From contig NC_057741.1 of assembly GCF_004010195.1 (NCBI RefSeq), forward strand, positions 35,156,202 to 35,220,201: a DNA stretch of 64,000 nt, given 5' to 3'. Positions within the stretch are counted from its first letter, which is position 1. Each line of letters opens with the position of its first letter. The translations under genes and the position numbers were made by a program. The notes below the pieces were generated by a model, which made no database searches, had not been told where the DNA came from, and worked only from the letters and a program-made list of their open reading frames with translations. This document shows, one piece after another, positions 1 to 64,000 of this stretch. The DNA is from Chiloscyllium plagiosum. Its lineage: Eukaryota.

Positions 1-327
1 TTTTTGTTTGAAGTAGTAGTTGCACTCCTTTTGTGTTAAATTATTGCTACTGAAAATTAAATGTAGCCTTTTGAGAGCTGTGCATATAGCTAGTCTAGTT
101 GATGGTTTCAACAGTGTGAGTTACGAATATTGCTGTTTTTATTCACTTTCTGTACAGATGATTTTTTTATAACTTGTATGCTTGAATATTTTCTTTATAC
201 CATTTTTCATATTTCTTCTCATCCTCTATTCAAGTGCAGATATGCTTAACTCTATAAATACATTAACACAGTTACTGTTCCATTATCTTGATGTATTTAT
301 CCTATAGTTTGTCTTGTTTCTTTATAG

Positions 328-423
328 AAAACCTTGGAACAGCAAAGTAGTTTTGAAAAAGGGAGAATTGCTCATGCCAAGAAAATCATGAAGCCATTTA
401 TTCTGAGGAGAGTCAAGAGTGAG
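328..423 (+). CDS. SMARCAD1: SMARCAD1 internal coding exon ([32 protein letters not shown])
   Basis: Pyrimidine tract with AG at 326-327, GT at 424; 96 nt, phase 0/0; SNF2-family 'PFILRR.K' motif matching remembered SMARCAD1/Fun30 sequence. Confidence 0.93.
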
Positions 424-634
424 GTAACACTGTTCTTCCTGTAATCTGGTGTCTTGGCTCATTCCTGATTTGCCGAATTTTATCTGAACAATGTTACTGT
501 TTTTTAAAACATAGGTCTTTTAATGCATGTTTCACATATTGCTGAATGTTCTCAGCATGTTATGTGCAGTGATTGCATTACCTTTTAATGCTGCCTGTTT
601 TTGTAGTGATGCTAACCTGCAGGAGACTACCTTT

Positions 635-1280
635 GAAAGTGAAGTCATAGGTAGATGGTATAGTGAACAAGGCATTTGATATGCTAGCCTTTATTGGTCA
701 GTGCACTGAGTATAGGAGTTGGAGATCATAATGCAGCTATACACAACATTGATTAGGCTAGTTTTGGAATACTTTGTTCAATTCTGATCTCCTTCATGTA
801 GGAAACTTGAAAGGGCTCAAAGATTTACAATGAAGTTGCCAGGGTTGGACAATTTGAGCTATAGGGAGAGGCTGAATAGACTGCGGCTATTCTCCATGGA
901 GCGTGAGAAGCTGAGGAGTGACCTTGTAGAGGCATGGATAGGATAAATGGACAACATCTTTTCCCTGGAGTGGGGGTGTCTAAAACTAGAGGACATAGCT
1001 TTAAGGTGAGAGGGGAACAATTTAAAAGGGACCAAAGGGACAACTTTTTCATGCAGAGGGTGCTGGATGTATGGAATGAGCTGCCAGAGGACGTGGTGGG
1101 TGTTGGTACAATTACAACATTTAAAAAGCATCTGGATAGGTACATGAATAGAAAGGTTTTAGATGGATATTAACCAAGTGCTGGCAAATGGGACTAGATG
1201 TTGTTTAGGATATCTGGTCAGCATGGATGAGTTGGACTGATGGGTCTGTTTTCATGCTGTACATTTCTGACTCGATGAAT
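635..1280 (+). mobile_element. CR1/HER1-like LINE 3' fragment
   Basis: ORF2 C-terminal remnant 'TRGHSFKVRG...FFMQRVLDVWNELP'. Confidence 0.85.
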
Positions 1281-1664
1281 CCCTCATGAGTATACTTTTT
1301 TTTAGAATGTTGACATACATTGAAAGTTGTGGAAGCACTGAAGAGACTAGGCAACATCTGCACTGAGAAAAACCAAGTTAAAATTGCAGATTAATGACCT
1401 TCCACCAGTGCAAAAAAGTGGCCATTTGCATTGATATAGCATTTTTCATGACTCCTGTGCATCTAAAAATGCTTTAAAACCAAAGAGGATGTTTTAAAAT
1501 ATAGTGACTGTAACGTAGGAAATTTGCCAACTAATTTTTGCACAGCAAAAGTTCAATAGCAACAATATTATAATGACCTGTCAACTTGTGTACGTCAATC
1601 TCCCTCTAACATCAACAAGGTACTGACTTAGTTTCAGTGATATTGATTGTAAGATATGTATTCA

Positions 1665-2800
1665 TAGAATCTCCACGGTGTGGAAACAGGCCACTTGACC
1701 TAACAAGTCCATACCAACCTTCCGAAGAGTTTCCCGCCCATTCCCATTCCCGTACCCTACAACTTTTACATTTCCCCTGACTAATGTACCTAACCTACAC
1801 ATCCCTGAACACTATGGGCAATTTAGCATTCACCTAACCTGCACTTCTTTGGACTGTGGGAGGAAACCCACACAAACCTGATGTTACAACACTGGGTAAA
1901 GCCCTCTGCTACTTTAAACCAGACACACAGAAAAGCTCACCTCATGCGATAATCTGTGAAATTTCAAGTGACAAAGAACTATCCCAAATATCACTATTTA
2001 TAGATAACATTAACAATTTTATTCTTTTAAGTACAAAAGAGAACATTAGACAGCAGCTATTTACAACTCCTTTTTAAACCTATCTTTTACCTCCCACTGT
2101 ATAATACTGGTCCGATTTTAAAAACGAAAAACCTGGAATAAGATGTACACAAAATCATTTTTCAAAACCTGCCAGCTGTGTCAATTCTCCTCTGTACGTT
2201 TTCCTCTGTAGATTTTCCTTGGTGGTCTTTCCTTCAGTCTTCTGTTGTACAAATGTCTCAGAGAGCTTTTCTGACAGCGGTTGGTGCTTCACTGCTGTTT
2301 GCCGTTCTCCCCAACTGTTCAAAATACCCAATTTTATATACCCCAAAACATCAGACCATTTCATTGATTTGGTGTCATCAAAACAATAAAATTCAAATTT
2401 GATTGATTTTGGTATCTTGAGACATAATTTAAACTGGCCGAATCGAATTTGTAATGTACCATGGCAACACAGTTCCAGCTATTTGTTTCACAACCAAATG
2501 TTACATTTTTAAACTGTTCAGCACACCGTGATGTCATTCAGTCCTTGCCAGCCTTCACTCTCCCTTAAAGGTACAGAACTCACCTATACTTCCATAGTGG
2601 GGAGAAAGTGAGGTCTGCAGATGCTGGAGATCAGAGCTGAAAATGTGTTGCTGGAACAGCGCAGCAGGTCAGGCAGCATCCAGGAAACAGGAGAATCGAC
2701 GTTTCGGGCATAAGCCTTTCTTTCATAATACACAGGGAGAATGTGCAAACCCCACAGTCAGTTGCCTGAGGTGGAATCGAACCCGGGTGACTGGCCCTTG
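1665..2800 (-). mobile_element. HE1-type SINE split by a ~700-bp insertion (possible solo LTR, about 1882-2597) and a PLE terminus
   Basis: SINE tail half at 1665-1875 and head half at about 2728-2800; the insert ends in ...TGTAACA on the minus strand. Confidence 0.5.
2600..2722 (-). mobile_element. PLE-terminus fragment
   Basis: Same family sequence GGAGAAAGTGAGG...CGACGTTTCGGGCATAAGCC. Confidence 0.7.
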
Positions 2801-3041
2801 AAGCTAAATGTCTGTCGCCTGCAAAACAAAAAAAGCTTGGATACCTGTATCACCCCACATTAATCATCTTATAACTAACATTTTGCTAAAATAAAATAGT
2901 GTGTTTTCCAGCAAGCATAAGTCCAAATATAGGAAGAAGCGATTCCAAATATCCATGAGATATCAATATTGTTTTCCCTTTCCTGTTTTTTGTTTTGAAA
3001 GTTGTTTCCTCATCATTCAAATATACAAATTTGTTGTTTAG

Positions 3042-3159
3042 GTCTTACAACAGCTTCCACCCAAGCAAGACCGTGTAGAAATATGTTCAATGTCTGATAA
3101 ACAAGAACAGGCGTACGCTGCTCTCTACAAGAAGTTGAAGAAATCAATCAACAGTAATG
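3042..3159 (+). CDS. SMARCAD1: SMARCAD1 coding exon ([39 protein letters not shown])
   Basis: AG at 3040-3041, GT at 3160; 118 nt, in frame with neighbouring exons; 'LPPK' SNF2 motif. Confidence 0.9.
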
Positions 3160-3793
3160 GTACATTCTATATCTGTTAATGACTAATTTTGTGTTGTATG
3201 TTCAATCTAATTAAGTGCAATTGTCTATATTCATTTTTTAAGTTGTACTTTTGTTGTTTTTTTTAGTTGAAAGCTTTTAAAAAGTCTTTCCACTTAGACT
3301 AAAATGATGATACATGTTCATGATGCAGAATCGTCCTTGGCAAATAAATGAAGAATTTATTTTAAACTCAGCTTTGTTCACTCCTCATGTTTTTTTTTTA
3401 ATCAAGGACCTTTACAGTTGTAGTCCCAAGTCTTTCTACAATTAAAAATTAAATGCTGTCTTCGGTGACGCATGGGAGTTTGCATCCACTTTGCTCCATA
3501 GTACTGTGCTGGTGAGAGTAGTATGGGATGATCTTCAAGATCATTATGCATGGATGGTTTTAAGGAACATCACGTGTCACTCTACAATATCAAAACTTGA
3601 AGAAACATGCCACACAACTGCCTTTAAAAAATGACAGTCAAAGTAATTTGTATGAATACATTTATTTGTTTTAATACAAGTCTTCTCAGCTTCGTAAACG
3701 GAAAGTGTGAGAAGCTGTTCAAACAAGTTAACAGAATGCAGTTTGTTTGAGGAATTCTAACCTGAACAATTAACATTTTTATGTTTATCTCAG

Positions 3794-3912
3794 AAAAGAA
3801 CGAGTTATGTAATGTGATGATGCAACTTCGTAAGATGGCCAATCACCCGCTACTTCATAGGCAATATTACACTGTGGAAAAGTTGAGGAAAATGGCTAAG
3901 TTGATGAAAAAG
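3794..3912 (+). CDS. SMARCAD1: SMARCAD1 coding exon ([26 protein letters not shown]...KLMKK)
   Basis: CAG acceptor 3791-3793, GTAAGA donor at 3913; '[12 protein letters not shown]' motif. Confidence 0.95.
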
Positions 3913-4203
3913 GTAAGATTTCTGATCACATCTAAAGTTGCTCCAATTTCAAAATATTCTTCTTAATTTCTGTGATTTAAAATAAAACCCTAACTAGCTA
4001 CTTCCAGCAAAGTTATGATAAATTTGAATGAAGTTCCTTTACAGAAATAAGTGGCTTTTATATAGCATTTATTGTTATGTACTGGCAAATTAAATGTCTT
4101 AAGTAAAGCTAAGACTAAAACTCACTCCCCTTTGATAGTGTATGATGGTTACATGACTGGGATGCAGAAAGGAGCCTTTAGTGCTAATTCATTCCATCCT
4201 CAG

Positions 4204-4392
4204 GAGCCCACTCACAGAGATGCCAACCCTGATCTCATCTTTGAAGACATGGAGGCGATGACGGATTTTGAATTGCACCATTTGTGTCAAGAATACAGTA
4301 GCATAAGAAGCTTTCAGTTAGAAATGGAGCTGCTTTTGGATTCTGGGAAGTTCCAAATTCTGGAGAATATACTTACAGAACTTAAAGAGGAG
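4204..4392 (+). CDS. SMARCAD1: SMARCAD1 coding exon (EPTHRDANPDLIFEDMEAMTDFELH...DSGKFQILENILTELKEE)
   Basis: CAG 4201-4203, GT at 4393; 189 nt; SMARCAD1-specific insert followed by 'SGK'. Confidence 0.95.
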
Positions 4393-5056
4393 GTAATTTT
4401 CCAAACAATTATAATGTTTATTCCCTTTTGTTGATGATCATCTACTGAAGATAAGTTAGAAATAATATATGGATAGTTGCTTTTGCTGTGTTTTTATGTT
4501 GTGTAAGCTGAGCGGAGCATGCATTCAGTAAATATTTTTGCTGAGTTTGTCAACATCTCATGTTCAAGTATTGAGTAGCATGTTCAGGGCTTGGAAATGG
4601 ATTGTAGGAACTCTGTTTCTGCCCTTAGCGCAAAAACTATTTTGGATAGAACAAACAAATGCTCTGCACAGAAGGTTTGTGATAGGAATGTGGGGAAGAA
4701 AAAGCACTCTTCAAGACTTATTCATAATGCAGGAAACTATCAGTTATATTTTTAGTCTCTTATATTCCAATTATATTAATTCATTAGTTAAGTCTTTGTA
4801 CAATGCTATTTTCAATCTATAACATCTATTTGAATATAATTTTATTGGACGTTTTAAAAATAAAACAAATAGTTTGCACATCGTAATGCTTAACTCTCCG
4901 GACTTAACTATGGCCAACAGAATAGGACACTTACTAGAAAAGAAAACAAATGCCTGTGTGTGTATGCTGATAACTGATGTGTGCTGAAATAAAACTGAGA
5001 AGCTCCAGCTCTAATTCAATTTTATATCAATGCCTCTAATTTGATATTGCTTTTAG

Positions 5057-5175
5057 GGTTCCAGAGTTGTGCTGTTTAGTCAGTTTACTATGATGTTGGA
5101 CATTCTGGAAGTATTCTTGAGACACCATAAACACCGCTATCTTCGACTGGATGGCAAAACCCAAATCTCTGATAG
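5057..5175 (+). CDS. SMARCAD1: SMARCAD1 coding exon ([39 protein letters not shown])
   Basis: TTTTAG acceptor, GTAAAG donor at 5176; helicase motif IV 'LFSQFT' and 'RLDG'. Confidence 0.96.
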
Positions 5176-5869
5176 GTAAAGTTAATGTGTATTTCACTTT
5201 ATTGTACTGTTTGCATAGAACATACATTATTTCACTTAATTTCAGCATTTTGTTGACTCGTCCAAGAAATTGTAGCATATGCAATGGTCACAGTCATAGC
5301 AGTAAGTTACTGACTCAAGGTTGGAAACTTTCAGTTGGGTCTTAAAAAGCAGACAATTAGAAAAGATTTGTGTGTGCAAGTTTAAAAATTAAATGTGATT
5401 TTATATTTTATTTTAGTTCATCCTTAACAGTTTTGAATAAGTGCATAAACTATTTAAGAAGTTTCTTCAGGATATCTGTGCTTTGCAACAATTAAGTCGA
5501 CAGTTAATATACTTATTTGTTTCAACAAAATGAATTATTGCCTTATTGGTGCTGCTTGTCAGGAATGCTTCCATGTTTTCTGCTTTCATTGATTCAACTT
5601 CTATTATTTGAGTATCAATTGCTCTTTTCCAAAATACCTTTTTATCAGTGCTGTCTTTTCAATTGTTTAAAAAACCTTTTCTCACTGTAGCTTGGCTTGC
5701 AAAACTTGAAAGAAGCATGCTTCAAGGCAAAGAGTACTTTTGATTTTCACAGAGGACACTGCTATTTGCTAAATTGGTCTGTTTTGGTCTAGGAATGGAA
5801 TCAACAGGGTTTCAGTAGAGTCTAGTGTATCGAGAGATTTCCCTCAAAATATCTCAAAATACCATAAAG

Positions 5870-7925
5870 GACTAATTGCATGCCAAACAGCATAAGCAAC
5901 AAGTGATAGATTGAGCTAAGTGATCCCATTACCCACAGGTCAGATCTAAGTCCTGCTACATCCAGTTGTGTATGGTGCTGCACAAGTAACACTTAGGAGA
6001 AGGTTCTACAAATATCCCCGTACTCAATGATTCAAGAGTTCAAAACACAAGTGCAAAAGATAAAGCTGAAGCGTTCGTAGCAATCTTCAGCCAGAAGTAC
6101 CAAGTGATTGATCCATCGCTGCCTCCTCCAGTGGTCCTCAGCATTATTGATACTAGTCTTCAGCCAATCAGTTCACTCCGTGTGATAACGAGAAATGGTT
6201 GGAAGGACTAAATACTGCAAAGATTGTAGGCCCTGTCAACGTTCTGGCCATAATACTGAAAATTTGTATTTCAGAACTTGTCACTGTCCCAGCCAAGCTG
6301 TTCCAGAACAGTTACAACACTGGCATCTACCCGATAATGTGGAAAATGTCCTGTACATACAGCAGAGCAAATCCAACCCAACTAATTACTGTCTCATTAG
6401 TCTACTTTCAATCAGCAGTGAAATGATGGAAGGTATCATCAACAGTGCTATTAAGTGGCACCTGCTCAATGATGCCCAGTTTGAATTCTGCTACTGCCAC
6501 TCAGCTCCTGACCTCATTACAGCCTTGGTTCAGACATGGACGAAAGAGCTAAATGCCTGAGGGGAGGTGGGAATGGCAGTCCTTGACCGAGTGTGGTATC
6601 AAGAAACTCCAGCAGAACTGGAATCGATAGATATCAGGTCAAACTCTTCACTTGTTGGTGTCATACCTAGCACATCGGAGATGGTTGTGGCTGTTGGAAG
6701 TCAGTCATCTCAGGTCCCAGACATCACAGCAGGAATTCCTCAGCGTAGTGTCCCAGGCTCAACCACCTTTGTCTGCTTCACCAATGACCTTCCCTCCATC
6801 ATAAGGTCTGAAATGGATATATTTGCTGATGATTATACAATGTTCAGCACCATTCACGAATCCTCAGATATTGAAGCAGTCTATGTTCAAATGCAACAAA
6901 ATCTAAACAATATCCAGGCTTGTGCTGAAAAGTGACAAGTAACATGCATTCCACACAAAACCAGGCAATGATACCTGTAATAAGAGACAATTTAATCTTA
7001 ACCCCTTGACATTCAATGGTGCTACCATCACTGAATCCCCAAACATCAACACCCTTGGGTTACCATTAACCAGAAATTCAACTGGACTTGTCACATAAAA
7101 GCAGTGGCTACAAGAGCAGGCCAGAGGCTCGGAATACTGTGGCAGGTAACTCGGCACTGACTCCCCAACATCTTGGAGGAGAAAGTGAGGACTGCAGATG
7201 CTGGAGATCAGAGCTGAAAATGTGTTGCTGGAAAAGCGCAGCAGGTCAGGCAGCATTCAAGGAACAGGAGAATCAACGTTTTGGGCAATAAGCCCGTCTT
7301 CAGGAATGATTCCTGAAGAAGGGCTTATGCCCGAAACGTCGATTCTCCTGTTCCTTGGATGCTGCCTGACCTGCGCTTTTCCAGCAACACATTTTCAGCT
7401 CCCCAACATCTTGTCCCACTGACAAGGCGCAAGGCAGGAGTGTGATGGACTACTGTCCACTTGCATGGGTGAATGCAACTCCAACAACACTCAAACGCTT
7501 GACACCATCTCGGTTAAAGTAGCCCACTTTGTTTGGCATCACTCCCTCCATCACTAATGTTCAGTAACACCAGTATGTACTATCTACAAGATGCATTGCA
7601 AAAATTCACAGAAGATCCTTAGACAGCATCTTCCAAATCCACAGCAACTTCTGTCAAGAAGGATAAGGACAGCAAATACATGGGAACACCATCTACAAGT
7701 TCCCCTTCAGGCCATCATCGTCATGACTTAGAAATGTATTGCTGTTCCTTCACTGTTGATGGGTCAAAATGCTGGAATTTCTTCCCTAAGGGCATTGTGG
7801 GTTAACCTAGAACATTTGGACTGCAGCGGTTCAAGAAGGCAGCTCACTACCACTTTCTCAAGGGCAACAAGATATGGGCAATAGACGTGCTGGCCAGCCA
7901 GTGATGTCCATTTCCCACAAGCAAA
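5870..7925 (+). mobile_element. Decayed LINE (RT-encoding, CR1/L2 group) distinct from the main CR1 family
   Basis: Broken RT frames: 'PTNYCLISLLSI', 'AGIPQRSVPG', 'FADD'. Confidence 0.8.
7176..7398. mobile_element. Fold-back PLE-terminus element with hammerhead core (+ strand 7313-7340)
   Basis: Flanking repeat CTCCCCAACATCTTG (7161-7175 / 7399-7413); imperfect inverted arms; CTGAAGAAGGGCTTATGCCCGAAACGTC. Confidence 0.8.
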
Positions 7926-8555
7926 TTTTGCTTCAGCATTTTTTAGAAGTTGTCAGTGAATTTCAATGAGAGCTTTTCCTGAAACACCACCTTTCAGATT
8001 GAATGTTCCATTTCGTAACTGTAAAGTTCCATGCAAGCTTTTGACGACTTTGTTACTGTTTTCATTCTGAATGACTTGCAGAACTAAGCGCATCATGAAC
8101 AATTGAATTGTATTAAAATACTTTTTGTTTTTTTCTATTTTTCTAATCTGAGGGTTTTACTGTGCTAATGTTATTTACTGCCAAGGTTTGCTCTTCCCTA
8201 ACAAATCAAGATTTTTTTTTGTATCCCTGTTTGGTGAAGTTAACTACTTTGGAGTTAATGCTTGTAACTTTTCCAGGCAGGTATTTCTTTGAGGTGTTCC
8301 AAATTGAGATAATGTCTAAGAAATCTAGATAATGCAAGAGCCTGAATTTTCTAAAAGTACTTCATTTCACCTTTTTTTCTTAAAAAGGTGTCTGATCATT
8401 ACTATTCAAAATGTGTTCATTCTATTTTCTTCCTCGCTTTAAATGTTTGAATTCCCCTTAATAATGTGAGTATTTTAATCCTCTCTGAGGGGCGTTAATT
8501 TTTATGAACACATTTTGCATTTTTAGTTGTAAAATATTTGGAAGTGACTCTTTAA

Positions 8556-8756
<201 letters not shown>

Positions 8757-8894
8757 TAAGATGAAAAATTTCATATTCACTATTCCTAAACTCTAGACCT
8801 TAGCAGTGACACTTGTTTCAAAAGAACTTGTGAGCACAATGTTTTGGCTTTCCATTGGAGTGTTATAATAGTGATTCATTTAAATCTACATTTA

Positions 8895-9410
8895 GCATGT
8901 ACAGCATGTAAACAGAGCCTTTGGTCCACCTTGGCCATATTGATTAGATATCCCAAATAAATCTAGTCCAATTTGCCAGCATTTGGCCCATACCCCTCTG
9001 AACCCTTTCTATTCATATACCCATCCAGATGCTTTTTAAATATTGTAACTGTACCAGCGTCCACCACTGCCTCTGACAGTTCATTCCATTATGCACCACC
9101 CTCTGCTTTTCCGCTTAGGTCCTTTTTAAATCTTGCCCCTTTCACCTTGAACTTATGCCCTCCAATTTTGGACAGCCCCACCCTGGGGAAAAGATCTTGT
9201 CTATTCACCCTATCCATGTCCCTCATGATTTTATAAATCTCTATAAGGTCACCCCTCAACATCTGATGCTCCAGGGAAAATAGTCCTAGCTTACTCAGCC
9301 CCTCCCTATCGCTCAAACCCTCCAACTCTGGCAACATCCTTGTAATTCTTTTCTAGAACCCTTTCAAGTTTCACAGCATCCTTCCTATAGCAGGAAGACC
9401 AGAATTGTAC
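8895..9410 (-). mobile_element. CR1/HER1-like LINE 3' fragment
   Basis: 'LGLFSLEHQMLRGDLIEIYKIM' remnant. Confidence 0.85.
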
Positions 9411-10265
9411 GTTGTTGGGTGGAAATTGAGCTAGTCAACCCACACTGCTTTTATGTTTTCTAGGAATTGGCTTTAGAGATCCATTGGCAGACATGTAGAA
9501 ACCTGGAAGTGATCTGGGATTTGTGAAAAGATGGGTGACTAGTTCTTGCATTGCACTTTTTCATAATTTTCATCGTGTAGGAAGGAAAATTCTGATTAGA
9601 TTTATTTTTCATATAATGCATTATGTAAAGGAGTGAGCATGAATTTGCTATTTGATTATGAACTTGCTGCTCACTCAAGTCCCTGCATGTTTAAATTTTA
9701 GAATGTTCCCTACCACAAGAAACTGCCAAAACAAGCTCACATTCCTTAATATTTTCATATCCCATTAATGTTTTATCTCTCTCTGTCCTTCCCCCAGTTC
9801 ATTTCAGTTTAAAGTGGATGATTTTCCCTTTATTTACTTCTAACCAGCAACTCCATGCCCACCCCCCCAAAAAAAACTAATACCAACTAGTTATTGTTAC
9901 AGTCCTTTGAGTTGATGTAATTTCATGATCGCAAAATTCTTTTTTTGCCTACACCCATTTCAGTGTACCCCAGCACAGTTATACTACTAATAGATTCTCC
10001 CAATTGTTTTGTGTTTCTGGTCATTGAGAGAAATAGAGTGCAGACTCAAAGGACTCTATTTAAAGATTAGTTTCTACCTTTCAAACTTTCATTTACACTT
10101 TGGACTGGAATGACATTGAAACAGTTTTTACTACTGGGAATGCAAGAAAAGGGTTCAGGAAGGAGTGGATGGATTGGAGCCATTTTTATACCTAATCAAG
10201 AATTGCAATATTTTCATTGTTTTCACCTTCAGTATGACCTCGACTGTAAGACTAGAGCAGAGTGT

Positions 10266-10482
10266 GAAAGTGAGGACTGCAGATGCTGGAGATCAGAGTC
10301 CAGTTTAGAGTGGTGCTAGAAAAACACAGCAGGTCAGGCAGCATCTGAGGAGCAGGAAAATCCATGTTTCGGGCAAAAGCCCTTCGTCAGGAATGAGCTT
10401 TTGCCCAAAACATGGATTTTCCTGCTCCTCGGATGCTGCCTGGCCTGTTGTGCTTTTCTAGCACCACTCCAAACTTGACTCT
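10266..10482. mobile_element. Fold-back PLE-terminus element, variant subfamily with decayed hammerhead
   Basis: Same GAAAGTGAGGACTGCAGATGCTGGAGATCAGAG terminus; inverted arms around 10395. Confidence 0.75.
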
Positions 10483-11417
10483 ACAATTTCAGTGTTGACC
10501 AAAAAAATCTCTCATTAGGAGAAGTAAAGTTTAAATAACAGTATGTCTGTCTGTTTTCTAGAGGTATTACCTCAGATGCTTATTTAATTGGCAGACTTAT
10601 AGCAGCTGATTTAATCCTTTATTTGATGTACTGTGTTGCTTTGCACCGAAGCATTTATGCTAATCTGTTTCTGGTTGATGGTGTCAATATCAAAGTAGTA
10701 CAGTGCAACTGGCATTAATCTTGCAATACAAACATTTCATCTTGGAAGATATTGTAAGGTTAATTGAATAGTCACTGTGCTACACAATATCTAGATTGCG
10801 AACACTTAAAGTAGCCTCAATATTGCACAGATCCAGTTGTTGTCAGAGGTGAGTCTCCAGCCTATCTTGTTCAGGCTTTGAGAGTAAGCAGCATTAATGT
10901 TTCGAGTGCAACAAAATATTAGATTCCCTAAGTTATCATATTCCTTCAGATATATTCTTGATATGTTTTTTCCTTTTTCTAGCTATTAATTCAGTGTGGG
11001 TTAGATTAATTCAATTTGCTGCTTGTTTCCCTGGATGCTGCCTGACCTGCTGCGCTTCTCCAGCAACACATTTTCAGCAGTAACACTAAGGAGCCCTTTA
11101 AAGAAATTGAACTGTGTTTTGATATAACTTCCAACTCGTTTCAATCAGTAAATGAATGATACAAAATGTGTAGTAATTAGTATTTCAGTAAATCATAAGC
11201 TTAACATAGAATCTTTTCTGAAAAATAAGGGCTTTTCAACCATAATCATTCATATAAAACTGAACTTTATGAAAAGTGAGCTCTGTCAATTTTGGGGAAT
11301 TTTGTGGAGGTTTTTGCTTCGTGAGGCTCTAGAGAGTTATTTCACTTCTCTGCAGCTCACCTCATTGTGTTTGCATCATATCGCTATGGTACTTCCCTTG
11401 CACAACTGTGTACTCGA

Positions 11418-11480
11418 TGCTAACTGAAAGACTCGCCATTGCTAACTGAAAGACTCGCTCGATGCTAACTGAAAGACTCG
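11418..11480. repeat. Short tandem repeat, 3 x TGCTAACTGAAAGACTCG (period 22-23)
   Basis: Read directly from the sequence. Confidence 0.85.
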
Positions 11481-13612
11481 AGGCTACCTGGAATTCATAT
11501 TTAAACTCCTGTTGTGCACCAGTTCAAATGCTGTCAGTTAGGAGCCCTTCAAAGTTGCAGTGTGTTAATATCTCCCCAGAGTTGACACCCCACTTTGTCA
11601 ACAGGTACTTTAGATTCTTGTTGGATGGGGTGCTGGACAGGGAAGTTAACTTCTCCAAGATCACAAGAGGGACACATGGCATTAGGCCATGCCACCCGGG
11701 TCACTGGAGTTCACACAGTTCAGACGAACATCCAGTACTGCAGAGGCAAGTTAGTAATTTTGTGTGCTCTTTGAGGATCAGTACTACCATTATCTTTCTA
11801 TTGCCATCGCACACTCTCACTCTAATTCACCTACTGTACCCACCTCCTCCCAAGGATTATGTTCTACCACTGTTGCCACTGCATTGTGTAGTAACTTCCC
11901 TTTTGTTGTGCTTGCCACTGTTGCTCTACCACACCCCTACCCATTTGCTAATCCTATATGCCCCCACTACACTGCACACTCAATTACCTCAGACACCTCT
12001 CCCACTGTCCCACATCTACACTAAGCATTAATAACAACACTAGCCACTTTCACCTCAATTAATCTTTCTTTTTGTTTCATTCCAGGAGAAGCATCCCAAA
12101 ATAGTTAGAAGATGGGTGGTTGGTGCCCAGTATATGTCACCTCACCCCCCCCCCCCCACCACCAAAAAAAACCCACCACCACCAAACTAGCTCAACAGTG
12201 ACACCATAGTGAATTTGTGAGCTAGAGTATAATAGGGAGCACATCACAGCACCTAGTGGAGAAAGAAGTGCTTAATTTGCTGGCATTCAGAGCTGCGAGA
12301 TAATAGGAACCTGATATGCCCCAGGAAGGAGAGACTATCATTTGTAACTTTATCCAATGCACAAGGAGGCACAGAAGCAGTAGGTGGTTTACCAGGCATT
12401 TGGTAAGCTGACAAGTTTGAGGAGTTCACCAATACTCTATATATCGTGCTTCCTCTAGCATGCCGCCATAGAAAACCAGATCCAGTTTGCTGGGTATATA
12501 CACAGACCCCATCTGCCATAGTTCGATTTGAACCTTTTTCAAGATCATTCATCTGTGGTTCTGGGTTACCAGTCTAGTGACATTGCCACCACCCCATTTC
12601 CTCGCCATACCAACAAGATGAGGGAACTTGATCCTATTTCAAATGTTCTTCCTTCACAAGGAGACAGGGTAGTACAAGCTGGCACCCAGCAGAGGAGCAA
12701 CTTTACAACCCCTGCAAAAGTCTTCCCTCAAGATAGTTAATAAGTGCCCAAGCCTTTCCTCTCCCTCACTCCCCACAATATCCAAGAAAGGCAAGATTGA
12801 ACAGTATGAAGTGAGCTGTTCCAGAATTTTTTTTGTTGGGACCCTTGAAATGTAATTGCTACTTTTGCATTTGGGAAGAGTCTTACCAGCCTCATTACAG
12901 CCATTAGTATGATTGGTTTGTAGTGTTGAATGATGTGGTCAAGAGTACTTGTGGCCAGGATTTTTAGTTGACACAATAGCTCAATTCTTGAGATCCACTT
13001 AGAGCATTTTGTGATAATAGATACCCTTCACCTATACGATGGGGTGTCTTTGTAATTCTGTTGCTCTTTGAAGGGCCTCACATCACACAAATGGAGCCAA
13101 CTATAGAGGATAAAAACATGAACACTGCCAACCGTTTTCATTTCAATGTGTTTGAGGATGAAAGGAAACACAGGTTGCACTTCAAAGCACAAGATGCAGA
13201 CTCAGCCTTTCAGTGTATGTAACTCCCGCAATCTTCATGTTCCTTTCTTCCTTGTCTTCCCTGTCAACCCCATTTTGCCTTGATGATCCCCACAATTTTA
13301 TGCAGATTGTCTTATTTAACTGCTCATCTCATCTTCTCAAACCACCTTGTGAGAGGCGCTTGCAAATGTTGTTTCTGCAAAAATCACAAGGCTGAATCGT
13401 GAGGGGGGTGTATGTTAAGCTAGTTATGCTTGCACAAACAGCTGCTAGTAGCTGCATCTTGCGATGTCTGCAGAAGCAAGGCAGAATCATGAGGATGATT
13501 ACCAAGAAATAGCTAACCAAAAAGGGAGGTGGTTGACTGGTAGAAACAGATGTATTGACATGACAGTTGCAAAGGTCACTTACTCAGTGTTGCGTCAGCA
13601 TAAGTAATGAGA

Positions 13613-14254
13613 TCAAAGTTTGTGCGAAGATTTGTAGCTCGGGTGCTCGTTGTTGTGGTTCTGTTCGCCGAGCTGGAAGTTTTTGTTGCAAACGTTTCGT
13701 CCCCTGGTGAGGCGACATCATCAGTGCTTGGGAGCCTCCTATGAAGCGCTTCTTTGATGTTTCCTCCGGTGTTTATAGTGGTCTATCCCTGCCGCTTCCG
13801 GTTGTCAGTTTCAGCCGTCCGCTGTNNNNNNNNNNNNNNNNNNNNNNNNNNNNNNNNNNNNNNNNNNNNNNNNACATCAACTAGCCACGAAACGACACAA
13901 CCAGCTATCCTTAGTAGCCACACACGCAGACAACAAGCAACATGAATTCGACTGGGACAACACTACTATCATAGGGCAAGCCAGACAGAGAACAGCCAGG
14001 GAATTCCTAGAGGCATGGCATTCATCCACAAACTCCATCAACAAACACATCGACCTGGACCCAATATACCAACCACTACAACGGACACAGCTGAAACTGA
14101 CAACCAGAAGCAACAGGGACAGGCCACTATAAACACCGGAGGAAACATCAAAGAAGCGCTTCGCAGGAGGCTCCCAAGCACTGATGATGTCGCCTAGCCA
14201 GGGGACGAAACGTTTGCAACAAAAACTTCCAGCTCAGCGAACAGAACCACAACA
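13613..14254. mobile_element. Second Penelope-like family, inverted arms around an assembly gap, hammerhead cores on both strands
   Basis: TSD ATAAGTAATGAGA (13600-13612 / 14255-14267); remnant HEFDWDNTTIIGQARQRTAREFLEAWHSSTNSINKHIDL; CTGATGA-T-GTC..GAC-GAAAC-GTT at 14181-14214 (+) and about 13688-13727 (-). Confidence 0.8.
13826..13873. other. Assembly gap (48 N)
   Basis: N run at the centre of an inverted repeat. Confidence 0.99.
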
Positions 14255-14747
14255 ATAAGTAATGAGACTCCGATATCAAGGGGTGGGGGTGGGGGGTTGC
14301 ACGCTAACAACAGTCCACAGAAGATGTGGTAAACCGATTAGATTAGTAATTGCACAGAGCAATACAACTATCACGTATGAGGTAAAAGGAGAGTACCGAG
14401 AGACTCAGCTGAACTGTATAAATTGTAATGTAACCTTTTGATCGGGGTGCCTACTTGTTAGACACTTGTCTTGCAAGAACATTTCATTAAAATTCGCTGC
14501 TTCAGAATTTGACTCTGACTGAAATGTATTGATATGTGAGCTTTGTTTCTCACAAATGTCCACCTACTGCTCCCTGGTGTTGGTCCCGGTCCCACATCTT
14601 AATCATGTACCAATCATTCACATCTTCTCACATAACCACCCATGCTCCTTGAAGTCAAGGTTGTGGTAACTGTTGATAGCACTCACATCTACAGTTTCCC
14701 TTGTGTCCCATCTCTTGTTTCTCACCATTTTACATTAATGGCTGCAT

Positions 14748-14750
<3 letters not shown>

Positions 14751-14780
<30 letters not shown>
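14751..14780. repeat. (AC)15 microsatellite
   Basis: Read directly from the sequence. Confidence 0.95.
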
Positions 14781-14782
<2 letters not shown>

Positions 14783-14849
14783 CAGGACTGATTATTGCGT
14801 ACTCCCGAGACTACAGAGGGACAGACCTCGTGACCCTGGGCACCCCAAA

Positions 14850-15905
14850 CAATACCTGACCAATTCCAATCCCCTACTCTGAGGATGACCAATTTCACCA
14901 TAGAAAACCCAGATGGCCTCTTCCTTCAAAGACAGCAATTTCCCTTCCCATGTGGTTGATGATCCCTCCAGTGCGTCTCCTCCATTTCCCGCACCTCTGC
15001 CCTTGAACCACATGCCTCCCAATGCAACAAGGACAGAACCCCACCCCCAGTCCTCGCCTTACACCCCATCAACCCCCGTATGCATGGCATCATCCTTCGC
15101 CACTTCCGTCACCTACAAGCAGGCCCCACCACTAGGGATATATTTCCCTCCCCATCCGTATCAGTATTTTGGCGAGACCATTCCTTCTGTGACTCCCTTG
15201 TCAGATCCACAACTCCCCACCAACCCCACCTTGCCCTGCCACCGCAAGAATTGCAAAACCTGCGCCAACACCTCCCCCTTACCTCCGTCCAAGGCCCCAA
15301 GGGATCCTTGCACATCCTGTACTTCCACCAGTGTCGTCTACTGTATCCATTGTCCGATGTGGTCTCCTCTACATTGGGGAGACAGGACGCCAACTTGCAC
15401 ATCGTTTCAGAGAACATCGCTGGGGCACTCGCACCAATCAACCAAACCGCCCCGCGGCTGAATACTTCAACTCCCCCCTCCCACTCCACTAACGACATAC
15501 AGGTCCTGGGCCACCTCCATTGCCAAACCCTAACCACCTGATGTCTGGAGGAAAAACTTCTCATATTCCGCCTAGGGATCCTGCAACCACGTGGTATTAA
15601 TGTGGATTTCAGTAGTTTCCTCATTTCCCCTCCCCCACCTAATCACAGTCCCAAGCCTCCAACTCAGCACTGCCCTCTTGACCTGTCTGTTGTCTTTCCT
15701 GTCTATCAGCTCCCTCCTCCTCTCTGACCTATCACCTTCTCTCCTACCTTAATCTGCGTATTTAATTCTAAGCTGCTTCCCCATTCCTCTCCAACCCCAC
15801 CCCACCTCCCTTTATTCTCTCAGCCTCCTGGCTCACAAGCTTCATTTCTGATGAAAGGCTTATCCCCGAAACATCGATTCTCTTGCACCTCTGATGCTGT
15901 CTGAC
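14850..15905 (+). mobile_element. Degenerate Penelope-like element 3' part, same superfamily
   Basis: MASSFKDSNFP, a CKTC cysteine motif and an IFRLG.LQP.G.N remnant; ends in a decayed hammerhead CTGATGAAAGGCTTATCCCCGAAACATC. Confidence 0.8.
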
Positions 15906-15906
15906 T

Positions 15907-16228
15907 GGGGTAGCACGGTGGCTCAGTGGTTAGCACTGCTGCATCACAGCGCCAGGGACTTGGGGTCGATTTCATCTTCTGGTGACTGTCTATGTCTGCA
16001 TGAGTTTCCTCCAGCTGCTCCAGTTTCCTTCCACTATCCAAAAATGTGCAAGTTAGGTGAATTGGCCATTCTAAATTGCCCATAGTGTTCAGGAATGTGT
16101 AGGTGAGGTGCATTAGTCAGGGGTAAATATAGGATAATAGGGTAGGGGAATGGCCCGAAGAGGTTACTCTTCGGAGGGTCATTGTGAACTTGTTGGGCCG
16201 AAGGGCCTGCTTTCACACTGAAGGAATT
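15907..16228 (+). mobile_element. HE1-type SINE
   Basis: Family head and tail. Confidence 0.8.
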
Positions 16229-16847
16229 CTGTGGGTTCTATGGAGATACCCTTGACTGACTTGCTGGTATTCCCAAATTGAACACCATCCCCTTTAAATG
16301 ACTGAGAGCTACTTCAGTCGACTTTGAGACAGGACCATTTGATTGATACCTGTTCACTGTATTTACTCCGTACACTGCTGGCACATGATGTCGGTCTGAT
16401 ATTTATGTACTACACAGTGCTGTATAGCAGCATATCGACCCCCCCTTCCCTTAATTGGTCACTGCTGACAACAATGACAAGCTGTTTGGCATTATTTCTG
16501 TACCAGAAGGCTAAGCAAGACAGGAATGTGAAGTGGAAAACTATATTCTGATAAGGATGGGACGAGGCTGGTAAGTGTCTGATGCCAACCTACTGAGTGT
16601 AATTAAATTTGAGGACTGGCCACAATGGAGGCCAGAGGGGCACGCAGTGGGCTGGAGCTCCTAGGTAGCCACTCTGACTTGAATATCATAAATTGTCACT
16701 TCCCAGTTTCTCTGTGTGAAGATTAGGGATTAATGATGTGAAAGTGCAAGCAAATAGACCTCTTACTGTTCACTGGCAAAATTCTCAACTCACCATTCAA
16801 AATCTGGTTGCAGAGTTGGATTTCTCTTCTCAACATAGAGAATCTCA

Positions 16848-17162
16848 AAGTTTGTGAGAAGCTTTACTATACTATTATACTACTATTATAGGACAAGCCA
16901 AACACAACAGCCAGGGAATTCCTAGAGGCATGGCACTCATTCACAGATTCAATCAATAAACACATCGATCTGGACCCAATATACCGACCACTGCAACGGA
17001 CAGCTGGAACTGACAACCGGAAGCAGCAGATTCAAACCACTACAAATGCTGGAGGAAAGATCACAGAAGCGCTTCACAAGAGGCTCCCAACCACTGAGGA
17101 TGTCACCTAGAGAGGGGACAAAACGTCTGCAACACAAATTCCCAGCTCGGCGAATACAACCA
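16848..17162 (+). mobile_element. Truncated copy of the second Penelope-like family
   Basis: Flanking repeat CAACATAGAGAATCTCA (16831-16847 / 17163-17179); AREFLEAWHS remnant; hammerhead GAAA mutated to AAAA. Confidence 0.78.
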
Positions 17163-17691
17163 CAACATAGAGAATCTCATTTGTCTAATCTCACTATTGC
17201 CCATAGGTTTCAGGGGCCTGGAGAATTTAATCTATAAATTCCAGTAAAATTAGAATAGAATCTGTAGACAACTCTGTCGATATTTGAATGCTTGTGTTCC
17301 AAAATTCCACTACTGTGGCCTTAATAATTCCATCATAGGGGCAGCAAAGCATGATGATTATTTTTCAGCTTAGGTTTTTTAATAGTAATTTATTTATTGA
17401 TGAATAATGTACATCAACAGAATTAGCTTGCAAAAATATGCCTCCACCTACTGTAACTACCCTTCCATCTCAGTCCTGGATTAATGTAACCCAGGATCAA
17501 GATGATTCAGGTAGTGCATCTTGATTAAAATTTGAGGCTGATTTTATTAGATTTAAAGAGTTATGTTTTGAGGTAATTCACTTTCTAATTTATGGTCCCC
17601 AGGATTTTATTGTCATTTCCAAGTATTTCATCTACTTTTTTACCACCACCCTGGCTCTTACTATGGTACACTGAAGAGTACATACTAGATG

Positions 17692-17892
17692 CAGATAGTT
17701 TTCTTATAACACCATAGTTCGGTTCCTGTGCAATCTTGTTTTATAAGAAATCCATGCAATACCAGCACCATTTTAATCTAATGGAGCCGGAATTGTGTTA
17801 TAGCCAGTATAGTACAAAAGTCAGTCTAAATTCAACAATCGTGTTATAGCCAATTCATGTTGCAGAAACACATGTTAGAGGAGAACCATCTC
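17692..17892. mobile_element. Degenerate MITE (pogo/Tigger-like)
   Basis: Imperfect TIRs CAGATAGTTTTCTTATAAC / GTTAGAGGAGAACCATCTC; internal GTGTTATAGCCA repeats. Confidence 0.45.
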
Positions 17893-18099
17893 TAGTGAAT
17901 TTTAGATTACTACTGTCTAAATTCTGACTCCGTGCAACAATGGTATCAAGGCATATTTGACATCGAAAAGTGACATTTTTGTTATTTCAACTGCTAATAT
18001 TTTACCACAGTATTGTTACTGCCTTATGCAATCAAAAGTAAGAATCAAGCATCTTGGTCATCAAATTCAAATAAACCTGGTGGACTTACAACCTGGTCT

Positions 18100-19340
18100 T
18101 AGAGTCATAGAGATGTACAGCACGGAAACAGACCCTTCGGTCCATCTCATCCATGCTGACCGGATATTCCAACCTAATCTACGTCCATTTGCCAGCCCAT
18201 ATCCCTTTAAACCCTTCCTATTCATATACCCATCCAAATGCCTTTTAAATGTTGCAATTGTACCAGCCTCCACACTTTCATTGACAGCTCATTACATATG
18301 TTCACCACCCTCTACTTGAAGAAGTTGCCCCTTAGGTCCCTTTTACACCTTTCCCCTCTCACCCTGAACCGATGTCCTCTCGTTCTGGACACCCCCACCC
18401 CAGGAAAAAGAATTTGTCTATTTATCCTATCATGCCCATCATGATTTTATAAACCTCTATAAGATCACCCCTAAGCCTTCAGCCCTCCAGGGAAAACAGC
18501 CCCAGCCTATTTAACTTCTCCCTATAGCTCAAATGCTCCAACCCTGGCAACATCCTTGTAATTCTTTTCTGAACCCTTTCAAGTTTCACAACATCCTTCC
18601 AATAGGAAGGAAACCAGAAATGCGCGCAATATTCCAAAAACGGCCTAACCAATGTCCTGTACAGCCGCAACATGGTCACCCAACTCCTATACTCAATGCT
18701 CTGATCAATAAAGAAATGTATACCAAACGCTGCCTTCACTATCCTATCTACCTGTGACTCCACTTTCAAGGAGCTATGAACCTGCACTCCAGGGTCCCTT
18801 TGTTCAGCAACACTCCATAGCACCTTACCATTAAGTGTGTAAGTACTTCTAAGATTTGCTTTCCCAAAATGCAGCACCTCGCATTTATCTGAATTAAACT
18901 CTATCTGCCACTCCTCAGTCCATTGGCCCAGCTGATCAAGATCCTGTTGTAATCTGAGGTAACCTTCTTCGCTGTCCACTACACCTCCAATTTTGGTGTC
19001 ATCTGCAAACTTCCTAACTATATCTCCAATGTTCATATCCAAATCATTTATATAAATGATGAAAAGTAGGGGACCCAGCACCGGTCCTTGTGGCATTCCA
19101 CTGGCCACTGGCCTCCAGTCTGAAAAACAACCCCCACCATCACCACCCCCTGTCTTCTACCTTCGAACCAGTTCTGTATCCAAATGGCTAGTTCTCCCTG
19201 TATTCCCTGAGATCTAACCTTGGTAACCAGTCTTCCATAGGGAACCTTGTTGAACCCTTTACTTAAGTCCATGGAGATCGTGTCCACTGCTCTGCCCTCA
19301 TCAATCATCTTTGTTACTTTTTCAAAAAACTCAATCAAGG
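18100..19340 (-). mobile_element. CR1/HER1-like LINE fragment (RT)
   Basis: 209-aa ORF with PQGPVLGPLLF and KFADDTK. Confidence 0.9.
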
Positions 19341-20082
19341 TTGTGATTTTGACCTTGTCCAAACCCAGTCCAAAACCAGCACCTCCATATCAGATAAAAA
19401 GATAATTTTCAAATAAGCCACAACATGCTTACTGCTGCTTTGGATTCTTGTCAGTTGTGCTTTCCAAAAGTGCATTTCCAAACAATTAATGTACTTTATA
19501 TAGTACTGCAAAGTGTTTGTTTGAGTTCATAATTATTGTGATGGACTAAGTTTTCACAGACAAATTTGTAGTTATACTTACTGTTTTCAATTTTTTGTAA
19601 TGATGCTGTACTTAACTTCAGAATTTGCAATGGATCTTTCCAGTCATTTGTTAGTGAAGAAATGATTCATGGTTTAACTATGTTTGAAACATTACGAAGA
19701 TGAAAATGTTGTACAGCCAGAGTAATGAAACATGTTCAGAATGTTGGGTCAAATTTTAGGTCAGAAGTAGTTCACATCTGAAGTTGGAGGCTCGGTGTTC
19801 TAACTGCCATAACAGATCTATTTCAAGCACTAGGATTTCAGTGTAAACAGTGACATTTTCCAGATCTTCCATTTAAAAGTAGCAGAGAGACACATGCAGG
19901 CTTGTTAATGAGGGGAAAACAAATTTTTTTTCAACAAACAGACTATCCATCCTAATAGGTAAAGCTGATGCAAAAACTGTTGCATTATTTGTAGAGATTG
20001 GATCAGTATTTGTAAAGGAAGAATGTGGGATCCATAAAAAATTCAATCTTACTATTTTATAACATTTTTATTTCATTTGTAG

Positions 20083-20192
20083 GGTAGTGCATGTTGTAAA
20101 ACTGATCAGCAAAGGGACTATTGAAGAATCCATGCTTAAAATTGGTGAACATAAATTGAAACTAGAACAGGATATGACTTCAACAGAAACAG
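20083..20192 (+). CDS. SMARCAD1: SMARCAD1 penultimate coding exon ([36 protein letters not shown])
   Basis: AG 20081-20082, GTGAGT donor at 20193; 'TIEE' motif; phases match both flanking exons. Confidence 0.95.
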
Positions 20193-21770
20193 GTGAGTTA
20201 TGCAATTGAATATCCCACTTTTTTTCTTTTCTAAATGCAAACTGTGTCCCAATTTCAGTTAGTTTGCCATCTAGTAGTATTGGAAATAAAAGTTGACTAC
20301 ACAGAACAGAAATGTTTTTCCATATACAAAGCTCTTTATTTAAATTCTGTATTCTCTTGGACCCCATATTCCATGAGAATGTATGTTCTCTTGAGGAAGC
20401 TTACGAGGTGGAATTGCTTTGCATTGAAAACATGGCAGGATTGTAGCTACCTCCCAGAAATTAAATGACACAAGGGTGCATTTGAAGGTGGATGCCATTT
20501 TATTGGGACTGGTCTAAAAAGAAGCAGATTTTAAGATAGTGTAAAAATAGTAAGTTGGGGATTTAAACTTTCTCAATATTAACTGGGATAGACAAAGTGT
20601 AAAAGGCTTAGAGGGGTCATAATTTTTAATGTGTCCAGCAGAACCTTGTAAGCCAGGATGTAGAGTGTCTTACAAGAAAGAGGGCCATTCCATGCCTGCC
20701 ACTACATAGGAAGCTCCAGCCGGAGCTCACCTGCTCTGCCCATTCTTCTTTTTTTTTTCTTCCCCTCAGTGCTTCTCTTCTCCTTCTTCTCCTCCTTTAT
20801 CCCTCTTTGACTTCTGGCCTCCAGCGAGTGACAATTCCTGGCCTGGCACAATGGCCTCCCAGCGTAATAACCTTCCGCAGCGGCCCCCTTGTAAGGTGCA
20901 GTGACCCGACCTGGCACAGCAGCCTCCTGGCATGCCATATTGTCAGTGTGGTATGGAGCCAGGTCCCAGTGTGGACTGGAAGTTAGATGCCAGCATGGTC
21001 AGCTCTGCTGAACATTTATTTCTGTTATGCTAGACCATTTTATTTTCTGTATTTTCTACATCTTGTAGCAAACAAAACTGTGCCTCGGTACTTTTTGTAG
21101 CTAAGCTGTTGCTGTAATTGGCTACGTATAAACGTTTGACTATACTCAGAGTATTTGTGACAGTGAAGGCTGTCTGTTCTTCTATTCTGATTTTCGGGAA
21201 CAAAGCTAGATAAGTAGTGGAAGTTCAGTGGAGAGCGTTTCAGTGATGATGACCATAATCCTTGCTGGTTATGGTAATCATGGAAAAGGACAAGGATGAA
21301 TTGGAAATAAAGGTTCTGAATTGGGGGCAGGTTGATTTTAACATAACAGGTTCTGACTGAAGTGAACTGGGAGAATCTACTCATGGGAAAATCTGTCAGC
21401 AATTGGAGTCTTTCAAAATGGGGCGATGAATGATAGGACCATATGAAGTACAGTTGATCAGAGGCCCTGATATGTCTATATTCCCAGATTCTTGAAAGCA
21501 ATAAATCAGGTGGTTGAAAAAACATATGGGATACTTAACTTTGGGGTGAAGCACTGAATATAAAGCAGCAAAGTTATGATGGAGCTGTATACCATAGTAG
21601 TTAGTTTGCGGATGCAGTATGGTGTGCTGTTTTGGGTGTCTCACAATTGGAAAAATATGATTGCTTTAAAAAGGTTGCCAAAGAAATTTGCCAGTATGTT
21701 CCCTGGGCAGAAATCTTTCACATATGAAGAAAGACTGACTAGGCTGGGGTTGTTTTTGTTTGAGCTGAAA

Positions 21771-23250
21771 ATGTGTTGCTGGAAAAGCGCAGTAGGTCAG
21801 GCAGTATCCAAGGAGCACGAGAATCGACTTTTAGGGCATGAGCCCTTCTTCACAAATGAGGAAAGTCTGCTAAGCAGGCTAAGATAAAAGGTAGGGAGGA
21901 GGGACTTGGGGGAGGGGTGTTGGAAATGCGATAGGTGGAAGGAGGTTAAGGTGAGGGTGATAGGCCGGAGTGGGGGTGGGGGCAGAGAGGTCAGGAAGAA
22001 GATTGCAGGTTAGGAAGGTGGTGCTGAGTTCGACGGTAGGGACTGAGACAAGGTGGAGGGAGGGAGAAATGAGGAAACTGGAGAAATCTGAGTTCATCCC
22101 TTGTGGTTGGAGGGTTCCTAGGCGGAAGATGAGGCGCTCTTCCTCCAACCGGCGTGTTGCTATGGTCTGGCGATGGAGGAGTCCAGGACCTGCATGTCCT
22201 TTGTGGAGTGGGAGGGGGAGTTGAAGTGTTGAGCCACGGGGTGGTTGGGTTGGTTGGTCCGGGTGTCCGGGGAGGGGAGGGAAATATATCCCTGGTGGTG
22301 GGGTCTGTTTGGAGGTGGCGGAAATGACGACAAATGATACGATGTATATGGAGTTGGTGGGGTGGTAGGTGAGGACCAGTGAGGTTCTGTCCTGGTGGCG
22401 ATTGGAGGGATGGGGGGGCTCAAGGGTGGAGGAGCGGGAAGTGGAGGAGGAGCAGTGGAGAGCATCGTTGACCACATCTAGGGGGAAATTGCGGTCTTTG
22501 AAGAAAGAGGCCATCTGCGTTGTTCGGTATTGGAACTGGTCCTCCTGGGAGCAGATGCGGCGGAGACGAAGGAATTGGGAATATGGGATGGCGTTTTTAC
22601 AGTGGGTAGGGTGGAGGAGGTGTAGTCTAGGTAGCTATGCGAGTCGGTCGGTTTATAGTAAATGTCCGTGTTGATTCGGTCGCCCGAGATAGAAATGGAG
22701 GGGTCTGGGAAGGGGAGGGAGGAGTCTGAGATGGTCCAGGTAAATTTGAGGTTGGGGTGGAAGGTGTTAGTACAGTGAATGAACTGTTCAACCTCCTCGT
22801 GGGAGCACGAGGCAGCGCCAATACAGTCATCGATGTAGCGGAGGAAAGGGTGGGGGTGGTGCCAGTGTAGCTGCGGAAGATGGACTGTTCCACATATCCT
22901 ACAAAGAGGCGGGCATAGCTGAGGCCCATGCGGGTGCCCATGGCTACTCCTTTATTTTGGAGGAAGTGGGAGGATTGGAAAGAGAAGTTGTTCAGAGTGA
23001 GGACCAGCTCAGTCAGTCAAAAGAGGGTGTCAGTGGAAGGGTACTGGTTGGTACGACTGGAAAGGAAGAAGCAGAGGGCTTTGAGTCCTTCGTGATAGGG
23101 GATGGAGGTGTATAGGGACTGGATGTCCATGGTGAAGATAAGGCATTGGGGACCGGGGCAGCGCAAATCCTGGAGGAGGTGGAGGGCGTGGGTGGTGTCC
23201 CGGACGTAGGTGGGGAGTTCTTGGACTAAGGGGGACAGGCCCGTGTCGAG
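21771..23250 (-). mobile_element. Penelope-like retroelement (RT and GIY-YIG remnant), 5'-truncated
   Basis: ORF remnants MGTRMGLSYARLFVGYVE (RT), MASFFKDRNFP and RLEEERLIFRLGTLQPQGMN (endonuclease C-terminus); its 3' end is the same sequence as the short elements. Confidence 0.85.
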
Positions 23251-23845
23251 GACCTCAAATTTACCTGGACCGTCTCAGACTCCTCCCTCCCCTTCCTAAA
23301 CCCCTCCATTTCTATCTCGGGTGACCGAATCAACACGGATATTTACTATCAACCGAATGACTCCCACAGCTACCTCCCACCCTGCCCACTGTAAAAACGC
23401 CATCCCATATTCCCAATTCCTTCGTCTCCACCCCATCTACTCCCAGGAGGACCAGTTCCAATACCGAACAACCCAGATGGCCTCTTTCTTCAAAGACCGC
23501 AATTTCCCCCCAGACGTGGTCGACGATGCTTCCCACCACATCTTCTCCACTTCCCGCTCCTCTGCCCTTGAGCCCCGCCCCTCCAATCGCCACCAGGACA
23601 AAACCCCACTGGTCCTCACCTACCACCCCACCAACTCCATATACATCGTATCATCCATCGTCATTTCCGCCACCTCCAAACGGACCCCACCACCAGGGAT
23701 ATATTTCCCTCCCCTCCCCTATCAGCGTTCCGAAAAGACCACTCCCTCTGTGACTCCCTCGTCAGGTCCACACCCACCAACAACCCAACCTGCACTCCCA
23801 GCACCTTCCCCTGCAACTGCAAGAAATGCAAAACTTGCGCTCACA
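23251..23845 (+). mobile_element. Inverted partial copy of the adjacent Penelope-like element
   Basis: Begins as the reverse complement of about 22270-22751; encodes KNAIPYSQFLRL...MASFFKDRNFP. Confidence 0.85.
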
Positions 23846-24395
23846 CTCTCTCTCTCTCTGAGACTGAGGTCAACAAAACTAGTAGAGACAAAGGTAGGTT
23901 AGATAAGAAGAAATGCCCTTTTTTATAGAGGAGCCAGTAAACAAGGGACGTGGATTTTAAGATGGGACTGGAGGAAGAATTTATTCACCCAGAACTCCTT
24001 GCCTGAAAGGGTGGTGGAAGCTGGAATCATCAGAGCATTTTAAGAAGTAGTTGATCTTTTGAAGTACTATATCAAACAGGTTTATGGGCCAAGTGCTGGA
24101 AAAATGAGACTAGAGCGGATAGGTGCTTGATGATTGTGTGGACATAATGTGCTGAAAATTGTAAAACTTGTGACTCTAAAAAGAATAATGTACTAATCAC
24201 GCAACATCCAATCTTCTCTAATTCTATCCTTCATTCCCTGCCGCCCTTTTTTTTAGAAAAGGCTTTATATGATTGTTATCTGTTTCAGAGAATGCCAACT
24301 GTAAGCTAGCATTTCCAGGGTTTTGCCTTGCCTGTCTTCAAAATTGCTGTAGATGTTGTTAAATTTGCCCTAATCTGAATTTCTTTGTTTTTAAG

Positions 24396-24457
24396 GAGGC
24401 GAGGGGAACATTCCACTTAATATAGCAACTTTATTGAAGACTTCATTGGGATTATAG
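24396..24457 (+). CDS. SMARCAD1: SMARCAD1 terminal coding exon (GGEGNIPLNIATLLKTSLGL*)
   Basis: Pyrimidine tract with AAG acceptor; TAG stop 24455-24457; C-terminus resembles human '...IATLLKTSMGL'. Confidence 0.93.
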
Positions 24458-25221
24458 CATTCAGCCGCACTTTTCTACATCCTCCATAAGCATCGTTGTG
24501 TTAAGTCAACGAAATTCTACGTGCAACACAACTCTGAGAAAGAATGTATAATGTAATTGGAACTAGTGAAATTGTCAATTAACAAACATTTTTTATTGTA
24601 TGTGATGGAATGTGCAGTTTTTAATGAAAAAATAGGAGTGGGGACTAATGTATGAGAATAATGAGAATTTGTCATATTAAAACACTAGAAATAAATTTCC
24701 ATGTGTATTAATATTGTATTGCTGTAGTTCCACTTATAAGTAGGCTGTACTGAAACAGCATGATAAAACATTGGTACTATAGCATTACAATTCAACATTT
24801 TCTGTCCTCCTCCAAAGTCTTTTTTCATGTTTACAATTATTTTGTCAGACCAGGCTACTTTTTATGTGCTAATTCTATTTTGGCCTATATTCCTCAATTA
24901 ATTGGCTATAAAGAGGAATACATTGCTCATCGGAATCCTAAACAAAGAAAATGTTCTGAACCTATCAGATGTAAATTTCATTAATAAATCCTTAAGGAGT
25001 GAAGAGAGGTTTCTCAATTTGTGGTCATTTTTAAGATTTCTATGGACTTCTTAACTTCTAACCTGCGTGTTGTCCCAACAGTTGGATTTTTTTTTATTTC
25101 TCAGGTTTGTGTTGCTTTGTGTATTCATGATAGTGATTACTGTACCATCTTTGAAACAATATTTGCTTTGTTTACTTGATCTGTTATATCGTTGCTAGCT
25201 GAAAATGAGAAATTAAGTGCA

Positions 25222-25227
25222 AATAAA
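25222..25227 (+). promoter_or_regulatory. Candidate SMARCAD1 polyadenylation signal AATAAA
   Basis: AATAAA about 770 nt after the stop in AT-rich repeat-free sequence, followed by T/GT-rich sequence; a second AATAAA lies at 24983. Confidence 0.45.
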
Positions 25228-26999
25228 GATTCTGCAGTTTTGAAATATAGGTTCTAGTCCTAAAGATTTTCATTTCTGTTCGCTCTTCTGCTCAGGATCA
25301 TAAGGTGTGTTCTCTGTTGCTGCTTGTTATTATAGGTTGGAATTCCCTCTAATCCACTGATGGAGAAGTAAACCATCAGTTTCTCACCATTTCAAGAAAA
25401 ACTTGGCATGTAAAGTGATCTCTTCCTCACTTTGCTTGATTCCGGTCTGATTTGGATGATTTCCCAGCAACAGTTGTGTTCTTGTTGTCACCCACAGTAG
25501 CATGATAAGCTTTGAGTCTGTGGTGGCTCTGCAAGAGCGACTCACCTGGTGCCATTCCCAAAATGTTTCCATGTAGACCTGTAAATCTTTTCCTTTCATA
25601 TGCTTACCAAATTCCCATTTTAAACGCCAAGACTGAATCTGCTTCCACCACACACGCAATGCAATTCCAATCACTCACTGCATAGAAAGACGTTTCTCTA
25701 ATGTCATCATTGGGTTTTTTGCCATTCAGTTTAAGTTGTGGTCTTCTGGTTCATGACTAGTCTAACAATGGAAACAATTTCTCTATCTGTTCACACTCAA
25801 CCCCTCGTGACTTTGAACACCTCGATTAAATCCTTCAACATTCTTCAGGGAGTACAGTCTTAGCTTTCACAATCTGTCCACATAACTAAAATCACTTGTT
25901 CCTCAAATCTTTTTTTGCATGCTTTCACAGCCTCAAGTATGGTGCTCTGAATTGGGCTCAGTATTGCAGTTGAGGGTCAAACAATGTGTTTTAAAGATCA
26001 TCGTAATTTTATTACTTTAATACATCTGCCTCTATTTGTGAAGTCTAAGATCCCATTTGCCATTTATGCCACATTTCAACCTGCAATCTTGCAAGATTTG
26101 TGAACATTTATGCCCCCACCCCTGCTGTTGCAACCACTTTACAACTGTATCCTTTAGATTATATTGCTTCTCATTCTTCAAAAAAAAGCCACTTCACAAA
26201 TTTCTGCACTAAATTTAACTTATTCTACCAACCTGTTTCTGCCGTCTTAAAGTTTGTTGATGTACTGTTCACATGACTGATTTTTGAGTTCTGTAAATTT
26301 TAAAGTTGTGTCCTATAAGCCCGATAAGCAGAGGTTCTTTGCAGTTCTGAGAGTGTGGGCCTGATCTGAGGCAGGGCTGACTGCAGGGAGATTAGGTGGT
26401 GGCACATGGCTGCGAATGTGGAGCCAAGGATCTGGAAGGAGAACCGCTTCTAAAGGTTTTGAATTTGTAGTAGGCACTGGTTGTCCTGTCCATTGCGGGT
26501 CTGGGAAGATGTGGCCCTGAGCTGTGTTGCGGGTCTGGGAAGAGTGTGGCCCTGAGCGGAGTTGCAGGTCTGGGAAGAGTGTGGCCCTGAAGCCCAAGTC
26601 TAAATCATTTAATACTGTATGCATCAAGAAAGCAGTGGTTCTAATACTGACCTCTTTAGAAATTTGTAACATCCTTGGAGAGAGAATAACAGTTAATGGT
26701 TTGCTTTAGTATGACTCTTTATGAACTGAAAGATATTGGAAAATGTTTTGTATACTTTTGACAGATGTAGAGGAGGAGCAAGAGGCCAAATGGCGTAGAG
26801 TCCCAGTGCAACCCCAGGTAGAAGGATTGTTAATGCTGGTTAGAAAAAAAGAGATGTAAAATTGGTGTAAATTAAGGTGTGCAAGGGAGAAAATGGGTCC
26901 ATTGTTTTTCTCTTAGTTGAGTACTACTGGTGAATTGCTGGAATTTACTAGCACAGTACGTGGTCAAAGCGGAGTTGCTGAATATATTTAAGAACTAGA

Positions 27000-28895
27000 T
27001 TCTAAAGCTCAAGTTGTTAAGAAGTATCAAGTGTAAGAGAATGGTGAGAGATGGACACCTTCATGGCTGATCCTGTATGTTGGAACCACTTGGAAATGGG
27101 TGAGATCCTAAATGAATATTTCTTGTCAGCATTTATGGTGGAGAAAGATGCACAACTTAGGAACTCTGAAGTAATTCGTGATGTCTTGAAAAGAGTCCGT
27201 GTTACAGAAGAGGAGATGCTGGATGTCTTAAAATGCAAGAAGATCGAGAAATCTTTGGGACCTGATCAAGTGTATCCCAGGATTGTGAGAAGGTAGGGAA
27301 GTAATTAAGAGTCCCCGAGCAGAAATATTTGTATCATTGACAGCCTCTGGTGAGGTGCCGGAATACTGGAGGGTGACTAATGTACCATTATTTAAGAAAG
27401 GATGCAAGGAAAAGCTTGGGAATACAGACTGATGAGTGTAATATCAGTGGTGGGTAAGTTGTTCAAGAGATTCGAAGCGACAGGATCCACATGTATTTGG
27501 AAGGGCAAAATCTAATGGGGGATAGTCACCATAGCTTTGTGCATGGGAAATCATGTCCCTCAAATTTGAGTTTTTTAAAGATGACCAAGAAGATAGATGA
27601 AGGCAGAGCAGTATACATTGTCAAATTGACTTTGGACAGGCCTTTGACAAGATACCACATGGTAGATTGGATAGTAAGATTAGATCACATGGGCTGGAAA
27701 TGTGTTGCTGGAAAAGCGCAGCAGGTCAGGCAGCATCCAGGGGCTGGAAATGTGTTGCTGGAAAAGCGCAGCAGGTCAGGCAGCATCCAGGGTGCTGGAA
27801 ATGTGTTGCTGGAAAAGCGCAGCAGGTCAGGCAGCATCTGATCTCCAGCATCTGCAGACCTCACTTTCTCCTCTTAGATCACATGGGATCCAGGGAGAGC
27901 TAACCAGTTGGATACAAAACTGACTTGATGGTAGGAGACATGGATGTTTTCAAGACTGGAGGTCTGTGTTCAGTGATATGCTACAAGATTCAGTGCTGGA
28001 ACCACTATTCATTTATAAAAACAATTTGGATGAGAATATAAGTGGAATGGTTAATAAATTTGCAGATGACACAAATTGGTGGGTTAGTGGACTGTGAACA
28101 AGGTTGTCTAAGAGTACAATGGGTTCTTGATTAACTGGGCTAGTAAGTCAAGGAATGGTGGATGGAGTTTAGTTCAGATAAATGAGATGTTGTATCTTGG
28201 TAAGACAAACCAGAGCAGGACTTAAACAACAGGGCTTTGGGCAGAGTGATGAACCAAAGGGGTGCAGGTACATAGTTTCTTGAAACTGGTGTCACAGGTA
28301 GACAAAAGTGGTGAAGGTGTATGGCATTCTTGTTTTCATCAGTCAGCAATGAGTCCAGGAGTTGGGATGTCATATTTCAGCTGTACAGCACATTGTTAAG
28401 GCCACTTTTGGAATAGAATTCTGGTTGCCCTGCTACAGGAAGGATGGCATCCAACCGGAAAGAATGCAATAAAGACTTAGAGGATGATACTTGGACTGGA
28501 AGGTTTGAGTTCTAAGGATAGGCTGGAACATTTTCTTTTTCCTGGAGTGTAAGAGCTTAGGGGGTGACCTTAAGAGGTTTATAAAATCATGAGGGCCATC
28601 GATAAGGTGAATAGCCAAGGTCTTTTCCCCAGGTTAGGAGAGCCCAAAACTAGGGGCCATAGGTTTAAGTTGAGAGGGGACTTGAGGGGCAACTCTTTCA
28701 TGCAGAGGGTGGTGCCTTTATGAAATGAGTTGGCAGAGGAAGTGTTGGTAAAATTAGAAATTTGGACAGATACATGATAAAAGGTTTAGAAGGGTATAGA
28801 CCCAAACACATGCAAATGGAACTGGTTCAGTTTAGGAAACCTTGATGGCATAGATGAGTTAGGCCGAAGGGCCTATTTCCATGCTGTGAGACTCT
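27000..28895 (+). mobile_element. CR1/HER1-like LINE, decayed
   Basis: 'GEILNEYF', 'GPDQVYPR', FADD and the CR1 3' tail. Confidence 0.85.
27694..27873. mobile_element. PLE-terminus insertion with three tandem ~50-bp units plus inverted end, inside a CR1 LINE
   Basis: TSD TTAGATCACATGGG (27680-27693 / 27874-27887). Confidence 0.8.
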
Positions 28896-31801
28896 TAAAT
28901 CACATTGAGTGGTGGAGTGGCCCTGATGGGCTGACTCCTTCTGTTTTCAAATACAAGGATGCAAAGCACACATTTAGCATCTGAACAAAACCATCCACCT
29001 CTTTGTTTAGATCCCCTTTATGATCCCTAATTGACTCCATCTTTTTATCGTTTTGCTATTTCAATGTCAAGAGAATGCTTTTAAATTTTAATATTAGATT
29101 CCAGTTTCTCACCATCTCATGGCTTACTTCCTTATCGCTTTCTTAACTTTTTATGTTCAATCATATTCTTTGTATTATGAATTGACGTCTGTGTTTAGCA
29201 CCCTTTTTATCCCTTTCGTTGGTGTAGGTTTTTCAGTGACTATTTAGAGGAGTTCTCACAGTTTACTAAATGCCCTATTTTAATTCATCTTTGTGGATAA
29301 AATTGACAGTCCAGAAATGAGAAAATACCTTTTCAGGACCAGTGAAAGGATTGAACAATGATTACAAAGTTAGTCATTTCAAAGCTATTCAACAAGGTGT
29401 GGCTTTTGCTTGGGTTCTTACGTCAAGATTAATAACATACAAATGGAAGTATTTGTTCAATTGTTATTGCAACTTTATTGCAGATTGCATCTCTAAAGCA
29501 AAGCTTTGGCGGCGTGTAGAGTGACTTTGGATGTGTGCATATGGATTTCCAATGCTGCTGACTGCTGCAGTGATGGTGGTGGTGGTGAACAGGCAATTTT
29601 GTCGTATTTACCACTAAAACTCTGGCCCATTCATAATGTTTAAAAAGCCATCAACAGTCTTCTTTCTCTAAAGATAAACTATTTTAGAATCATAATTCCT
29701 ACAGTGTGGAAACAGGCCATTAGTCCACACAAGTCCACACTTACCCTCTGAAGAATAACCCACCCTATTACCCTGTAAACTCTTAGTTTAGACATTAAAT
29801 GCCTTGGATGAAGAAGCATATTTAATTTAGCAGTGTTCATTTAAAGATGGTGGCATTACCTTATTTTAGTAGAAAATGATGTCATGCATTTTCAGACTGG
29901 TAAATTCTTTGTGAATACTTTAAATATCCCCACCACTCATTCAGGCATGTTACCAAAAAAACTTTGTTTTATCAATAAATACACATGAATATTAAAATAC
30001 AAGAATTCTTTTTATTTGTTTAATCAGAAATTCAATTAGGCACATCAGGTTTCCCAGTTAGCCATTGTAGCTAATCTGTTACACAGCACTGGTCTAATCA
30101 ATGCTGACATAACAACCATGAGGTATGAAGAAACAGCAGAACAGATTAAGGGATAAGTTCACTAAAGTTTCTAATGGTAGTTTCAAGAAGTATCTGAGGC
30201 AGACCCAGTTATTCCTTTCAAGGATTCTTTACTTGAGGCTATGAGGCCAAAGCAACAAATTGGGATTTTTTTTAAAATACTCTTTCATTATTCATAATAT
30301 GACTAAATTTGCTTTTGGGGCTTTTGAACCGTACTCTTTTTTTTCCCCCCATTATTTAATGTTTTTTAGTTGGTTCTACAACATCATATTTACTGTCCCA
30401 TGATATTTTCCCAACTCCTTGATAACTCCATTTCAAATAAGCTTCTGGTTCTACTAGATCTTTATTAAACCCATTCTCTTTATCTCGTCCCAAACCTAAC
30501 CTTTAATCTGCCCCCACCATTTAGTTTCCCCTCCACCAGCAGCAATTGATTCCTTTTATTTCATTATATCCTTTCAGTTATTCCAGAGCTCACTCTGATG
30601 ATCTAATAATGCAACCCTTCCTCCTTTGACTTCCCACATAGCAACACATTGATGACTACCATGAAACCCCTCCTCCCAGATAGCACAAAACTGGGTAAAG
30701 ACTATCACCCTTCAGCTCTTTATTTTCTTCTCTAAATTAACCCCTCACGTTTCTTTAAACTCCCTCTAAGACCTTAAAATACTTCTATTTACAATACTTG
30801 TTTCAACCAACCCTTGGCTGCTCTCCTATTCCCAGATATTTCCTGGTCTGTTTTATAGAATCAGTTACTCTGTCTCTGGGTGGGCAGCATGCCATTTGCA
30901 ACTTCTGGCTCTGATTGGGGGATAAATAATCCTGACAACATTGGTCCTGTTCTACCCAAAGAGACTTCTAACCAACCAAAAAGCAACAAACTGCAGTTGC
31001 TGGAACTTAGTTCTGATGAAGTCACTGGCCTCAACCTTTTTTTCTCCACAGATGCTGCCAGTCCTGCCCTGCTGAGGTTTTCCAGTAATTTCTGTTTTTA
31101 CTTCTCACCAACCTGTTAGGGCACAGCTTTGGAGCAGGTGGGACTTGAAACTAGGCTATCTGATCCAAAGGTAGGGGTATTACCATTGCACCACATGAGC
31201 ATTCTCAATTTCACACAACACATTACAGTAATGATTAAAGCCAAGTGCTAATTAACACAAGGACAGAAGTAGGCCATTCAACTCCTTTAAGCCTGTGTTG
31301 GCATTTGATGAGACCATGACTGATCTTTGACTTCATTTACACAACTTGGCTCCATGTCCCATAGTAACGTTATTGAGCAAAGTCTATCCACCTCTGTTAT
31401 GGCACTTCCAACCACTCCTTGTCCTCAATTTCAAGAATTTTGAGGCATGATTTCTACTGCCCCTTGTGCAAAGGAAGTACTTCCCGACAACCCAAACAAC
31501 TTAGCTCTAACTTTAAGCATATGCTCCTTCATGTCTTGCTTTCTGTCCTATCACAGCCTATAATTATTAAACATCGCTACTCAATCCTCCATTAACCCAT
31601 GAGAATACAAGCTTAACCCATGCAGCCTGTCCATGTCAAAAGGTTAACAAATGAGAAACTTAAGAGTTTATAGACTTGAAATCTATAAAACATATTACAG
31701 ACCCAGGACTGTTATTGGAAGTAATGGTTAAAGAATTAAACCAGTTTAGAAAATAAGGTTTCATTTCATGTTCTAGGCACCTTTAACTGAAGGCTGTAAT
31801 T

Positions 31802-31966
31802 TTACAATGGAGTTTTTGGTCTCCGTTCTATCCAGGCTGCGATTTTAGGAAGAGCTTCCACACGTTCTTTCAAAGCTAACAATTTGGGATAGTTATGCAA
31901 GACATCAACATTTAGATTAGTGAGGGTGATGGAACAGACGGCCCAGTGAAAATCGGCCCAGGTAAC
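31802..31966 (-). CDS. HPGDS: HPGDS last coding exon (VTWADFHWAVCSITL...IAAWIERRPKTPL*)
   Basis: TTTCAG acceptor, TAA stop; the five exons sum to 600 nt = 199 aa plus stop, the length of human HPGDS. Confidence 0.96.
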   Translation of the reverse strand, partial: VTWADFHWAVCSITLTNLNVDVLHNYPKLLALKERVEALPKIAAWIERRPKTPL

Positions 31967-32902
31967 CTGAAAGCAAAGAAGCATATCAATAATTTTGCAA
32001 AACAGCAACTTGAGTTCAGTACAGACAATTACCAGTGTAATCTTACTGTGTGCAGCCAGTTTGAAGAAAAAAAATCACCACTGTGCATTGTCTATCCCTT
32101 CTGCTCAGTATTCCAATATTTTAATAACCATTATTTCCTCTTCCCATTTTCCAAAGAAATTGGGCACTATTAATTTCTCAGATACTAGTCACTGATATGA
32201 TTGTTCATGGGAAACCAGTTCTTCTAGATTGCCAGCCTAGTAATCACATGAGGTTTTGAAGTTTATGATTAATCATAGCAATCAATCTGTCAATTAAACT
32301 ACAACAGATGAAGCAATAGAAATCCCAGTAGTGGGGTATCCTTGGGGAACACCGATCTCTCAAGCACATGACAATTACTACACTTTGTGTGTCATAGCTT
32401 ATTCATATGTCCCAGACAAAGATGCTTGAATCTAGATTTTGAATATTGTTAGATTATTAAGTGGCAATGTGATATCATAGCATGTCCCAACCTTCTGACT
32501 TTTACATCCAGACAATTCCAACAACAGCGATTCACTAACTCAAAATGGAACAGTTTTATGCCATACTGTCCCAGGGAATCTGAGACCAGTTATAGTTTAT
32601 TTCCCAACGCACACGTTATTGAATGCTTTGTTCTTAATTAATCTGGAACCTTCCCAGTCAGTCTAGCTAATTGAATAGACTAAATCACGCACAGAGAAGA
32701 AAGCAACAATAAAATGGTTCTGTTCACTGAATTTTCCCTTGTTCCCAGTGCAATTATAATGGAGAACAGATTTTCTCACTGGGGAAGGTGGATGTGACCT
32801 TTTCATCAACAGCCTCAATGGGTGAGACTTCAAGATAGAATTGACCATTGAGTCACACTGGTTGGTCTCTATTGCAAATCTCCTAGGCATGAATTATATT
32901 CA

Positions 32903-33032
32903 GGGAGGAGAAAGTGAGGACTGCAGATGCTGGAGATCAGAGCTTAAAAATGTGTTGCTGGAAAAGCGCAGCAAGTCAGGCAGCATCAAAGGAACAGGAG
33001 AATCGACGTTTCAGGCATAAGCCCTTCTTCAG
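32903..33032 (-). mobile_element. PLE-terminus element with hammerhead core in HPGDS sense orientation
   Basis: Flanking repeat GAATTATATTCA (32891-32902 / 33033-33044); minus strand reads CTGAAGAAGGGCTTATGCCTGAAACGTC. Confidence 0.8.
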
Positions 33033-33089
33033 GAATTATATTCACATCATTATTATACTTCATAATAAGTTTCAATAAATTGTACTCAC

Positions 33090-33188
33090 TGAATCACCAA
33101 CAAACCACATTTGGTCTCCCAAGAGCTTGCTCAACCCATCCAGAAGCAAAGGGATGTTATTGGCAAAAACATCTTCTGTTATCTTTTG
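33090..33188 (-). CDS. HPGDS: HPGDS coding exon 4 (QKITEDVFANNIPLLLDGLSKLLGDQMWFVGDS)
   Basis: TTACAG acceptor, GTGAGT donor, 99 nt, phase 0/0; GST 'W.VGDS' motif. Confidence 0.92.
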
Positions 33189-33779
33189 CTGTAAAAGAAA
33201 GTCATTATTCCATTCTGATGAATAAACTCAGTCTATAATTAGAGATATTTTGGTGCAAGTATTTCCTCTGCCACCATTGTATGTTGGTACCCTTTGTAAA
33301 GGAGATGGTGTGGACTCAGTTGAGAGTCAGACAGAATGGTAAGTTTTAAAATAATCAGCTTCAGCCTGAGATAATGCCAACAGAATAGAATGGAGTGATG
33401 ATAGATTAGTGGGAGATTCAAAAACTGAAAGTCATGAAAATAAGGCAGTCATTAATAAATCTATTAAGGATTCAAGAGAAATGTCTTTACTCAAAGTAGT
33501 AAAATAGTGAAGGGAAGAGCACAAATATAGTGGAAAACAATTTAGCTTTGCGCATGAGGGAGAAATGAATAGGCGAACATATTGATGGGATGAGATGAAG
33601 TAGGGTGAGGGTTGATGTAGAATATAAACACTGCAACAAAGGCTGAGTGGCCTTTGCTGTAAATTCTGCCTATAATCGTGGGATTCTAAATATATTTTTT
33701 GGTGGGGGGGGGGATAATTGCAGAATTGCAACAAGTATGTTGTCATAAAATTTCCAGACCAGTCAGAATCCTCCACCAC

Positions 33780-34552
33780 TGTCCTCCATCTTGTTTACTC
33801 ATATTGAACAATCTCTCTTTTAACTTGCCTCACTTTTTTCAAATAAGGTACAACTATCACTACTCCTATGGGCCCTAGTCATGCCTGTCTTTTTGCAAGC
33901 TATATATGGGCACTTGACAGCTTTCTGCATTCAAAATTGAGTTTAACTTCAACCCGTTTAAATTCGTCCTTCATTTTGATATCACCCACCCCTCACCCTG
34001 TTTCTGTATCTTGTTTTCATGGTCTTACATTAACTCACAGTTCATCTTTGTTCTGCCATTAACACCTTCAGTAGAAAAATGAGGGGGAGTTTTTTATAGA
34101 AATCTATAAAATTCTAACAGGACTGGACAGGGTAGATGCAGGAAGAGTGTTCTTGATAATTAGGGAGTCCAGAACCAGGGATCACAGTCTAGCGATATGA
34201 GGTATTATTACAGAGATGGGGAGAAATTTCTTCATTCAGAGAGAGTGATGAGCCTGTGGAATTCTATGCTACAGAAAGCAGTTGATTAACACCTACTTTG
34301 GATGTAAGTCTTGTCTTTTCCACAATCATTACTATTCCCTTTATCTTCCATTTGACGACACCTTGGATCTCATATCTCTCTTAATACTTCCCTGCCCTGC
34401 CTGTCATTCCACTTGCAGTCTCCTTTCCAAGAAGTATAAAATTCATGATGTTTCCACCTCCATTAAGTTCTGAAGAAGTCATATTACAATTGAAACATTG
34501 ACTGTTTCTCTCTCCACAGATGCTGCCAAACCTGCTAAGATTCTCTAGCAGT
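33780..34552 (+). mobile_element. Highly decayed Penelope-like element interrupted by a CR1 fragment (about 34095-34285)
   Basis: MGPSHACLF RT-motif remnant; CTGAAGAAGTC...GAAACATT near the 3' end. Confidence 0.45.
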
Positions 34553-34570
34553 TGGTTCTTAATTAGAGAT

Positions 34571-34700
34571 TAGATTAGAGTGGTACTGGAAAAGCATGTC
34601 AGGTCAGGCAGCATCCGAGGAGCAGGACCTGCTGTGCTTTTCCAGCGCCACTCTAATCTAGACTCTGGTTTCCAGCATCTGCAGTCCTCACTTTTGCCTA
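34571..34700. mobile_element. Fold-back PLE-terminus element lacking the central hammerhead
   Basis: TSD TCTTAATTAGAGAT (34557-34570 / 34701-34714); inverted arms. Confidence 0.75.
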
Positions 34701-35307
34701 TCTTAATTAGAGATGTCTTTTCTCACTGCAAATTTCCATGACAATGCCTCCTGCCGGTCTCAGCACCTTACAGCAGTGAAACACAAACTCTTGAAAAGAT
34801 GCTCTGTAATTGGAAAAGTGGGAGGCTATAACATTTCGATATCCAGAAGCTCTGAACAAACTGCATTGAAATATGTCTTCAAACAAGAAATCTTCCAATT
34901 TCTTATTTCCACTAGGCCATTCTTTCACATCTTATCCTGCTGAAGGCATTGTTTTGAAAGTAGGGTTATGAGCACGGAGGCTAAATAATTATGAAAATGA
35001 TATTGCCTCATTGTGAAATATCCATTTTAAATAATTGATACGAAATTGGCTGCCTTCTGCTGAGATCCAATAGGTTAAGATTTCAGCACAGATAAAGAAA
35101 GGTTAACACATTACTTTCTGAGACAGGAAAATGGAAGTCTACTTTTTATAGTGTTCGAACTGTTTCACAAACTCAGTGTCCTCAACGTGCTTTACAATAA
35201 GTGACGTATTATTAGAGTTGCTATTGCGATGTAGGAACTATGGCAGCTAACTTGCTCATACATAGCTCCCACAAATAGAAGTGTGGTGCATACATGCATA
35301 TATATAT

Positions 35308-35560
35308 TCGATTCTAGCCTTGGGCGACTGTGTGTGTGGAGTTTGCACATTCTTCCCGTGTCTGCGTGGGTTTCCTCTGGGTGCTCCGGTTTCCTCCCAC
35401 AGTCCAAAACATGTGCAAGTCAGGTAGATTGGCAATGCTAAATTGCCCATAGTATTAGGTGTGTTAGTCAGAGGAAAATGGGTCTGGGTGGGTTACTCTT
35501 CGGAGTGTCGGTGTGGACTTGTTGGGCCGAATGGCCTGTTTCCACACTAAGTCATCTAAC
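35308..35560 (+). mobile_element. HE1-type SINE, 5'-truncated
   Basis: Family body and tail. Confidence 0.75.
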
Positions 35561-35574
35561 TTAATCATCTAATT

Positions 35575-36380
35575 TTAGGAGCAGGAATAGGCCACTCCAC
35601 TCAAAACCTGATAACTTTAACACCCCCTTGCTTGCCAAGAATCCAGCCATCTCTGCTTCAAAAATACTCAAGGAGTAATTACTGCTGTTTCAGGAAGTGT
35701 GTTCTAAATACAGAGGAACCTCGATACCCAGCATTCGATTATCCAAATATTGGATTATCTGGCAAGATCGCAAGGTCCTGATGCCCAGCTAAACTATGTC
35801 ATCTGGTATTCAGAATTCGATTAACCAAACAAAATACTGCCCACCTGTGTCCTTCGGATAATCGAGGTTCCTCTATACCCAAGACGCTCAGAGAAAATAA
35901 TTTCTCCTCATCTTAGTCTTAAATGGATGACCTCTTATTTTTAAAACCTAACCGTTTAGTTCTGGATTCTCCTACAAGAAAAAAATTCCTTTTCACATCC
36001 ATCCTGTCTCGACCCTTCTTACATGTTTCAATCAAACCACCTCATACTCTTCTAAACTCCTGACAATACCAGCATCCTTTCCAACCTTTTCTCAAAAGAC
36101 AAAACGCCAATTCCTGATATTTGTCTCGTAAACCCTTCCTGAACTTCCTGAAATGCATTTACATCCTTCCTTAAATAAGGTGAAATAGCGTAGTGTGCAC
36201 AGTACTCTAGATGTGGTCTCACCAGTTTCTGGTATAGCAGTAGCATAATCTCTCTTTTGTATATTCACTTCACCTTATGGTATTATTATTCTTAGTTTTT
36301 CGAATTATTATGGTACATGTGTACTGGCCACTTGTGGTTCATGCAGTAGGACACTCAAATCTCTATTTATCTCAGAGCTC
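35575..36380 (-). mobile_element. Old CR1 LINE 3' fragment containing a MITE
   Basis: 'LYQKLVRPHLEYC' remnant. Confidence 0.7.
35711..35875. mobile_element. Tc1/mariner-pogo-type MITE
   Basis: TIRs CAGAGGAACCTCGAT / ATCGAGGTTCCTCT flanked by TA; internal TTCGATTATCC-like repeats. Confidence 0.75.
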
Positions 36381-36536
36381 TGCAATAGCCACTGGCTCAG
36401 ACAATGAGTATCAACATGGACAAAGTTCCCAAGTCTCTGGAATGAGACTGGGACCCACAGCTACCACCTTAAAAGCAGATTTTTATCTCAACAATCAGCA
36501 CGTCTATATCTTGCAACATCTGAAATTCAATCTTAC

Positions 36537-36646
36537 TTTCACACTGGGGTCCTTTTCGGTCCAGGGGAACATATTCATGAAATCATTTATTGTGTCCACA
36601 ATGGCATCCACTTGAGCTTGTTCGAGGTTGGTTTTTCCTGCTAGGC
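36537..36646 (-). CDS. HPGDS: HPGDS coding exon 3 (GLAGKTNLEQAQVDAIVDTINDFMNMFPWTEKDPSVK)
   Basis: AG acceptor and GTAAG donor, 110 nt; Trp104 and Lys112 conserved. Confidence 0.95.
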
Positions 36647-36775
36647 CTAAGAAAGAATTTTAAAAATGAATGGAAAATATATAAATGGATAATAGTTAGG
36701 CTGAATAACAGGTCACACTGAGCTCACACTGACTGTTGAGACACAGAATATTAAAAACATCCTGGCTAACATTAC

Positions 36776-36868
36776 CTGTTTCTCGGGCCAAATATCTCGC
36801 AATAGCAGTGCTCTGGTTGATCTCAGTTTTGTCCACCTTCAGAATCGGAATTTGTCGAAAGAGCAGAG
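36776..36868 (-). CDS. HPGDS: HPGDS coding exon 2 (SLLFRQIPILKVDKTEINQSTAIARYLARET)
   Basis: AG/GT boundaries, 93 nt, phase 1/1; GST 'QS.AIARYL' motif and Pro52. Confidence 0.94.
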
Positions 36869-38087
36869 CTAGAATGAGAACCACATAGACTCCAGATTAT
36901 TGTGAGTTAGATCAAATTCCCCTGTTAGCAAGCATAGTATTAGGGATGATATTAGCTGTGCAGACTTGCCAAGTCACCCATATTAAGTAGGATATAGTAA
37001 TCTTGATACAAAATGATAATCTCTTAAATTTCCTTCAAAAGTGCTTCCTTAACTATAATGTGCTTTAGGCCCCAGGGTTGTGAAAGGTCCAATATAGAGG
37101 AAAGACTCTATATAAAGACAATGAAAAATAAAGTGGAGTTTTAATTCATCTGGCATTCTCAGAAAATCACAAAAAGCCTGACAGCTAATGAACTGCTTTG
37201 TGAGCAAGCTGAAGCAGCCAATTTTCAAACGCCAGTCCCACCAACAGCAATTGGATGGATAAGCAATTTTAACAGTGTTGGTTGCTGAGTTGATTTTGAC
37301 CAGAACTCCCCAGGGAATTTCCCTGCTCATCTTTCACAGTTTACAGAATCAACACGTACATAGAGGAGAATACCTTGGTCTTTGTGTGGGTTAGGTCATC
37401 TTCTCTGCTTGTCATACGTAATCACCCTGATTATCTGGTTTAAATCTCAAAGTCCTACCCTTGCAGATTGATGACTGATTTGATTGTATCACATGTGGTC
37501 TTTTCCACAACTGTAAATGTAGATAGAATATCAAACTCTAACTATACTGAGACATGTGTCTGTTAGTAACCTTGCTACTGCAGTACCATTGGTAATCTAC
37601 TAGATAGATTTTGGGAAGCCAAGATGATCTTGTGTTTTGACCCTGCATTGTGTACTCCCAATGGATGGAATTGATAACTGTATAATATGAGAATAGTCTC
37701 TCATAGGCTAACCATGGACAACACTTCCTGTGGATTAAGTCTTTCAAGATGCATAGTTAATTTGTTGCTACTAAATCTTGTGTTGATGTTCACTTTTAAG
37801 GTGTGTTGTCCTAACGTTTCATGTCATAGCCTTGTTCGCATTCCATAAGGAGGTTCCTGCTGTCCATAAATCAGCATTGAAAATGTTGGACTGTAGCTTT
37901 AAATCAGTGGAAATCACTGATGCACACTGAAGAGACTAATGCACCTTGAGTTTGTGTCAGTGGAAATTGAACATGCTCGTTCTTTTAAAAACTAGATTCT
38001 GCAGCTGTTGTAAGATTGGTACTTCTACATCAACTTTCAGGAATAAAGAATTCTAGTCTTTCAGAAGTAGACTGCAGTATTTTTTTC

Positions 38088-38365
38088 TAGATTAGATTAC
38101 CTACAGTATGGAAACAGGCCCTTCAGCCCAACAAATCCACACCGACCCTCCGAAGAGTAACCTGCCCATACTCATTCTCCCACCCTATATTTGCCCCTGA
38201 CTAATGCACCATGGCCAATTCACCTGGCATATACATCTTTGGATTGTGGGAGGAAACCCAAGCAAACACGGGGAGAATGTACAGACTCCACACAGTCATT
38301 CGCCAAGAGCAGGAATTGAACCAGAGTCCATGGCACTGTGAGGCAGCAGTGCTAACCACTGTGCC
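38088..38365 (-). mobile_element. HE1-type SINE
   Basis: Same family, more diverged. Confidence 0.8.
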
Positions 38366-39796
38366 CTTAAATTGAGGTAATCTGAGAAATTTCCTGTCTT
38401 GAACAAAAGCAGGTTACAATGAAAGGAAAATAGCTTTTTGTTTGTCGTTAATGCCCTATGTACAAATCTGTACAGCTATCTGTATTCACTGATACTGAGG
38501 CTGCCAATTATCCAAATTCTCAAATGTCCAAAGCAGCTGCTCAGTCAATCTTCTCTTAGTTTTGCAAATATCTACCACCAAGATCGTGGGTCTTCTTATT
38601 TGAACAATCACTACTGCTAAAAATGATGTTGTTTTGACTCCAGTAAGGCATTTTACTTGGTGCAGCAAAGCATATGTTCCGAACCAACGGACTATTATAA
38701 TGCCTATTATACACAAACACTGCATTCACAGACAAAACCAGACACAACCTAATTTTGAGTTACTAAGTTACCCAGTGTAATACTGAGAAGAATGCTGCTA
38801 GATGCAAGTTAACCTGAGTTAAGATGGAGTCTGAGATTCCACCAGGTCTCATGCCAAGATAGAGTGAAATTGTTTTTAGAATGTTTCATTCAGGGATATT
38901 CACACACTGTCTTAAAGGTTTATTGGCATACTGACCATGAGAAATAACATAATATTTAGTCACAGGTTTGTTACTTTTTATTAACTATATTCAGATTATA
39001 TTGAATTGATGGTAATGTGAGTAGCTGAAGACATGACTGGCTCCAACTACATTTGGTGCAGATGCACCTCCTATGGCATTCGGAAAGCGTCCCCAGATAC
39101 TGGCCCAGTGACACTAAAGGAATGGCGATATATTTCTGAGTCAAGATGGTTAGTAGCTTAGAGGGGAACTTACAGATGGCAGTGTGGTTCAGATATAATT
39201 GGTTTGTCTCCGCCTCTGAAGTATAGTTAGAGACCAGACAATGGGACAGCAAGCCAGAAAGCACTATGGGTGAGATGGATTAGAACGGAGTAGGAATTCA
39301 GCCCCTCAGTGAAAGGATGTCCCACCCCCTGGAGTTCAACAGACTCAACAGCACCACAGCCTAGTTGTGGGTGCTGCTGGGATGCAGGCAGGCCAATGAA
39401 GCAGGGCTGAGGGAACCTCATAGACCCAGATAACGCAGGGACATAGAACAGGGAGGGAGGGTTTGCCATTATATCAGAGTAGGGTGTTAGATGGCCTCTA
39501 AATTCTTTGCAGGTTAAAGAAGAGTGTCCTAACTGTTCAAGGTGAGCCCCAAATGAGCAAAGAGCACCTTCCAAAATTAGTACCTTCCGGCCATTCAAGA
39601 AACATTCCACCCACCAGCACATGTCAACTGTATTGTGGCAGAGGTCAAGTGATATTGGGATAACTAAACATTTAACCAATTCAGTTGACCTTTAGTTACT
39701 TATTTCCATATGATGTGTGGGTTTGGGACTCATGCAACAATGACAGAGTCCCTACCTCCAAGCTAGGAGTCCTGTACTGATGTTTCACCTACTTCA

Positions 39797-40078
39797 GAGG
39801 TGTATGGTGGCTCAGTGGTTAGCACTGCTGCCTCACAGCACCAGGGTCCCAGGTTCGATTCCAGCCGCTGGCGACCGTCTGTGTGGAATTTGCACATTCT
39901 CCCTGTGTCTGTGTGGGTTTCCTCCCTCGGTCCAAAGATGTGCAAGTCATGCTAAATTACCCATAGTGTTAGGTGCATTAGTCAGAGGGAAATGGGTCTG
40001 GGTGGGTTACTGTTTGGAGGGTTGGTGGGGACTGGTTGGGCCGAAGGGCCTATTTCCACACTGTAGGGAATCTGATCT
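39797..40078 (+). mobile_element. HE1-type SINE
   Basis: GGTGGCTCAGTGGTTAGCACTGCTGCC head and family tail. Confidence 0.8.
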
Positions 40079-40559
40079 TCTCTGACCAGGGCGATGAGAA
40101 AATATCTTTAATGTGTGGGTCACTGATATCAGCACTTACCCACACTCTGTATTAAGGGGGTGAGCTCCAGGGTTGGTGGCACCCCTCCTATTTTACTTAC
40201 CTCCCCACCTCCACTCCCCACTGAAAGCACACCCTATGGGGTTATGAAATAACTAGCCCCAAGACTAATTTGATTTTCCAAACAGGCTTCTGCAAGTTCA
40301 ATGTGAGTTAGAGATAAAAAGCAACATCCATTCAGCACATTCTGTTTTTCTCAAGAAGTTAACTGATCCATTTTTCTCATATTCGAAACGATGAAAAGAC
40401 ACATATGGAAGGGTGAGATTTAAACAAACTAAGTGATTTTGTAAATTAAACCCAGCCAACATGGAAACTCGTCTTCCCTAATCTTCCAGTTGTTCCTTCG
40501 TCGTTGATTGAATTTCACAATCCAAAAATATTTCACTGTGTGCTTTTTATATGGATCAG

Positions 40560-42460
40560 AGCATGAAACAGGGGAACTTATATGGAGAATCAAAGAAATC
40601 ACCGACCAACTAGATGTATACTGTACTTTGGTTCTGGCTTCCCAAAGGAGGACACAAATAACATCCTAGAAACATTGGAAAACTCCAGGTCCAATGAGAA
40701 AGAGGAAAACATTCAATGTGTGTTTGGAAATTAAGTTGGTGAAACTGACCTGATTAAAGGCCCATAAATCCCCAGGACCCAATGACCCACGTCCCAGAGT
40801 ACTGGTGGCCCTAGACAATGGTAGATGCGCTGGTGGTCATCTTTCAAGATTGTCTAGAGTCTGAGGCAGCTCCTACGGATTGAAGGATAGCTCATTTAAC
40901 CACACTAATTAAGAAAATGAGGTAGGAAGTAAACAGGGAATTACAGACCCAAGTTGACCTGATGTTGGTATTAGGGGAAATGCTGCAGTCCATTATAAAG
41001 CATTTAATAGGACAGCACTTGACAACAGTGATAGGATTGGACAGAGTCAGCATGGATTTATGAAAGGGAAATTGTGCATGACAAATCTACTGGAATTTTT
41101 TGAGGATGTAACTAGTAAAGTTGCTGAGGGGAAGCCAGTGGATATATTTTAGTTGGACTTTCAAAAGGTTTTCAATGAGGTCCCACAGAAGATATTGACA
41201 TGTAATATTAATGCACATGAGATTGGGCTTGTGCACTGACATGGATGGAGAACTGGTTGGCAGACAGGAAACAATGAATAGGAGTAAAAGGATAATTTTC
41301 CAAGTGGGAGCCTGTGACTAGTGGGGTACCACAGGGTTCAGTGCTTGCACCCCAGCTTTTCCTTATATGCATTAATGATTCAGATAGAGTGAACTAAATG
41401 TAATGAATCCACATTTGCAGATGACACAATGTTAGGTGGGAGGTGAACAGTGGGGGAGATACAGAGACTTTTCATTGTGATTTGGACAGGTTGAATGAGT
41501 GGCAAATGCATGGTAGATGAAGTCTAATGAGGATAAATGTGAGATAATCCACTTCAGTAGCAAAAACAGAAAAACAGACCTTTCTCTGAATGGCAATACA
41601 TTGGGAAAAGAGGGAGGTGCAGGGAGATCTAGGTTCCCTTATACACCAATTGCTGAAAGTAAGCGTGCAGGTGTAGCAGGCGGTGAAGAAAGTAAATGGC
41701 ATGTGGGCCTTCGTAGCGAGAGGATTCGAGTACAGGAGCTGGGATGTCTTGCTGCCGTTGTCCAGGACTTTGTTGAGACCTGGAGTATTTTATGCAGTTT
41801 TGGTCTCCTTATCTGAGGAAGCATGTTCTGGCAATGCAGAGAGTGCAACAAAGGTTTATCAGACTGATTCCTAAGATGGCAGGACTGATGTATGAGGAAA
41901 GTTTGGATTGGTTCAGACTATATTCAGGTAGGCAGAAGTGAGGACTGCAGATACTGGAAACCAGAGTTTAGATGCACCACCACTCTGATCTAAACTCTAG
42001 GACTATATTCACTGAAGTTTAGAAGAATGCTCATCGAAACCTGAAAAATTCTAACAGGACTAAACAGGGTAAACACAAGAAGGATGTTCCTGATAACTGA
42101 GGAATCCAGAACCATGGGTTGCAGTTTAAGGAAATGGGATAGGCCATTTAAGACTAAGATGGTTGGAAATTTCTTCACCCAGACAGGGTGAGCCTGTGGA
42201 ATTGTCTGTCAGAAAATGTTTTAAGTCAAACCTTTGAATGTTTCAGCAAGAACTTGACAATGGTGATAGGATTGGATAGTTACATACAGTTGACAACGGT
42301 GATAAGGAGTTAGATACAATTCTTACAGCTAAAGGGTTCAAAGGGTATAGGGAGAAAGTGGGAACAGGGCACTCAGTTGGATGATCAGCCATGATCATGT
42401 TGAATGGTGGAGCTGGCTCAAAGGGCTGAATGGCCTCCTCTTGCTCCTATATTCTATGTT
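40560..42460 (+). mobile_element. CR1-like LINE, decayed
   Basis: [26 protein letters not shown] and FADD remnants. Confidence 0.85.
41927..42000. mobile_element. Very short PLE-terminus insertion inside a CR1 LINE
   Basis: TSD GACTATATTCA (41916-41926 / 42001-42011); family terminus plus short inverted piece. Confidence 0.7.
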
Positions 42461-42809
42461 TAAATGTTTTAAAATAGACCACTTCGTCCAACTGACCCAT
42501 ACCATCATTTATTGTTCACATCAGCCTCTGTGATCCTCTCAATCTATCCTCCTTTTTCTTTTCCTCCCCATTCAATTACTTACTCCCTTAAAACATCTTG
42601 TTTGAAGCCTTCTGTGGATTTAATGATGATCTTTTAATTCAGAAGTCAAATCTCTAGTCTAATTTGATAGACTACTCAGAACATCCAGCACACAAAGAGA
42701 CATTCAGCCCATCTAGCCTCTGCTGGTATTTATCCTTCATATATTCCATTGCATTTACCATGCCTTTCCAATCTATTCTTTTTAATCACAGGATGTAGGC
42801 ATCACTGGC

Positions 42810-42907
42810 ATGTGGGCATTCCTGAAGAAGGGCTCATGCCCGAAACGTCGATTCTCCTGCTCCTTGGATGCTGCCTGACCTGCTGCGCTTTTCCAGCAAC
42901 ACATTTT
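42810..42907 (+). mobile_element. PLE-terminus element with hammerhead core 42822-42849
   Basis: TSD CATCACTGGC (42800-42809 / 42908-42917); CTGAAGAAGGGCTCATGCCCGAAACGTC. Confidence 0.78.
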
Positions 42908-43545
42908 CATCACTGGCTTGGCCAACACTTATTGCTCATGGGTTACATGGATTAATAGTCTAGTGATAATACCACTAGGCCATCACTTACCCGGATCTAG
43001 TTTTCATTTGAAAGCATATAAGGTATTAATCTTATAAATTTTCCATTGAAGCGCATTTGATTTGACTTGATTATTGTCACATGTACCCAAGTGCAGAGAA
43101 CAGTTTTGTTTTGCGTGCAATTCAGCAGAATGGGATTATTCTAACCAATTACAGTGTAATTTCTCTTCATTCCCACTTGTCTATTAGTAACTACCTTACA
43201 TGTAGGGCCCCTAAATGTTTTGGTTTTTCCACATGTGGAAACACTCTCCATGTCTACTCTATCCAATGCATTCATAGTTTTACCTGTGTCAATTCCATGT
43301 CTTCTCAAATGAAAAGTATTGGAATGTACCTTTAGTGATGGAAATTCTTGCTGAAACCCATAGGTAAACCAACAGAGCACAAGAGCGCATATCGTGTGAG
43401 GAAAGATGTTAATGTTGGGCCATTTCAGTTTCCCAGCATTAATTTCCCTTTAATTGTTTAGCTGGCGCAGAGTTCAAAACTTATTTGCTGTTTGGCCTTG
43501 CCAACTGATTAATTCAAAGCACATTCCTACCATCAAACAACTATT

Positions 43546-43750
43546 TAGATTAGATTAGATTACAGTGTGGAAACAGGCCCTTCGGCCCAACAAGTCCACA
43601 CCGACCCGCCGAAGCGAAACCCACCCATACCCCTACATTTACCCCTTACCTAACACTACGGGCAATTTAGTATGGCCAATTCACCTAACCTGCACATCTT
43701 TGGACTGTGGGAGGAAACCGGAGCACCCGGAGGAAATCCACGCAGACACT
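43546..43750 (-). mobile_element. 5'-truncated HE1-type SINE
   Basis: Matches the 3' two-thirds of the 45468 copy. Confidence 0.85.
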
Positions 43751-43903
43751 CCATGCAGGGCAGATCAGAATTGCACAGCATGATCCAAATTTAATTTCCA
43801 TTTATGGGATGAGACAAGACAGTGAGAGAAACCAGAAAAGGAAATTAAAAATGACTTATTGTTCCAAAGTTTGCAAATGTTCTTTGCAAACAGTGCTACT
43901 TAC

Positions 43904-44036
43904 ATTGTTTTACATCGGGCCAATCCATTATGTCCACAGTGTTGTCTTCGTAGTTTATTCCACTGTATGCAAAAATATAACGAGCAGTCTCAGCTCTCCC
44001 TCGTATTTTAAAGTAGGTCAACTTGTAGTTTGGCAT
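43904..44036 (-). CDS. HPGDS: HPGDS (hematopoietic prostaglandin D synthase, sigma-class GST) first coding exon (MPNYKLTYFKIRGRAETARYIFAYSGINYEDNTVDIMDWPDVKQ)
   Basis: ATG at 44036, acceptor 8 nt upstream (exon starts 44044), GTAAGT donor; Tyr8, Arg14 and Trp39 at the human HPGDS positions. Confidence 0.95.
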
Positions 44037-44449
44037 GTTTCAACCTGTCAGGATCAAGCACAACACAAGTTTCTCTGTAAACATGTTGTAATCTTGCGCA
44101 TGAACACTGGATTAAAAAGCATTGCAGAAACAGATTGAGGTGCATTCTCAGGATCCTATAATTGGTTGAGTCAAATTTTTGTCAAGACGTTTGATTACAG
44201 CCCAGAAGCAGAAAAATATAACTTTTTTGCTGGCAGAGAGGATTGCTGGACTTTAATTAATTGCAAGCCAAAGATCAAATTCTTACTTTCCAATACCTCT
44301 ATGCTCTCTCCTTCTCTCAGCGACCTCCTCAGCAATCTTCTGAAATTTGGCTCCTTCAGTATTCCCAGTTTTCCTCACTTCCCACTTCATGCTTTCAGTT
44401 TGACTAATTTCTGCAGTTCTGCCCCTAAACCTCTCCTTCTGCTTCTTTG

Positions 44450-44860
44450 TCATAGAGTCAGAGAGATGTACAGTGCGCAAACAGACCCTTCGGTCCAACC
44501 CATCCATGCCAACCAGATATCCCAACCCAATCTAGTCCCACCTGCCAGCACCTGGCAACTGTACTAGCCCCCAGTACTTCCTCTGGCAGCTCATTCCATA
44601 CAGTACCACCCTCTGCGTGTAAAGGTTGCCCCTTAGGTCTCATTTATATTTTTCCCCTCTCACCCTAAACCTATGCCCTCAACCAGGGAAAAGACTTTGT
44701 CTATTTATCCTATTCATGCCCCTCATAATTTTATAAACCACTATAAGGTCACCCCTCTGCCTCCGACGCTCCAGGGAAAACAGGCCTAGCCTATTCAACC
44801 TCTCCCTATAGCTTAAATCCTCCAACCCTGGCAACATCCTTGGAAATTCTTTTGAGACTG
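44450..44860 (-). mobile_element. CR1/HER1-like LINE 3' fragment
   Basis: 'LSYRERLNRLGLFSLERRR'. Confidence 0.85.
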
Positions 44861-45467
44861 TTCTCAAAATCTACAGATTTTCTGGTCATACATCCTAGTA
44901 TGGCCTCACGTAGCTCAATGCCAAATATCTGACTGATATTGATGTCTATAAAGCACTTAGAGGAGTTTTATTACATTAAATGTGATACAGTACATAATTG
45001 GTTAATTGTGACAGATGATTGTATCACTGATGCAGGCAGGGACATGATAGGAATCTTGCCAAACTGCAATATTAGGCCGGTTCATTGTTATCCATTTTTC
45101 TCTTTCTGGATCAGTACCTTTCAATCTTCAGAGACACAGGATGTGCAAAATGAGTGCTTCCTCCATGCTCTTCTATCCAAGAATTTTCTGGAAAATATAT
45201 TTCCTTTAAAGTTTTGACTGAGGTACACGTTTGAATTGTATGAAACTAATGCTGTCCTAATAAAAGTTTGCTGAGGACAATCACAACTTCCCTGACCGCA
45301 GGAGCTAAAAGGATTACATTATGAGCACAGTTTGCCCCTTTGATCCCTGGAGTACTCTTGTTACTGTATTAGACGTGAAGAATTTCAAATATACTGGGAA
45401 AATATTCATTCACCCTGATTTTTGGACATGGGGCCATTGCTGCACCCATTCAGATCGAGTTTTTCCA

Positions 45468-45777
45468 GATTAGATTACACTACAATGTGGAAACAGGCCC
45501 TTCAGCCCAACAAGTCCACACCGACCCGCCGAAGCGCAACCCACCCATACCCCTACATTTACCCCTTACCTAACACTACGGGCAATTTAGCATGGCCAAT
45601 TCACCTGACCTGCACATCTTTGGACTGTGGGAGGAAACCAGAGCACCCGGAGGAAACCCACGCAGACACGGGGAGAACGTGCAAACTCCACACAGTCAGT
45701 CGCCTGAGGCGGGAATTGAACCCGGGTCTCTGGCGCTGCGAGGCAGCAGTGCTAACCACTGTGCCACCGTGCCGCCC
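45468..45777 (-). mobile_element. Full-length HE1-type tRNA-derived SINE
   Basis: Head GGGCGGCACGGTGGCACAGTGGTTAGC...GGTTCAATTCC (A/B boxes), CR1-like tail, (TAATC)n end. Confidence 0.88.
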
Positions 45778-46203
45778 GAGTTGGCTAGGACATGGTGTTT
45801 GTCATCCAGTCGGACTTGAATAATTTCAGTACAACTTTCTGCAGTTTCATTGCTGACTTTCTCTTCTCAGTGCAACTAGCAAGTTCCTTACCAAGCATCT
45901 AGTACAGACAATCTGCTTCATTTTTATTACGTAAAAACAGGAAGTTAGATGAAAATTGCTGTGACAAAACTTCTTCCAAATTGAATGCTGGAGCATAATT
46001 TGCAATCCTAACAGACAAAGGCTACAGAAGCATTGTCCCTGGTGCTTCTATGCCTGTTTCATCCATGTATGGGCAGTTGATCTATCTCCTGTCATCCCTG
46101 TGACCTGCATTCTATGGTCAATGTGTCTCCAAAATCCATCCACCCTGCAATATTTAAGCAGCATCTGGATGAGCACTTAAAATGCCAGGGCATAGTAAGC
46201 TAT

Positions 46204-46337
46204 AGGAGAAAGTGAGGACTGCAAATGCTGGAGAGTCAGAGTTTAAAAGTGTGGTGCTGGAAAAGCACAGCAGGTCAGGCAGCACCTGAGGAGCAGCAGG
46301 GTTGATGTTTTGGGCATAAACCCTTCATCATTCCTGA
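46204..46337 (-). mobile_element. PLE-terminus fragment
   Basis: Family terminus with degenerate hammerhead on the minus strand. Confidence 0.65.
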
Positions 46338-46339
46338 CG

Positions 46340-47310
46340 TGTAAAAAAGTTGCCCATCAGGTTCCCTTTTATTCCTTCCCCTCTAACCTTTAACTGATGT
46401 CCTCTAGTTCTCCATTCCCAACCCTGGGAAAAAGACTGAGTGCATTCACCCTATGCACGCCTCTCAAGATCTTATACACTTAGAGTCATAGAGATGTACT
46501 TCTGGAAGATTCCTTCTCAGTCTCCTACACTATAAAGAAAACAGTCCTAGCTTGTCCAGCCTCTCCCTATAACTTAGTCCCTTGATTCCTGGCAATATCC
46601 TTGTAAAGTTCTTCTGCATGTTTTCCAGTTTAGTAACATCCTTCCTATACCAAGGTGACCAAAGCTGAATAAAATACTCCAAGTACGCCCCCACGAATGT
46701 CCTGTACAACTGCTACATAACTTCCCAACCTCTATACTCGATGTCCTGACTGACGAAGGTCAGTGTGCCAAAAGCTTTCTTCAATTCCCGCCTCAGGCGA
46801 CTGACTGTGTGGAGTTTGCACGTTCTCCCCGTGTCTACCTGTGACTATACTTTCAGAGAACTGTGCACCTGAACTCAAAGATTCCTCTGTTCTATTACAC
46901 TCCTTAAGACACTACCATTCATCAAGAAATTCCTACCTTGATTTGACTTTCCAAAATGCAAGACCTCACACTTATCTATATTAAATTCTATTTGCCATTT
47001 CTTGGCCCACTTCCCCAGCTGGTCAAGGTCCTGCTGCAATTTCTGATAACCTTCTTTACTTTCCACGATACTGCCTATCTTAGTATCATCTGCAAACTTA
47101 CTAATCGTACCTTGTACATTCCCATCCAAATTATTAGCACTGACCCCGTGACACTCCACTAGTTACAGGCCTCCAGTCGCACAAGCATCCTTCCACTATT
47201 ATCCTCTGCTTCCTACCATCAAGCCAATTGTGTATCCAATTTGCCAGTTCCCCTCAGATTCCATGTGATCTAACCTTCTCGAGGAGCCTACCATGTGGAA
47301 CCTTATCAGA
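46340..47310 (-). mobile_element. CR1-like LINE fragment with small SINE/LINE-tail inserts
   Basis: 'SKFADDTKIG...LQQDLDQL'. Confidence 0.85.
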
Positions 47311-47722
47311 TGAATCCTTGTTTGGAAAGGGGATTAAGGGTTACGGGGAGAAGGCAAGAGAATTGGGTTTGAGAAACATATCAGCCATGATCAATGGGCT
47401 GAATGGCCTAATTCAGTTCTTTCATCTTATAGTCTTATATTGGATGACTAGCATGTATACGATAGGCCAAAGGATCCTTTTGTAACATGCTGTTTTTTAA
47501 AAAATGTATTAATATTATCTCAAAACTGTCTCCTCTGAAAGGGATACAAACAGTATTAACTGGAAATTTGAGCTAAGCCATTCAGGGACCATTTAATCAA
47601 AAAGGACTGTTAACCTGATCTCTGTCCACCACCTGAAAGGTTGGGGGGAGGGGGCTCAATTAAAATTTTCTAAATGGACACTTTGTGTAAAGAATTATGG
47701 AATAAAGGTGGGGTTCGTACAT

Positions 47723-47857
47723 AGACCAGCTATGATTCTCCCCTCACATAGTCTGGGCAGTGGGCAGAGACCAGCTATGATTCTCCCCTCACACAGTCTG
47801 GGCAGTGGGCAGAGACCAGCTATAATTCTCCCCTCACACAGTCTGGGCAGTGGGCAG
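47723..47857. repeat. Minisatellite, 3 x 45 bp
   Basis: AGACCAGCTATGATTCTCCCCTCACACAGTCTGGGCAGTGGGCAG starting at 47723, 47768 and 47813. Confidence 0.92.
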
Positions 47858-48010
47858 ATGCTGAAGAGCCTCCTTTTGCTCCTCGGTTCCAGAGCCAAAG
47901 TGGTTCCAGTCAAAAACAGCAAAAGCCACAGAGATTAATGCCACCCCGCCCCCCGCTTGGTAAAGAGTCAGAGATAACAGCACGGAAACAGACCAGCCAA
48001 GAGTTAATGG

Positions 48011-48191
48011 GAGTTAAAAATCACACACCAGGTAATAGTTCAACAGGTTTATTAGGAAGTACTAGCTTTCTTGCGCTGTTCTTTCTTCAGGTAACTAGTT
48101 CTTCACCTGGTTTGGATTGTAACCTGGTGTTTGTGTGATTTTTAACTTTGCCCCCCCCCCCCCCCCAGTCCAACACCGGCATCTCCACATC
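48011..48191. mobile_element. Third short fold-back element family with decayed hammerhead (probably PLE-derived)
   Basis: Inverted arms GTTAAAAATCACACACCAGG / CCTGGTGTTTGTGTGATTTTTAAC; minus strand CTGAAGA...GAAAGCTA; related pieces near 18068-18097 and 19340-19392. Confidence 0.55.
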
Positions 48192-48551
48192 AAAAGTTAA
48201 TGATAGAGTTTTCAGCTCCACAGAACAGAAGCAACGAGTAGTTGCATGGGTGGTATTTTTTAATACTGATTCCTCCAGCAAAGGACATATCCTCTTGCGG
48301 GGGGGATGGGTCGGAGGTGGGGGGGGGGGGGAGTGAAGATTACGTTCAGAGAACTGCTTTCTGGACATTAACAGGGAAAACAAGAATTGCGACTGTTGTG
48401 TCACCTTGAGAACACGGACCAGAGCTGCTCTGCAGTTGGAACATCTGGCTTCTGTTCAGAAAACTCAACCGTTACAAATTTCGCCCCCTCCCCACAACCT
48501 CACATGAACACAATTCCCCAACGGGATAATGCTGTAAAGTGGCTGACCTAC

Positions 48552-48850
48552 CTGGATTTTCAATGCACCTGAAATGTCTCCTTTAACCGAAATGGTCCTG
48601 CAGTTAGGAGTCAGGATGAGATTTTCCTGGCGGGGAATGCGGTTGAATGATGTGGAATACAGATCAGCTCCCACCACCCTTTAAATCCTCTTTGCACCAT
48701 CCGCCCAGCGCGGTTGTTCCCAAAGTTGGAGGGGCGGAGCACGGAGCAAATTCGTGGAAACGGAACACACCAGCAGAGCAATTTCAACGGAGCTTTAAAG
48801 TGACGCAATGGTAATACCCCCACCCCTGGACCGGGAGCGCTGGGTCCAAG
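48552..48850 (-). promoter_or_regulatory. Candidate HPGDS promoter and non-coding first exon
   Basis: Locally CpG-rich non-repeat segment; minus-strand ATTTAAA at 48680-48686, donor CAG|GTAGGT at 48552/48551, TGACGCAAT at 48801; the ATG exon has an acceptor and so needs an upstream exon. Confidence 0.4.
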
Positions 48851-49059
48851 CTCTAGCAGCAAGTGTGTCATCATCGCTGAACAAGTTGATTCGGAAACAC
48901 AGGTTACTAAAACTTTAAAGTGATGATGTTTCAAATAATGAGAGTGAGGAAAGATGTTCAGTTTAAAACTCAGCTTGTGATGCACCTGAAACCATTCGAG
49001 TTACAGAAGGTCGTTCGGCCCATCGTGTTTGGCCTGGTACTTTGAATGGCCATTCAACT

Positions 49060-49545
49060 TAGAGTCATTGAGATGTACAGCCCAGAAACAGACCCTACTG
49101 TCAACTCGTCTATACCGACCAGATACCCTAACCTATTCTCGTCCATTTGCGAGCACTTGGCCCATATCCCTCTAAACCATTCCTATTCACATACCTTCCA
49201 TATGCCTTTTAAATGTTGTAATTGTACCAGCCTCCACCACTTCCTCTGGCAGCTCATTCCATACACACTCCACCCTCTGTGTGAAAACGTTGCCCCTTAG
49301 GTCCCTTTTATATGTTTCCCCTCTCACCCTAAACCTATGCCCTCTAGTTCTGGACTCCCCGACTCCAGGGAAAAGTCCTTGTCTATCTGCCCTATCCATG
49401 CCCCTTTTGATTTTATAAACCTCTATAAGGTCACCCCTCAGCCTCCAATGCTCCAGGGAAAACAGCCCCAGCCTATTCAGCCTCTCCCTGTAGCTCAAAT
49501 CTTCCAACCCTAGCAACATGCTTGTAAATCTTTTCTGAACCCTTA
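49060..49545 (-). mobile_element. CR1/HER1-like LINE 3' fragment
   Basis: 110-aa ORF2 C-terminal remnant. Confidence 0.87.
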
Positions 49546-50939
49546 ATTGTATACTCTCTGTATGAATAAAAGTCCCTGGTATTTAAAGTTGATTCCTAAT
49601 CTACAACATTCCCAGGTGCCAAAGTATCCGAATACTACCGGACACCATATCCATTTATTCTGGATTTATTTGATTGAGTACAGTTTCATATGTTTATCAG
49701 TGCACAGGCTAAGGTGACAAATGTTCATTTAGTATCTTAAAAAGTGGCATTTGGAGTTACACAAGTATGCATTAAAACTGTGAGATTTGAAGGCATTGCC
49801 TAATTAATTCCTTTGCACAGCCTGGTCCTAAAGCAGGGATTTTCTCCCAGTTGCCATGGGAATCAGTCCCAGCAGCTCAATTATTTTCAGTCTACATTTC
49901 TGACTTAACAAAGAGGCCAACTTTAGTGCAGCCAAATATCTGACAATAAGGAGGTTGGTAAGAAACCAAGTTGGGGAACGACACTGAGAGTAGAATTTAA
50001 ATAAAGCAAAGAATCGCGAATGTTGGCAATCTGAAACAAAGACTGAAATTACAGGCGAAACTCCAGCTTGCCTGGCAGCATCTGTGAAGAGAACCAGAAT
50101 TAATGTTTCGTGTGCAGTGACCCTTCATCAGAACAGATAGCAGCAAGGAAAAGATGGTATTAATGCTGAAGATGAGGTCAGGGATGTGGTGTGGGGAGGG
50201 GATTGTGGGGGCTGGGCAGGGAGAGAGATAAGCGGGTAATTGGAGATGAAGCTCAGGGAAGGAGAGAGAGACGTGGAAGGGTTGGCAGACAAGTTTCACA
50301 ACTCCATTCTCCCGCTTCCTCCCTGTAACCCTTGATCCCCTTGATACTCAAGAACCAGCTGTGTCTGGAGATTACTTAGAATCATAGAATCCCTAAAGTG
50401 TGGAAGCAGGCTGTTTGGCCTGTTGAGTCCACATCAACCCTCTGAAGAGCATCCCACCCAGAATTAACATAGGTTAAACATGAGGGTTATACTGTGGTCG
50501 GACACTCCCATGGTGTACAAGGAATAGCAACTACAATCAAGGCAGATATCACAGATTTCTCAGTAACCTCCCCCCAAATGTTAATGTCATGGTGGGTTAT
50601 GCAAACTCACTAAACTTCTCTCGAGATTACAGGTTTTTACTAAAGCAGAAGTTCTCATTCAAGAGAGATTATGTCATCCGTTCTCTCAATGTCTGGCCCT
50701 GTTTTATTTATTCATTCACAGGATATGGCCAGGCCAGCATTTATTACCCATCCCTATTGCCCTTAGGGAAGTTTAGAGTCAACTATAGGTCTGGAGTCAC
50801 ACATAAGCCAGACTGGGTAAGGAAGACAGTTTCCTTCCCTACAGGACATTATTGAATCAAATAGGCTTTTCCAACAACTTACAATTGTCATCATTAGACT
50901 CATAGTTCCAGACTTTTCTAATAAAATAGTTTCTAGTTC

Positions 50940-52265
50940 TATCAGGGTGGTGCTGGAGGGTTGCTTTTCAGGCTGGAGGCCTGTGACCAGTGACCATAAG
51001 GATCAGTGCTGGGTCCATCGCTTTTCATCATTTATATAAATGATTTGGAGGTGGACATAGGAGATATTAGATTAGATTACTTACAGTGTGGAAACAGGCC
51101 CTTCGGCCCAACAAGTCCACACCGCCGAAGCGCCACCCACCCATACCCTTACGTTTACCCCTTACCTAACACTACGGGCAATTTAGCATGGCCAATTCAC
51201 CTGACCTGCACATCTTTGTGACTGTGGGAGGAAACCGGAGCACCCGGAGGAAACCCACGCAGACACAGGGAGAACGTGCAAACTCCACACAGTTAGTCGC
51301 CTGAGGTGGGAATTGAACCCGGGTCTCTGGCGCTGTGAGGCAGCAGTGCTAACCACTGTGCCACCGTGCCGCCCATAAATGGTGAGTAAGTTTGCAGACG
51401 ACACCAAAGTTGGTGATGTAGTGGACAGCAAAGAAGATTACCTCAGAGTACAATGGGATCTTGATCAGATGGAGTTTAATTTAGATACATGTGAGGTGTT
51501 GCATTTTGGAAAGGCAAATCAGGGCAGGACTTATATACTTAATGGTAAGATCCTGAGGAGTGTTGCTTAACAAAGAAACCTTGGAGTGCAGGTTCATAGT
51601 TCCTTGAAAGTGGAGTCGCAGGTAGATAGGATAGGATAGGAAGGTGTTTGGTATGCTTTCCTTTGTTGGTCAGAGCATTGAATATAGAAGTTGGGAGGTT
51701 ATGTTGTGGCCGTACAGGACATTGTTTCAGCTACCATTGGAATATTGTGTGCAATTGTAGTCTCCCTGTTATGGAAAGGATGTTGTGAAACTTGAAAGGG
51801 CTCAGAAAAGATTAACAAGGACGTTGTCCGGGTTGGAGGGTTTGAGCTATAGGGAGAGGCTGAATAGTCTGGGGCTATTTTCCTTAGAGCACCAGAGGCT
51901 GAAGGGTGACCTTATAGAGGTTTACAAAAGCATGAGTAGCATGGATAGTGTAAATAGGTCTTTTCCCTGGGTGAGGGAGTCCAGAACTAGAGGGCATAGG
52001 TTTAAGATAAGGGGGGAAAGAATGAAAAGGGACCTAAGGGGCAACTATTTCACGCAGAGGGTGGTATGGAATGAGCTGCTAGAAGATGTGGTGGAGGCTG
52101 GTACAATTACAATATTTAAAAGGTGTCTGGATGGATATATGAATAGGAAGGGTTTAGAGGGATATGGGCCAAATGCTGATGAGAATAGATTAATTTAGGA
52201 TATCTGGTCAGCATAGATGAGTTGGACTGAAGGGTCTGTTTCTGTGCTGTACACCGCTATGACTG
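50940..52265 (+). mobile_element. CR1/HER1-like LINE interrupted by an HE1 SINE
   Basis: RT remnant 'FIIYINDL' resumes as 'VSKFADDTK' after the SINE. Confidence 0.88.
51067..51374 (-). mobile_element. Full-length HE1-type SINE
   Basis: Nearly identical to 45468-45777. Confidence 0.88.
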
Positions 52266-53064
52266 TATCTGCCATGGCAGGATTCAAATCCAGGTCCCCA
52301 GAATTTCTAGATTAGTAATCTGGTGATAATTAGGGCATCATCTCCCTATTTCTGAATTCTTCTCCCAAAACAGAGTCAGGAACCTTCTGAGTTTTACACA
52401 TCCCTACTCTTGGAGTTCTAACTCCTGCCCCTAACTGTTTATTAATTCCTAGAGCTTCTCCCTGAGTTTATTCTAACTGTACCGAGCCAACCACTAGTTC
52501 TTGATTCCATTCCTTGCAGGACCGCTAAAGATCAGCTCTCCTAACAATGCTGTGATAGCTTTGATATCCCAGTCCCATGTTCCCAACCATACCCTGAGTT
52601 CATCTGCCTTACCAGCCAGGCCTCTTGCATTGAAATAAGTGCAGTTTAATTTGAAGTGTAATCTGTCTTTCTTAAACAGGTCACCTGTACTCCAGAAGAG
52701 ATTCTAATGATCCAAAAATGTGAATCCTTCTGCCCTGCTCCAGCTCCTCAATCATACATTCATCTGCATCAGCCTCCTATTTCTACTCTCACTAGCACTT
52801 GGCAGTAGGAGTTCTTTTGTTCTTATACCACACTATTAGAATAATTGTCATGCTTGAAAAAAAATACGTAAGAGAAGTTGTCTTTACAGTTAGTATGTGA
52901 GGTTCCCATTGTATTCATCAGGCAAAACCTTGAACCTTGAAGTGATTTTAAGTTAAAGAGTAAAAATGCAGCTGATTAGAAAGTTTGATTGCTCTTGTAT
53001 GGAGTCAGCTAGCTTTAATGTGTAAATGGTTTGACCTTCCTAACATACACAACAATTAGGTTTC

Positions 53065-53412
53065 AAGGAGAGGTGATGGCCTAATGACATTATTGCTGGA
53101 CTATTAATCCAGAAACTCAAGGTAATGTTCTGGGATCTTGGGTTCAAATCCTGCCATGGAAAATGGTGAATTGGAATAAAAGGGAAAAATTGTGAGTCTA
53201 ATGATGACCATGAATTGATTGTTTGGAAAAAAAACCCATCCAGTTCACTAATGTCCTTTAGGGAAAGAAGCTGCCACCCTTGTGTAATCTGGCCTACATG
53301 TGACTCCAAACCTTGAGGACTGTGGTTGCTGCTTATCTGCCTCTGAGTAGTTAAGGATGGCAATAAATGCTGATGGAGCCAGCAACACCCTCATCCCATG
53401 AATGAATTAAAA
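53065..53412 (+). mobile_element. Second tRNA-derived SINE family
   Basis: GGTTCAAATCC B box; tail GGCAATAAATGCTG...CATCCCATGAATGAAT resembling the 3' end of the LINE at 5870-7925; another copy at about 54620-54972 (-). Confidence 0.65.
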
Positions 53413-53750
53413 GTAAATAATGGAGCCAATTGAAAAAGAGAGAGAGAGAAATAAACTGAGCAAAAACATTTGCAGGAGGATAGTGTAAAGCATTATTTTT
53501 ATTAAGAAGCCTAGCAATAACCTATCTAAATAGTTATTATATGTACATTAGATCTGACACATTCATTTGACTTCTGTAACTCAATAGGATGGAGAATACA
53601 GTTAAACTAGTTGGCTTAATGGAACATATGTATAATAATAATTGTGACAGTCAGTCAGTCATTAAGCACGTGAGAGACCTTTATATCTCAAAATCACCTA
53701 AAATGATGTTAAAGAGGCTGTTACTCTGATTCTTTGGACATTGTACCTGG

Positions 53751-53977
53751 TTGAAACTTTATTGCTGGAACAGCACAGCAGGTCAGGCAGCATCCAGGGA
53801 ACAGGAGATTCGACGTTTCGGGCACAGGCCCTTCTTCAGGAAATGAAGATTCCTGAAGAAGGGCCTGTGCCCGAAACGTCGAATCTCCTGTTCCCTGGAT
53901 GCTGCCTGACCTGCTGTGCTGTTCCAGCAATAAAGTTTCAACTTTGATCTCCAGCATCTGCAGACCTCACTTTCTCC
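53751..53977. mobile_element. Short fold-back Penelope-derived element with 13-bp TSD
   Basis: TSD ACATTGTACCTGG (53738-53750 / 53978-53990); perfect 93-bp inverted repeat 53750-53842 / 53850-53942. Confidence 0.85.
53847..53886 (+). ncRNA. Minimal type I hammerhead ribozyme motif (PLE type)
   Basis: AGAUUC-CUGAAGA-A-GGGC(CUGU)GCCC-GAAAC-GUC-GAAUCU: 6-bp stem I, intact core, 4-bp stem II, palindromic ACGU in place of stem III; predicted cleavage after C53880. Confidence 0.75.
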
Positions 53978-54619
53978 ACATTGTACCTGGGAATCATTTA
54001 CATGGATTCTGAAACGCTTCCAAATATAACAGTGATGGAGGGGTATTAAAGTGTGCTGCTATTCTTCTTACTAATTTGGGTTACAAAAGTTAAAATTGAT
54101 GGGAAATTCCTCCTTCCGTTCAAGAAAATACAGTGAATTTCTTCCACATACACCGGAGGGAGTTAATTAACTACTTTTATTCACTCATGGGATGTGGGCA
54201 TCACTGCCTGGGCCAGCATTTAATGCCCATCCCTAGTTGCCATTGAGAAGGTGGTAGTGAGCTGCCTTCTTGAACTGCTGCTGTAGATAGACCCACAATG
54301 CCATAACGGAGGCAAGTCTAGATCTTCAGTCTTATACACTTCCAGCTAATCCATGAAAGACTGGAGATTTCAGAATGGAAAGGGAGAGGACCATGCCTAT
54401 ATTTCAAGTTCTCAATTTGAATTCAGAACATCAATAAAAAACAGTTGGCAGAGCATCTCTGTAAAAGGGCTAAAGGAAATAACCTTCTCGACAGCAATTT
54501 CCCATTTTTCTATCTCAGATTTTACAGTTTTTAATCCCTGCTGACAGACAGGAAAAGACAAAAAACTGAGAGAAGTTCTCCCACTGAAAGGTGAAAGGTG
54601 AGAAAAGGCATTGTACTGA

Positions 54620-54972
54620 TTTTTTTCTCTTTATTCTTTAATAGGATGAAGGCATCACTGGCTAGGCAGCATTTATTGCCCATCCCTAACTGGCCAGAGG
54701 GCAGTTGAGAGTCAACCAGTTTGTTGTGGGTCTGGAGTCACATGTAGGCTAGACCAACTGAAGATGGCAGTTTCCTTTCTAAAGGATGTTAGTGAACCAG
54801 ATGGGTTTTTCCAACAATTAGCAATGGATTTATAGTAGTCATTAGATGGTTAATTCCAGATATTTATTGAACTCAGATTCTACCTTTTGCCATGGTGGGA
54901 TTCGAACCTGGGTCCCCAGAACATTACCTGTGTCTCTGGATTAACAGTCCAATGATAATACCACTAGGTCAT
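54620..54972 (-). mobile_element. Second tRNA-derived SINE family copy
   Basis: Reverse-complement homolog of 53065-53412. Confidence 0.65.
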
Positions 54973-56264
54973 CTAGGTCAGCCAGTTGGATCTCCTAGAA
55001 TATGAGTTCCCTGATTGGAGCTGTTGATCTGGTCCCATCAGGGAATCCTGGTTGACAGATAAAAAGGGGGAGTGTCAGCGATACTGACACTCTGGTGCCT
55101 GACTCTGTGTGAGGCAGTACTATAGTCAAGGACTGTGTGTAAGTAAAGGGTAACTTGGTGAGAGGATACTGGCCTCTGTGGACCTATTTCAGGCATGGTA
55201 TGGGAAGAATAATAAAATCCAGAAAATTTCACTAGAGATGGAAGAGTTTGAATATAATTTAGAGTGAAGTAAGGTATTGACTCTAACATAATCTCTAGTA
55301 AAAGATCATCATACACTTGAAAAATTGTTAGGAAGGGTTTAGAGGGATATGGGCCAGGTGCTGGCAGGTGGGACAAGATTGGGTTGGGATATCTGGTTGG
55401 CATGGACGAGTTGGACTGAAGGGTCTGTTTCCGTGCTGGACATCTCCATGACTCTATGACTCTACAACTGTGAGGGAAGCATTTCAGTCCCTTTCTTCCG
55501 AGTACAACTGGAGAAGGAGGTTGTTATTCCTGGACAAGAAGAGGCTGAGAAGAAATTTGATTGAGATGTTCAAAATTGTAAGCAACCTGGGCTGAACAGA
55601 TACTTGAGACCTAATGGACACCCAATTTAAGGTGATCAGTGAAAGAACCAAAGACAAGATTCAGAAGAAATCATTGAGAGACTGCCTGAAAATGTAACGG
55701 AGACAGATTTAATCATAGTTTCCTGAATAATTACCTGAACAGAAACTATTTTCAGGATCAACAGGGAAAAACTTGGACGAGATCAATTGTTTTGGACAGA
55801 GAAATGGCATGAACGCAAGAGTATATAGTCTGCTGTTGTGTGGTAACCATTTTATAATTCATTGTACAGTAAAAATGTACTTTGATTCTTTCATTGGACT
55901 CATTAGACAATAAGAATAATGTATAATATTTCAACTGCAGGTATTTCTGTCAACACTATAAATATCTGTTGAACTATTTTACAATATAGTTCTATTTTCT
56001 ATTTTCACATCAACTGTTTATAGTTTCTGGCATGTCCTGCTTGTACCATATTTTGGAAAGAAAGAATTACATTGCTTCAGTTATGCAAATAAAGATTTCA
56101 GTACATGCATGATTTGCATCCCTATAATATGTTTGGACACATTGTTCGGGAAGTTTATGTCAATGTCACACAACTTAGGCTTATTTTTGATAATTAAACT
56201 GTGTGTTTGTTTGTTCATAGACCACAGAATCTTTCAAGTTGTCAACACCAACTACTCAAAACAC

Positions 56265-56592
56265 AGAATCTCTACAGTGTGGAAGAAGGCCATTCAGCCC
56301 ATCAAATCCATACTGACCCTCCAAAGAGCATATTACCCAGATTATTCGACTGCAATGCATTTCCCATGGCCAATGCACTTAGCCTGCACATCCCTGGACA
56401 CAATGGGTAATTTAGTATGGCCAATATGCCTAACCTGCACATCTCTGGGCAGTGGGAGGAAACCAGAGGACCCTAAGGAAACCCATGCAGCCATGGGGAA
56501 AATGTGCAAACTCCACATGGACAGTCACCTGAGACTGGAATTGAACCCAGGTGCCCAGTGCTATGAGGCAGCAGTGCTAACCCTGTGCCAAC
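56265..56592 (-). mobile_element. HE1-type SINE, diverged
   Basis: Family head and tail. Confidence 0.75.
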
Positions 56593-56889
56593 ATGGCAAC
56601 CCTATTCAAAGAGACATTTTAAATATGAGTTGTGGTGGCTCATGTCAGGTGAAAACTAACTATAATTCATGTCAGGCAATGGTCCTTTTAAGAAATAAGA
56701 TTCTGTACGGTCTGATTTCTGGTGAAAGGTAGCTGGCTTATTGTGAACGATCATGTGACCAAATTGCCTAGGAGATAGTGTAGTGATTGGAACCAGATGG
56801 ACCTTGTTGACTATGAGGTCGTTGATTGAGGTTTTAAACTGGGCCAATCAGGAAAGCCCCGACTGACAGATATAATCAGGGGATAAACA

Positions 56890-57300
56890 GGGCCAGGTAG
56901 TTGGGGCTGTTATGGCTGATTGCCTACCCCTATTCTGGGGTTATGTTTGAGCTTGGGTGTCTCTGGAGAAGGAGCATGTGGTGACTACCAACACCCTTGA
57001 GCTGTTCAGGGAGAGGTGGGCACTGTAGGGAGTGGAGTGTTTTATTTCCCCCTCCAACTCTATTTTGATTTAATCCCTGCCCTCCCCTTCACTGTTTGAT
57101 CATGCAACATTGCCCTCTGAGGAAGGGCACTGCTTGTTACTGGCCACTTGGGTGTCTCTTTCTTCCTGGTGGTGGAAACTGATTAAAGATTTATACACCT
57201 GTTGTCTTTCACTGTGTCTGATACCTGCACACACACAACTTGGGTGCTGGGGAAAATATAAGCACTACTGCAGTTGGCAGTAGTGTAGGGGTTTCAAAAC
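56890..57300 (+). mobile_element. L1/Tx1-like LINE 3' fragment
   Basis: Remnant 'LEKEHVVTTNTLELFRERW' followed by a 3' UTR and A-rich end; appears inserted into an LTR-like element. Confidence 0.45.
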
Positions 57301-58689
57301 AAAACCCAGAGATCAAAAAAAACTAACAAGGGACCTCAGTTCAGAAAAAAAAATTATAAACAGGAGATTTGATTCTCCTCAGTTCAGGGGATTGACTGAA
57401 CTGTCTGGCCAATTACAGCCAGTGTTTTGTGCACTAGTTAATAAAGGATGACTTGGTTATTTCATAAACTATAGAGGAAAAAAGAATTAACTAGTTAGTT
57501 AAATGGTGAGTAAATAGTATGTAGTGATATAGGAACATAGCACTTAGAAGCAAGAACAGGCCATGCAGCCCTTCAGAATTGATATCAATAAGAGCAGGCT
57601 GATCTGACTGGGCCCTCAACTCTATTTTCCTGTTTGTATTCCTTATTTATCAAAAATCTATCTAACTAAACCCTGAATAAATTGAATGATGCAGACACTC
57701 TGGCTTCTTGGGGAAGAGAGTTCCTCAGACTAATGACAATGAGTTAATTGCTCCTGTGAAGTACTTTGAGACAATTTACTATATTAAAGTAACTATGTAA
57801 ATGCAAGTACCTTTTGTTTCTCTAAACCCTGATGGTAAATTGACAACTTCTCCTGGTGCTCAATTCATATTCCAGCAATGTGGCACATCATACACAAATC
57901 CCAGGGCAACTGGGGCAAATTTTAACTGAATATCACCATTGGAGAAGCTAATAGGAAGTGTACAATGTATCAACTTTTCCTTCTCTCTGGTCAATACAGG
58001 GTAATAATGGGCAACAATATAAAAGCACACTCCCAACCAGTCCTGAGTTGGGGGTTGCCACCTGCTAAATCAGGTCAAAATTATCCATGAATTATCCAAA
58101 ATTAACCCAATCCCATACCCCACAAAATGACTGCCAGTATTTACTTAACTGCTGGAAAGAAAATCTGGATTGTACATTGTGTACAAAATAACTAGCGTGA
58201 GTTTCAAACGAGTGATCACACTTATTCATTCTGACTTGTCATACAAGTTCTGGCAAAAGTAGGGGAAAGTTGACAATGAACCTTGTTTGGTGAGGTATTT
58301 TGGTTTATGTGCTAACACAGAGAGTTGCATTCATGTTTTCCATTAGACTTCACCGGAAGAGACAACTCATTAGCTTGTTAATAAAATTGATGTTCAGGAC
58401 TGTATTCACATTTCATTGTGTTATCATCATCACCATGTGGAACAATAAACCAAGATAACCAAATTTACTACACAACAACCCCAACAAACAATCAAAACAA
58501 AGGATTTCACCTTTTGTGATTTATAATTAAACACAAATCAAAATCAAAACATGATTTAAGATACAAATTATACATTAAAAGAAGGCATGTGTTACTTAAA
58601 CTAGTTTACACATCAAAAGGATGTTGTGCATGGGGAGGTGTTAGGATCAGTCATTAATGATTGTAATGCTATACTCTTAGAGAAATCCA

Positions 58690-60070
58690 AGGTGATCATG
58701 GTTTTATGAAAGGTTTTATTAAATGATCATGTTTATCCAATTTATTGGTGTTCTCTGAAGGAATAATATTCACCATGGACAAGGAGGAGCTCTTCATGTA
58801 TTGTACTTGGACTTCAAGAATGCAATTGATGAGGTGCCAGTGTAAAACAATTATCCCTCAATGTAGAAGCTGTTGGAAAGTGTGGTGATATGCTACCATG
58901 GATGGTAAATTGACTAGCTGGCAGACATCAAGAAGTATGATAAATAGATCCTTTTTGTTTCTGAATGGGAGGATGTGAGATCCCTCAGGGATCTCTGCAG
59001 GAGCTTCAACCTTTTAAGAATTTATGCCAATGATATAAATAAGAGGAGCAAAGGCAGAATCAGCAGATTTACAGATGAGACAAAGATAGAGAGGAAAGCA
59101 CATGCTGAGAGGGAATAAGCAGATTGTAGAGTGATACAAATAGGTTGAGTGATGGGCAAAGAAATCTGGCAGATAAAGTATGAAGTTGGAAAATGTGAAA
59201 CAGGTTACATTGTCAAGAAGAACAAAGCCACGGTGCATTCCCTAAGTGTAGAATGACAACAACTTTCTGAGTTGCAAAACGAACGAGATGTTCCAGTGCA
59301 TGAGCATGCAGTCCAGCAAGTAACTAAGAAGGCAAATGGAATTGTATTCTTTCTTATTAGGGGAATTGAACATAATAATAAGGATGGTCACAGCTCTTGT
59401 GATGCAATGGTAATGTCCCTCCCTCTGAGACAGGAGACTTGGGTTCAAGTCCTACCTGCTCCAGAGGTGTGTAAGACAATCTCCGAACAAGTTGATTACA
59501 AAATATCTGAAAGTAGGGGTGTCATTACACTTACACAGGTCATTGGTGAGATCACATCTTGAACACTATGCACAATTGTAGTGTCCCAATTTAGGAAAGG
59601 CTGTAAATATTTTGGAAGCAATTCAGGTGAGGTTTTCTAAATTGAGACTGGAATTAAGCAGGCTGTCTTATGAGGAAATGTTGGAAAATTCAGCTTGATT
59701 TCAGTTGAGTTTAAAAGAGCGAAGATGATTTGAATGAAGCACAGTAGCTAGACATGGAAAGGATGTTTCTTCTGGTGGATGAATCCAGAACTTTGGGTCA
59801 CTATTTTAAAACTAGGGGTCACCCTTTTAAGGCAAATGAGTAGATTTCCTTTTCAGAGGGTTGTGAATGCTGCCTCAGAAGGGGATGTTATAGAGATTTT
59901 TAAGATGGAACAAGGTAGCTTTTTGTCAGGCAAATGGATCAGAGATTTTCAGGAGAAGTTGGGATGGTGGAATTTGCAAATTCAAAACACAAATAGATCA
60001 TTGAATTAGATTTGATCTCATTGAAAAGTTGAATAATCTAGAGAGGAGTAAATGGCCTAATTTGTTTCTA
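58690..60070 (+). mobile_element. Old decayed CR1-like LINE
   Basis: SNLLVFSE and PQGS remnants, FQRVVN near the 3' end. Confidence 0.6.
59392..59508 (+). mobile_element. Short tRNA-like SINE (third family) inserted in CR1
   Basis: A/B-box-like GTGATGCAATGGTA...GGGTTCAAGTCC; homolog at about 31120-31200 (-). Confidence 0.55.
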
Positions 60071-61574
60071 ATATGAATATTATATATATGTAAAAACATG
60101 GGCATTCCCCTTCAGCACAAATGGCATGACTTGGCTCCGCAGTTCTACAGTATACTATTCATGCAGCATAGATCAGGTATCCTATTCCTCAACAGCTGTC
60201 TGCTCTGAGTTTTACAGGTCTAATTATCATCATATTTCTCTGAGTGTCCTCACCCTCAAGTCATAACAATACTGATGGTGTAGCTTTCTTAGTGACCTAA
60301 CTAATAATACTCTGGTACATAAGTTGCTGAAAAAAATGTAATTCAATAGCATCTCTGAGCTATTCACATAGCTTTCCAGGTTATATGCTTCTTTAAGGCT
60401 AACTAAATCTGTATATCAAAGAGCTCTAATCTCTCTTCTGATCAAACAGAAAAATGAGAGCTGGGCTCTCCTCCTCAAAAGATTTCAGTATGTTGCACTT
60501 TCTATCTCTCCTCCATCTGTGTTTTTAGCTTTCAGTTCTCTTTTGCATCTTGTCACAAAGCAACTTTCATAACTTGTTCCTTTTGGCACTGCTTCCAGAC
60601 CAAAGGTTGGCAAGTCACTGAAGAAAGGTACAATCAATTCCTTTGCAATTAATAAAAATTCCTAAAAAATGTTTTCCAAATGCCTCATTACGATAATTAA
60701 AAGTTACAGACAATTTTTAAAGAAAACCATATTTTCTTAATGCCTTGCTTCTGGCAGCTGTCTTGTTCGTTCTGCCTGGTCATACAAGTTCTGGCAAAGT
60801 AGGAGAAAGTTGACAATGAACCTTGTTTGGTGAGGTATTTTGGTTTATGTGCTAACACAAAGAGCTTCATTTAGGTTTTCCATTAGATTTCACCGGAAGA
60901 GACAACCCACTAACTTGCTAATAAAATTGATGTTCAGGACAAGATTGTGCTATCATCACCATATGGAATAATAAACCAAGATAACCAAATTTACTACACA
61001 ACAACCCCAACAAACAATCAAAACAAAGGATTTCACCTTTTGTGATTTATAATTAAACACAAATCAAAACCAAAGCATGATTTAAGATACAAATTATACA
61101 TTAAAAGAAGGCATGTGTTACTTAAACTAGTTTACACAACAAAATGATGTTGTGCATGGGGAAGCATTAGGATCAGTCATTAATGATTGTAATGCTGTAC
61201 TCTTAGAGAAATCCGAGATGATCATGGTTTTTTGAAAGGGACATCGTGTTTATCCAATTTATTGGTGTTCTCTGAAGGAATAACATTCACCATGAACAAG
61301 GAGGAGCTCTTCATGTTTTGTACTTGGACTTCAAGACTGCAATTGATGAGGTGCCAGTGTAAAAGATTATCCCTCAATGTAGAAGCTATTGGAATGTGCG
61401 GTGATACGCTACCATGGATGGAAAATTGGCTAGCTGGCAGAGATCAAGAAACAATGAATGAAAATTCCTAAAAATGTTTTCCAAACACTTCATTAAGATA
61501 ATTAAAAATTACACAGACATTTTTTTAAAGGAAACAAATTTTTCTTAATGCCTTACCTCTGTCTGCTAAAGGGA

Positions 61575-61738
61575 TATCAGCGTCAAAAAGTATGGCACTG
61601 GAAAAGCACAGCCAATCAGGCAGCATCCAAGAGCAGGAAAGTCAACAATTCGAGCATAAGCTCTTCATTCCTATGCTTTTCCAGCTCCACACCTTTTGAC
61701 TCTGATCTCCAGCATCTGCATTCTTCACTTTTTCCTGC
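61575..61738. mobile_element. Degenerate fold-back PLE-terminus element
   Basis: Inverted arms GGAAAAGCA / TGCTTTTCC and family end TGATCTCCAGCATCTGCA. Confidence 0.6.
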
Positions 61739-62587
61739 TAATGGGGTATGACAATTGTTTTGGGAAAGTTACTGGTGGGTCTCAGCATTTCACAGGCAAA
61801 TCTGTCCTATATGTCCTACATCTACATGTCAAGTATTCCTGTTATATATTCTCATGAGCACTGTTACAATTGAAACTCCTGTGTAAACCTGCCATATTGA
61901 AATGAAATGGTCACACCAGCACTGAGACATCTTAGGACCTGTGACAATACTTCAGAAAACACATCTGCTGGAACCAACTCCATTTCTCTGCTTCCCAGCT
62001 GCAGTCATTCTTTCATATTGTTGCACATGCTTATTCTTCATCATTGAAGATGACCATAACATCAATTGGAATTCATAAGGTTAAGTTTCAGGTACAATAC
62101 AAAGACAAATCAGTCCAGGTTGAACAAACACAAAAAAAATTTGATGCTTACACAAAATATCTCACTAATTTAAACAACAGATTATGCTGTTTCACAGTAT
62201 TATAATTGGAATGGAACTTCCCTCCAACAAAATTCTACTGTCAGGTCAAAATGATGTTCTGTTTTGCACATAATTGAATAACATGAAGTATGGATTTCAG
62301 TGCTGGTGTGATTTCAAGAGTCTAGGCCAATAATCCAAGTGATTGGTTGACCAAATTAAACAGCATGTTCCTCTTCAGTTGTTCATAGTACATAGTGGAC
62401 ACACTATAGTCAACTAGACTGCACTTGTAAAACTCAAAACAAATTTGTAATGTTACATGTGATTTTTTTAACTGGGAAGCACTTACTGATCAATCCCAAA
62501 CGTATTAATCCCAACAACTCATTTAAGATGTTCAATTTATGCCACAAGCAGCTGATTTAAGCTTCCGAGAAGCAAAATTAACATGTA

Positions 62588-62710
62588 GTCCTGATGGAAG
62601 GTTCCGATCTGAAACATCAATTCCCCTCCTCCTGTGATGCTGCTTGACCTGCTGTGCTTTGACCAGCTCCACTCTGACTCCCCAGCATTTGTAGTTCTCA
62701 CTATCTCCGA
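62588..62710 (+). mobile_element. Degenerate PLE-terminus fragment
   Basis: CTGATGGAAGG...GAAACATC followed by the family 3' end. Confidence 0.55.
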
Positions 62711-63603
62711 GTTAATATGCAGGGATCCATTCTCTGTAAACAAAAGAAATATAGTCAAATCTTCTAACATTTTTTGAGTTACCTAGGTGTTTAAGGAGTC
62801 TATTATATCTTGATGTTTTCTCCATGGCAATTATTTGGCCAAATGGATTCAATTTGCCAACCAGCATCCTTTGCTCCTATGTATAAATTGCTAGGTTTGT
62901 TTGAAACTTGGCATTCTTGAGTTTTGTCCTGATGAGAACATATCAAAAGCTTTCAGCAGCATGTCTGTTTCTTCGGCAACTAAAAAAGTCATTTAGATCT
63001 GGAAAAACTACTTGAAAAGATGGTAAAAGCAGATTTCATCAAACGAATCAAAATACATTTGGACACAAGTTTGAGGACAGTTTTATCTGAGGTTTAGAAC
63101 TTTATTAGATAGCTGTTACAAAAAGGTCAACACAGGAATGATGTGTTCAAATGTTAAGAACCTGTGATTGTATTCCATTAAAAACTAATGATATCCACCT
63201 GCTAGGTATTCCTCAGAATTGAATCTCACTTGATACTATCCCTTCCCTGAAAGTTTCATGGTTACTCGGTTTGTGTTCAAAAATGTCTTGTCTTGTCACC
63301 CTGCTCCTGGTGCAGTGGCAAAGTAAAAGCAACTTAAAAGGATTTCGTGATCAGATAAAGAGTTCTAAATAGTGACATAGAAACACAAGGCTTTTTACCC
63401 CCTAGAGCCTGTTCCACTATTCATTGACTTGATAGCAAAACCTCAACCTAACACCATATACCCTTGGTTAGCAAAGATCCATCAAACTCAAGATTTATAA
63501 TGAACACCATTTACTGTTTGTAGACTGGAATTTAAACTTCTACCTTACTTTGTGTGTAAATGTGTCTTTTGTTCCTACTGGTGTTCTAAAATGTACTTGA
63601 ATA

Positions 63604-63835
63604 GGAGCAGCACGGTGACTCAGTGGTTAGCACTGCTGCCTCACAGCGTCAGGGACCTCGGTGCGATTCCAGCCTCGGGTGACTGTCTGTTTGGAGTTTG
63701 CACATTCTGTAATGTGTGGGCTTCCTCCCACAATCCAAAGATGTGCAGGTTAGGTGAATTGGCCATGCTAAGTTGCCCATAGTGTTTTGGGGTGTGTAGG
63801 TTAGGTGCATTAGTTAAGGGTAAAATAAGGAAGGT
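63604..63835 (+). mobile_element. HE1-type SINE
   Basis: Family head GCACGGTGACTCAGTGGTTAGCACTGCTGCC. Confidence 0.78.
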
Positions 63836-64000
63836 GGATGGGTCACTCAGTTTTTTATTTGGCTCCCTCTATAAGATGTTTGTTTCCCTCTTGCAAGGCA
63901 ACTTTCCATCTGTTTTTGTATCATCTGCAACTTTGACTAGAGTACATTCCATTCCTTCCTTCAAGTCATTAATATATATAGTAAACAGTTGTGGTCTCAG

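Follow-up and report, generated by a model that had tools for sequence, protein, structure and literature searches.

The stretch of DNA analysed here, called the window, comprises 64,000 nt of the Chiloscyllium plagiosum genome (GCF_004010195.1, NC_057741.1, 35,156,202-35,220,201, forward strand), and all copy counts refer to the window only. It contains thirteen short repeats and two decayed coding copies of Penelope-like elements (PLEs), all given in Table 1. The short repeats are the 3' ends (pseudo-LTRs, pLTRs) of Neptune-type PLEs, and a repeat was found at 13/13 of the loci listed in a preliminary description of this DNA. The window holds no full-length pLTR-ORF-pLTR element.

Table 1. 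PLE-derived features in the window. Signed numbers are distances (nt) from the predicted ribozyme cut. TSD, exact target duplication (bp) unless stated otherwise.
Locus	Feature	Positions	Strand	Arms	TSD	Remarks
2600	Single arm, degraded hammerhead to tail	2601..2722	-		none	5' end about -25; adjoins SINE-like piece
7176	Head-to-head insertion	7161..7413	.	tailed 7178-7308 (-), tail-less 7309-7401 (+)	15 (7161-7175, 7399-7413)	both 5' ends at -33/-32; tail-less arm with intact core
10266	Head-to-head insertion, UUUU-loop subfamily	10263..10482	.	tailed 10263-10397 (-), tail-less 10397-10482 (+)	none found	5' ends -35 (tailed) and about -18 (tail-less)
11026	Single tail-less arm, about +11 to inner end	11027..11078	+		none	no hammerhead
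15850	Decayed coding PLE	14874..15906	+			thumb, CxxC linker, GIY-YIG region, 3' UTR, intact-core hammerhead
21771	Decayed coding PLE, left arm	21762..23250	-			RT (YIDD), thumb, endonuclease end, 3' UTR, hammerhead with C3 at 21853 and the cut predicted between 21826 and 21825
21771	Inverted head-to-head partner	23251..23859	+			89% like left arm; 3' part lost
27694	Insertion	27680..27887	.	three tandem 50-bp inverted tail-less arms 27691-27838 (-), tail alone 27837-27871 (+)	14	no hammerhead
32903	Single arm, hammerhead to tail	32891..33044	-	32907-33036	12	intact core; TSD overlaps 5' end by 4 nt
34571	Head-to-head insertion	34557..34714	.	begin about +6 and +28	14	no hammerhead
41927	Tail arm with inverted arm	41916..42011	.	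tail arm (-), 20-nt inverted arm (+)	11	no hammerhead
42810	Single tail-less arm	42800..42917	+	42817-42909	10	5' end -33; filler of 7-8 nt; intact core
46204	Tailed arm	46205..46336	-			5' end about -27; next 7-10 nt, perhaps the beginning of an inverted arm, and LINE-like sequence
53751	Youngest head-to-head insertion	53738..53990	.	tail-less 53751-53848 (-), tailed 53849-53977 (+)	13	both cores intact; predicted cut between 53880 and 53881
61575	Old head-to-head insertion	61563..61745	.	tailed arm short or internally deleted	11, one mismatch	inverted arm 5' end about -26
62588	Old single arm, hammerhead to tail	62589..62708	+		8, one mismatch (chance level)	5' end -30

The family was identified through the coding copies. 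Matches of up to 89% to elasmobranch proteins were obtained with a 157-aa frame at 22481-22951. One relative, P0003, carries an RT and a GIY-YIG domain and was placed on both coding copies by tblastn (22062-23130, 23251-23859 and 14921-15628); by this mapping an RT followed by a C-terminal GIY-YIG in one ORF can be recognised, the ORF itself being broken in the window. A Pfam scan of nine PLE fragments from the window returned no families, and an Rfam search at the gathering score returned no matches. The CxxC linker between RT and endonuclease reads FPCNCKKCKTC at 23572-23928, with a similar motif at 14904-15461. Such Zn-finger-like linkers are a mark of Neptune and Nematis, and the placement in Neptune rather than Nematis is provisional, being made by resemblance. 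A literature search by title and abstract start found no description of a shark PLE, and PMC12602865 has nothing on structure.

Most copies had been said to share a fixed end, and this holds: a tail of 33-35 nt is present at 11/13 loci. The complete two-armed short copies carry the tail on exactly one arm in 7/7 cases, as do 2/2 copies of a second PLE family. Relative to the predicted ribozyme cut there are two 3' end sites, the tail end at about +98 and an inner site at about +60 to +68. The inverted segment had been described as variable in length, which is only half true, since its outer end is fixed at the inner site, some 33-38 nt short of where the tail ends. Ahead of the inner end lies a 5-bp hairpin that is 95% paired, without covariation. 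All head-to-head junctions differ from one another, both the 8/8 in short copies and that of the coding copy. Seven copies had been described as having direct repeats of 10-15 bp, and exact repeats do flank 7/13 loci; when 300 random places were searched in the same way, a score of at least 11 was reached in 3/300. The TSDs display no AT-rich target preference (60/100 bases, against 59% background) and no ATT end motif.

Contrary to what had been supposed, not every copy bears a hammerhead. Nine of the 13 loci span it, and 11026, 27694, 34571 and 41927 have none. The 11 core letters and the cleavable C17 are all intact in 5/12 aligned short arms, belonging to four loci. The four stem II loops reported earlier (UUAU, UCAU, CUGU and UUUU) were all found; in the stem itself 92.7% of cells are paired. 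The proposed selection on stem II structure has modest evidence, ie three compensated pairs in one sequence each, and whole arms folded no better than shuffled sequences in 5/5 folds (z -0.38 to 1.20). Stem III is the palindrome ACGU, and the cofold of two 53751 hammerheads gives an intermolecular stem I and stem III. In metazoan PLEs, minimal type I hammerheads have been described as single motifs scattered by the thousand and attributed to truncated elements (Cervera and de la Pena 2014, PMC4209133). The hammerheads in the window share with them the bulged base before stem II, G10.1-C11.1, the palindromic 15.2-16.2 and some close opposite-strand pairs; stem II is of four base-pairs here, and the available text of that paper gives no shark family or breakpoint map.

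Short and coding copies are interleaved. In the tree of short arms and coding copies (92 columns, 9/14 inner branches weak) the two coding copies grouped together in 0% of 200 bootstrap trees, and the 42810 arm and coding copy 21771, which differ at 6 of 88 columns, came out as sisters (support 94/92). The two arms of 53751 differ at 0/89 columns. The fixed end had also been placed on both coding copies, and neither carries the tail: 21771 has its 3' end at the inner, tail-less site, and 15850 ends at about +31, where it is interrupted by SINE-like sequence. The tail is linked to the PLE end by the short copies and by 347 RNA reads which run from the PLE-end region into it.

The 5' ends are not randomly distributed. 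In 9/11 loci that reach the hammerhead, the longest arm stops at the edge of stem I, 25-37 nt upstream of the predicted cut, the 15-nt boundary window having been chosen after inspection of the data (n = 15 loci). The probability of this pile-up is 2e-11 against a constant stop rate and 3e-6 at four times that rate. Random breakpoints, together with interleaving of short copies and full PLEs, had been named in advance as the signs of ordinary truncation; the interleaving was found, but the breakpoints are concentrated. Since the single-armed 32903, 42810 and 62588 show the pile-up too, inverted microhomology is not its cause. The boundary sits on CATT, and the 200 nt upstream are strongly C/T-rich. 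The arms of a Poseidon-like family in the window continue past the ribozyme in 3/3 cases. An older family of different sequence begins at the stem I edge in 3/3 copies, which points to position rather than an initiator sequence.

Public reads gave the same boundary in one RNA run and in one of two DNA runs. Sequence similarity is lost 5-6 nt beyond 21852, with mixed sequence thereafter, in 103 RNA reads (195 align through) and in 90 DNA contigs of a second organism, although subfamilies with different upstream sequence would also clip there and may inflate these counts. Read depth across the edge falls from 410 to 206 and then 186. The boundary is not among the six rows listed for DNA run X1, which has 914 more. 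No pile-up of RNA starts or ends was apparent in the one informative RNA run, a poly(A) single-cell library that is probably unable to show starts, and no reads of the other raw RNA run, X22, could be aligned. Of the mapped RNA reads, 92% continue into unlike sequence, as expected from host-transcript read-through. Three further candidates were rejected. An AT-rich consensus at the loose ends was considered as target bias, and mixed flanks would give the same. An additional G preceding the 5' end, as a cap might leave, was suggested by one X9 joint and by the X21 consensus, but is explained at 53751 by the inverted arm and is ambiguous at 7176. A splice acceptor of the Drosophila kind at the edge of stem I is contradicted by the two coding copies, which have no AG at -34/-33.

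The layout of the short copies is already published for PLEs. The insertion unit of EN+ PLEs consists of a pLTR, an adjoining inverted 5'-truncated copy, a 30-40-bp tail at one end and a short TSD (PMC8557442, PMC3846280), and the repeats in the window have the same inverted truncated partner, one-ended tail and short TSD, with a hammerhead (core and stems) inside the pLTR. They resemble the units of Craig et al. (2021) and Arkhipova et al. (2013) in their head-to-head arms, one-arm tail and minimal hammerhead, and probably also in having the ORF start inside pLTR plus tail. The TSDs are of 10-15 bp, compared with 8-10 bp in the rotifer (PMC3846280). Unlike those units, for which the available text describes high and variable 5' truncation, most copies here are pLTR only, with 5' ends clustered at the stem I edge. 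A close biochemical parallel is the green anole Poseidon element PAc, which in vitro has one RT start site on each side of the tail and gives extension of both target strands (Frangieh et al. 2024, PMC11167929). The elements in the window likewise have two adjacent internal sites bracketing the tail and do not use the ribozyme cut as an end. They differ from PAc in being Neptune-type, in being known from sequence alone, and in having no AT-rich target bias in the eight sites tested. The PAc main text reports no 5' end pile-up (PMC11167929), and no published 5' pile-up or strong-stop model for PLEs was found in a literature search that left most subscription journals outside.

We think it probable that the short copies are internally primed cDNAs of the PLE enzyme, which ran off a template RNA ending at the front edge of the hammerhead. 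The GIY-YIG endonuclease would make a staggered cut 10-15 bp wide, corresponding to the observed TSDs. Each cut strand would then prime RT within the RNA, the first at the tail end and the second at the inner site; the 3' ends are those observed here, and the mechanism is borrowed from what the anole element does in vitro. Two separate priming sites would leave the tail on one arm only. The stop of most cDNAs at -38 to -25 would reflect an RNA end in this place, produced either by transcription starting on the initiator-like TCATT or by 5'-3' decay being halted at a protein-bound ribozyme, and the 5' edge thus likely marks where the copied RNA begins. The two cDNA ends would finally be joined through 0-4 nt of microhomology, or one end would be joined to the target.

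In 7/7 arms a frame without stops begins at an ATG at about +18 and continues through the tail (one has GTG, one is CTG/TTG-like), which would put the priming sites near the mRNA 5' end. Other PLEs are described as holding the ORF start in pLTR plus tail, and a protein starting with the pLTR peptide was found in 0/15 candidates, a weak test. In Drosophila Penelope, transcription starts inside the pLTR from an Inr/DPE promoter, but some 120 nt upstream of the ribozyme and separated from it by an intron, which counts against a start at the ribozyme edge here. In L1 twin priming, two primers on a staggered cut lead to inversion, and in retroviral minus-strand strong-stop synthesis a cDNA primed internally is extended until it leaves the RNA at its 5' end. 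The elements described here differ from both in having a fixed second priming site and no poly(A), tRNA primer or integrase.

Of the other explanations, the best surviving is that the template is long and the boundary is set at the level of DNA or enzyme, either by RT stalling at the pyrimidine-rich tract or a bound protein, or by endonuclease trimming at ATT before the hammerhead core. The C/T-rich upstream sequence and the older family starting at the same edge speak for it. The anole endonuclease is described as preferring ATT just downstream of its own ORF-pLTR junction, and the boundary here includes that trinucleotide. However, the TSDs have neither the motif nor AT enrichment, and the ends are spread across 14 nt. 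RT usually stops on the 3' side of a structure and not just beyond it, which counts against a stall, and on balance we regard this explanation as unlikely.

Next in order, and rather improbable, is a distinct SINE- or retrozyme-like RNA of about 130 nt, non-autonomous, made from the short copies by means of an internal promoter and mobilised in trans by the PLE enzyme. In its favour are the defined length and the excess of short over coding copies (13 to 2), the UUUU- and CUGU-loop subfamilies, which have no coding partner in the window, and two DNA contigs of run X9 that join the inner end back to the hammerhead edge, ie rare tandem hammerhead dimers of about 95 nt. Frog retrozymes, moreover, derive from pLTRs (10.64898/2026.07.22.740005). 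These non-LTR retrozymes resemble the short copies in being pLTR-derived and non-coding with a type I hammerhead, and they occur in the one cartilaginous fish sampled; they are defined as tandem repeats with a hammerhead in at least two consecutive units, whereas the copies in the window are single or head-to-head (Li, Clavereau and Pollet 2026, 10.64898/2026.07.22.740005). Head-to-tail hammerhead units were found at 0/13 loci, the sole tandem (27691-27838) being without a hammerhead. Nor is there a 5' end at the cleavage site, and the retrozyme option of the preliminary description is thus not borne out. A SINE should have its own master lineage with a fixed internal architecture, but the short copies interleave with coding copies and each junction is unique. 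They also have no tRNA, 7SL or 5S Pol III head and no A-rich or simple-repeat tail; the whole short unit aligns to the PLE 3' end and finishes in the fixed, non-repetitive tail. The RNA reads are mostly apparent host read-through. The anole enzyme, as far as its description goes, requires RNA 172 nt into the ORF, past its main start site at 111-118, and a short copy may lack such sequence. The other option of the preliminary description, truncated and inverted PLE insertions, fits the interleaving, the differing junctions and the PLE-like one-arm tail.

Loss of the ORF from longer insertions by recombination between direct pLTRs is very unlikely. Solo pLTRs are known in rotifers (PMC3846280), and the single-armed, TSD-flanked 32903 and 42810 have the expected form; but the two-armed 7176 and 53751, with both arms at the boundary, would need two events, the arms of 53751 are still identical, and the fixed 5' pLTR edge would itself want explanation. 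Setting of the template 5' end by hammerhead self-cleavage, with which the intact cores of young copies and the dimer-permitting palindromic stem III would agree, is highly improbable and already largely refuted by the breakpoint map, since the longest arm ends within 5 nt of the cut in 0/15 loci, no loose-end or start row at 21825-21826 is among those listed, and in the anole element cleavage is dispensable and uncleaved RNA is the main substrate (PMC11167929).

If the short copies are internally primed run-off cDNAs, copying of the ORF would need a jump from the RNA end to the 3' pLTR, or a tandem transcript, and the short copies would be failed first jumps, analogous to retroviral strong-stop DNA. 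They are likely dead on arrival. The repeat family is ordinary PLE debris, to be annotated as Penelope/Neptune and not as SINE or MITE, and the useful part of the finding is the non-random 5' edge. As a tentative extension, possible rather than probable, Neptune PLEs may replicate by strong-stop: a start at the first base of the hammerhead, priming about 95 and 130 nt downstream, run-off, and a jump to the 3' pLTR, with failed first jumps left in sharks as a genome-wide fossil record and occasional self-jumps seeding retrozyme dimers. The anole in vitro work describes internal priming near the ORF start and does not, in its available text, demonstrate how the ORF is then copied (PMC11167929); the regeneration of pLTRs and partial tandems has been stated as an open question (PMC2377424). 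Repeated jumps, if they occur, would regenerate both. A discrete template end at the ribozyme edge would make the template-jump model testable and offers a path from PLE ends to retrozyme dimers.

All 13 short loci of the preliminary description were found again in the window by BLAST and profile search, bearing out its dozen or so copies, together with two decayed coding copies of a Penelope-like element (PLE; 21771 and 15850) and three older relatives. Positions within an arm, ie one copy of the PLE 3' end, are counted in the coding direction from the predicted hammerhead cut, with C3 at -28 and the 5' edge of stem I at -32. In the unit the hammerhead is followed by a stretch of about 60 nt up to the inner end (+60 to +68), and then by a 33-35-nt tail that closes at the outer end (about +98). 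Exact target duplications (TSDs) of 10-15 bp flank seven of the 13 loci, as first described, and at an eighth the duplication is 11 bp long and contains a single mismatch; in the control search a score of at least 11 was reached at 3 of 300 random places. The TSDs at 32891 and 41916, which are independent insertions, share their last eight letters, TATATTCA, which may be due to chance or to a weak preference for certain targets. The name hammerhead-bearing applies in part: four of the 13 loci lack the ribozyme, and the full core is kept in 5/12 short arms aligned over it, and also in coding copy 15850.

The closest proteins to the PLE frame are from Chiloscyllium punctatum and other elasmobranchs, which makes this a shark-type genome, and a related protein with RT and GIY-YIG domains (P0003) maps across both coding remnants. 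These contain a CxxC linker, a mark of the Neptune/Nematis type (PMC8557442), and the motif therefore marks the source PLE as a putative member of that type. The tail is present in 11/13 short loci and missing from both coding copies. Within the window the fixed end described earlier is thus shared among short copies only, and its proposed identity with the 3' end of coding PLEs is supported by RNA reads, 347 of the 1327 aligned passing from the inner end into the tail.

Complete two-armed short copies carry the tail on exactly one arm (7/7). A one-arm tail is also seen in both copies of a second, unrelated family, which by resemblance we call Poseidon-like and whose arms extend beyond the ribozyme into the ORF. 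Published PLE insertions have the same layout: a truncated copy lies next to the element in inverted orientation, one end bears a tail of 30-40 bp, and the TSDs are short (PMC8557442, PMC3846280). The one-arm-tail, head-to-head architecture is already known. The anole enzyme cut and extended both strands in vitro, starting at two internal sites which bracket the tail (PMC11167929); in each of the three informative runs, loose ends of reads accumulate at 21762-21768, in agreement with the inner start site. At 27691-27838 three identical 50-bp inverted arms lie in tandem, each from the inner site, through either repeated re-priming or later slippage, and similar back-jumps to the inner site occur as contig joints in public runs. 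Copy 34571 integrated where copy 34467 ends.

Features located in the window (TSD, target duplication; head-to-head, two inverted arms joined)
Feature	Position	Strand	Description
Coding PLE remnant	21762-23859		Head-to-head: minus arm RT to inner end, plus arm with 3' part lost
Poseidon-like PLE copy	13600-14267		Head-to-head, 13-bp TSD, assembly gap mid-copy, own hammerhead
Poseidon-like PLE copy	16833-17179		15-bp TSD, 17-nt inverted tail piece, short-repeat filler
Older hammerhead-bearing relative	31009-31100	+	Starts at stem I edge
Older hammerhead-bearing relative	34467-34556	+	Starts at stem I edge
Older hammerhead-bearing relative	50017-50134	-	Starts at stem I edge
Exon-like frame	4066-4434	+	Resembles helicase end of SMARCAD1-type remodeler
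LINE fragments and SINE-like repeats	18479-19389, 27458-27903, 43547-45800, 49187-49582, 51761-52198		

In a tree of 17 arms (92 columns, 9/14 inner branches weak) short copy 42810 has coding copy 21771 as its sister (support 94/92), partner arms cluster in two of three testable pairs, and the coding copies form one group in 0/200 bootstrap trees. All eight head-to-head junctions of short copies differ. Retrozymes are defined by consecutive units each with a hammerhead (10.64898/2026.07.22.740005), whereas the sole tandem of this family, at 27691-27838, has none. The mixing in the tree, the unlike junctions and this tandem speak against a SINE or retrozyme as a separate family. A non-autonomous short RNA mobilised as its own family is unlikely: two subfamilies have no coding partner within the window, and in two contigs of DNA run X9 the inner end is joined again to the hammerhead edge, which suggests rare hammerhead dimers, but the short copies interleave with coding ones and no two junctions agree. 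The short copies are PLE end insertions, real and mostly known, rather than a new mobile family; of the two origins first offered, truncated and inverted PLE insertion is retained (sister pair, one-arm tails) and the retrozyme-like RNA disfavoured.

The exon-like frame, similar to a SMARCAD1-type remodeler at its helicase end, had no family match in a Pfam scan; by that resemblance the window may be partly intronic. Several PLE ends, 21771 and 27694 among them, lie inside LINE/SINE-like repeats. We take the LINE fragments to be CR1-like, and one has an RT match at 18482-19156.

The ribozyme belongs to the minimal type I hammerheads and its stem III (ACGU) is palindromic, a form known from metazoan PLEs (PMC4209133); Rfam at curated scores gave zero matches to it. 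Stem II is paired in 92.7% of cells and its covariation score was equalled by 3/500 shuffles, a control which ignores relatedness. Evidence for the structural selection proposed earlier is modest, the three compensated pairs each being found in one sequence. A 5-bp hairpin directly before the inner end (42885-42903 and equivalents) is 95% paired across 14 arms, with no covariation seen among them; old copy 34467 has one compensated pair, judged by eye. The hairpin may be the counterpart of the stem loop at the anole start site.

The 5' ends were mapped at 15 loci, taking the longest arm at each. Four stop before -24, nine lie between -37 and -25, an interval chosen after the fact, and two continue into the ORF. 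Under a constant rate of stopping, estimated from the part downstream, the pile-up has P = 2e-11; the value is 3e-6 when the rate is raised fourfold, and 9e-8 at twice the rate with the doubtful locus 2600 left out. The breakpoint plot advised in the preliminary description therefore gives non-random ends, away from the cleavage site. Upstream of -38 the short arms are unlike either coding copy (3-11 of 30 letters matching). Four public runs were aligned to 21731-22180, where subfamilies with other upstream sequence may inflate boundary counts. In X21, a poly(A) single-cell RNA run, homology stops 5-6 nt past 21852 of coding copy 21771 (minus strand) in 103 reads, with mixed sequence beyond (agreement 0.41); 195 align through 21853, and depth over three bins at the hammerhead edge is 410, 206 and 186. 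In X9, from a second organism, 90 contigs end homology at the same boundary (median 194 loose letters). It was not among the six boundaries listed for DNA run X1, which has 914 more, and RNA run X22 had 0 reads aligned to the region. The three older relatives share the edge, and three Poseidon-like arms go past their own. In the older relatives a branch-point-like motif, a pyrimidine tract and CAG directly before the conserved ATG resemble a 3' splice site. The fixed edge was not found in the literature searched, ie open papers and the anole report apart from its Fig. S2.

Beyond the arm ends, TSDs, junctions and tree, which are observed, we infer a template RNA ending at the ribozyme edge, through a start site or halted decay; such an end would account for the pile-up whether arms are single or double. 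At this edge the coding copies have the sequence TCATT, which we take to fit the initiator consensus. No pile-up of RNA starts was seen in the public RNA reads aligned to 21731-22180. Transcription of Drosophila Penelope begins inside the pseudo-LTR (pLTR) from an Inr/DPE promoter, although its ribozyme lies about 120 nt further downstream (PMC2377424). A frame from an ATG at about +18 runs without stops through the tail in 7/7 arms, with frame shifts in three, and resembles rotifer and anole elements, in which the ORF start lies in pLTR and tail (PMC3846280, PMC11167929). If the ORF starts within pLTR and tail and the RNA ends at the edge, RT would prime at distances of about 95 and 130 nt from the 5' end of its template and then run off; copying of the ORF would need a jump, itself conjectural, or a tandem transcript. 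A boundary imposed at the level of the enzyme is a doubtful alternative, and recombination to solo pLTRs is improbable. Ribozyme cleavage as the step that sets the end is very improbable, since the longest arm ends within 5 nt of the predicted cut in 0/15 loci. An open step in the replication of PLEs becomes testable through the fixed 5' edge.

Follow-up and report, generated by a model that had tools for sequence, protein, structure and literature searches.

A perfect palindrome that carries a minimal hammerhead motif on each strand raises the question of whether it is an element in its own right, spread as a hairpin with a working ribozyme, or a by-product of the way in which a larger retrotransposon inserts. 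We addressed this question for the insertion at 53.8 kb (53738-53990) of a 64,000-nt stretch of DNA, hereafter called the window. The reading that we favour, with a probability of roughly 0.8, is that the insertion represents the terminal repeat of a Penelope-like retrotransposon, comprising the hammerhead-bearing pLTR and the tail, and that its mirror arm was likely built during integration and not copied from a palindromic master.

The insertion and its parent family

The insertion is composed of two 93-nt arms that are exact reverse complements of each other (100%), a 7-nt loop between them, and a 35-nt tail on the right side only, and 227 nt separate the two copies of the 13-bp repeat that enclose it (Table 1). 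The coordinates that had been assigned from the letters alone to the 227-bp insertion, its 13-bp TSD, its identical inverted arms and its loop were all borne out, and the ribozyme core was likewise placed correctly, while the unpaired A53860 and the one-sided tail had been overlooked. The whole insertion, ~240 bases, contains no ORF and consists of two pLTR pieces and the tail; its hairpin fold has a predicted energy of -203.7 kcal/mol (z = -27.9 against 200 shuffles). The end of the tail at 53977 is a sharp 3' boundary throughout the family, beyond which 256, 183 and 263 contigs and 363 reads continue into unlike flanks.

Table 1. Features of the 53.8-kb insertion and of related copies in the window. 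Junction positions are counted from core C3 = +1, and arm ends were read by eye.
Feature	Position	Strand	Remark
Left TSD copy, 13 bp	53738..53750	+	single copy in the relative's empty site
Inverted tail-less Penelope-like pLTR (hammerhead motif and ~60 nt)	53750..53842	-	first base common to the TSD
Minimal hammerhead motif	53812..53839	-	C3 at 53839, C17 at 53812; three contiguous pairs in the natural stem I
Junction loop, likely part of the left arm	53843..53849	-	antisense match to the natural leader
Minimal hammerhead motif	53847..53886	+	putative cut after C53880; stem I probably in part junction-made
Sense pLTR copy (right arm)	53850..53942	+	exact complement of the left arm
One-sided tail, 35 nt	53943..53977	+	53977 is the family-wide 3' boundary
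Right TSD copy	53978..53990	+	identical to the left 13-mer
Decayed long parent copy: RT motifs, thumb, endonuclease end, 3' UTR	21761..23251	-	ends in hammerhead-pLTR
Inverted body segment	23252-23719		adjoins the 21761-23251 copy
Second decayed long copy: cysteine-rich linker, GIY-YIG-like segment	14874..15905	+	ends in hammerhead-pLTR
Older palindromic copy	7178..7400	-	tail, 15-bp duplication, different centre
Junction, 53.8 kb	tail-less arm -10 / tailed arm -3
Junction, 7.2 kb	tail-less arm -4 / tailed arm -6
Junction, 10.3 kb	tail-less arm +11 / tailed arm -7
Junction, 46.2 kb	tail-less arm -6 / tailed arm +2		12-nt inverted stub only
Junction, 61.6 kb	tail-less arm +2 / tailed arm -6

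All of these components have been published for Penelope-like elements, and so have pairs of minimal hammerheads on opposite strands. For the EN+ elements, Arkhipova et al. 2013 (PMC3846280) and Craig et al. 2021 (PMC8557442) report the same head-to-head inverted pLTR, a TSD (13 bp here), a short junction palindrome and an optional one-sided tail of 30-40 bp, to which the 35 nt on one end correspond here; these elements are described as longer units with some solo pLTRs, whereas no ORF lies between the repeats of the 53.8-kb insertion. The minimal hammerheads of metazoan Penelope-like elements, as reported by Cervera and de la Pena 2014 (PMC4209133), include opposite-strand pairs 100-700 bp apart, in contrast to the 13 nt observed here, as well as solo motifs from truncated elements. 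Our literature search found no description of this shark family, which Repbase or Dfam may well contain.

BLAST and an anchor search together detected 15 related loci in the window, 13 short and 2 long, with three more distant relatives (31.0, 34.5 and 50.1 kb) excluded from the family counts. The same pLTR ends both long loci, which are RT/GIY-YIG remnants, and the earlier description of the insertion as non-coding and Penelope-derived was upheld. Against Pfam, these decayed copies give weak matches that miss the cut-off (RVT_1, E 0.015; GIY-YIG, E 0.038), and the five longer Penelope-like frames give none. The RT piece had 49 homologs among 224 candidates (best E 1.8e-62), with a Chiloscyllium punctatum protein at the top (83% identity) and shark and ray proteins next, which makes a shark, probably a carpet shark, the likely host; PF01541 was found in 2 of the 49, and a GIY-YIG-type domain forms the end of the full-length relatives. 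Translations near 15.2 kb and 23.8 kb and the full-length homologs P0027 and P0029 share a CX2-5CxxC linker motif, reported to be common to the RT-EN linkers of Neptune and Nematis (PMC8557442), which points to a parent of the Neptune or Nematis type. Within 21761-23900, the first long copy also contains a head-to-head inversion in its RT region at 23251, where the inverted part shares 89% identity with its counterpart and terminates in a brief run of dinucleotides.

The Penelope-like family is an abundant repeat. In each of three runs, 25,000-31,500 contigs map to the 1.1-kb stretch around the insertion, over which the summed depth, which is no copy number, peaks at the element and at a second repeat near 54.2 kb.

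Junctions and a possible route of integration

An inverted piece is present in 8 of the 13 short loci, and an exact flanking duplication of 10-15 bp in 7 of the 13. All five inverted copies that reach the ribozyme differ in their centres, with overlaps of 0-3 nt. Two of them (53.8 and 46.2 kb) have the longer leader on the tail-less arm, and three (7.2, 10.3 and 61.6 kb) have it on the tailed arm. The inverted loci at 27.7, 34.6 and 41.9 kb have their centres downstream and lack the ribozyme, and further different centres made up 14 of the 15 joints listed (of 15 + 414). Later deletions at hairpin tips could have produced such varied centres. The non-inverted loci start at -4 (33.0 kb), -5 (42.8 kb), approximately +2 to +4 (2.6 kb), approximately -2 (62.6 kb) and +39 (11.0 kb), and those at 33.0 and 42.8 kb have the same ends and TSDs as the inverted ones. 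Overall, the 5' boundaries of 9 of the 13 short loci fall between -10 and +12, and none lies at the cut site (+29). The RNA reads over the family showed no pile-up of starts or ends.

Read in antisense, the loop of the 53.8-kb copy agrees with the leader of the 15.9-kb copy in 6 of 7 positions; read in sense, it agrees in 0 of 7. The agreement with the leader of the 21.8-kb copy is 6 of 7. Moreover, in two runs the loose ends before 53849 (39 contigs and 173 reads) carry a leader that is rich in pyrimidines and does not resemble the loop.

Most probably, the mirror arm arises during insertion, when two cDNAs are joined head to head. The RT-endonuclease of the element, supplied in trans, would nick both target strands 13 bp apart, and each nick would prime a cDNA on element RNA, starting at the pLTR end (+90) for the left nick and at the tail end (+125) for the right nick. 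Near the front edge of the ribozyme (here at -10 and -3) the two cDNAs would stop before being joined, and the stop would be set either by the RNA 5' end as a run-off or by a leader/core fold-back that stalls or folds the cDNA. Anatomy, insertion status, the link to the family and the variety of junctions are observed, and the joining of two cDNAs, the cause of their stop and the absence of cleavage are inferred; for the mechanism we draw on five junctions read by eye, three of them decayed and one (46.2 kb) with a mere 12-nt inverted stub. The main-family leader around -4 conforms to the initiator consensus YYANWYY. Combined with the internal promoter reported for Drosophila Penelope (PMC2377424), this initiator-like leader suggests that the cDNAs may run off the RNA 5' end.

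In vitro work by Frangieh et al. 2024 (PMC11167929) on PAc, a Poseidon element from Anolis, describes the nicking and extension of both target strands, two sites of RT initiation that delimit the tail, and a ribozyme that needed protein and was dispensable, its mutants still being inserted. These properties would fit the ends observed here, but the two-start-site biochemistry is that of a lizard element of the Poseidon clade, a different clade from the parent here with its cysteine-rich Neptune/Nematis-type linker. A bolder reading, with the odds somewhat against it, takes the stubs as a fossil record of Penelope integration, in which the nick-primed cDNAs from the two RT start sites would each run off uncut RNA starting at an initiator-like motif just upstream of the ribozyme, before being joined head to head. 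One mechanism would then account for the inverted arm, the one-sided tail and the TSD, and the ribozyme would not cut the template in vivo.

A second route, which shares the same origin, is counted within our confidence in that origin and differs only in the joining step, has been proposed in PMC3846280: a single cDNA would fold back at the leader/core palindrome, prime itself and so generate the mirror arm. The natural leader indeed pairs with the core strand in a hairpin of 6-7 bp (-4.2 to -7.9 kcal/mol as DNA), the left arm of the 53.8-kb copy ends exactly where this hairpin ends (53849), and the 46.2-kb and 61.6-kb copies are joined through a 3-nt overlap inside it. However, the extra leader at 53.8 kb sits on the tail-less arm, from which a fold-back cannot template the sense tail, and the junction retains 10 nt that would be missing after a clean fold-back. 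With its leader on the tail-less arm, this junction separates the joining of two cDNAs from simple self-priming, and we consider the latter possible but doubtful.

The single insertion matters little, being a clean copy of a repeat that is very abundant and has a known layout and type of ribozyme. Its value lies in the intact junctions as a record of Penelope integration, since the origin of the inverted arm and the role of the hammerhead in Penelope-like elements are presented as open questions in PMC8557442 and PMC11167929. A shark family of very high copy number would allow the integration model to be tested by a junction census alone.

The hammerhead motif and its predicted fold

On the plus strand, the core CUGAAGA (53853-53859) is separated by the unpaired A53860 from stem II (53861-53864/53869-53872), which is followed by GAAA-CG-UC at 53873-53880 with the palindromic ACGU at 53876-53879, and stem I (53847-53852/53881-53886) closes with six pairs. 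The features of a minimal type I hammerhead are thus present, namely CUGANGA, GAAA and UH, an extra nucleotide after A9, G10.1-C11.1 and palindromic positions 15-16; the extra unpaired nucleotide after the core is reported as a conserved trait of minimal hammerheads (PMC4209133). The same core on the minus strand, which had been described as having a weaker stem I, was also found, with three contiguous stem I pairs. A strict minimal-hammerhead descriptor, a scan suggested by the sequence-only reading, gave five matches in the window and none in 60 resampled windows, which places the motif beyond chance, while an Rfam search of the window yielded no matches at E<=1. In a separate pattern scan of metagenomes, nine loci were recovered with matches of only 22-25 nt and no wider likeness, and we dismissed them as chance.

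The 6-bp stem I of the plus strand, which had been credited to the ribozyme, is probably only in part its own. All six pairs are there, but the outer three are contributed by the loop, and the antisense match of the loop to the leader, together with the pyrimidine-rich leader found elsewhere, indicates that these three are likely a product of the junction. The natural stem I has three contiguous pairs on the minus strand and two in three other copies, compared with a helix I of 4-5 bp in the minimal hammerheads of Penelope-like elements; stem II likewise has 4 bp here versus the 7-8 bp reported for Schistosoma (PMC4209133). We rejected the idea that the three extra pairs are the footprint of an RT jumping onto a cleaved RNA end, as their chance occurrence is 1/64 and the copy had been picked for its looks. 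At 53883, most family copies carry a T that creates a U-U mismatch in stem I (62% of the summed depth in the same-species run and 93% in that of the relative), so that a stem I of 2 bp seems to have accompanied the spread of the family.

Over 11 arms in the window, 93% of the stem II cells are paired and 54.5% of those of stem I, but stem II shows no two-sided, compensatory changes and no pairing excess over shuffles (256/500), so the close copies lend no covariation support. Among the 40 of 79 rows listed, the common variants affect two positions of loop II (53865 and 53867) and one of stem I (53883).

Folding predictions suggest that the ribozyme is shut. Forcing the entire element into the hammerhead fold costs +60.8 kcal/mol relative to the hairpin, and P(stem II) is ~4e-19 at all ten nascent lengths modelled over the two strands, in agreement with the earlier proposal that the hairpin sequesters the ribozyme. 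The antisense arm is transcribed first in either direction, and read-through RNA is accordingly predicted to pair arm with arm first, leaving the hammerhead of the 53.8-kb copy as a passenger. In the presence of the natural leader, the leader is predicted to pair with the core instead, with a probability of 0.0 for the closing of stem I. The only form predicted to fold stems I and II (P 0.975 and 0.999) is an RNA that starts in the loop, and it would still need a partner; in the cofold of a dimer, the two units paired through loop II into an inactive duplex, and pairing of the ACGU alone is worth only -3.1 kcal/mol. Self-cleavage from this copy, which had been offered as one of its possible roles, is therefore unlikely on these models. 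For the minimal hammerheads described in PMC4209133, no cleavage of monomers and poor cleavage of dimers are reported.

These predictions bear on the proposal of a dedicated palindromic element, non-autonomous and resembling a MITE or a retrozyme, whose entire hairpin would be transcribed and mobilised and would serve as a regulated ribozyme or a dsRNA source. Its perfect arms, clean TSD and 6-bp plus-strand stem I would suit such an element, as would the frequency of inverted pieces among the short loci, but the ribozyme is predicted to be shut, the five ribozyme-reaching inverted copies have no common centre, and the non-inverted copies at 33.0 and 42.8 kb share their ends and TSDs. The term mini-retroelement, in the sense of an element in its own right, thus was not supported by the comparison with relatives that have other centres or no mirror arm. 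The non-LTR retrozymes described by Li et al. 2026 (bioRxiv 10.64898/2026.07.22.740005) are also non-coding, related to Penelope pLTRs and equipped with a type I hammerhead, and include one cartilaginous fish, but they are defined by direct tandem units with at least two hammerheads, whereas the motifs at 53.8 kb are inverted on opposite strands and no tandem direct units with two hammerheads were found. We therefore consider a dedicated element improbable.

Insertion status, age and surroundings

A 572-nt contig from a run labelled as another species covers 53388-53737 and then continues directly with 53978-54202, and differs from the window at 19 of 575 letters (3.3% divergence), with 4 gaps. 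The single target copy in this empty site identifies the 53.8-kb copy as a true insertion. A contig from the run labelled as the same species matches 53384-53772 without a difference and reaches 22 nt into the element, short of the 31 nt set as the threshold for bridging a junction, and in a second contig run the flank contig stops at 53695, before the junction. An artefact of assembly or fold-back as the source of the perfect palindrome, or a homogenisation of its arms after insertion, is very improbable: palindromes trouble assemblers, that of a second Penelope family in the window has a 48-N gap at its centre, and no contig spans the whole element, but the TSD, the one-sided tail and the relative's empty site are not products of fold-back, and the same-species contig agrees with the window into the element.

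The copy looks the youngest of the five compared, since its arms have 0 of 93 mismatches and those of four other inverted copies 6 to 8. The sequence-only reading had called it very young. The insertion does postdate the split from the 3.3%-diverged relative, but 0/93 limits the divergence of the arms only to <3.2%, about the flank divergence to that relative. At the epaulette shark mutation rate of 7e-10 per base per generation (PMC10587355), which may not be that of the host, this bound corresponds by our own arithmetic to up to ~2e7 generations. The alleles of this copy at 53865 and 53883 account for 24-38% of the summed depth in the same-species run and 2-7% in the relative's, which fits a lineage-specific subfamily.

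In one RNA run, of which ~2% of the reads were sampled, 1476 reads were recovered, 98% of them continuing into unlike sequence and none adding depth on the unique flanks, and the run is uninformative for this locus or for cleavage. A Pfam scan of the 45 frames of at least 75 aa at 40-64 kb (45 of 139 in the window), in which short exons would be missed, gave no convincing host exon; it returned one RT and two weak matches below cut-off. Were hairpins of this kind located in transcribed introns, sharks would have in them a large source of long dsRNA.

Several other loci were noted in the window. At 27680-27887, three tandem 50-nt inverted pLTR pieces without a ribozyme are followed by the tail within a 14-bp duplication, and look like repeated re-priming or slippage in one insertion. 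An inverted stub with a 14-bp duplication at 34470-34714 lies at the end of an older, distant hammerhead-bearing repeat that has distant relatives near 31.0 kb and 50.1 kb. LINE-like RT fragments occur on the minus strand at 18479-19156 and 46878-47162 (Pfam RVT_1, E 6.7e-12 and 1.8e-05). Finally, the second Penelope family (13600-14267) forms a larger head-to-head insertion with a different hammerhead (13724, minus; 14181, plus), and this copy at 13.6-14.26 kb repeats the layout of the 53.8-kb insertion, with arms that are longer, a tail on one side and a duplication of 13 bp.
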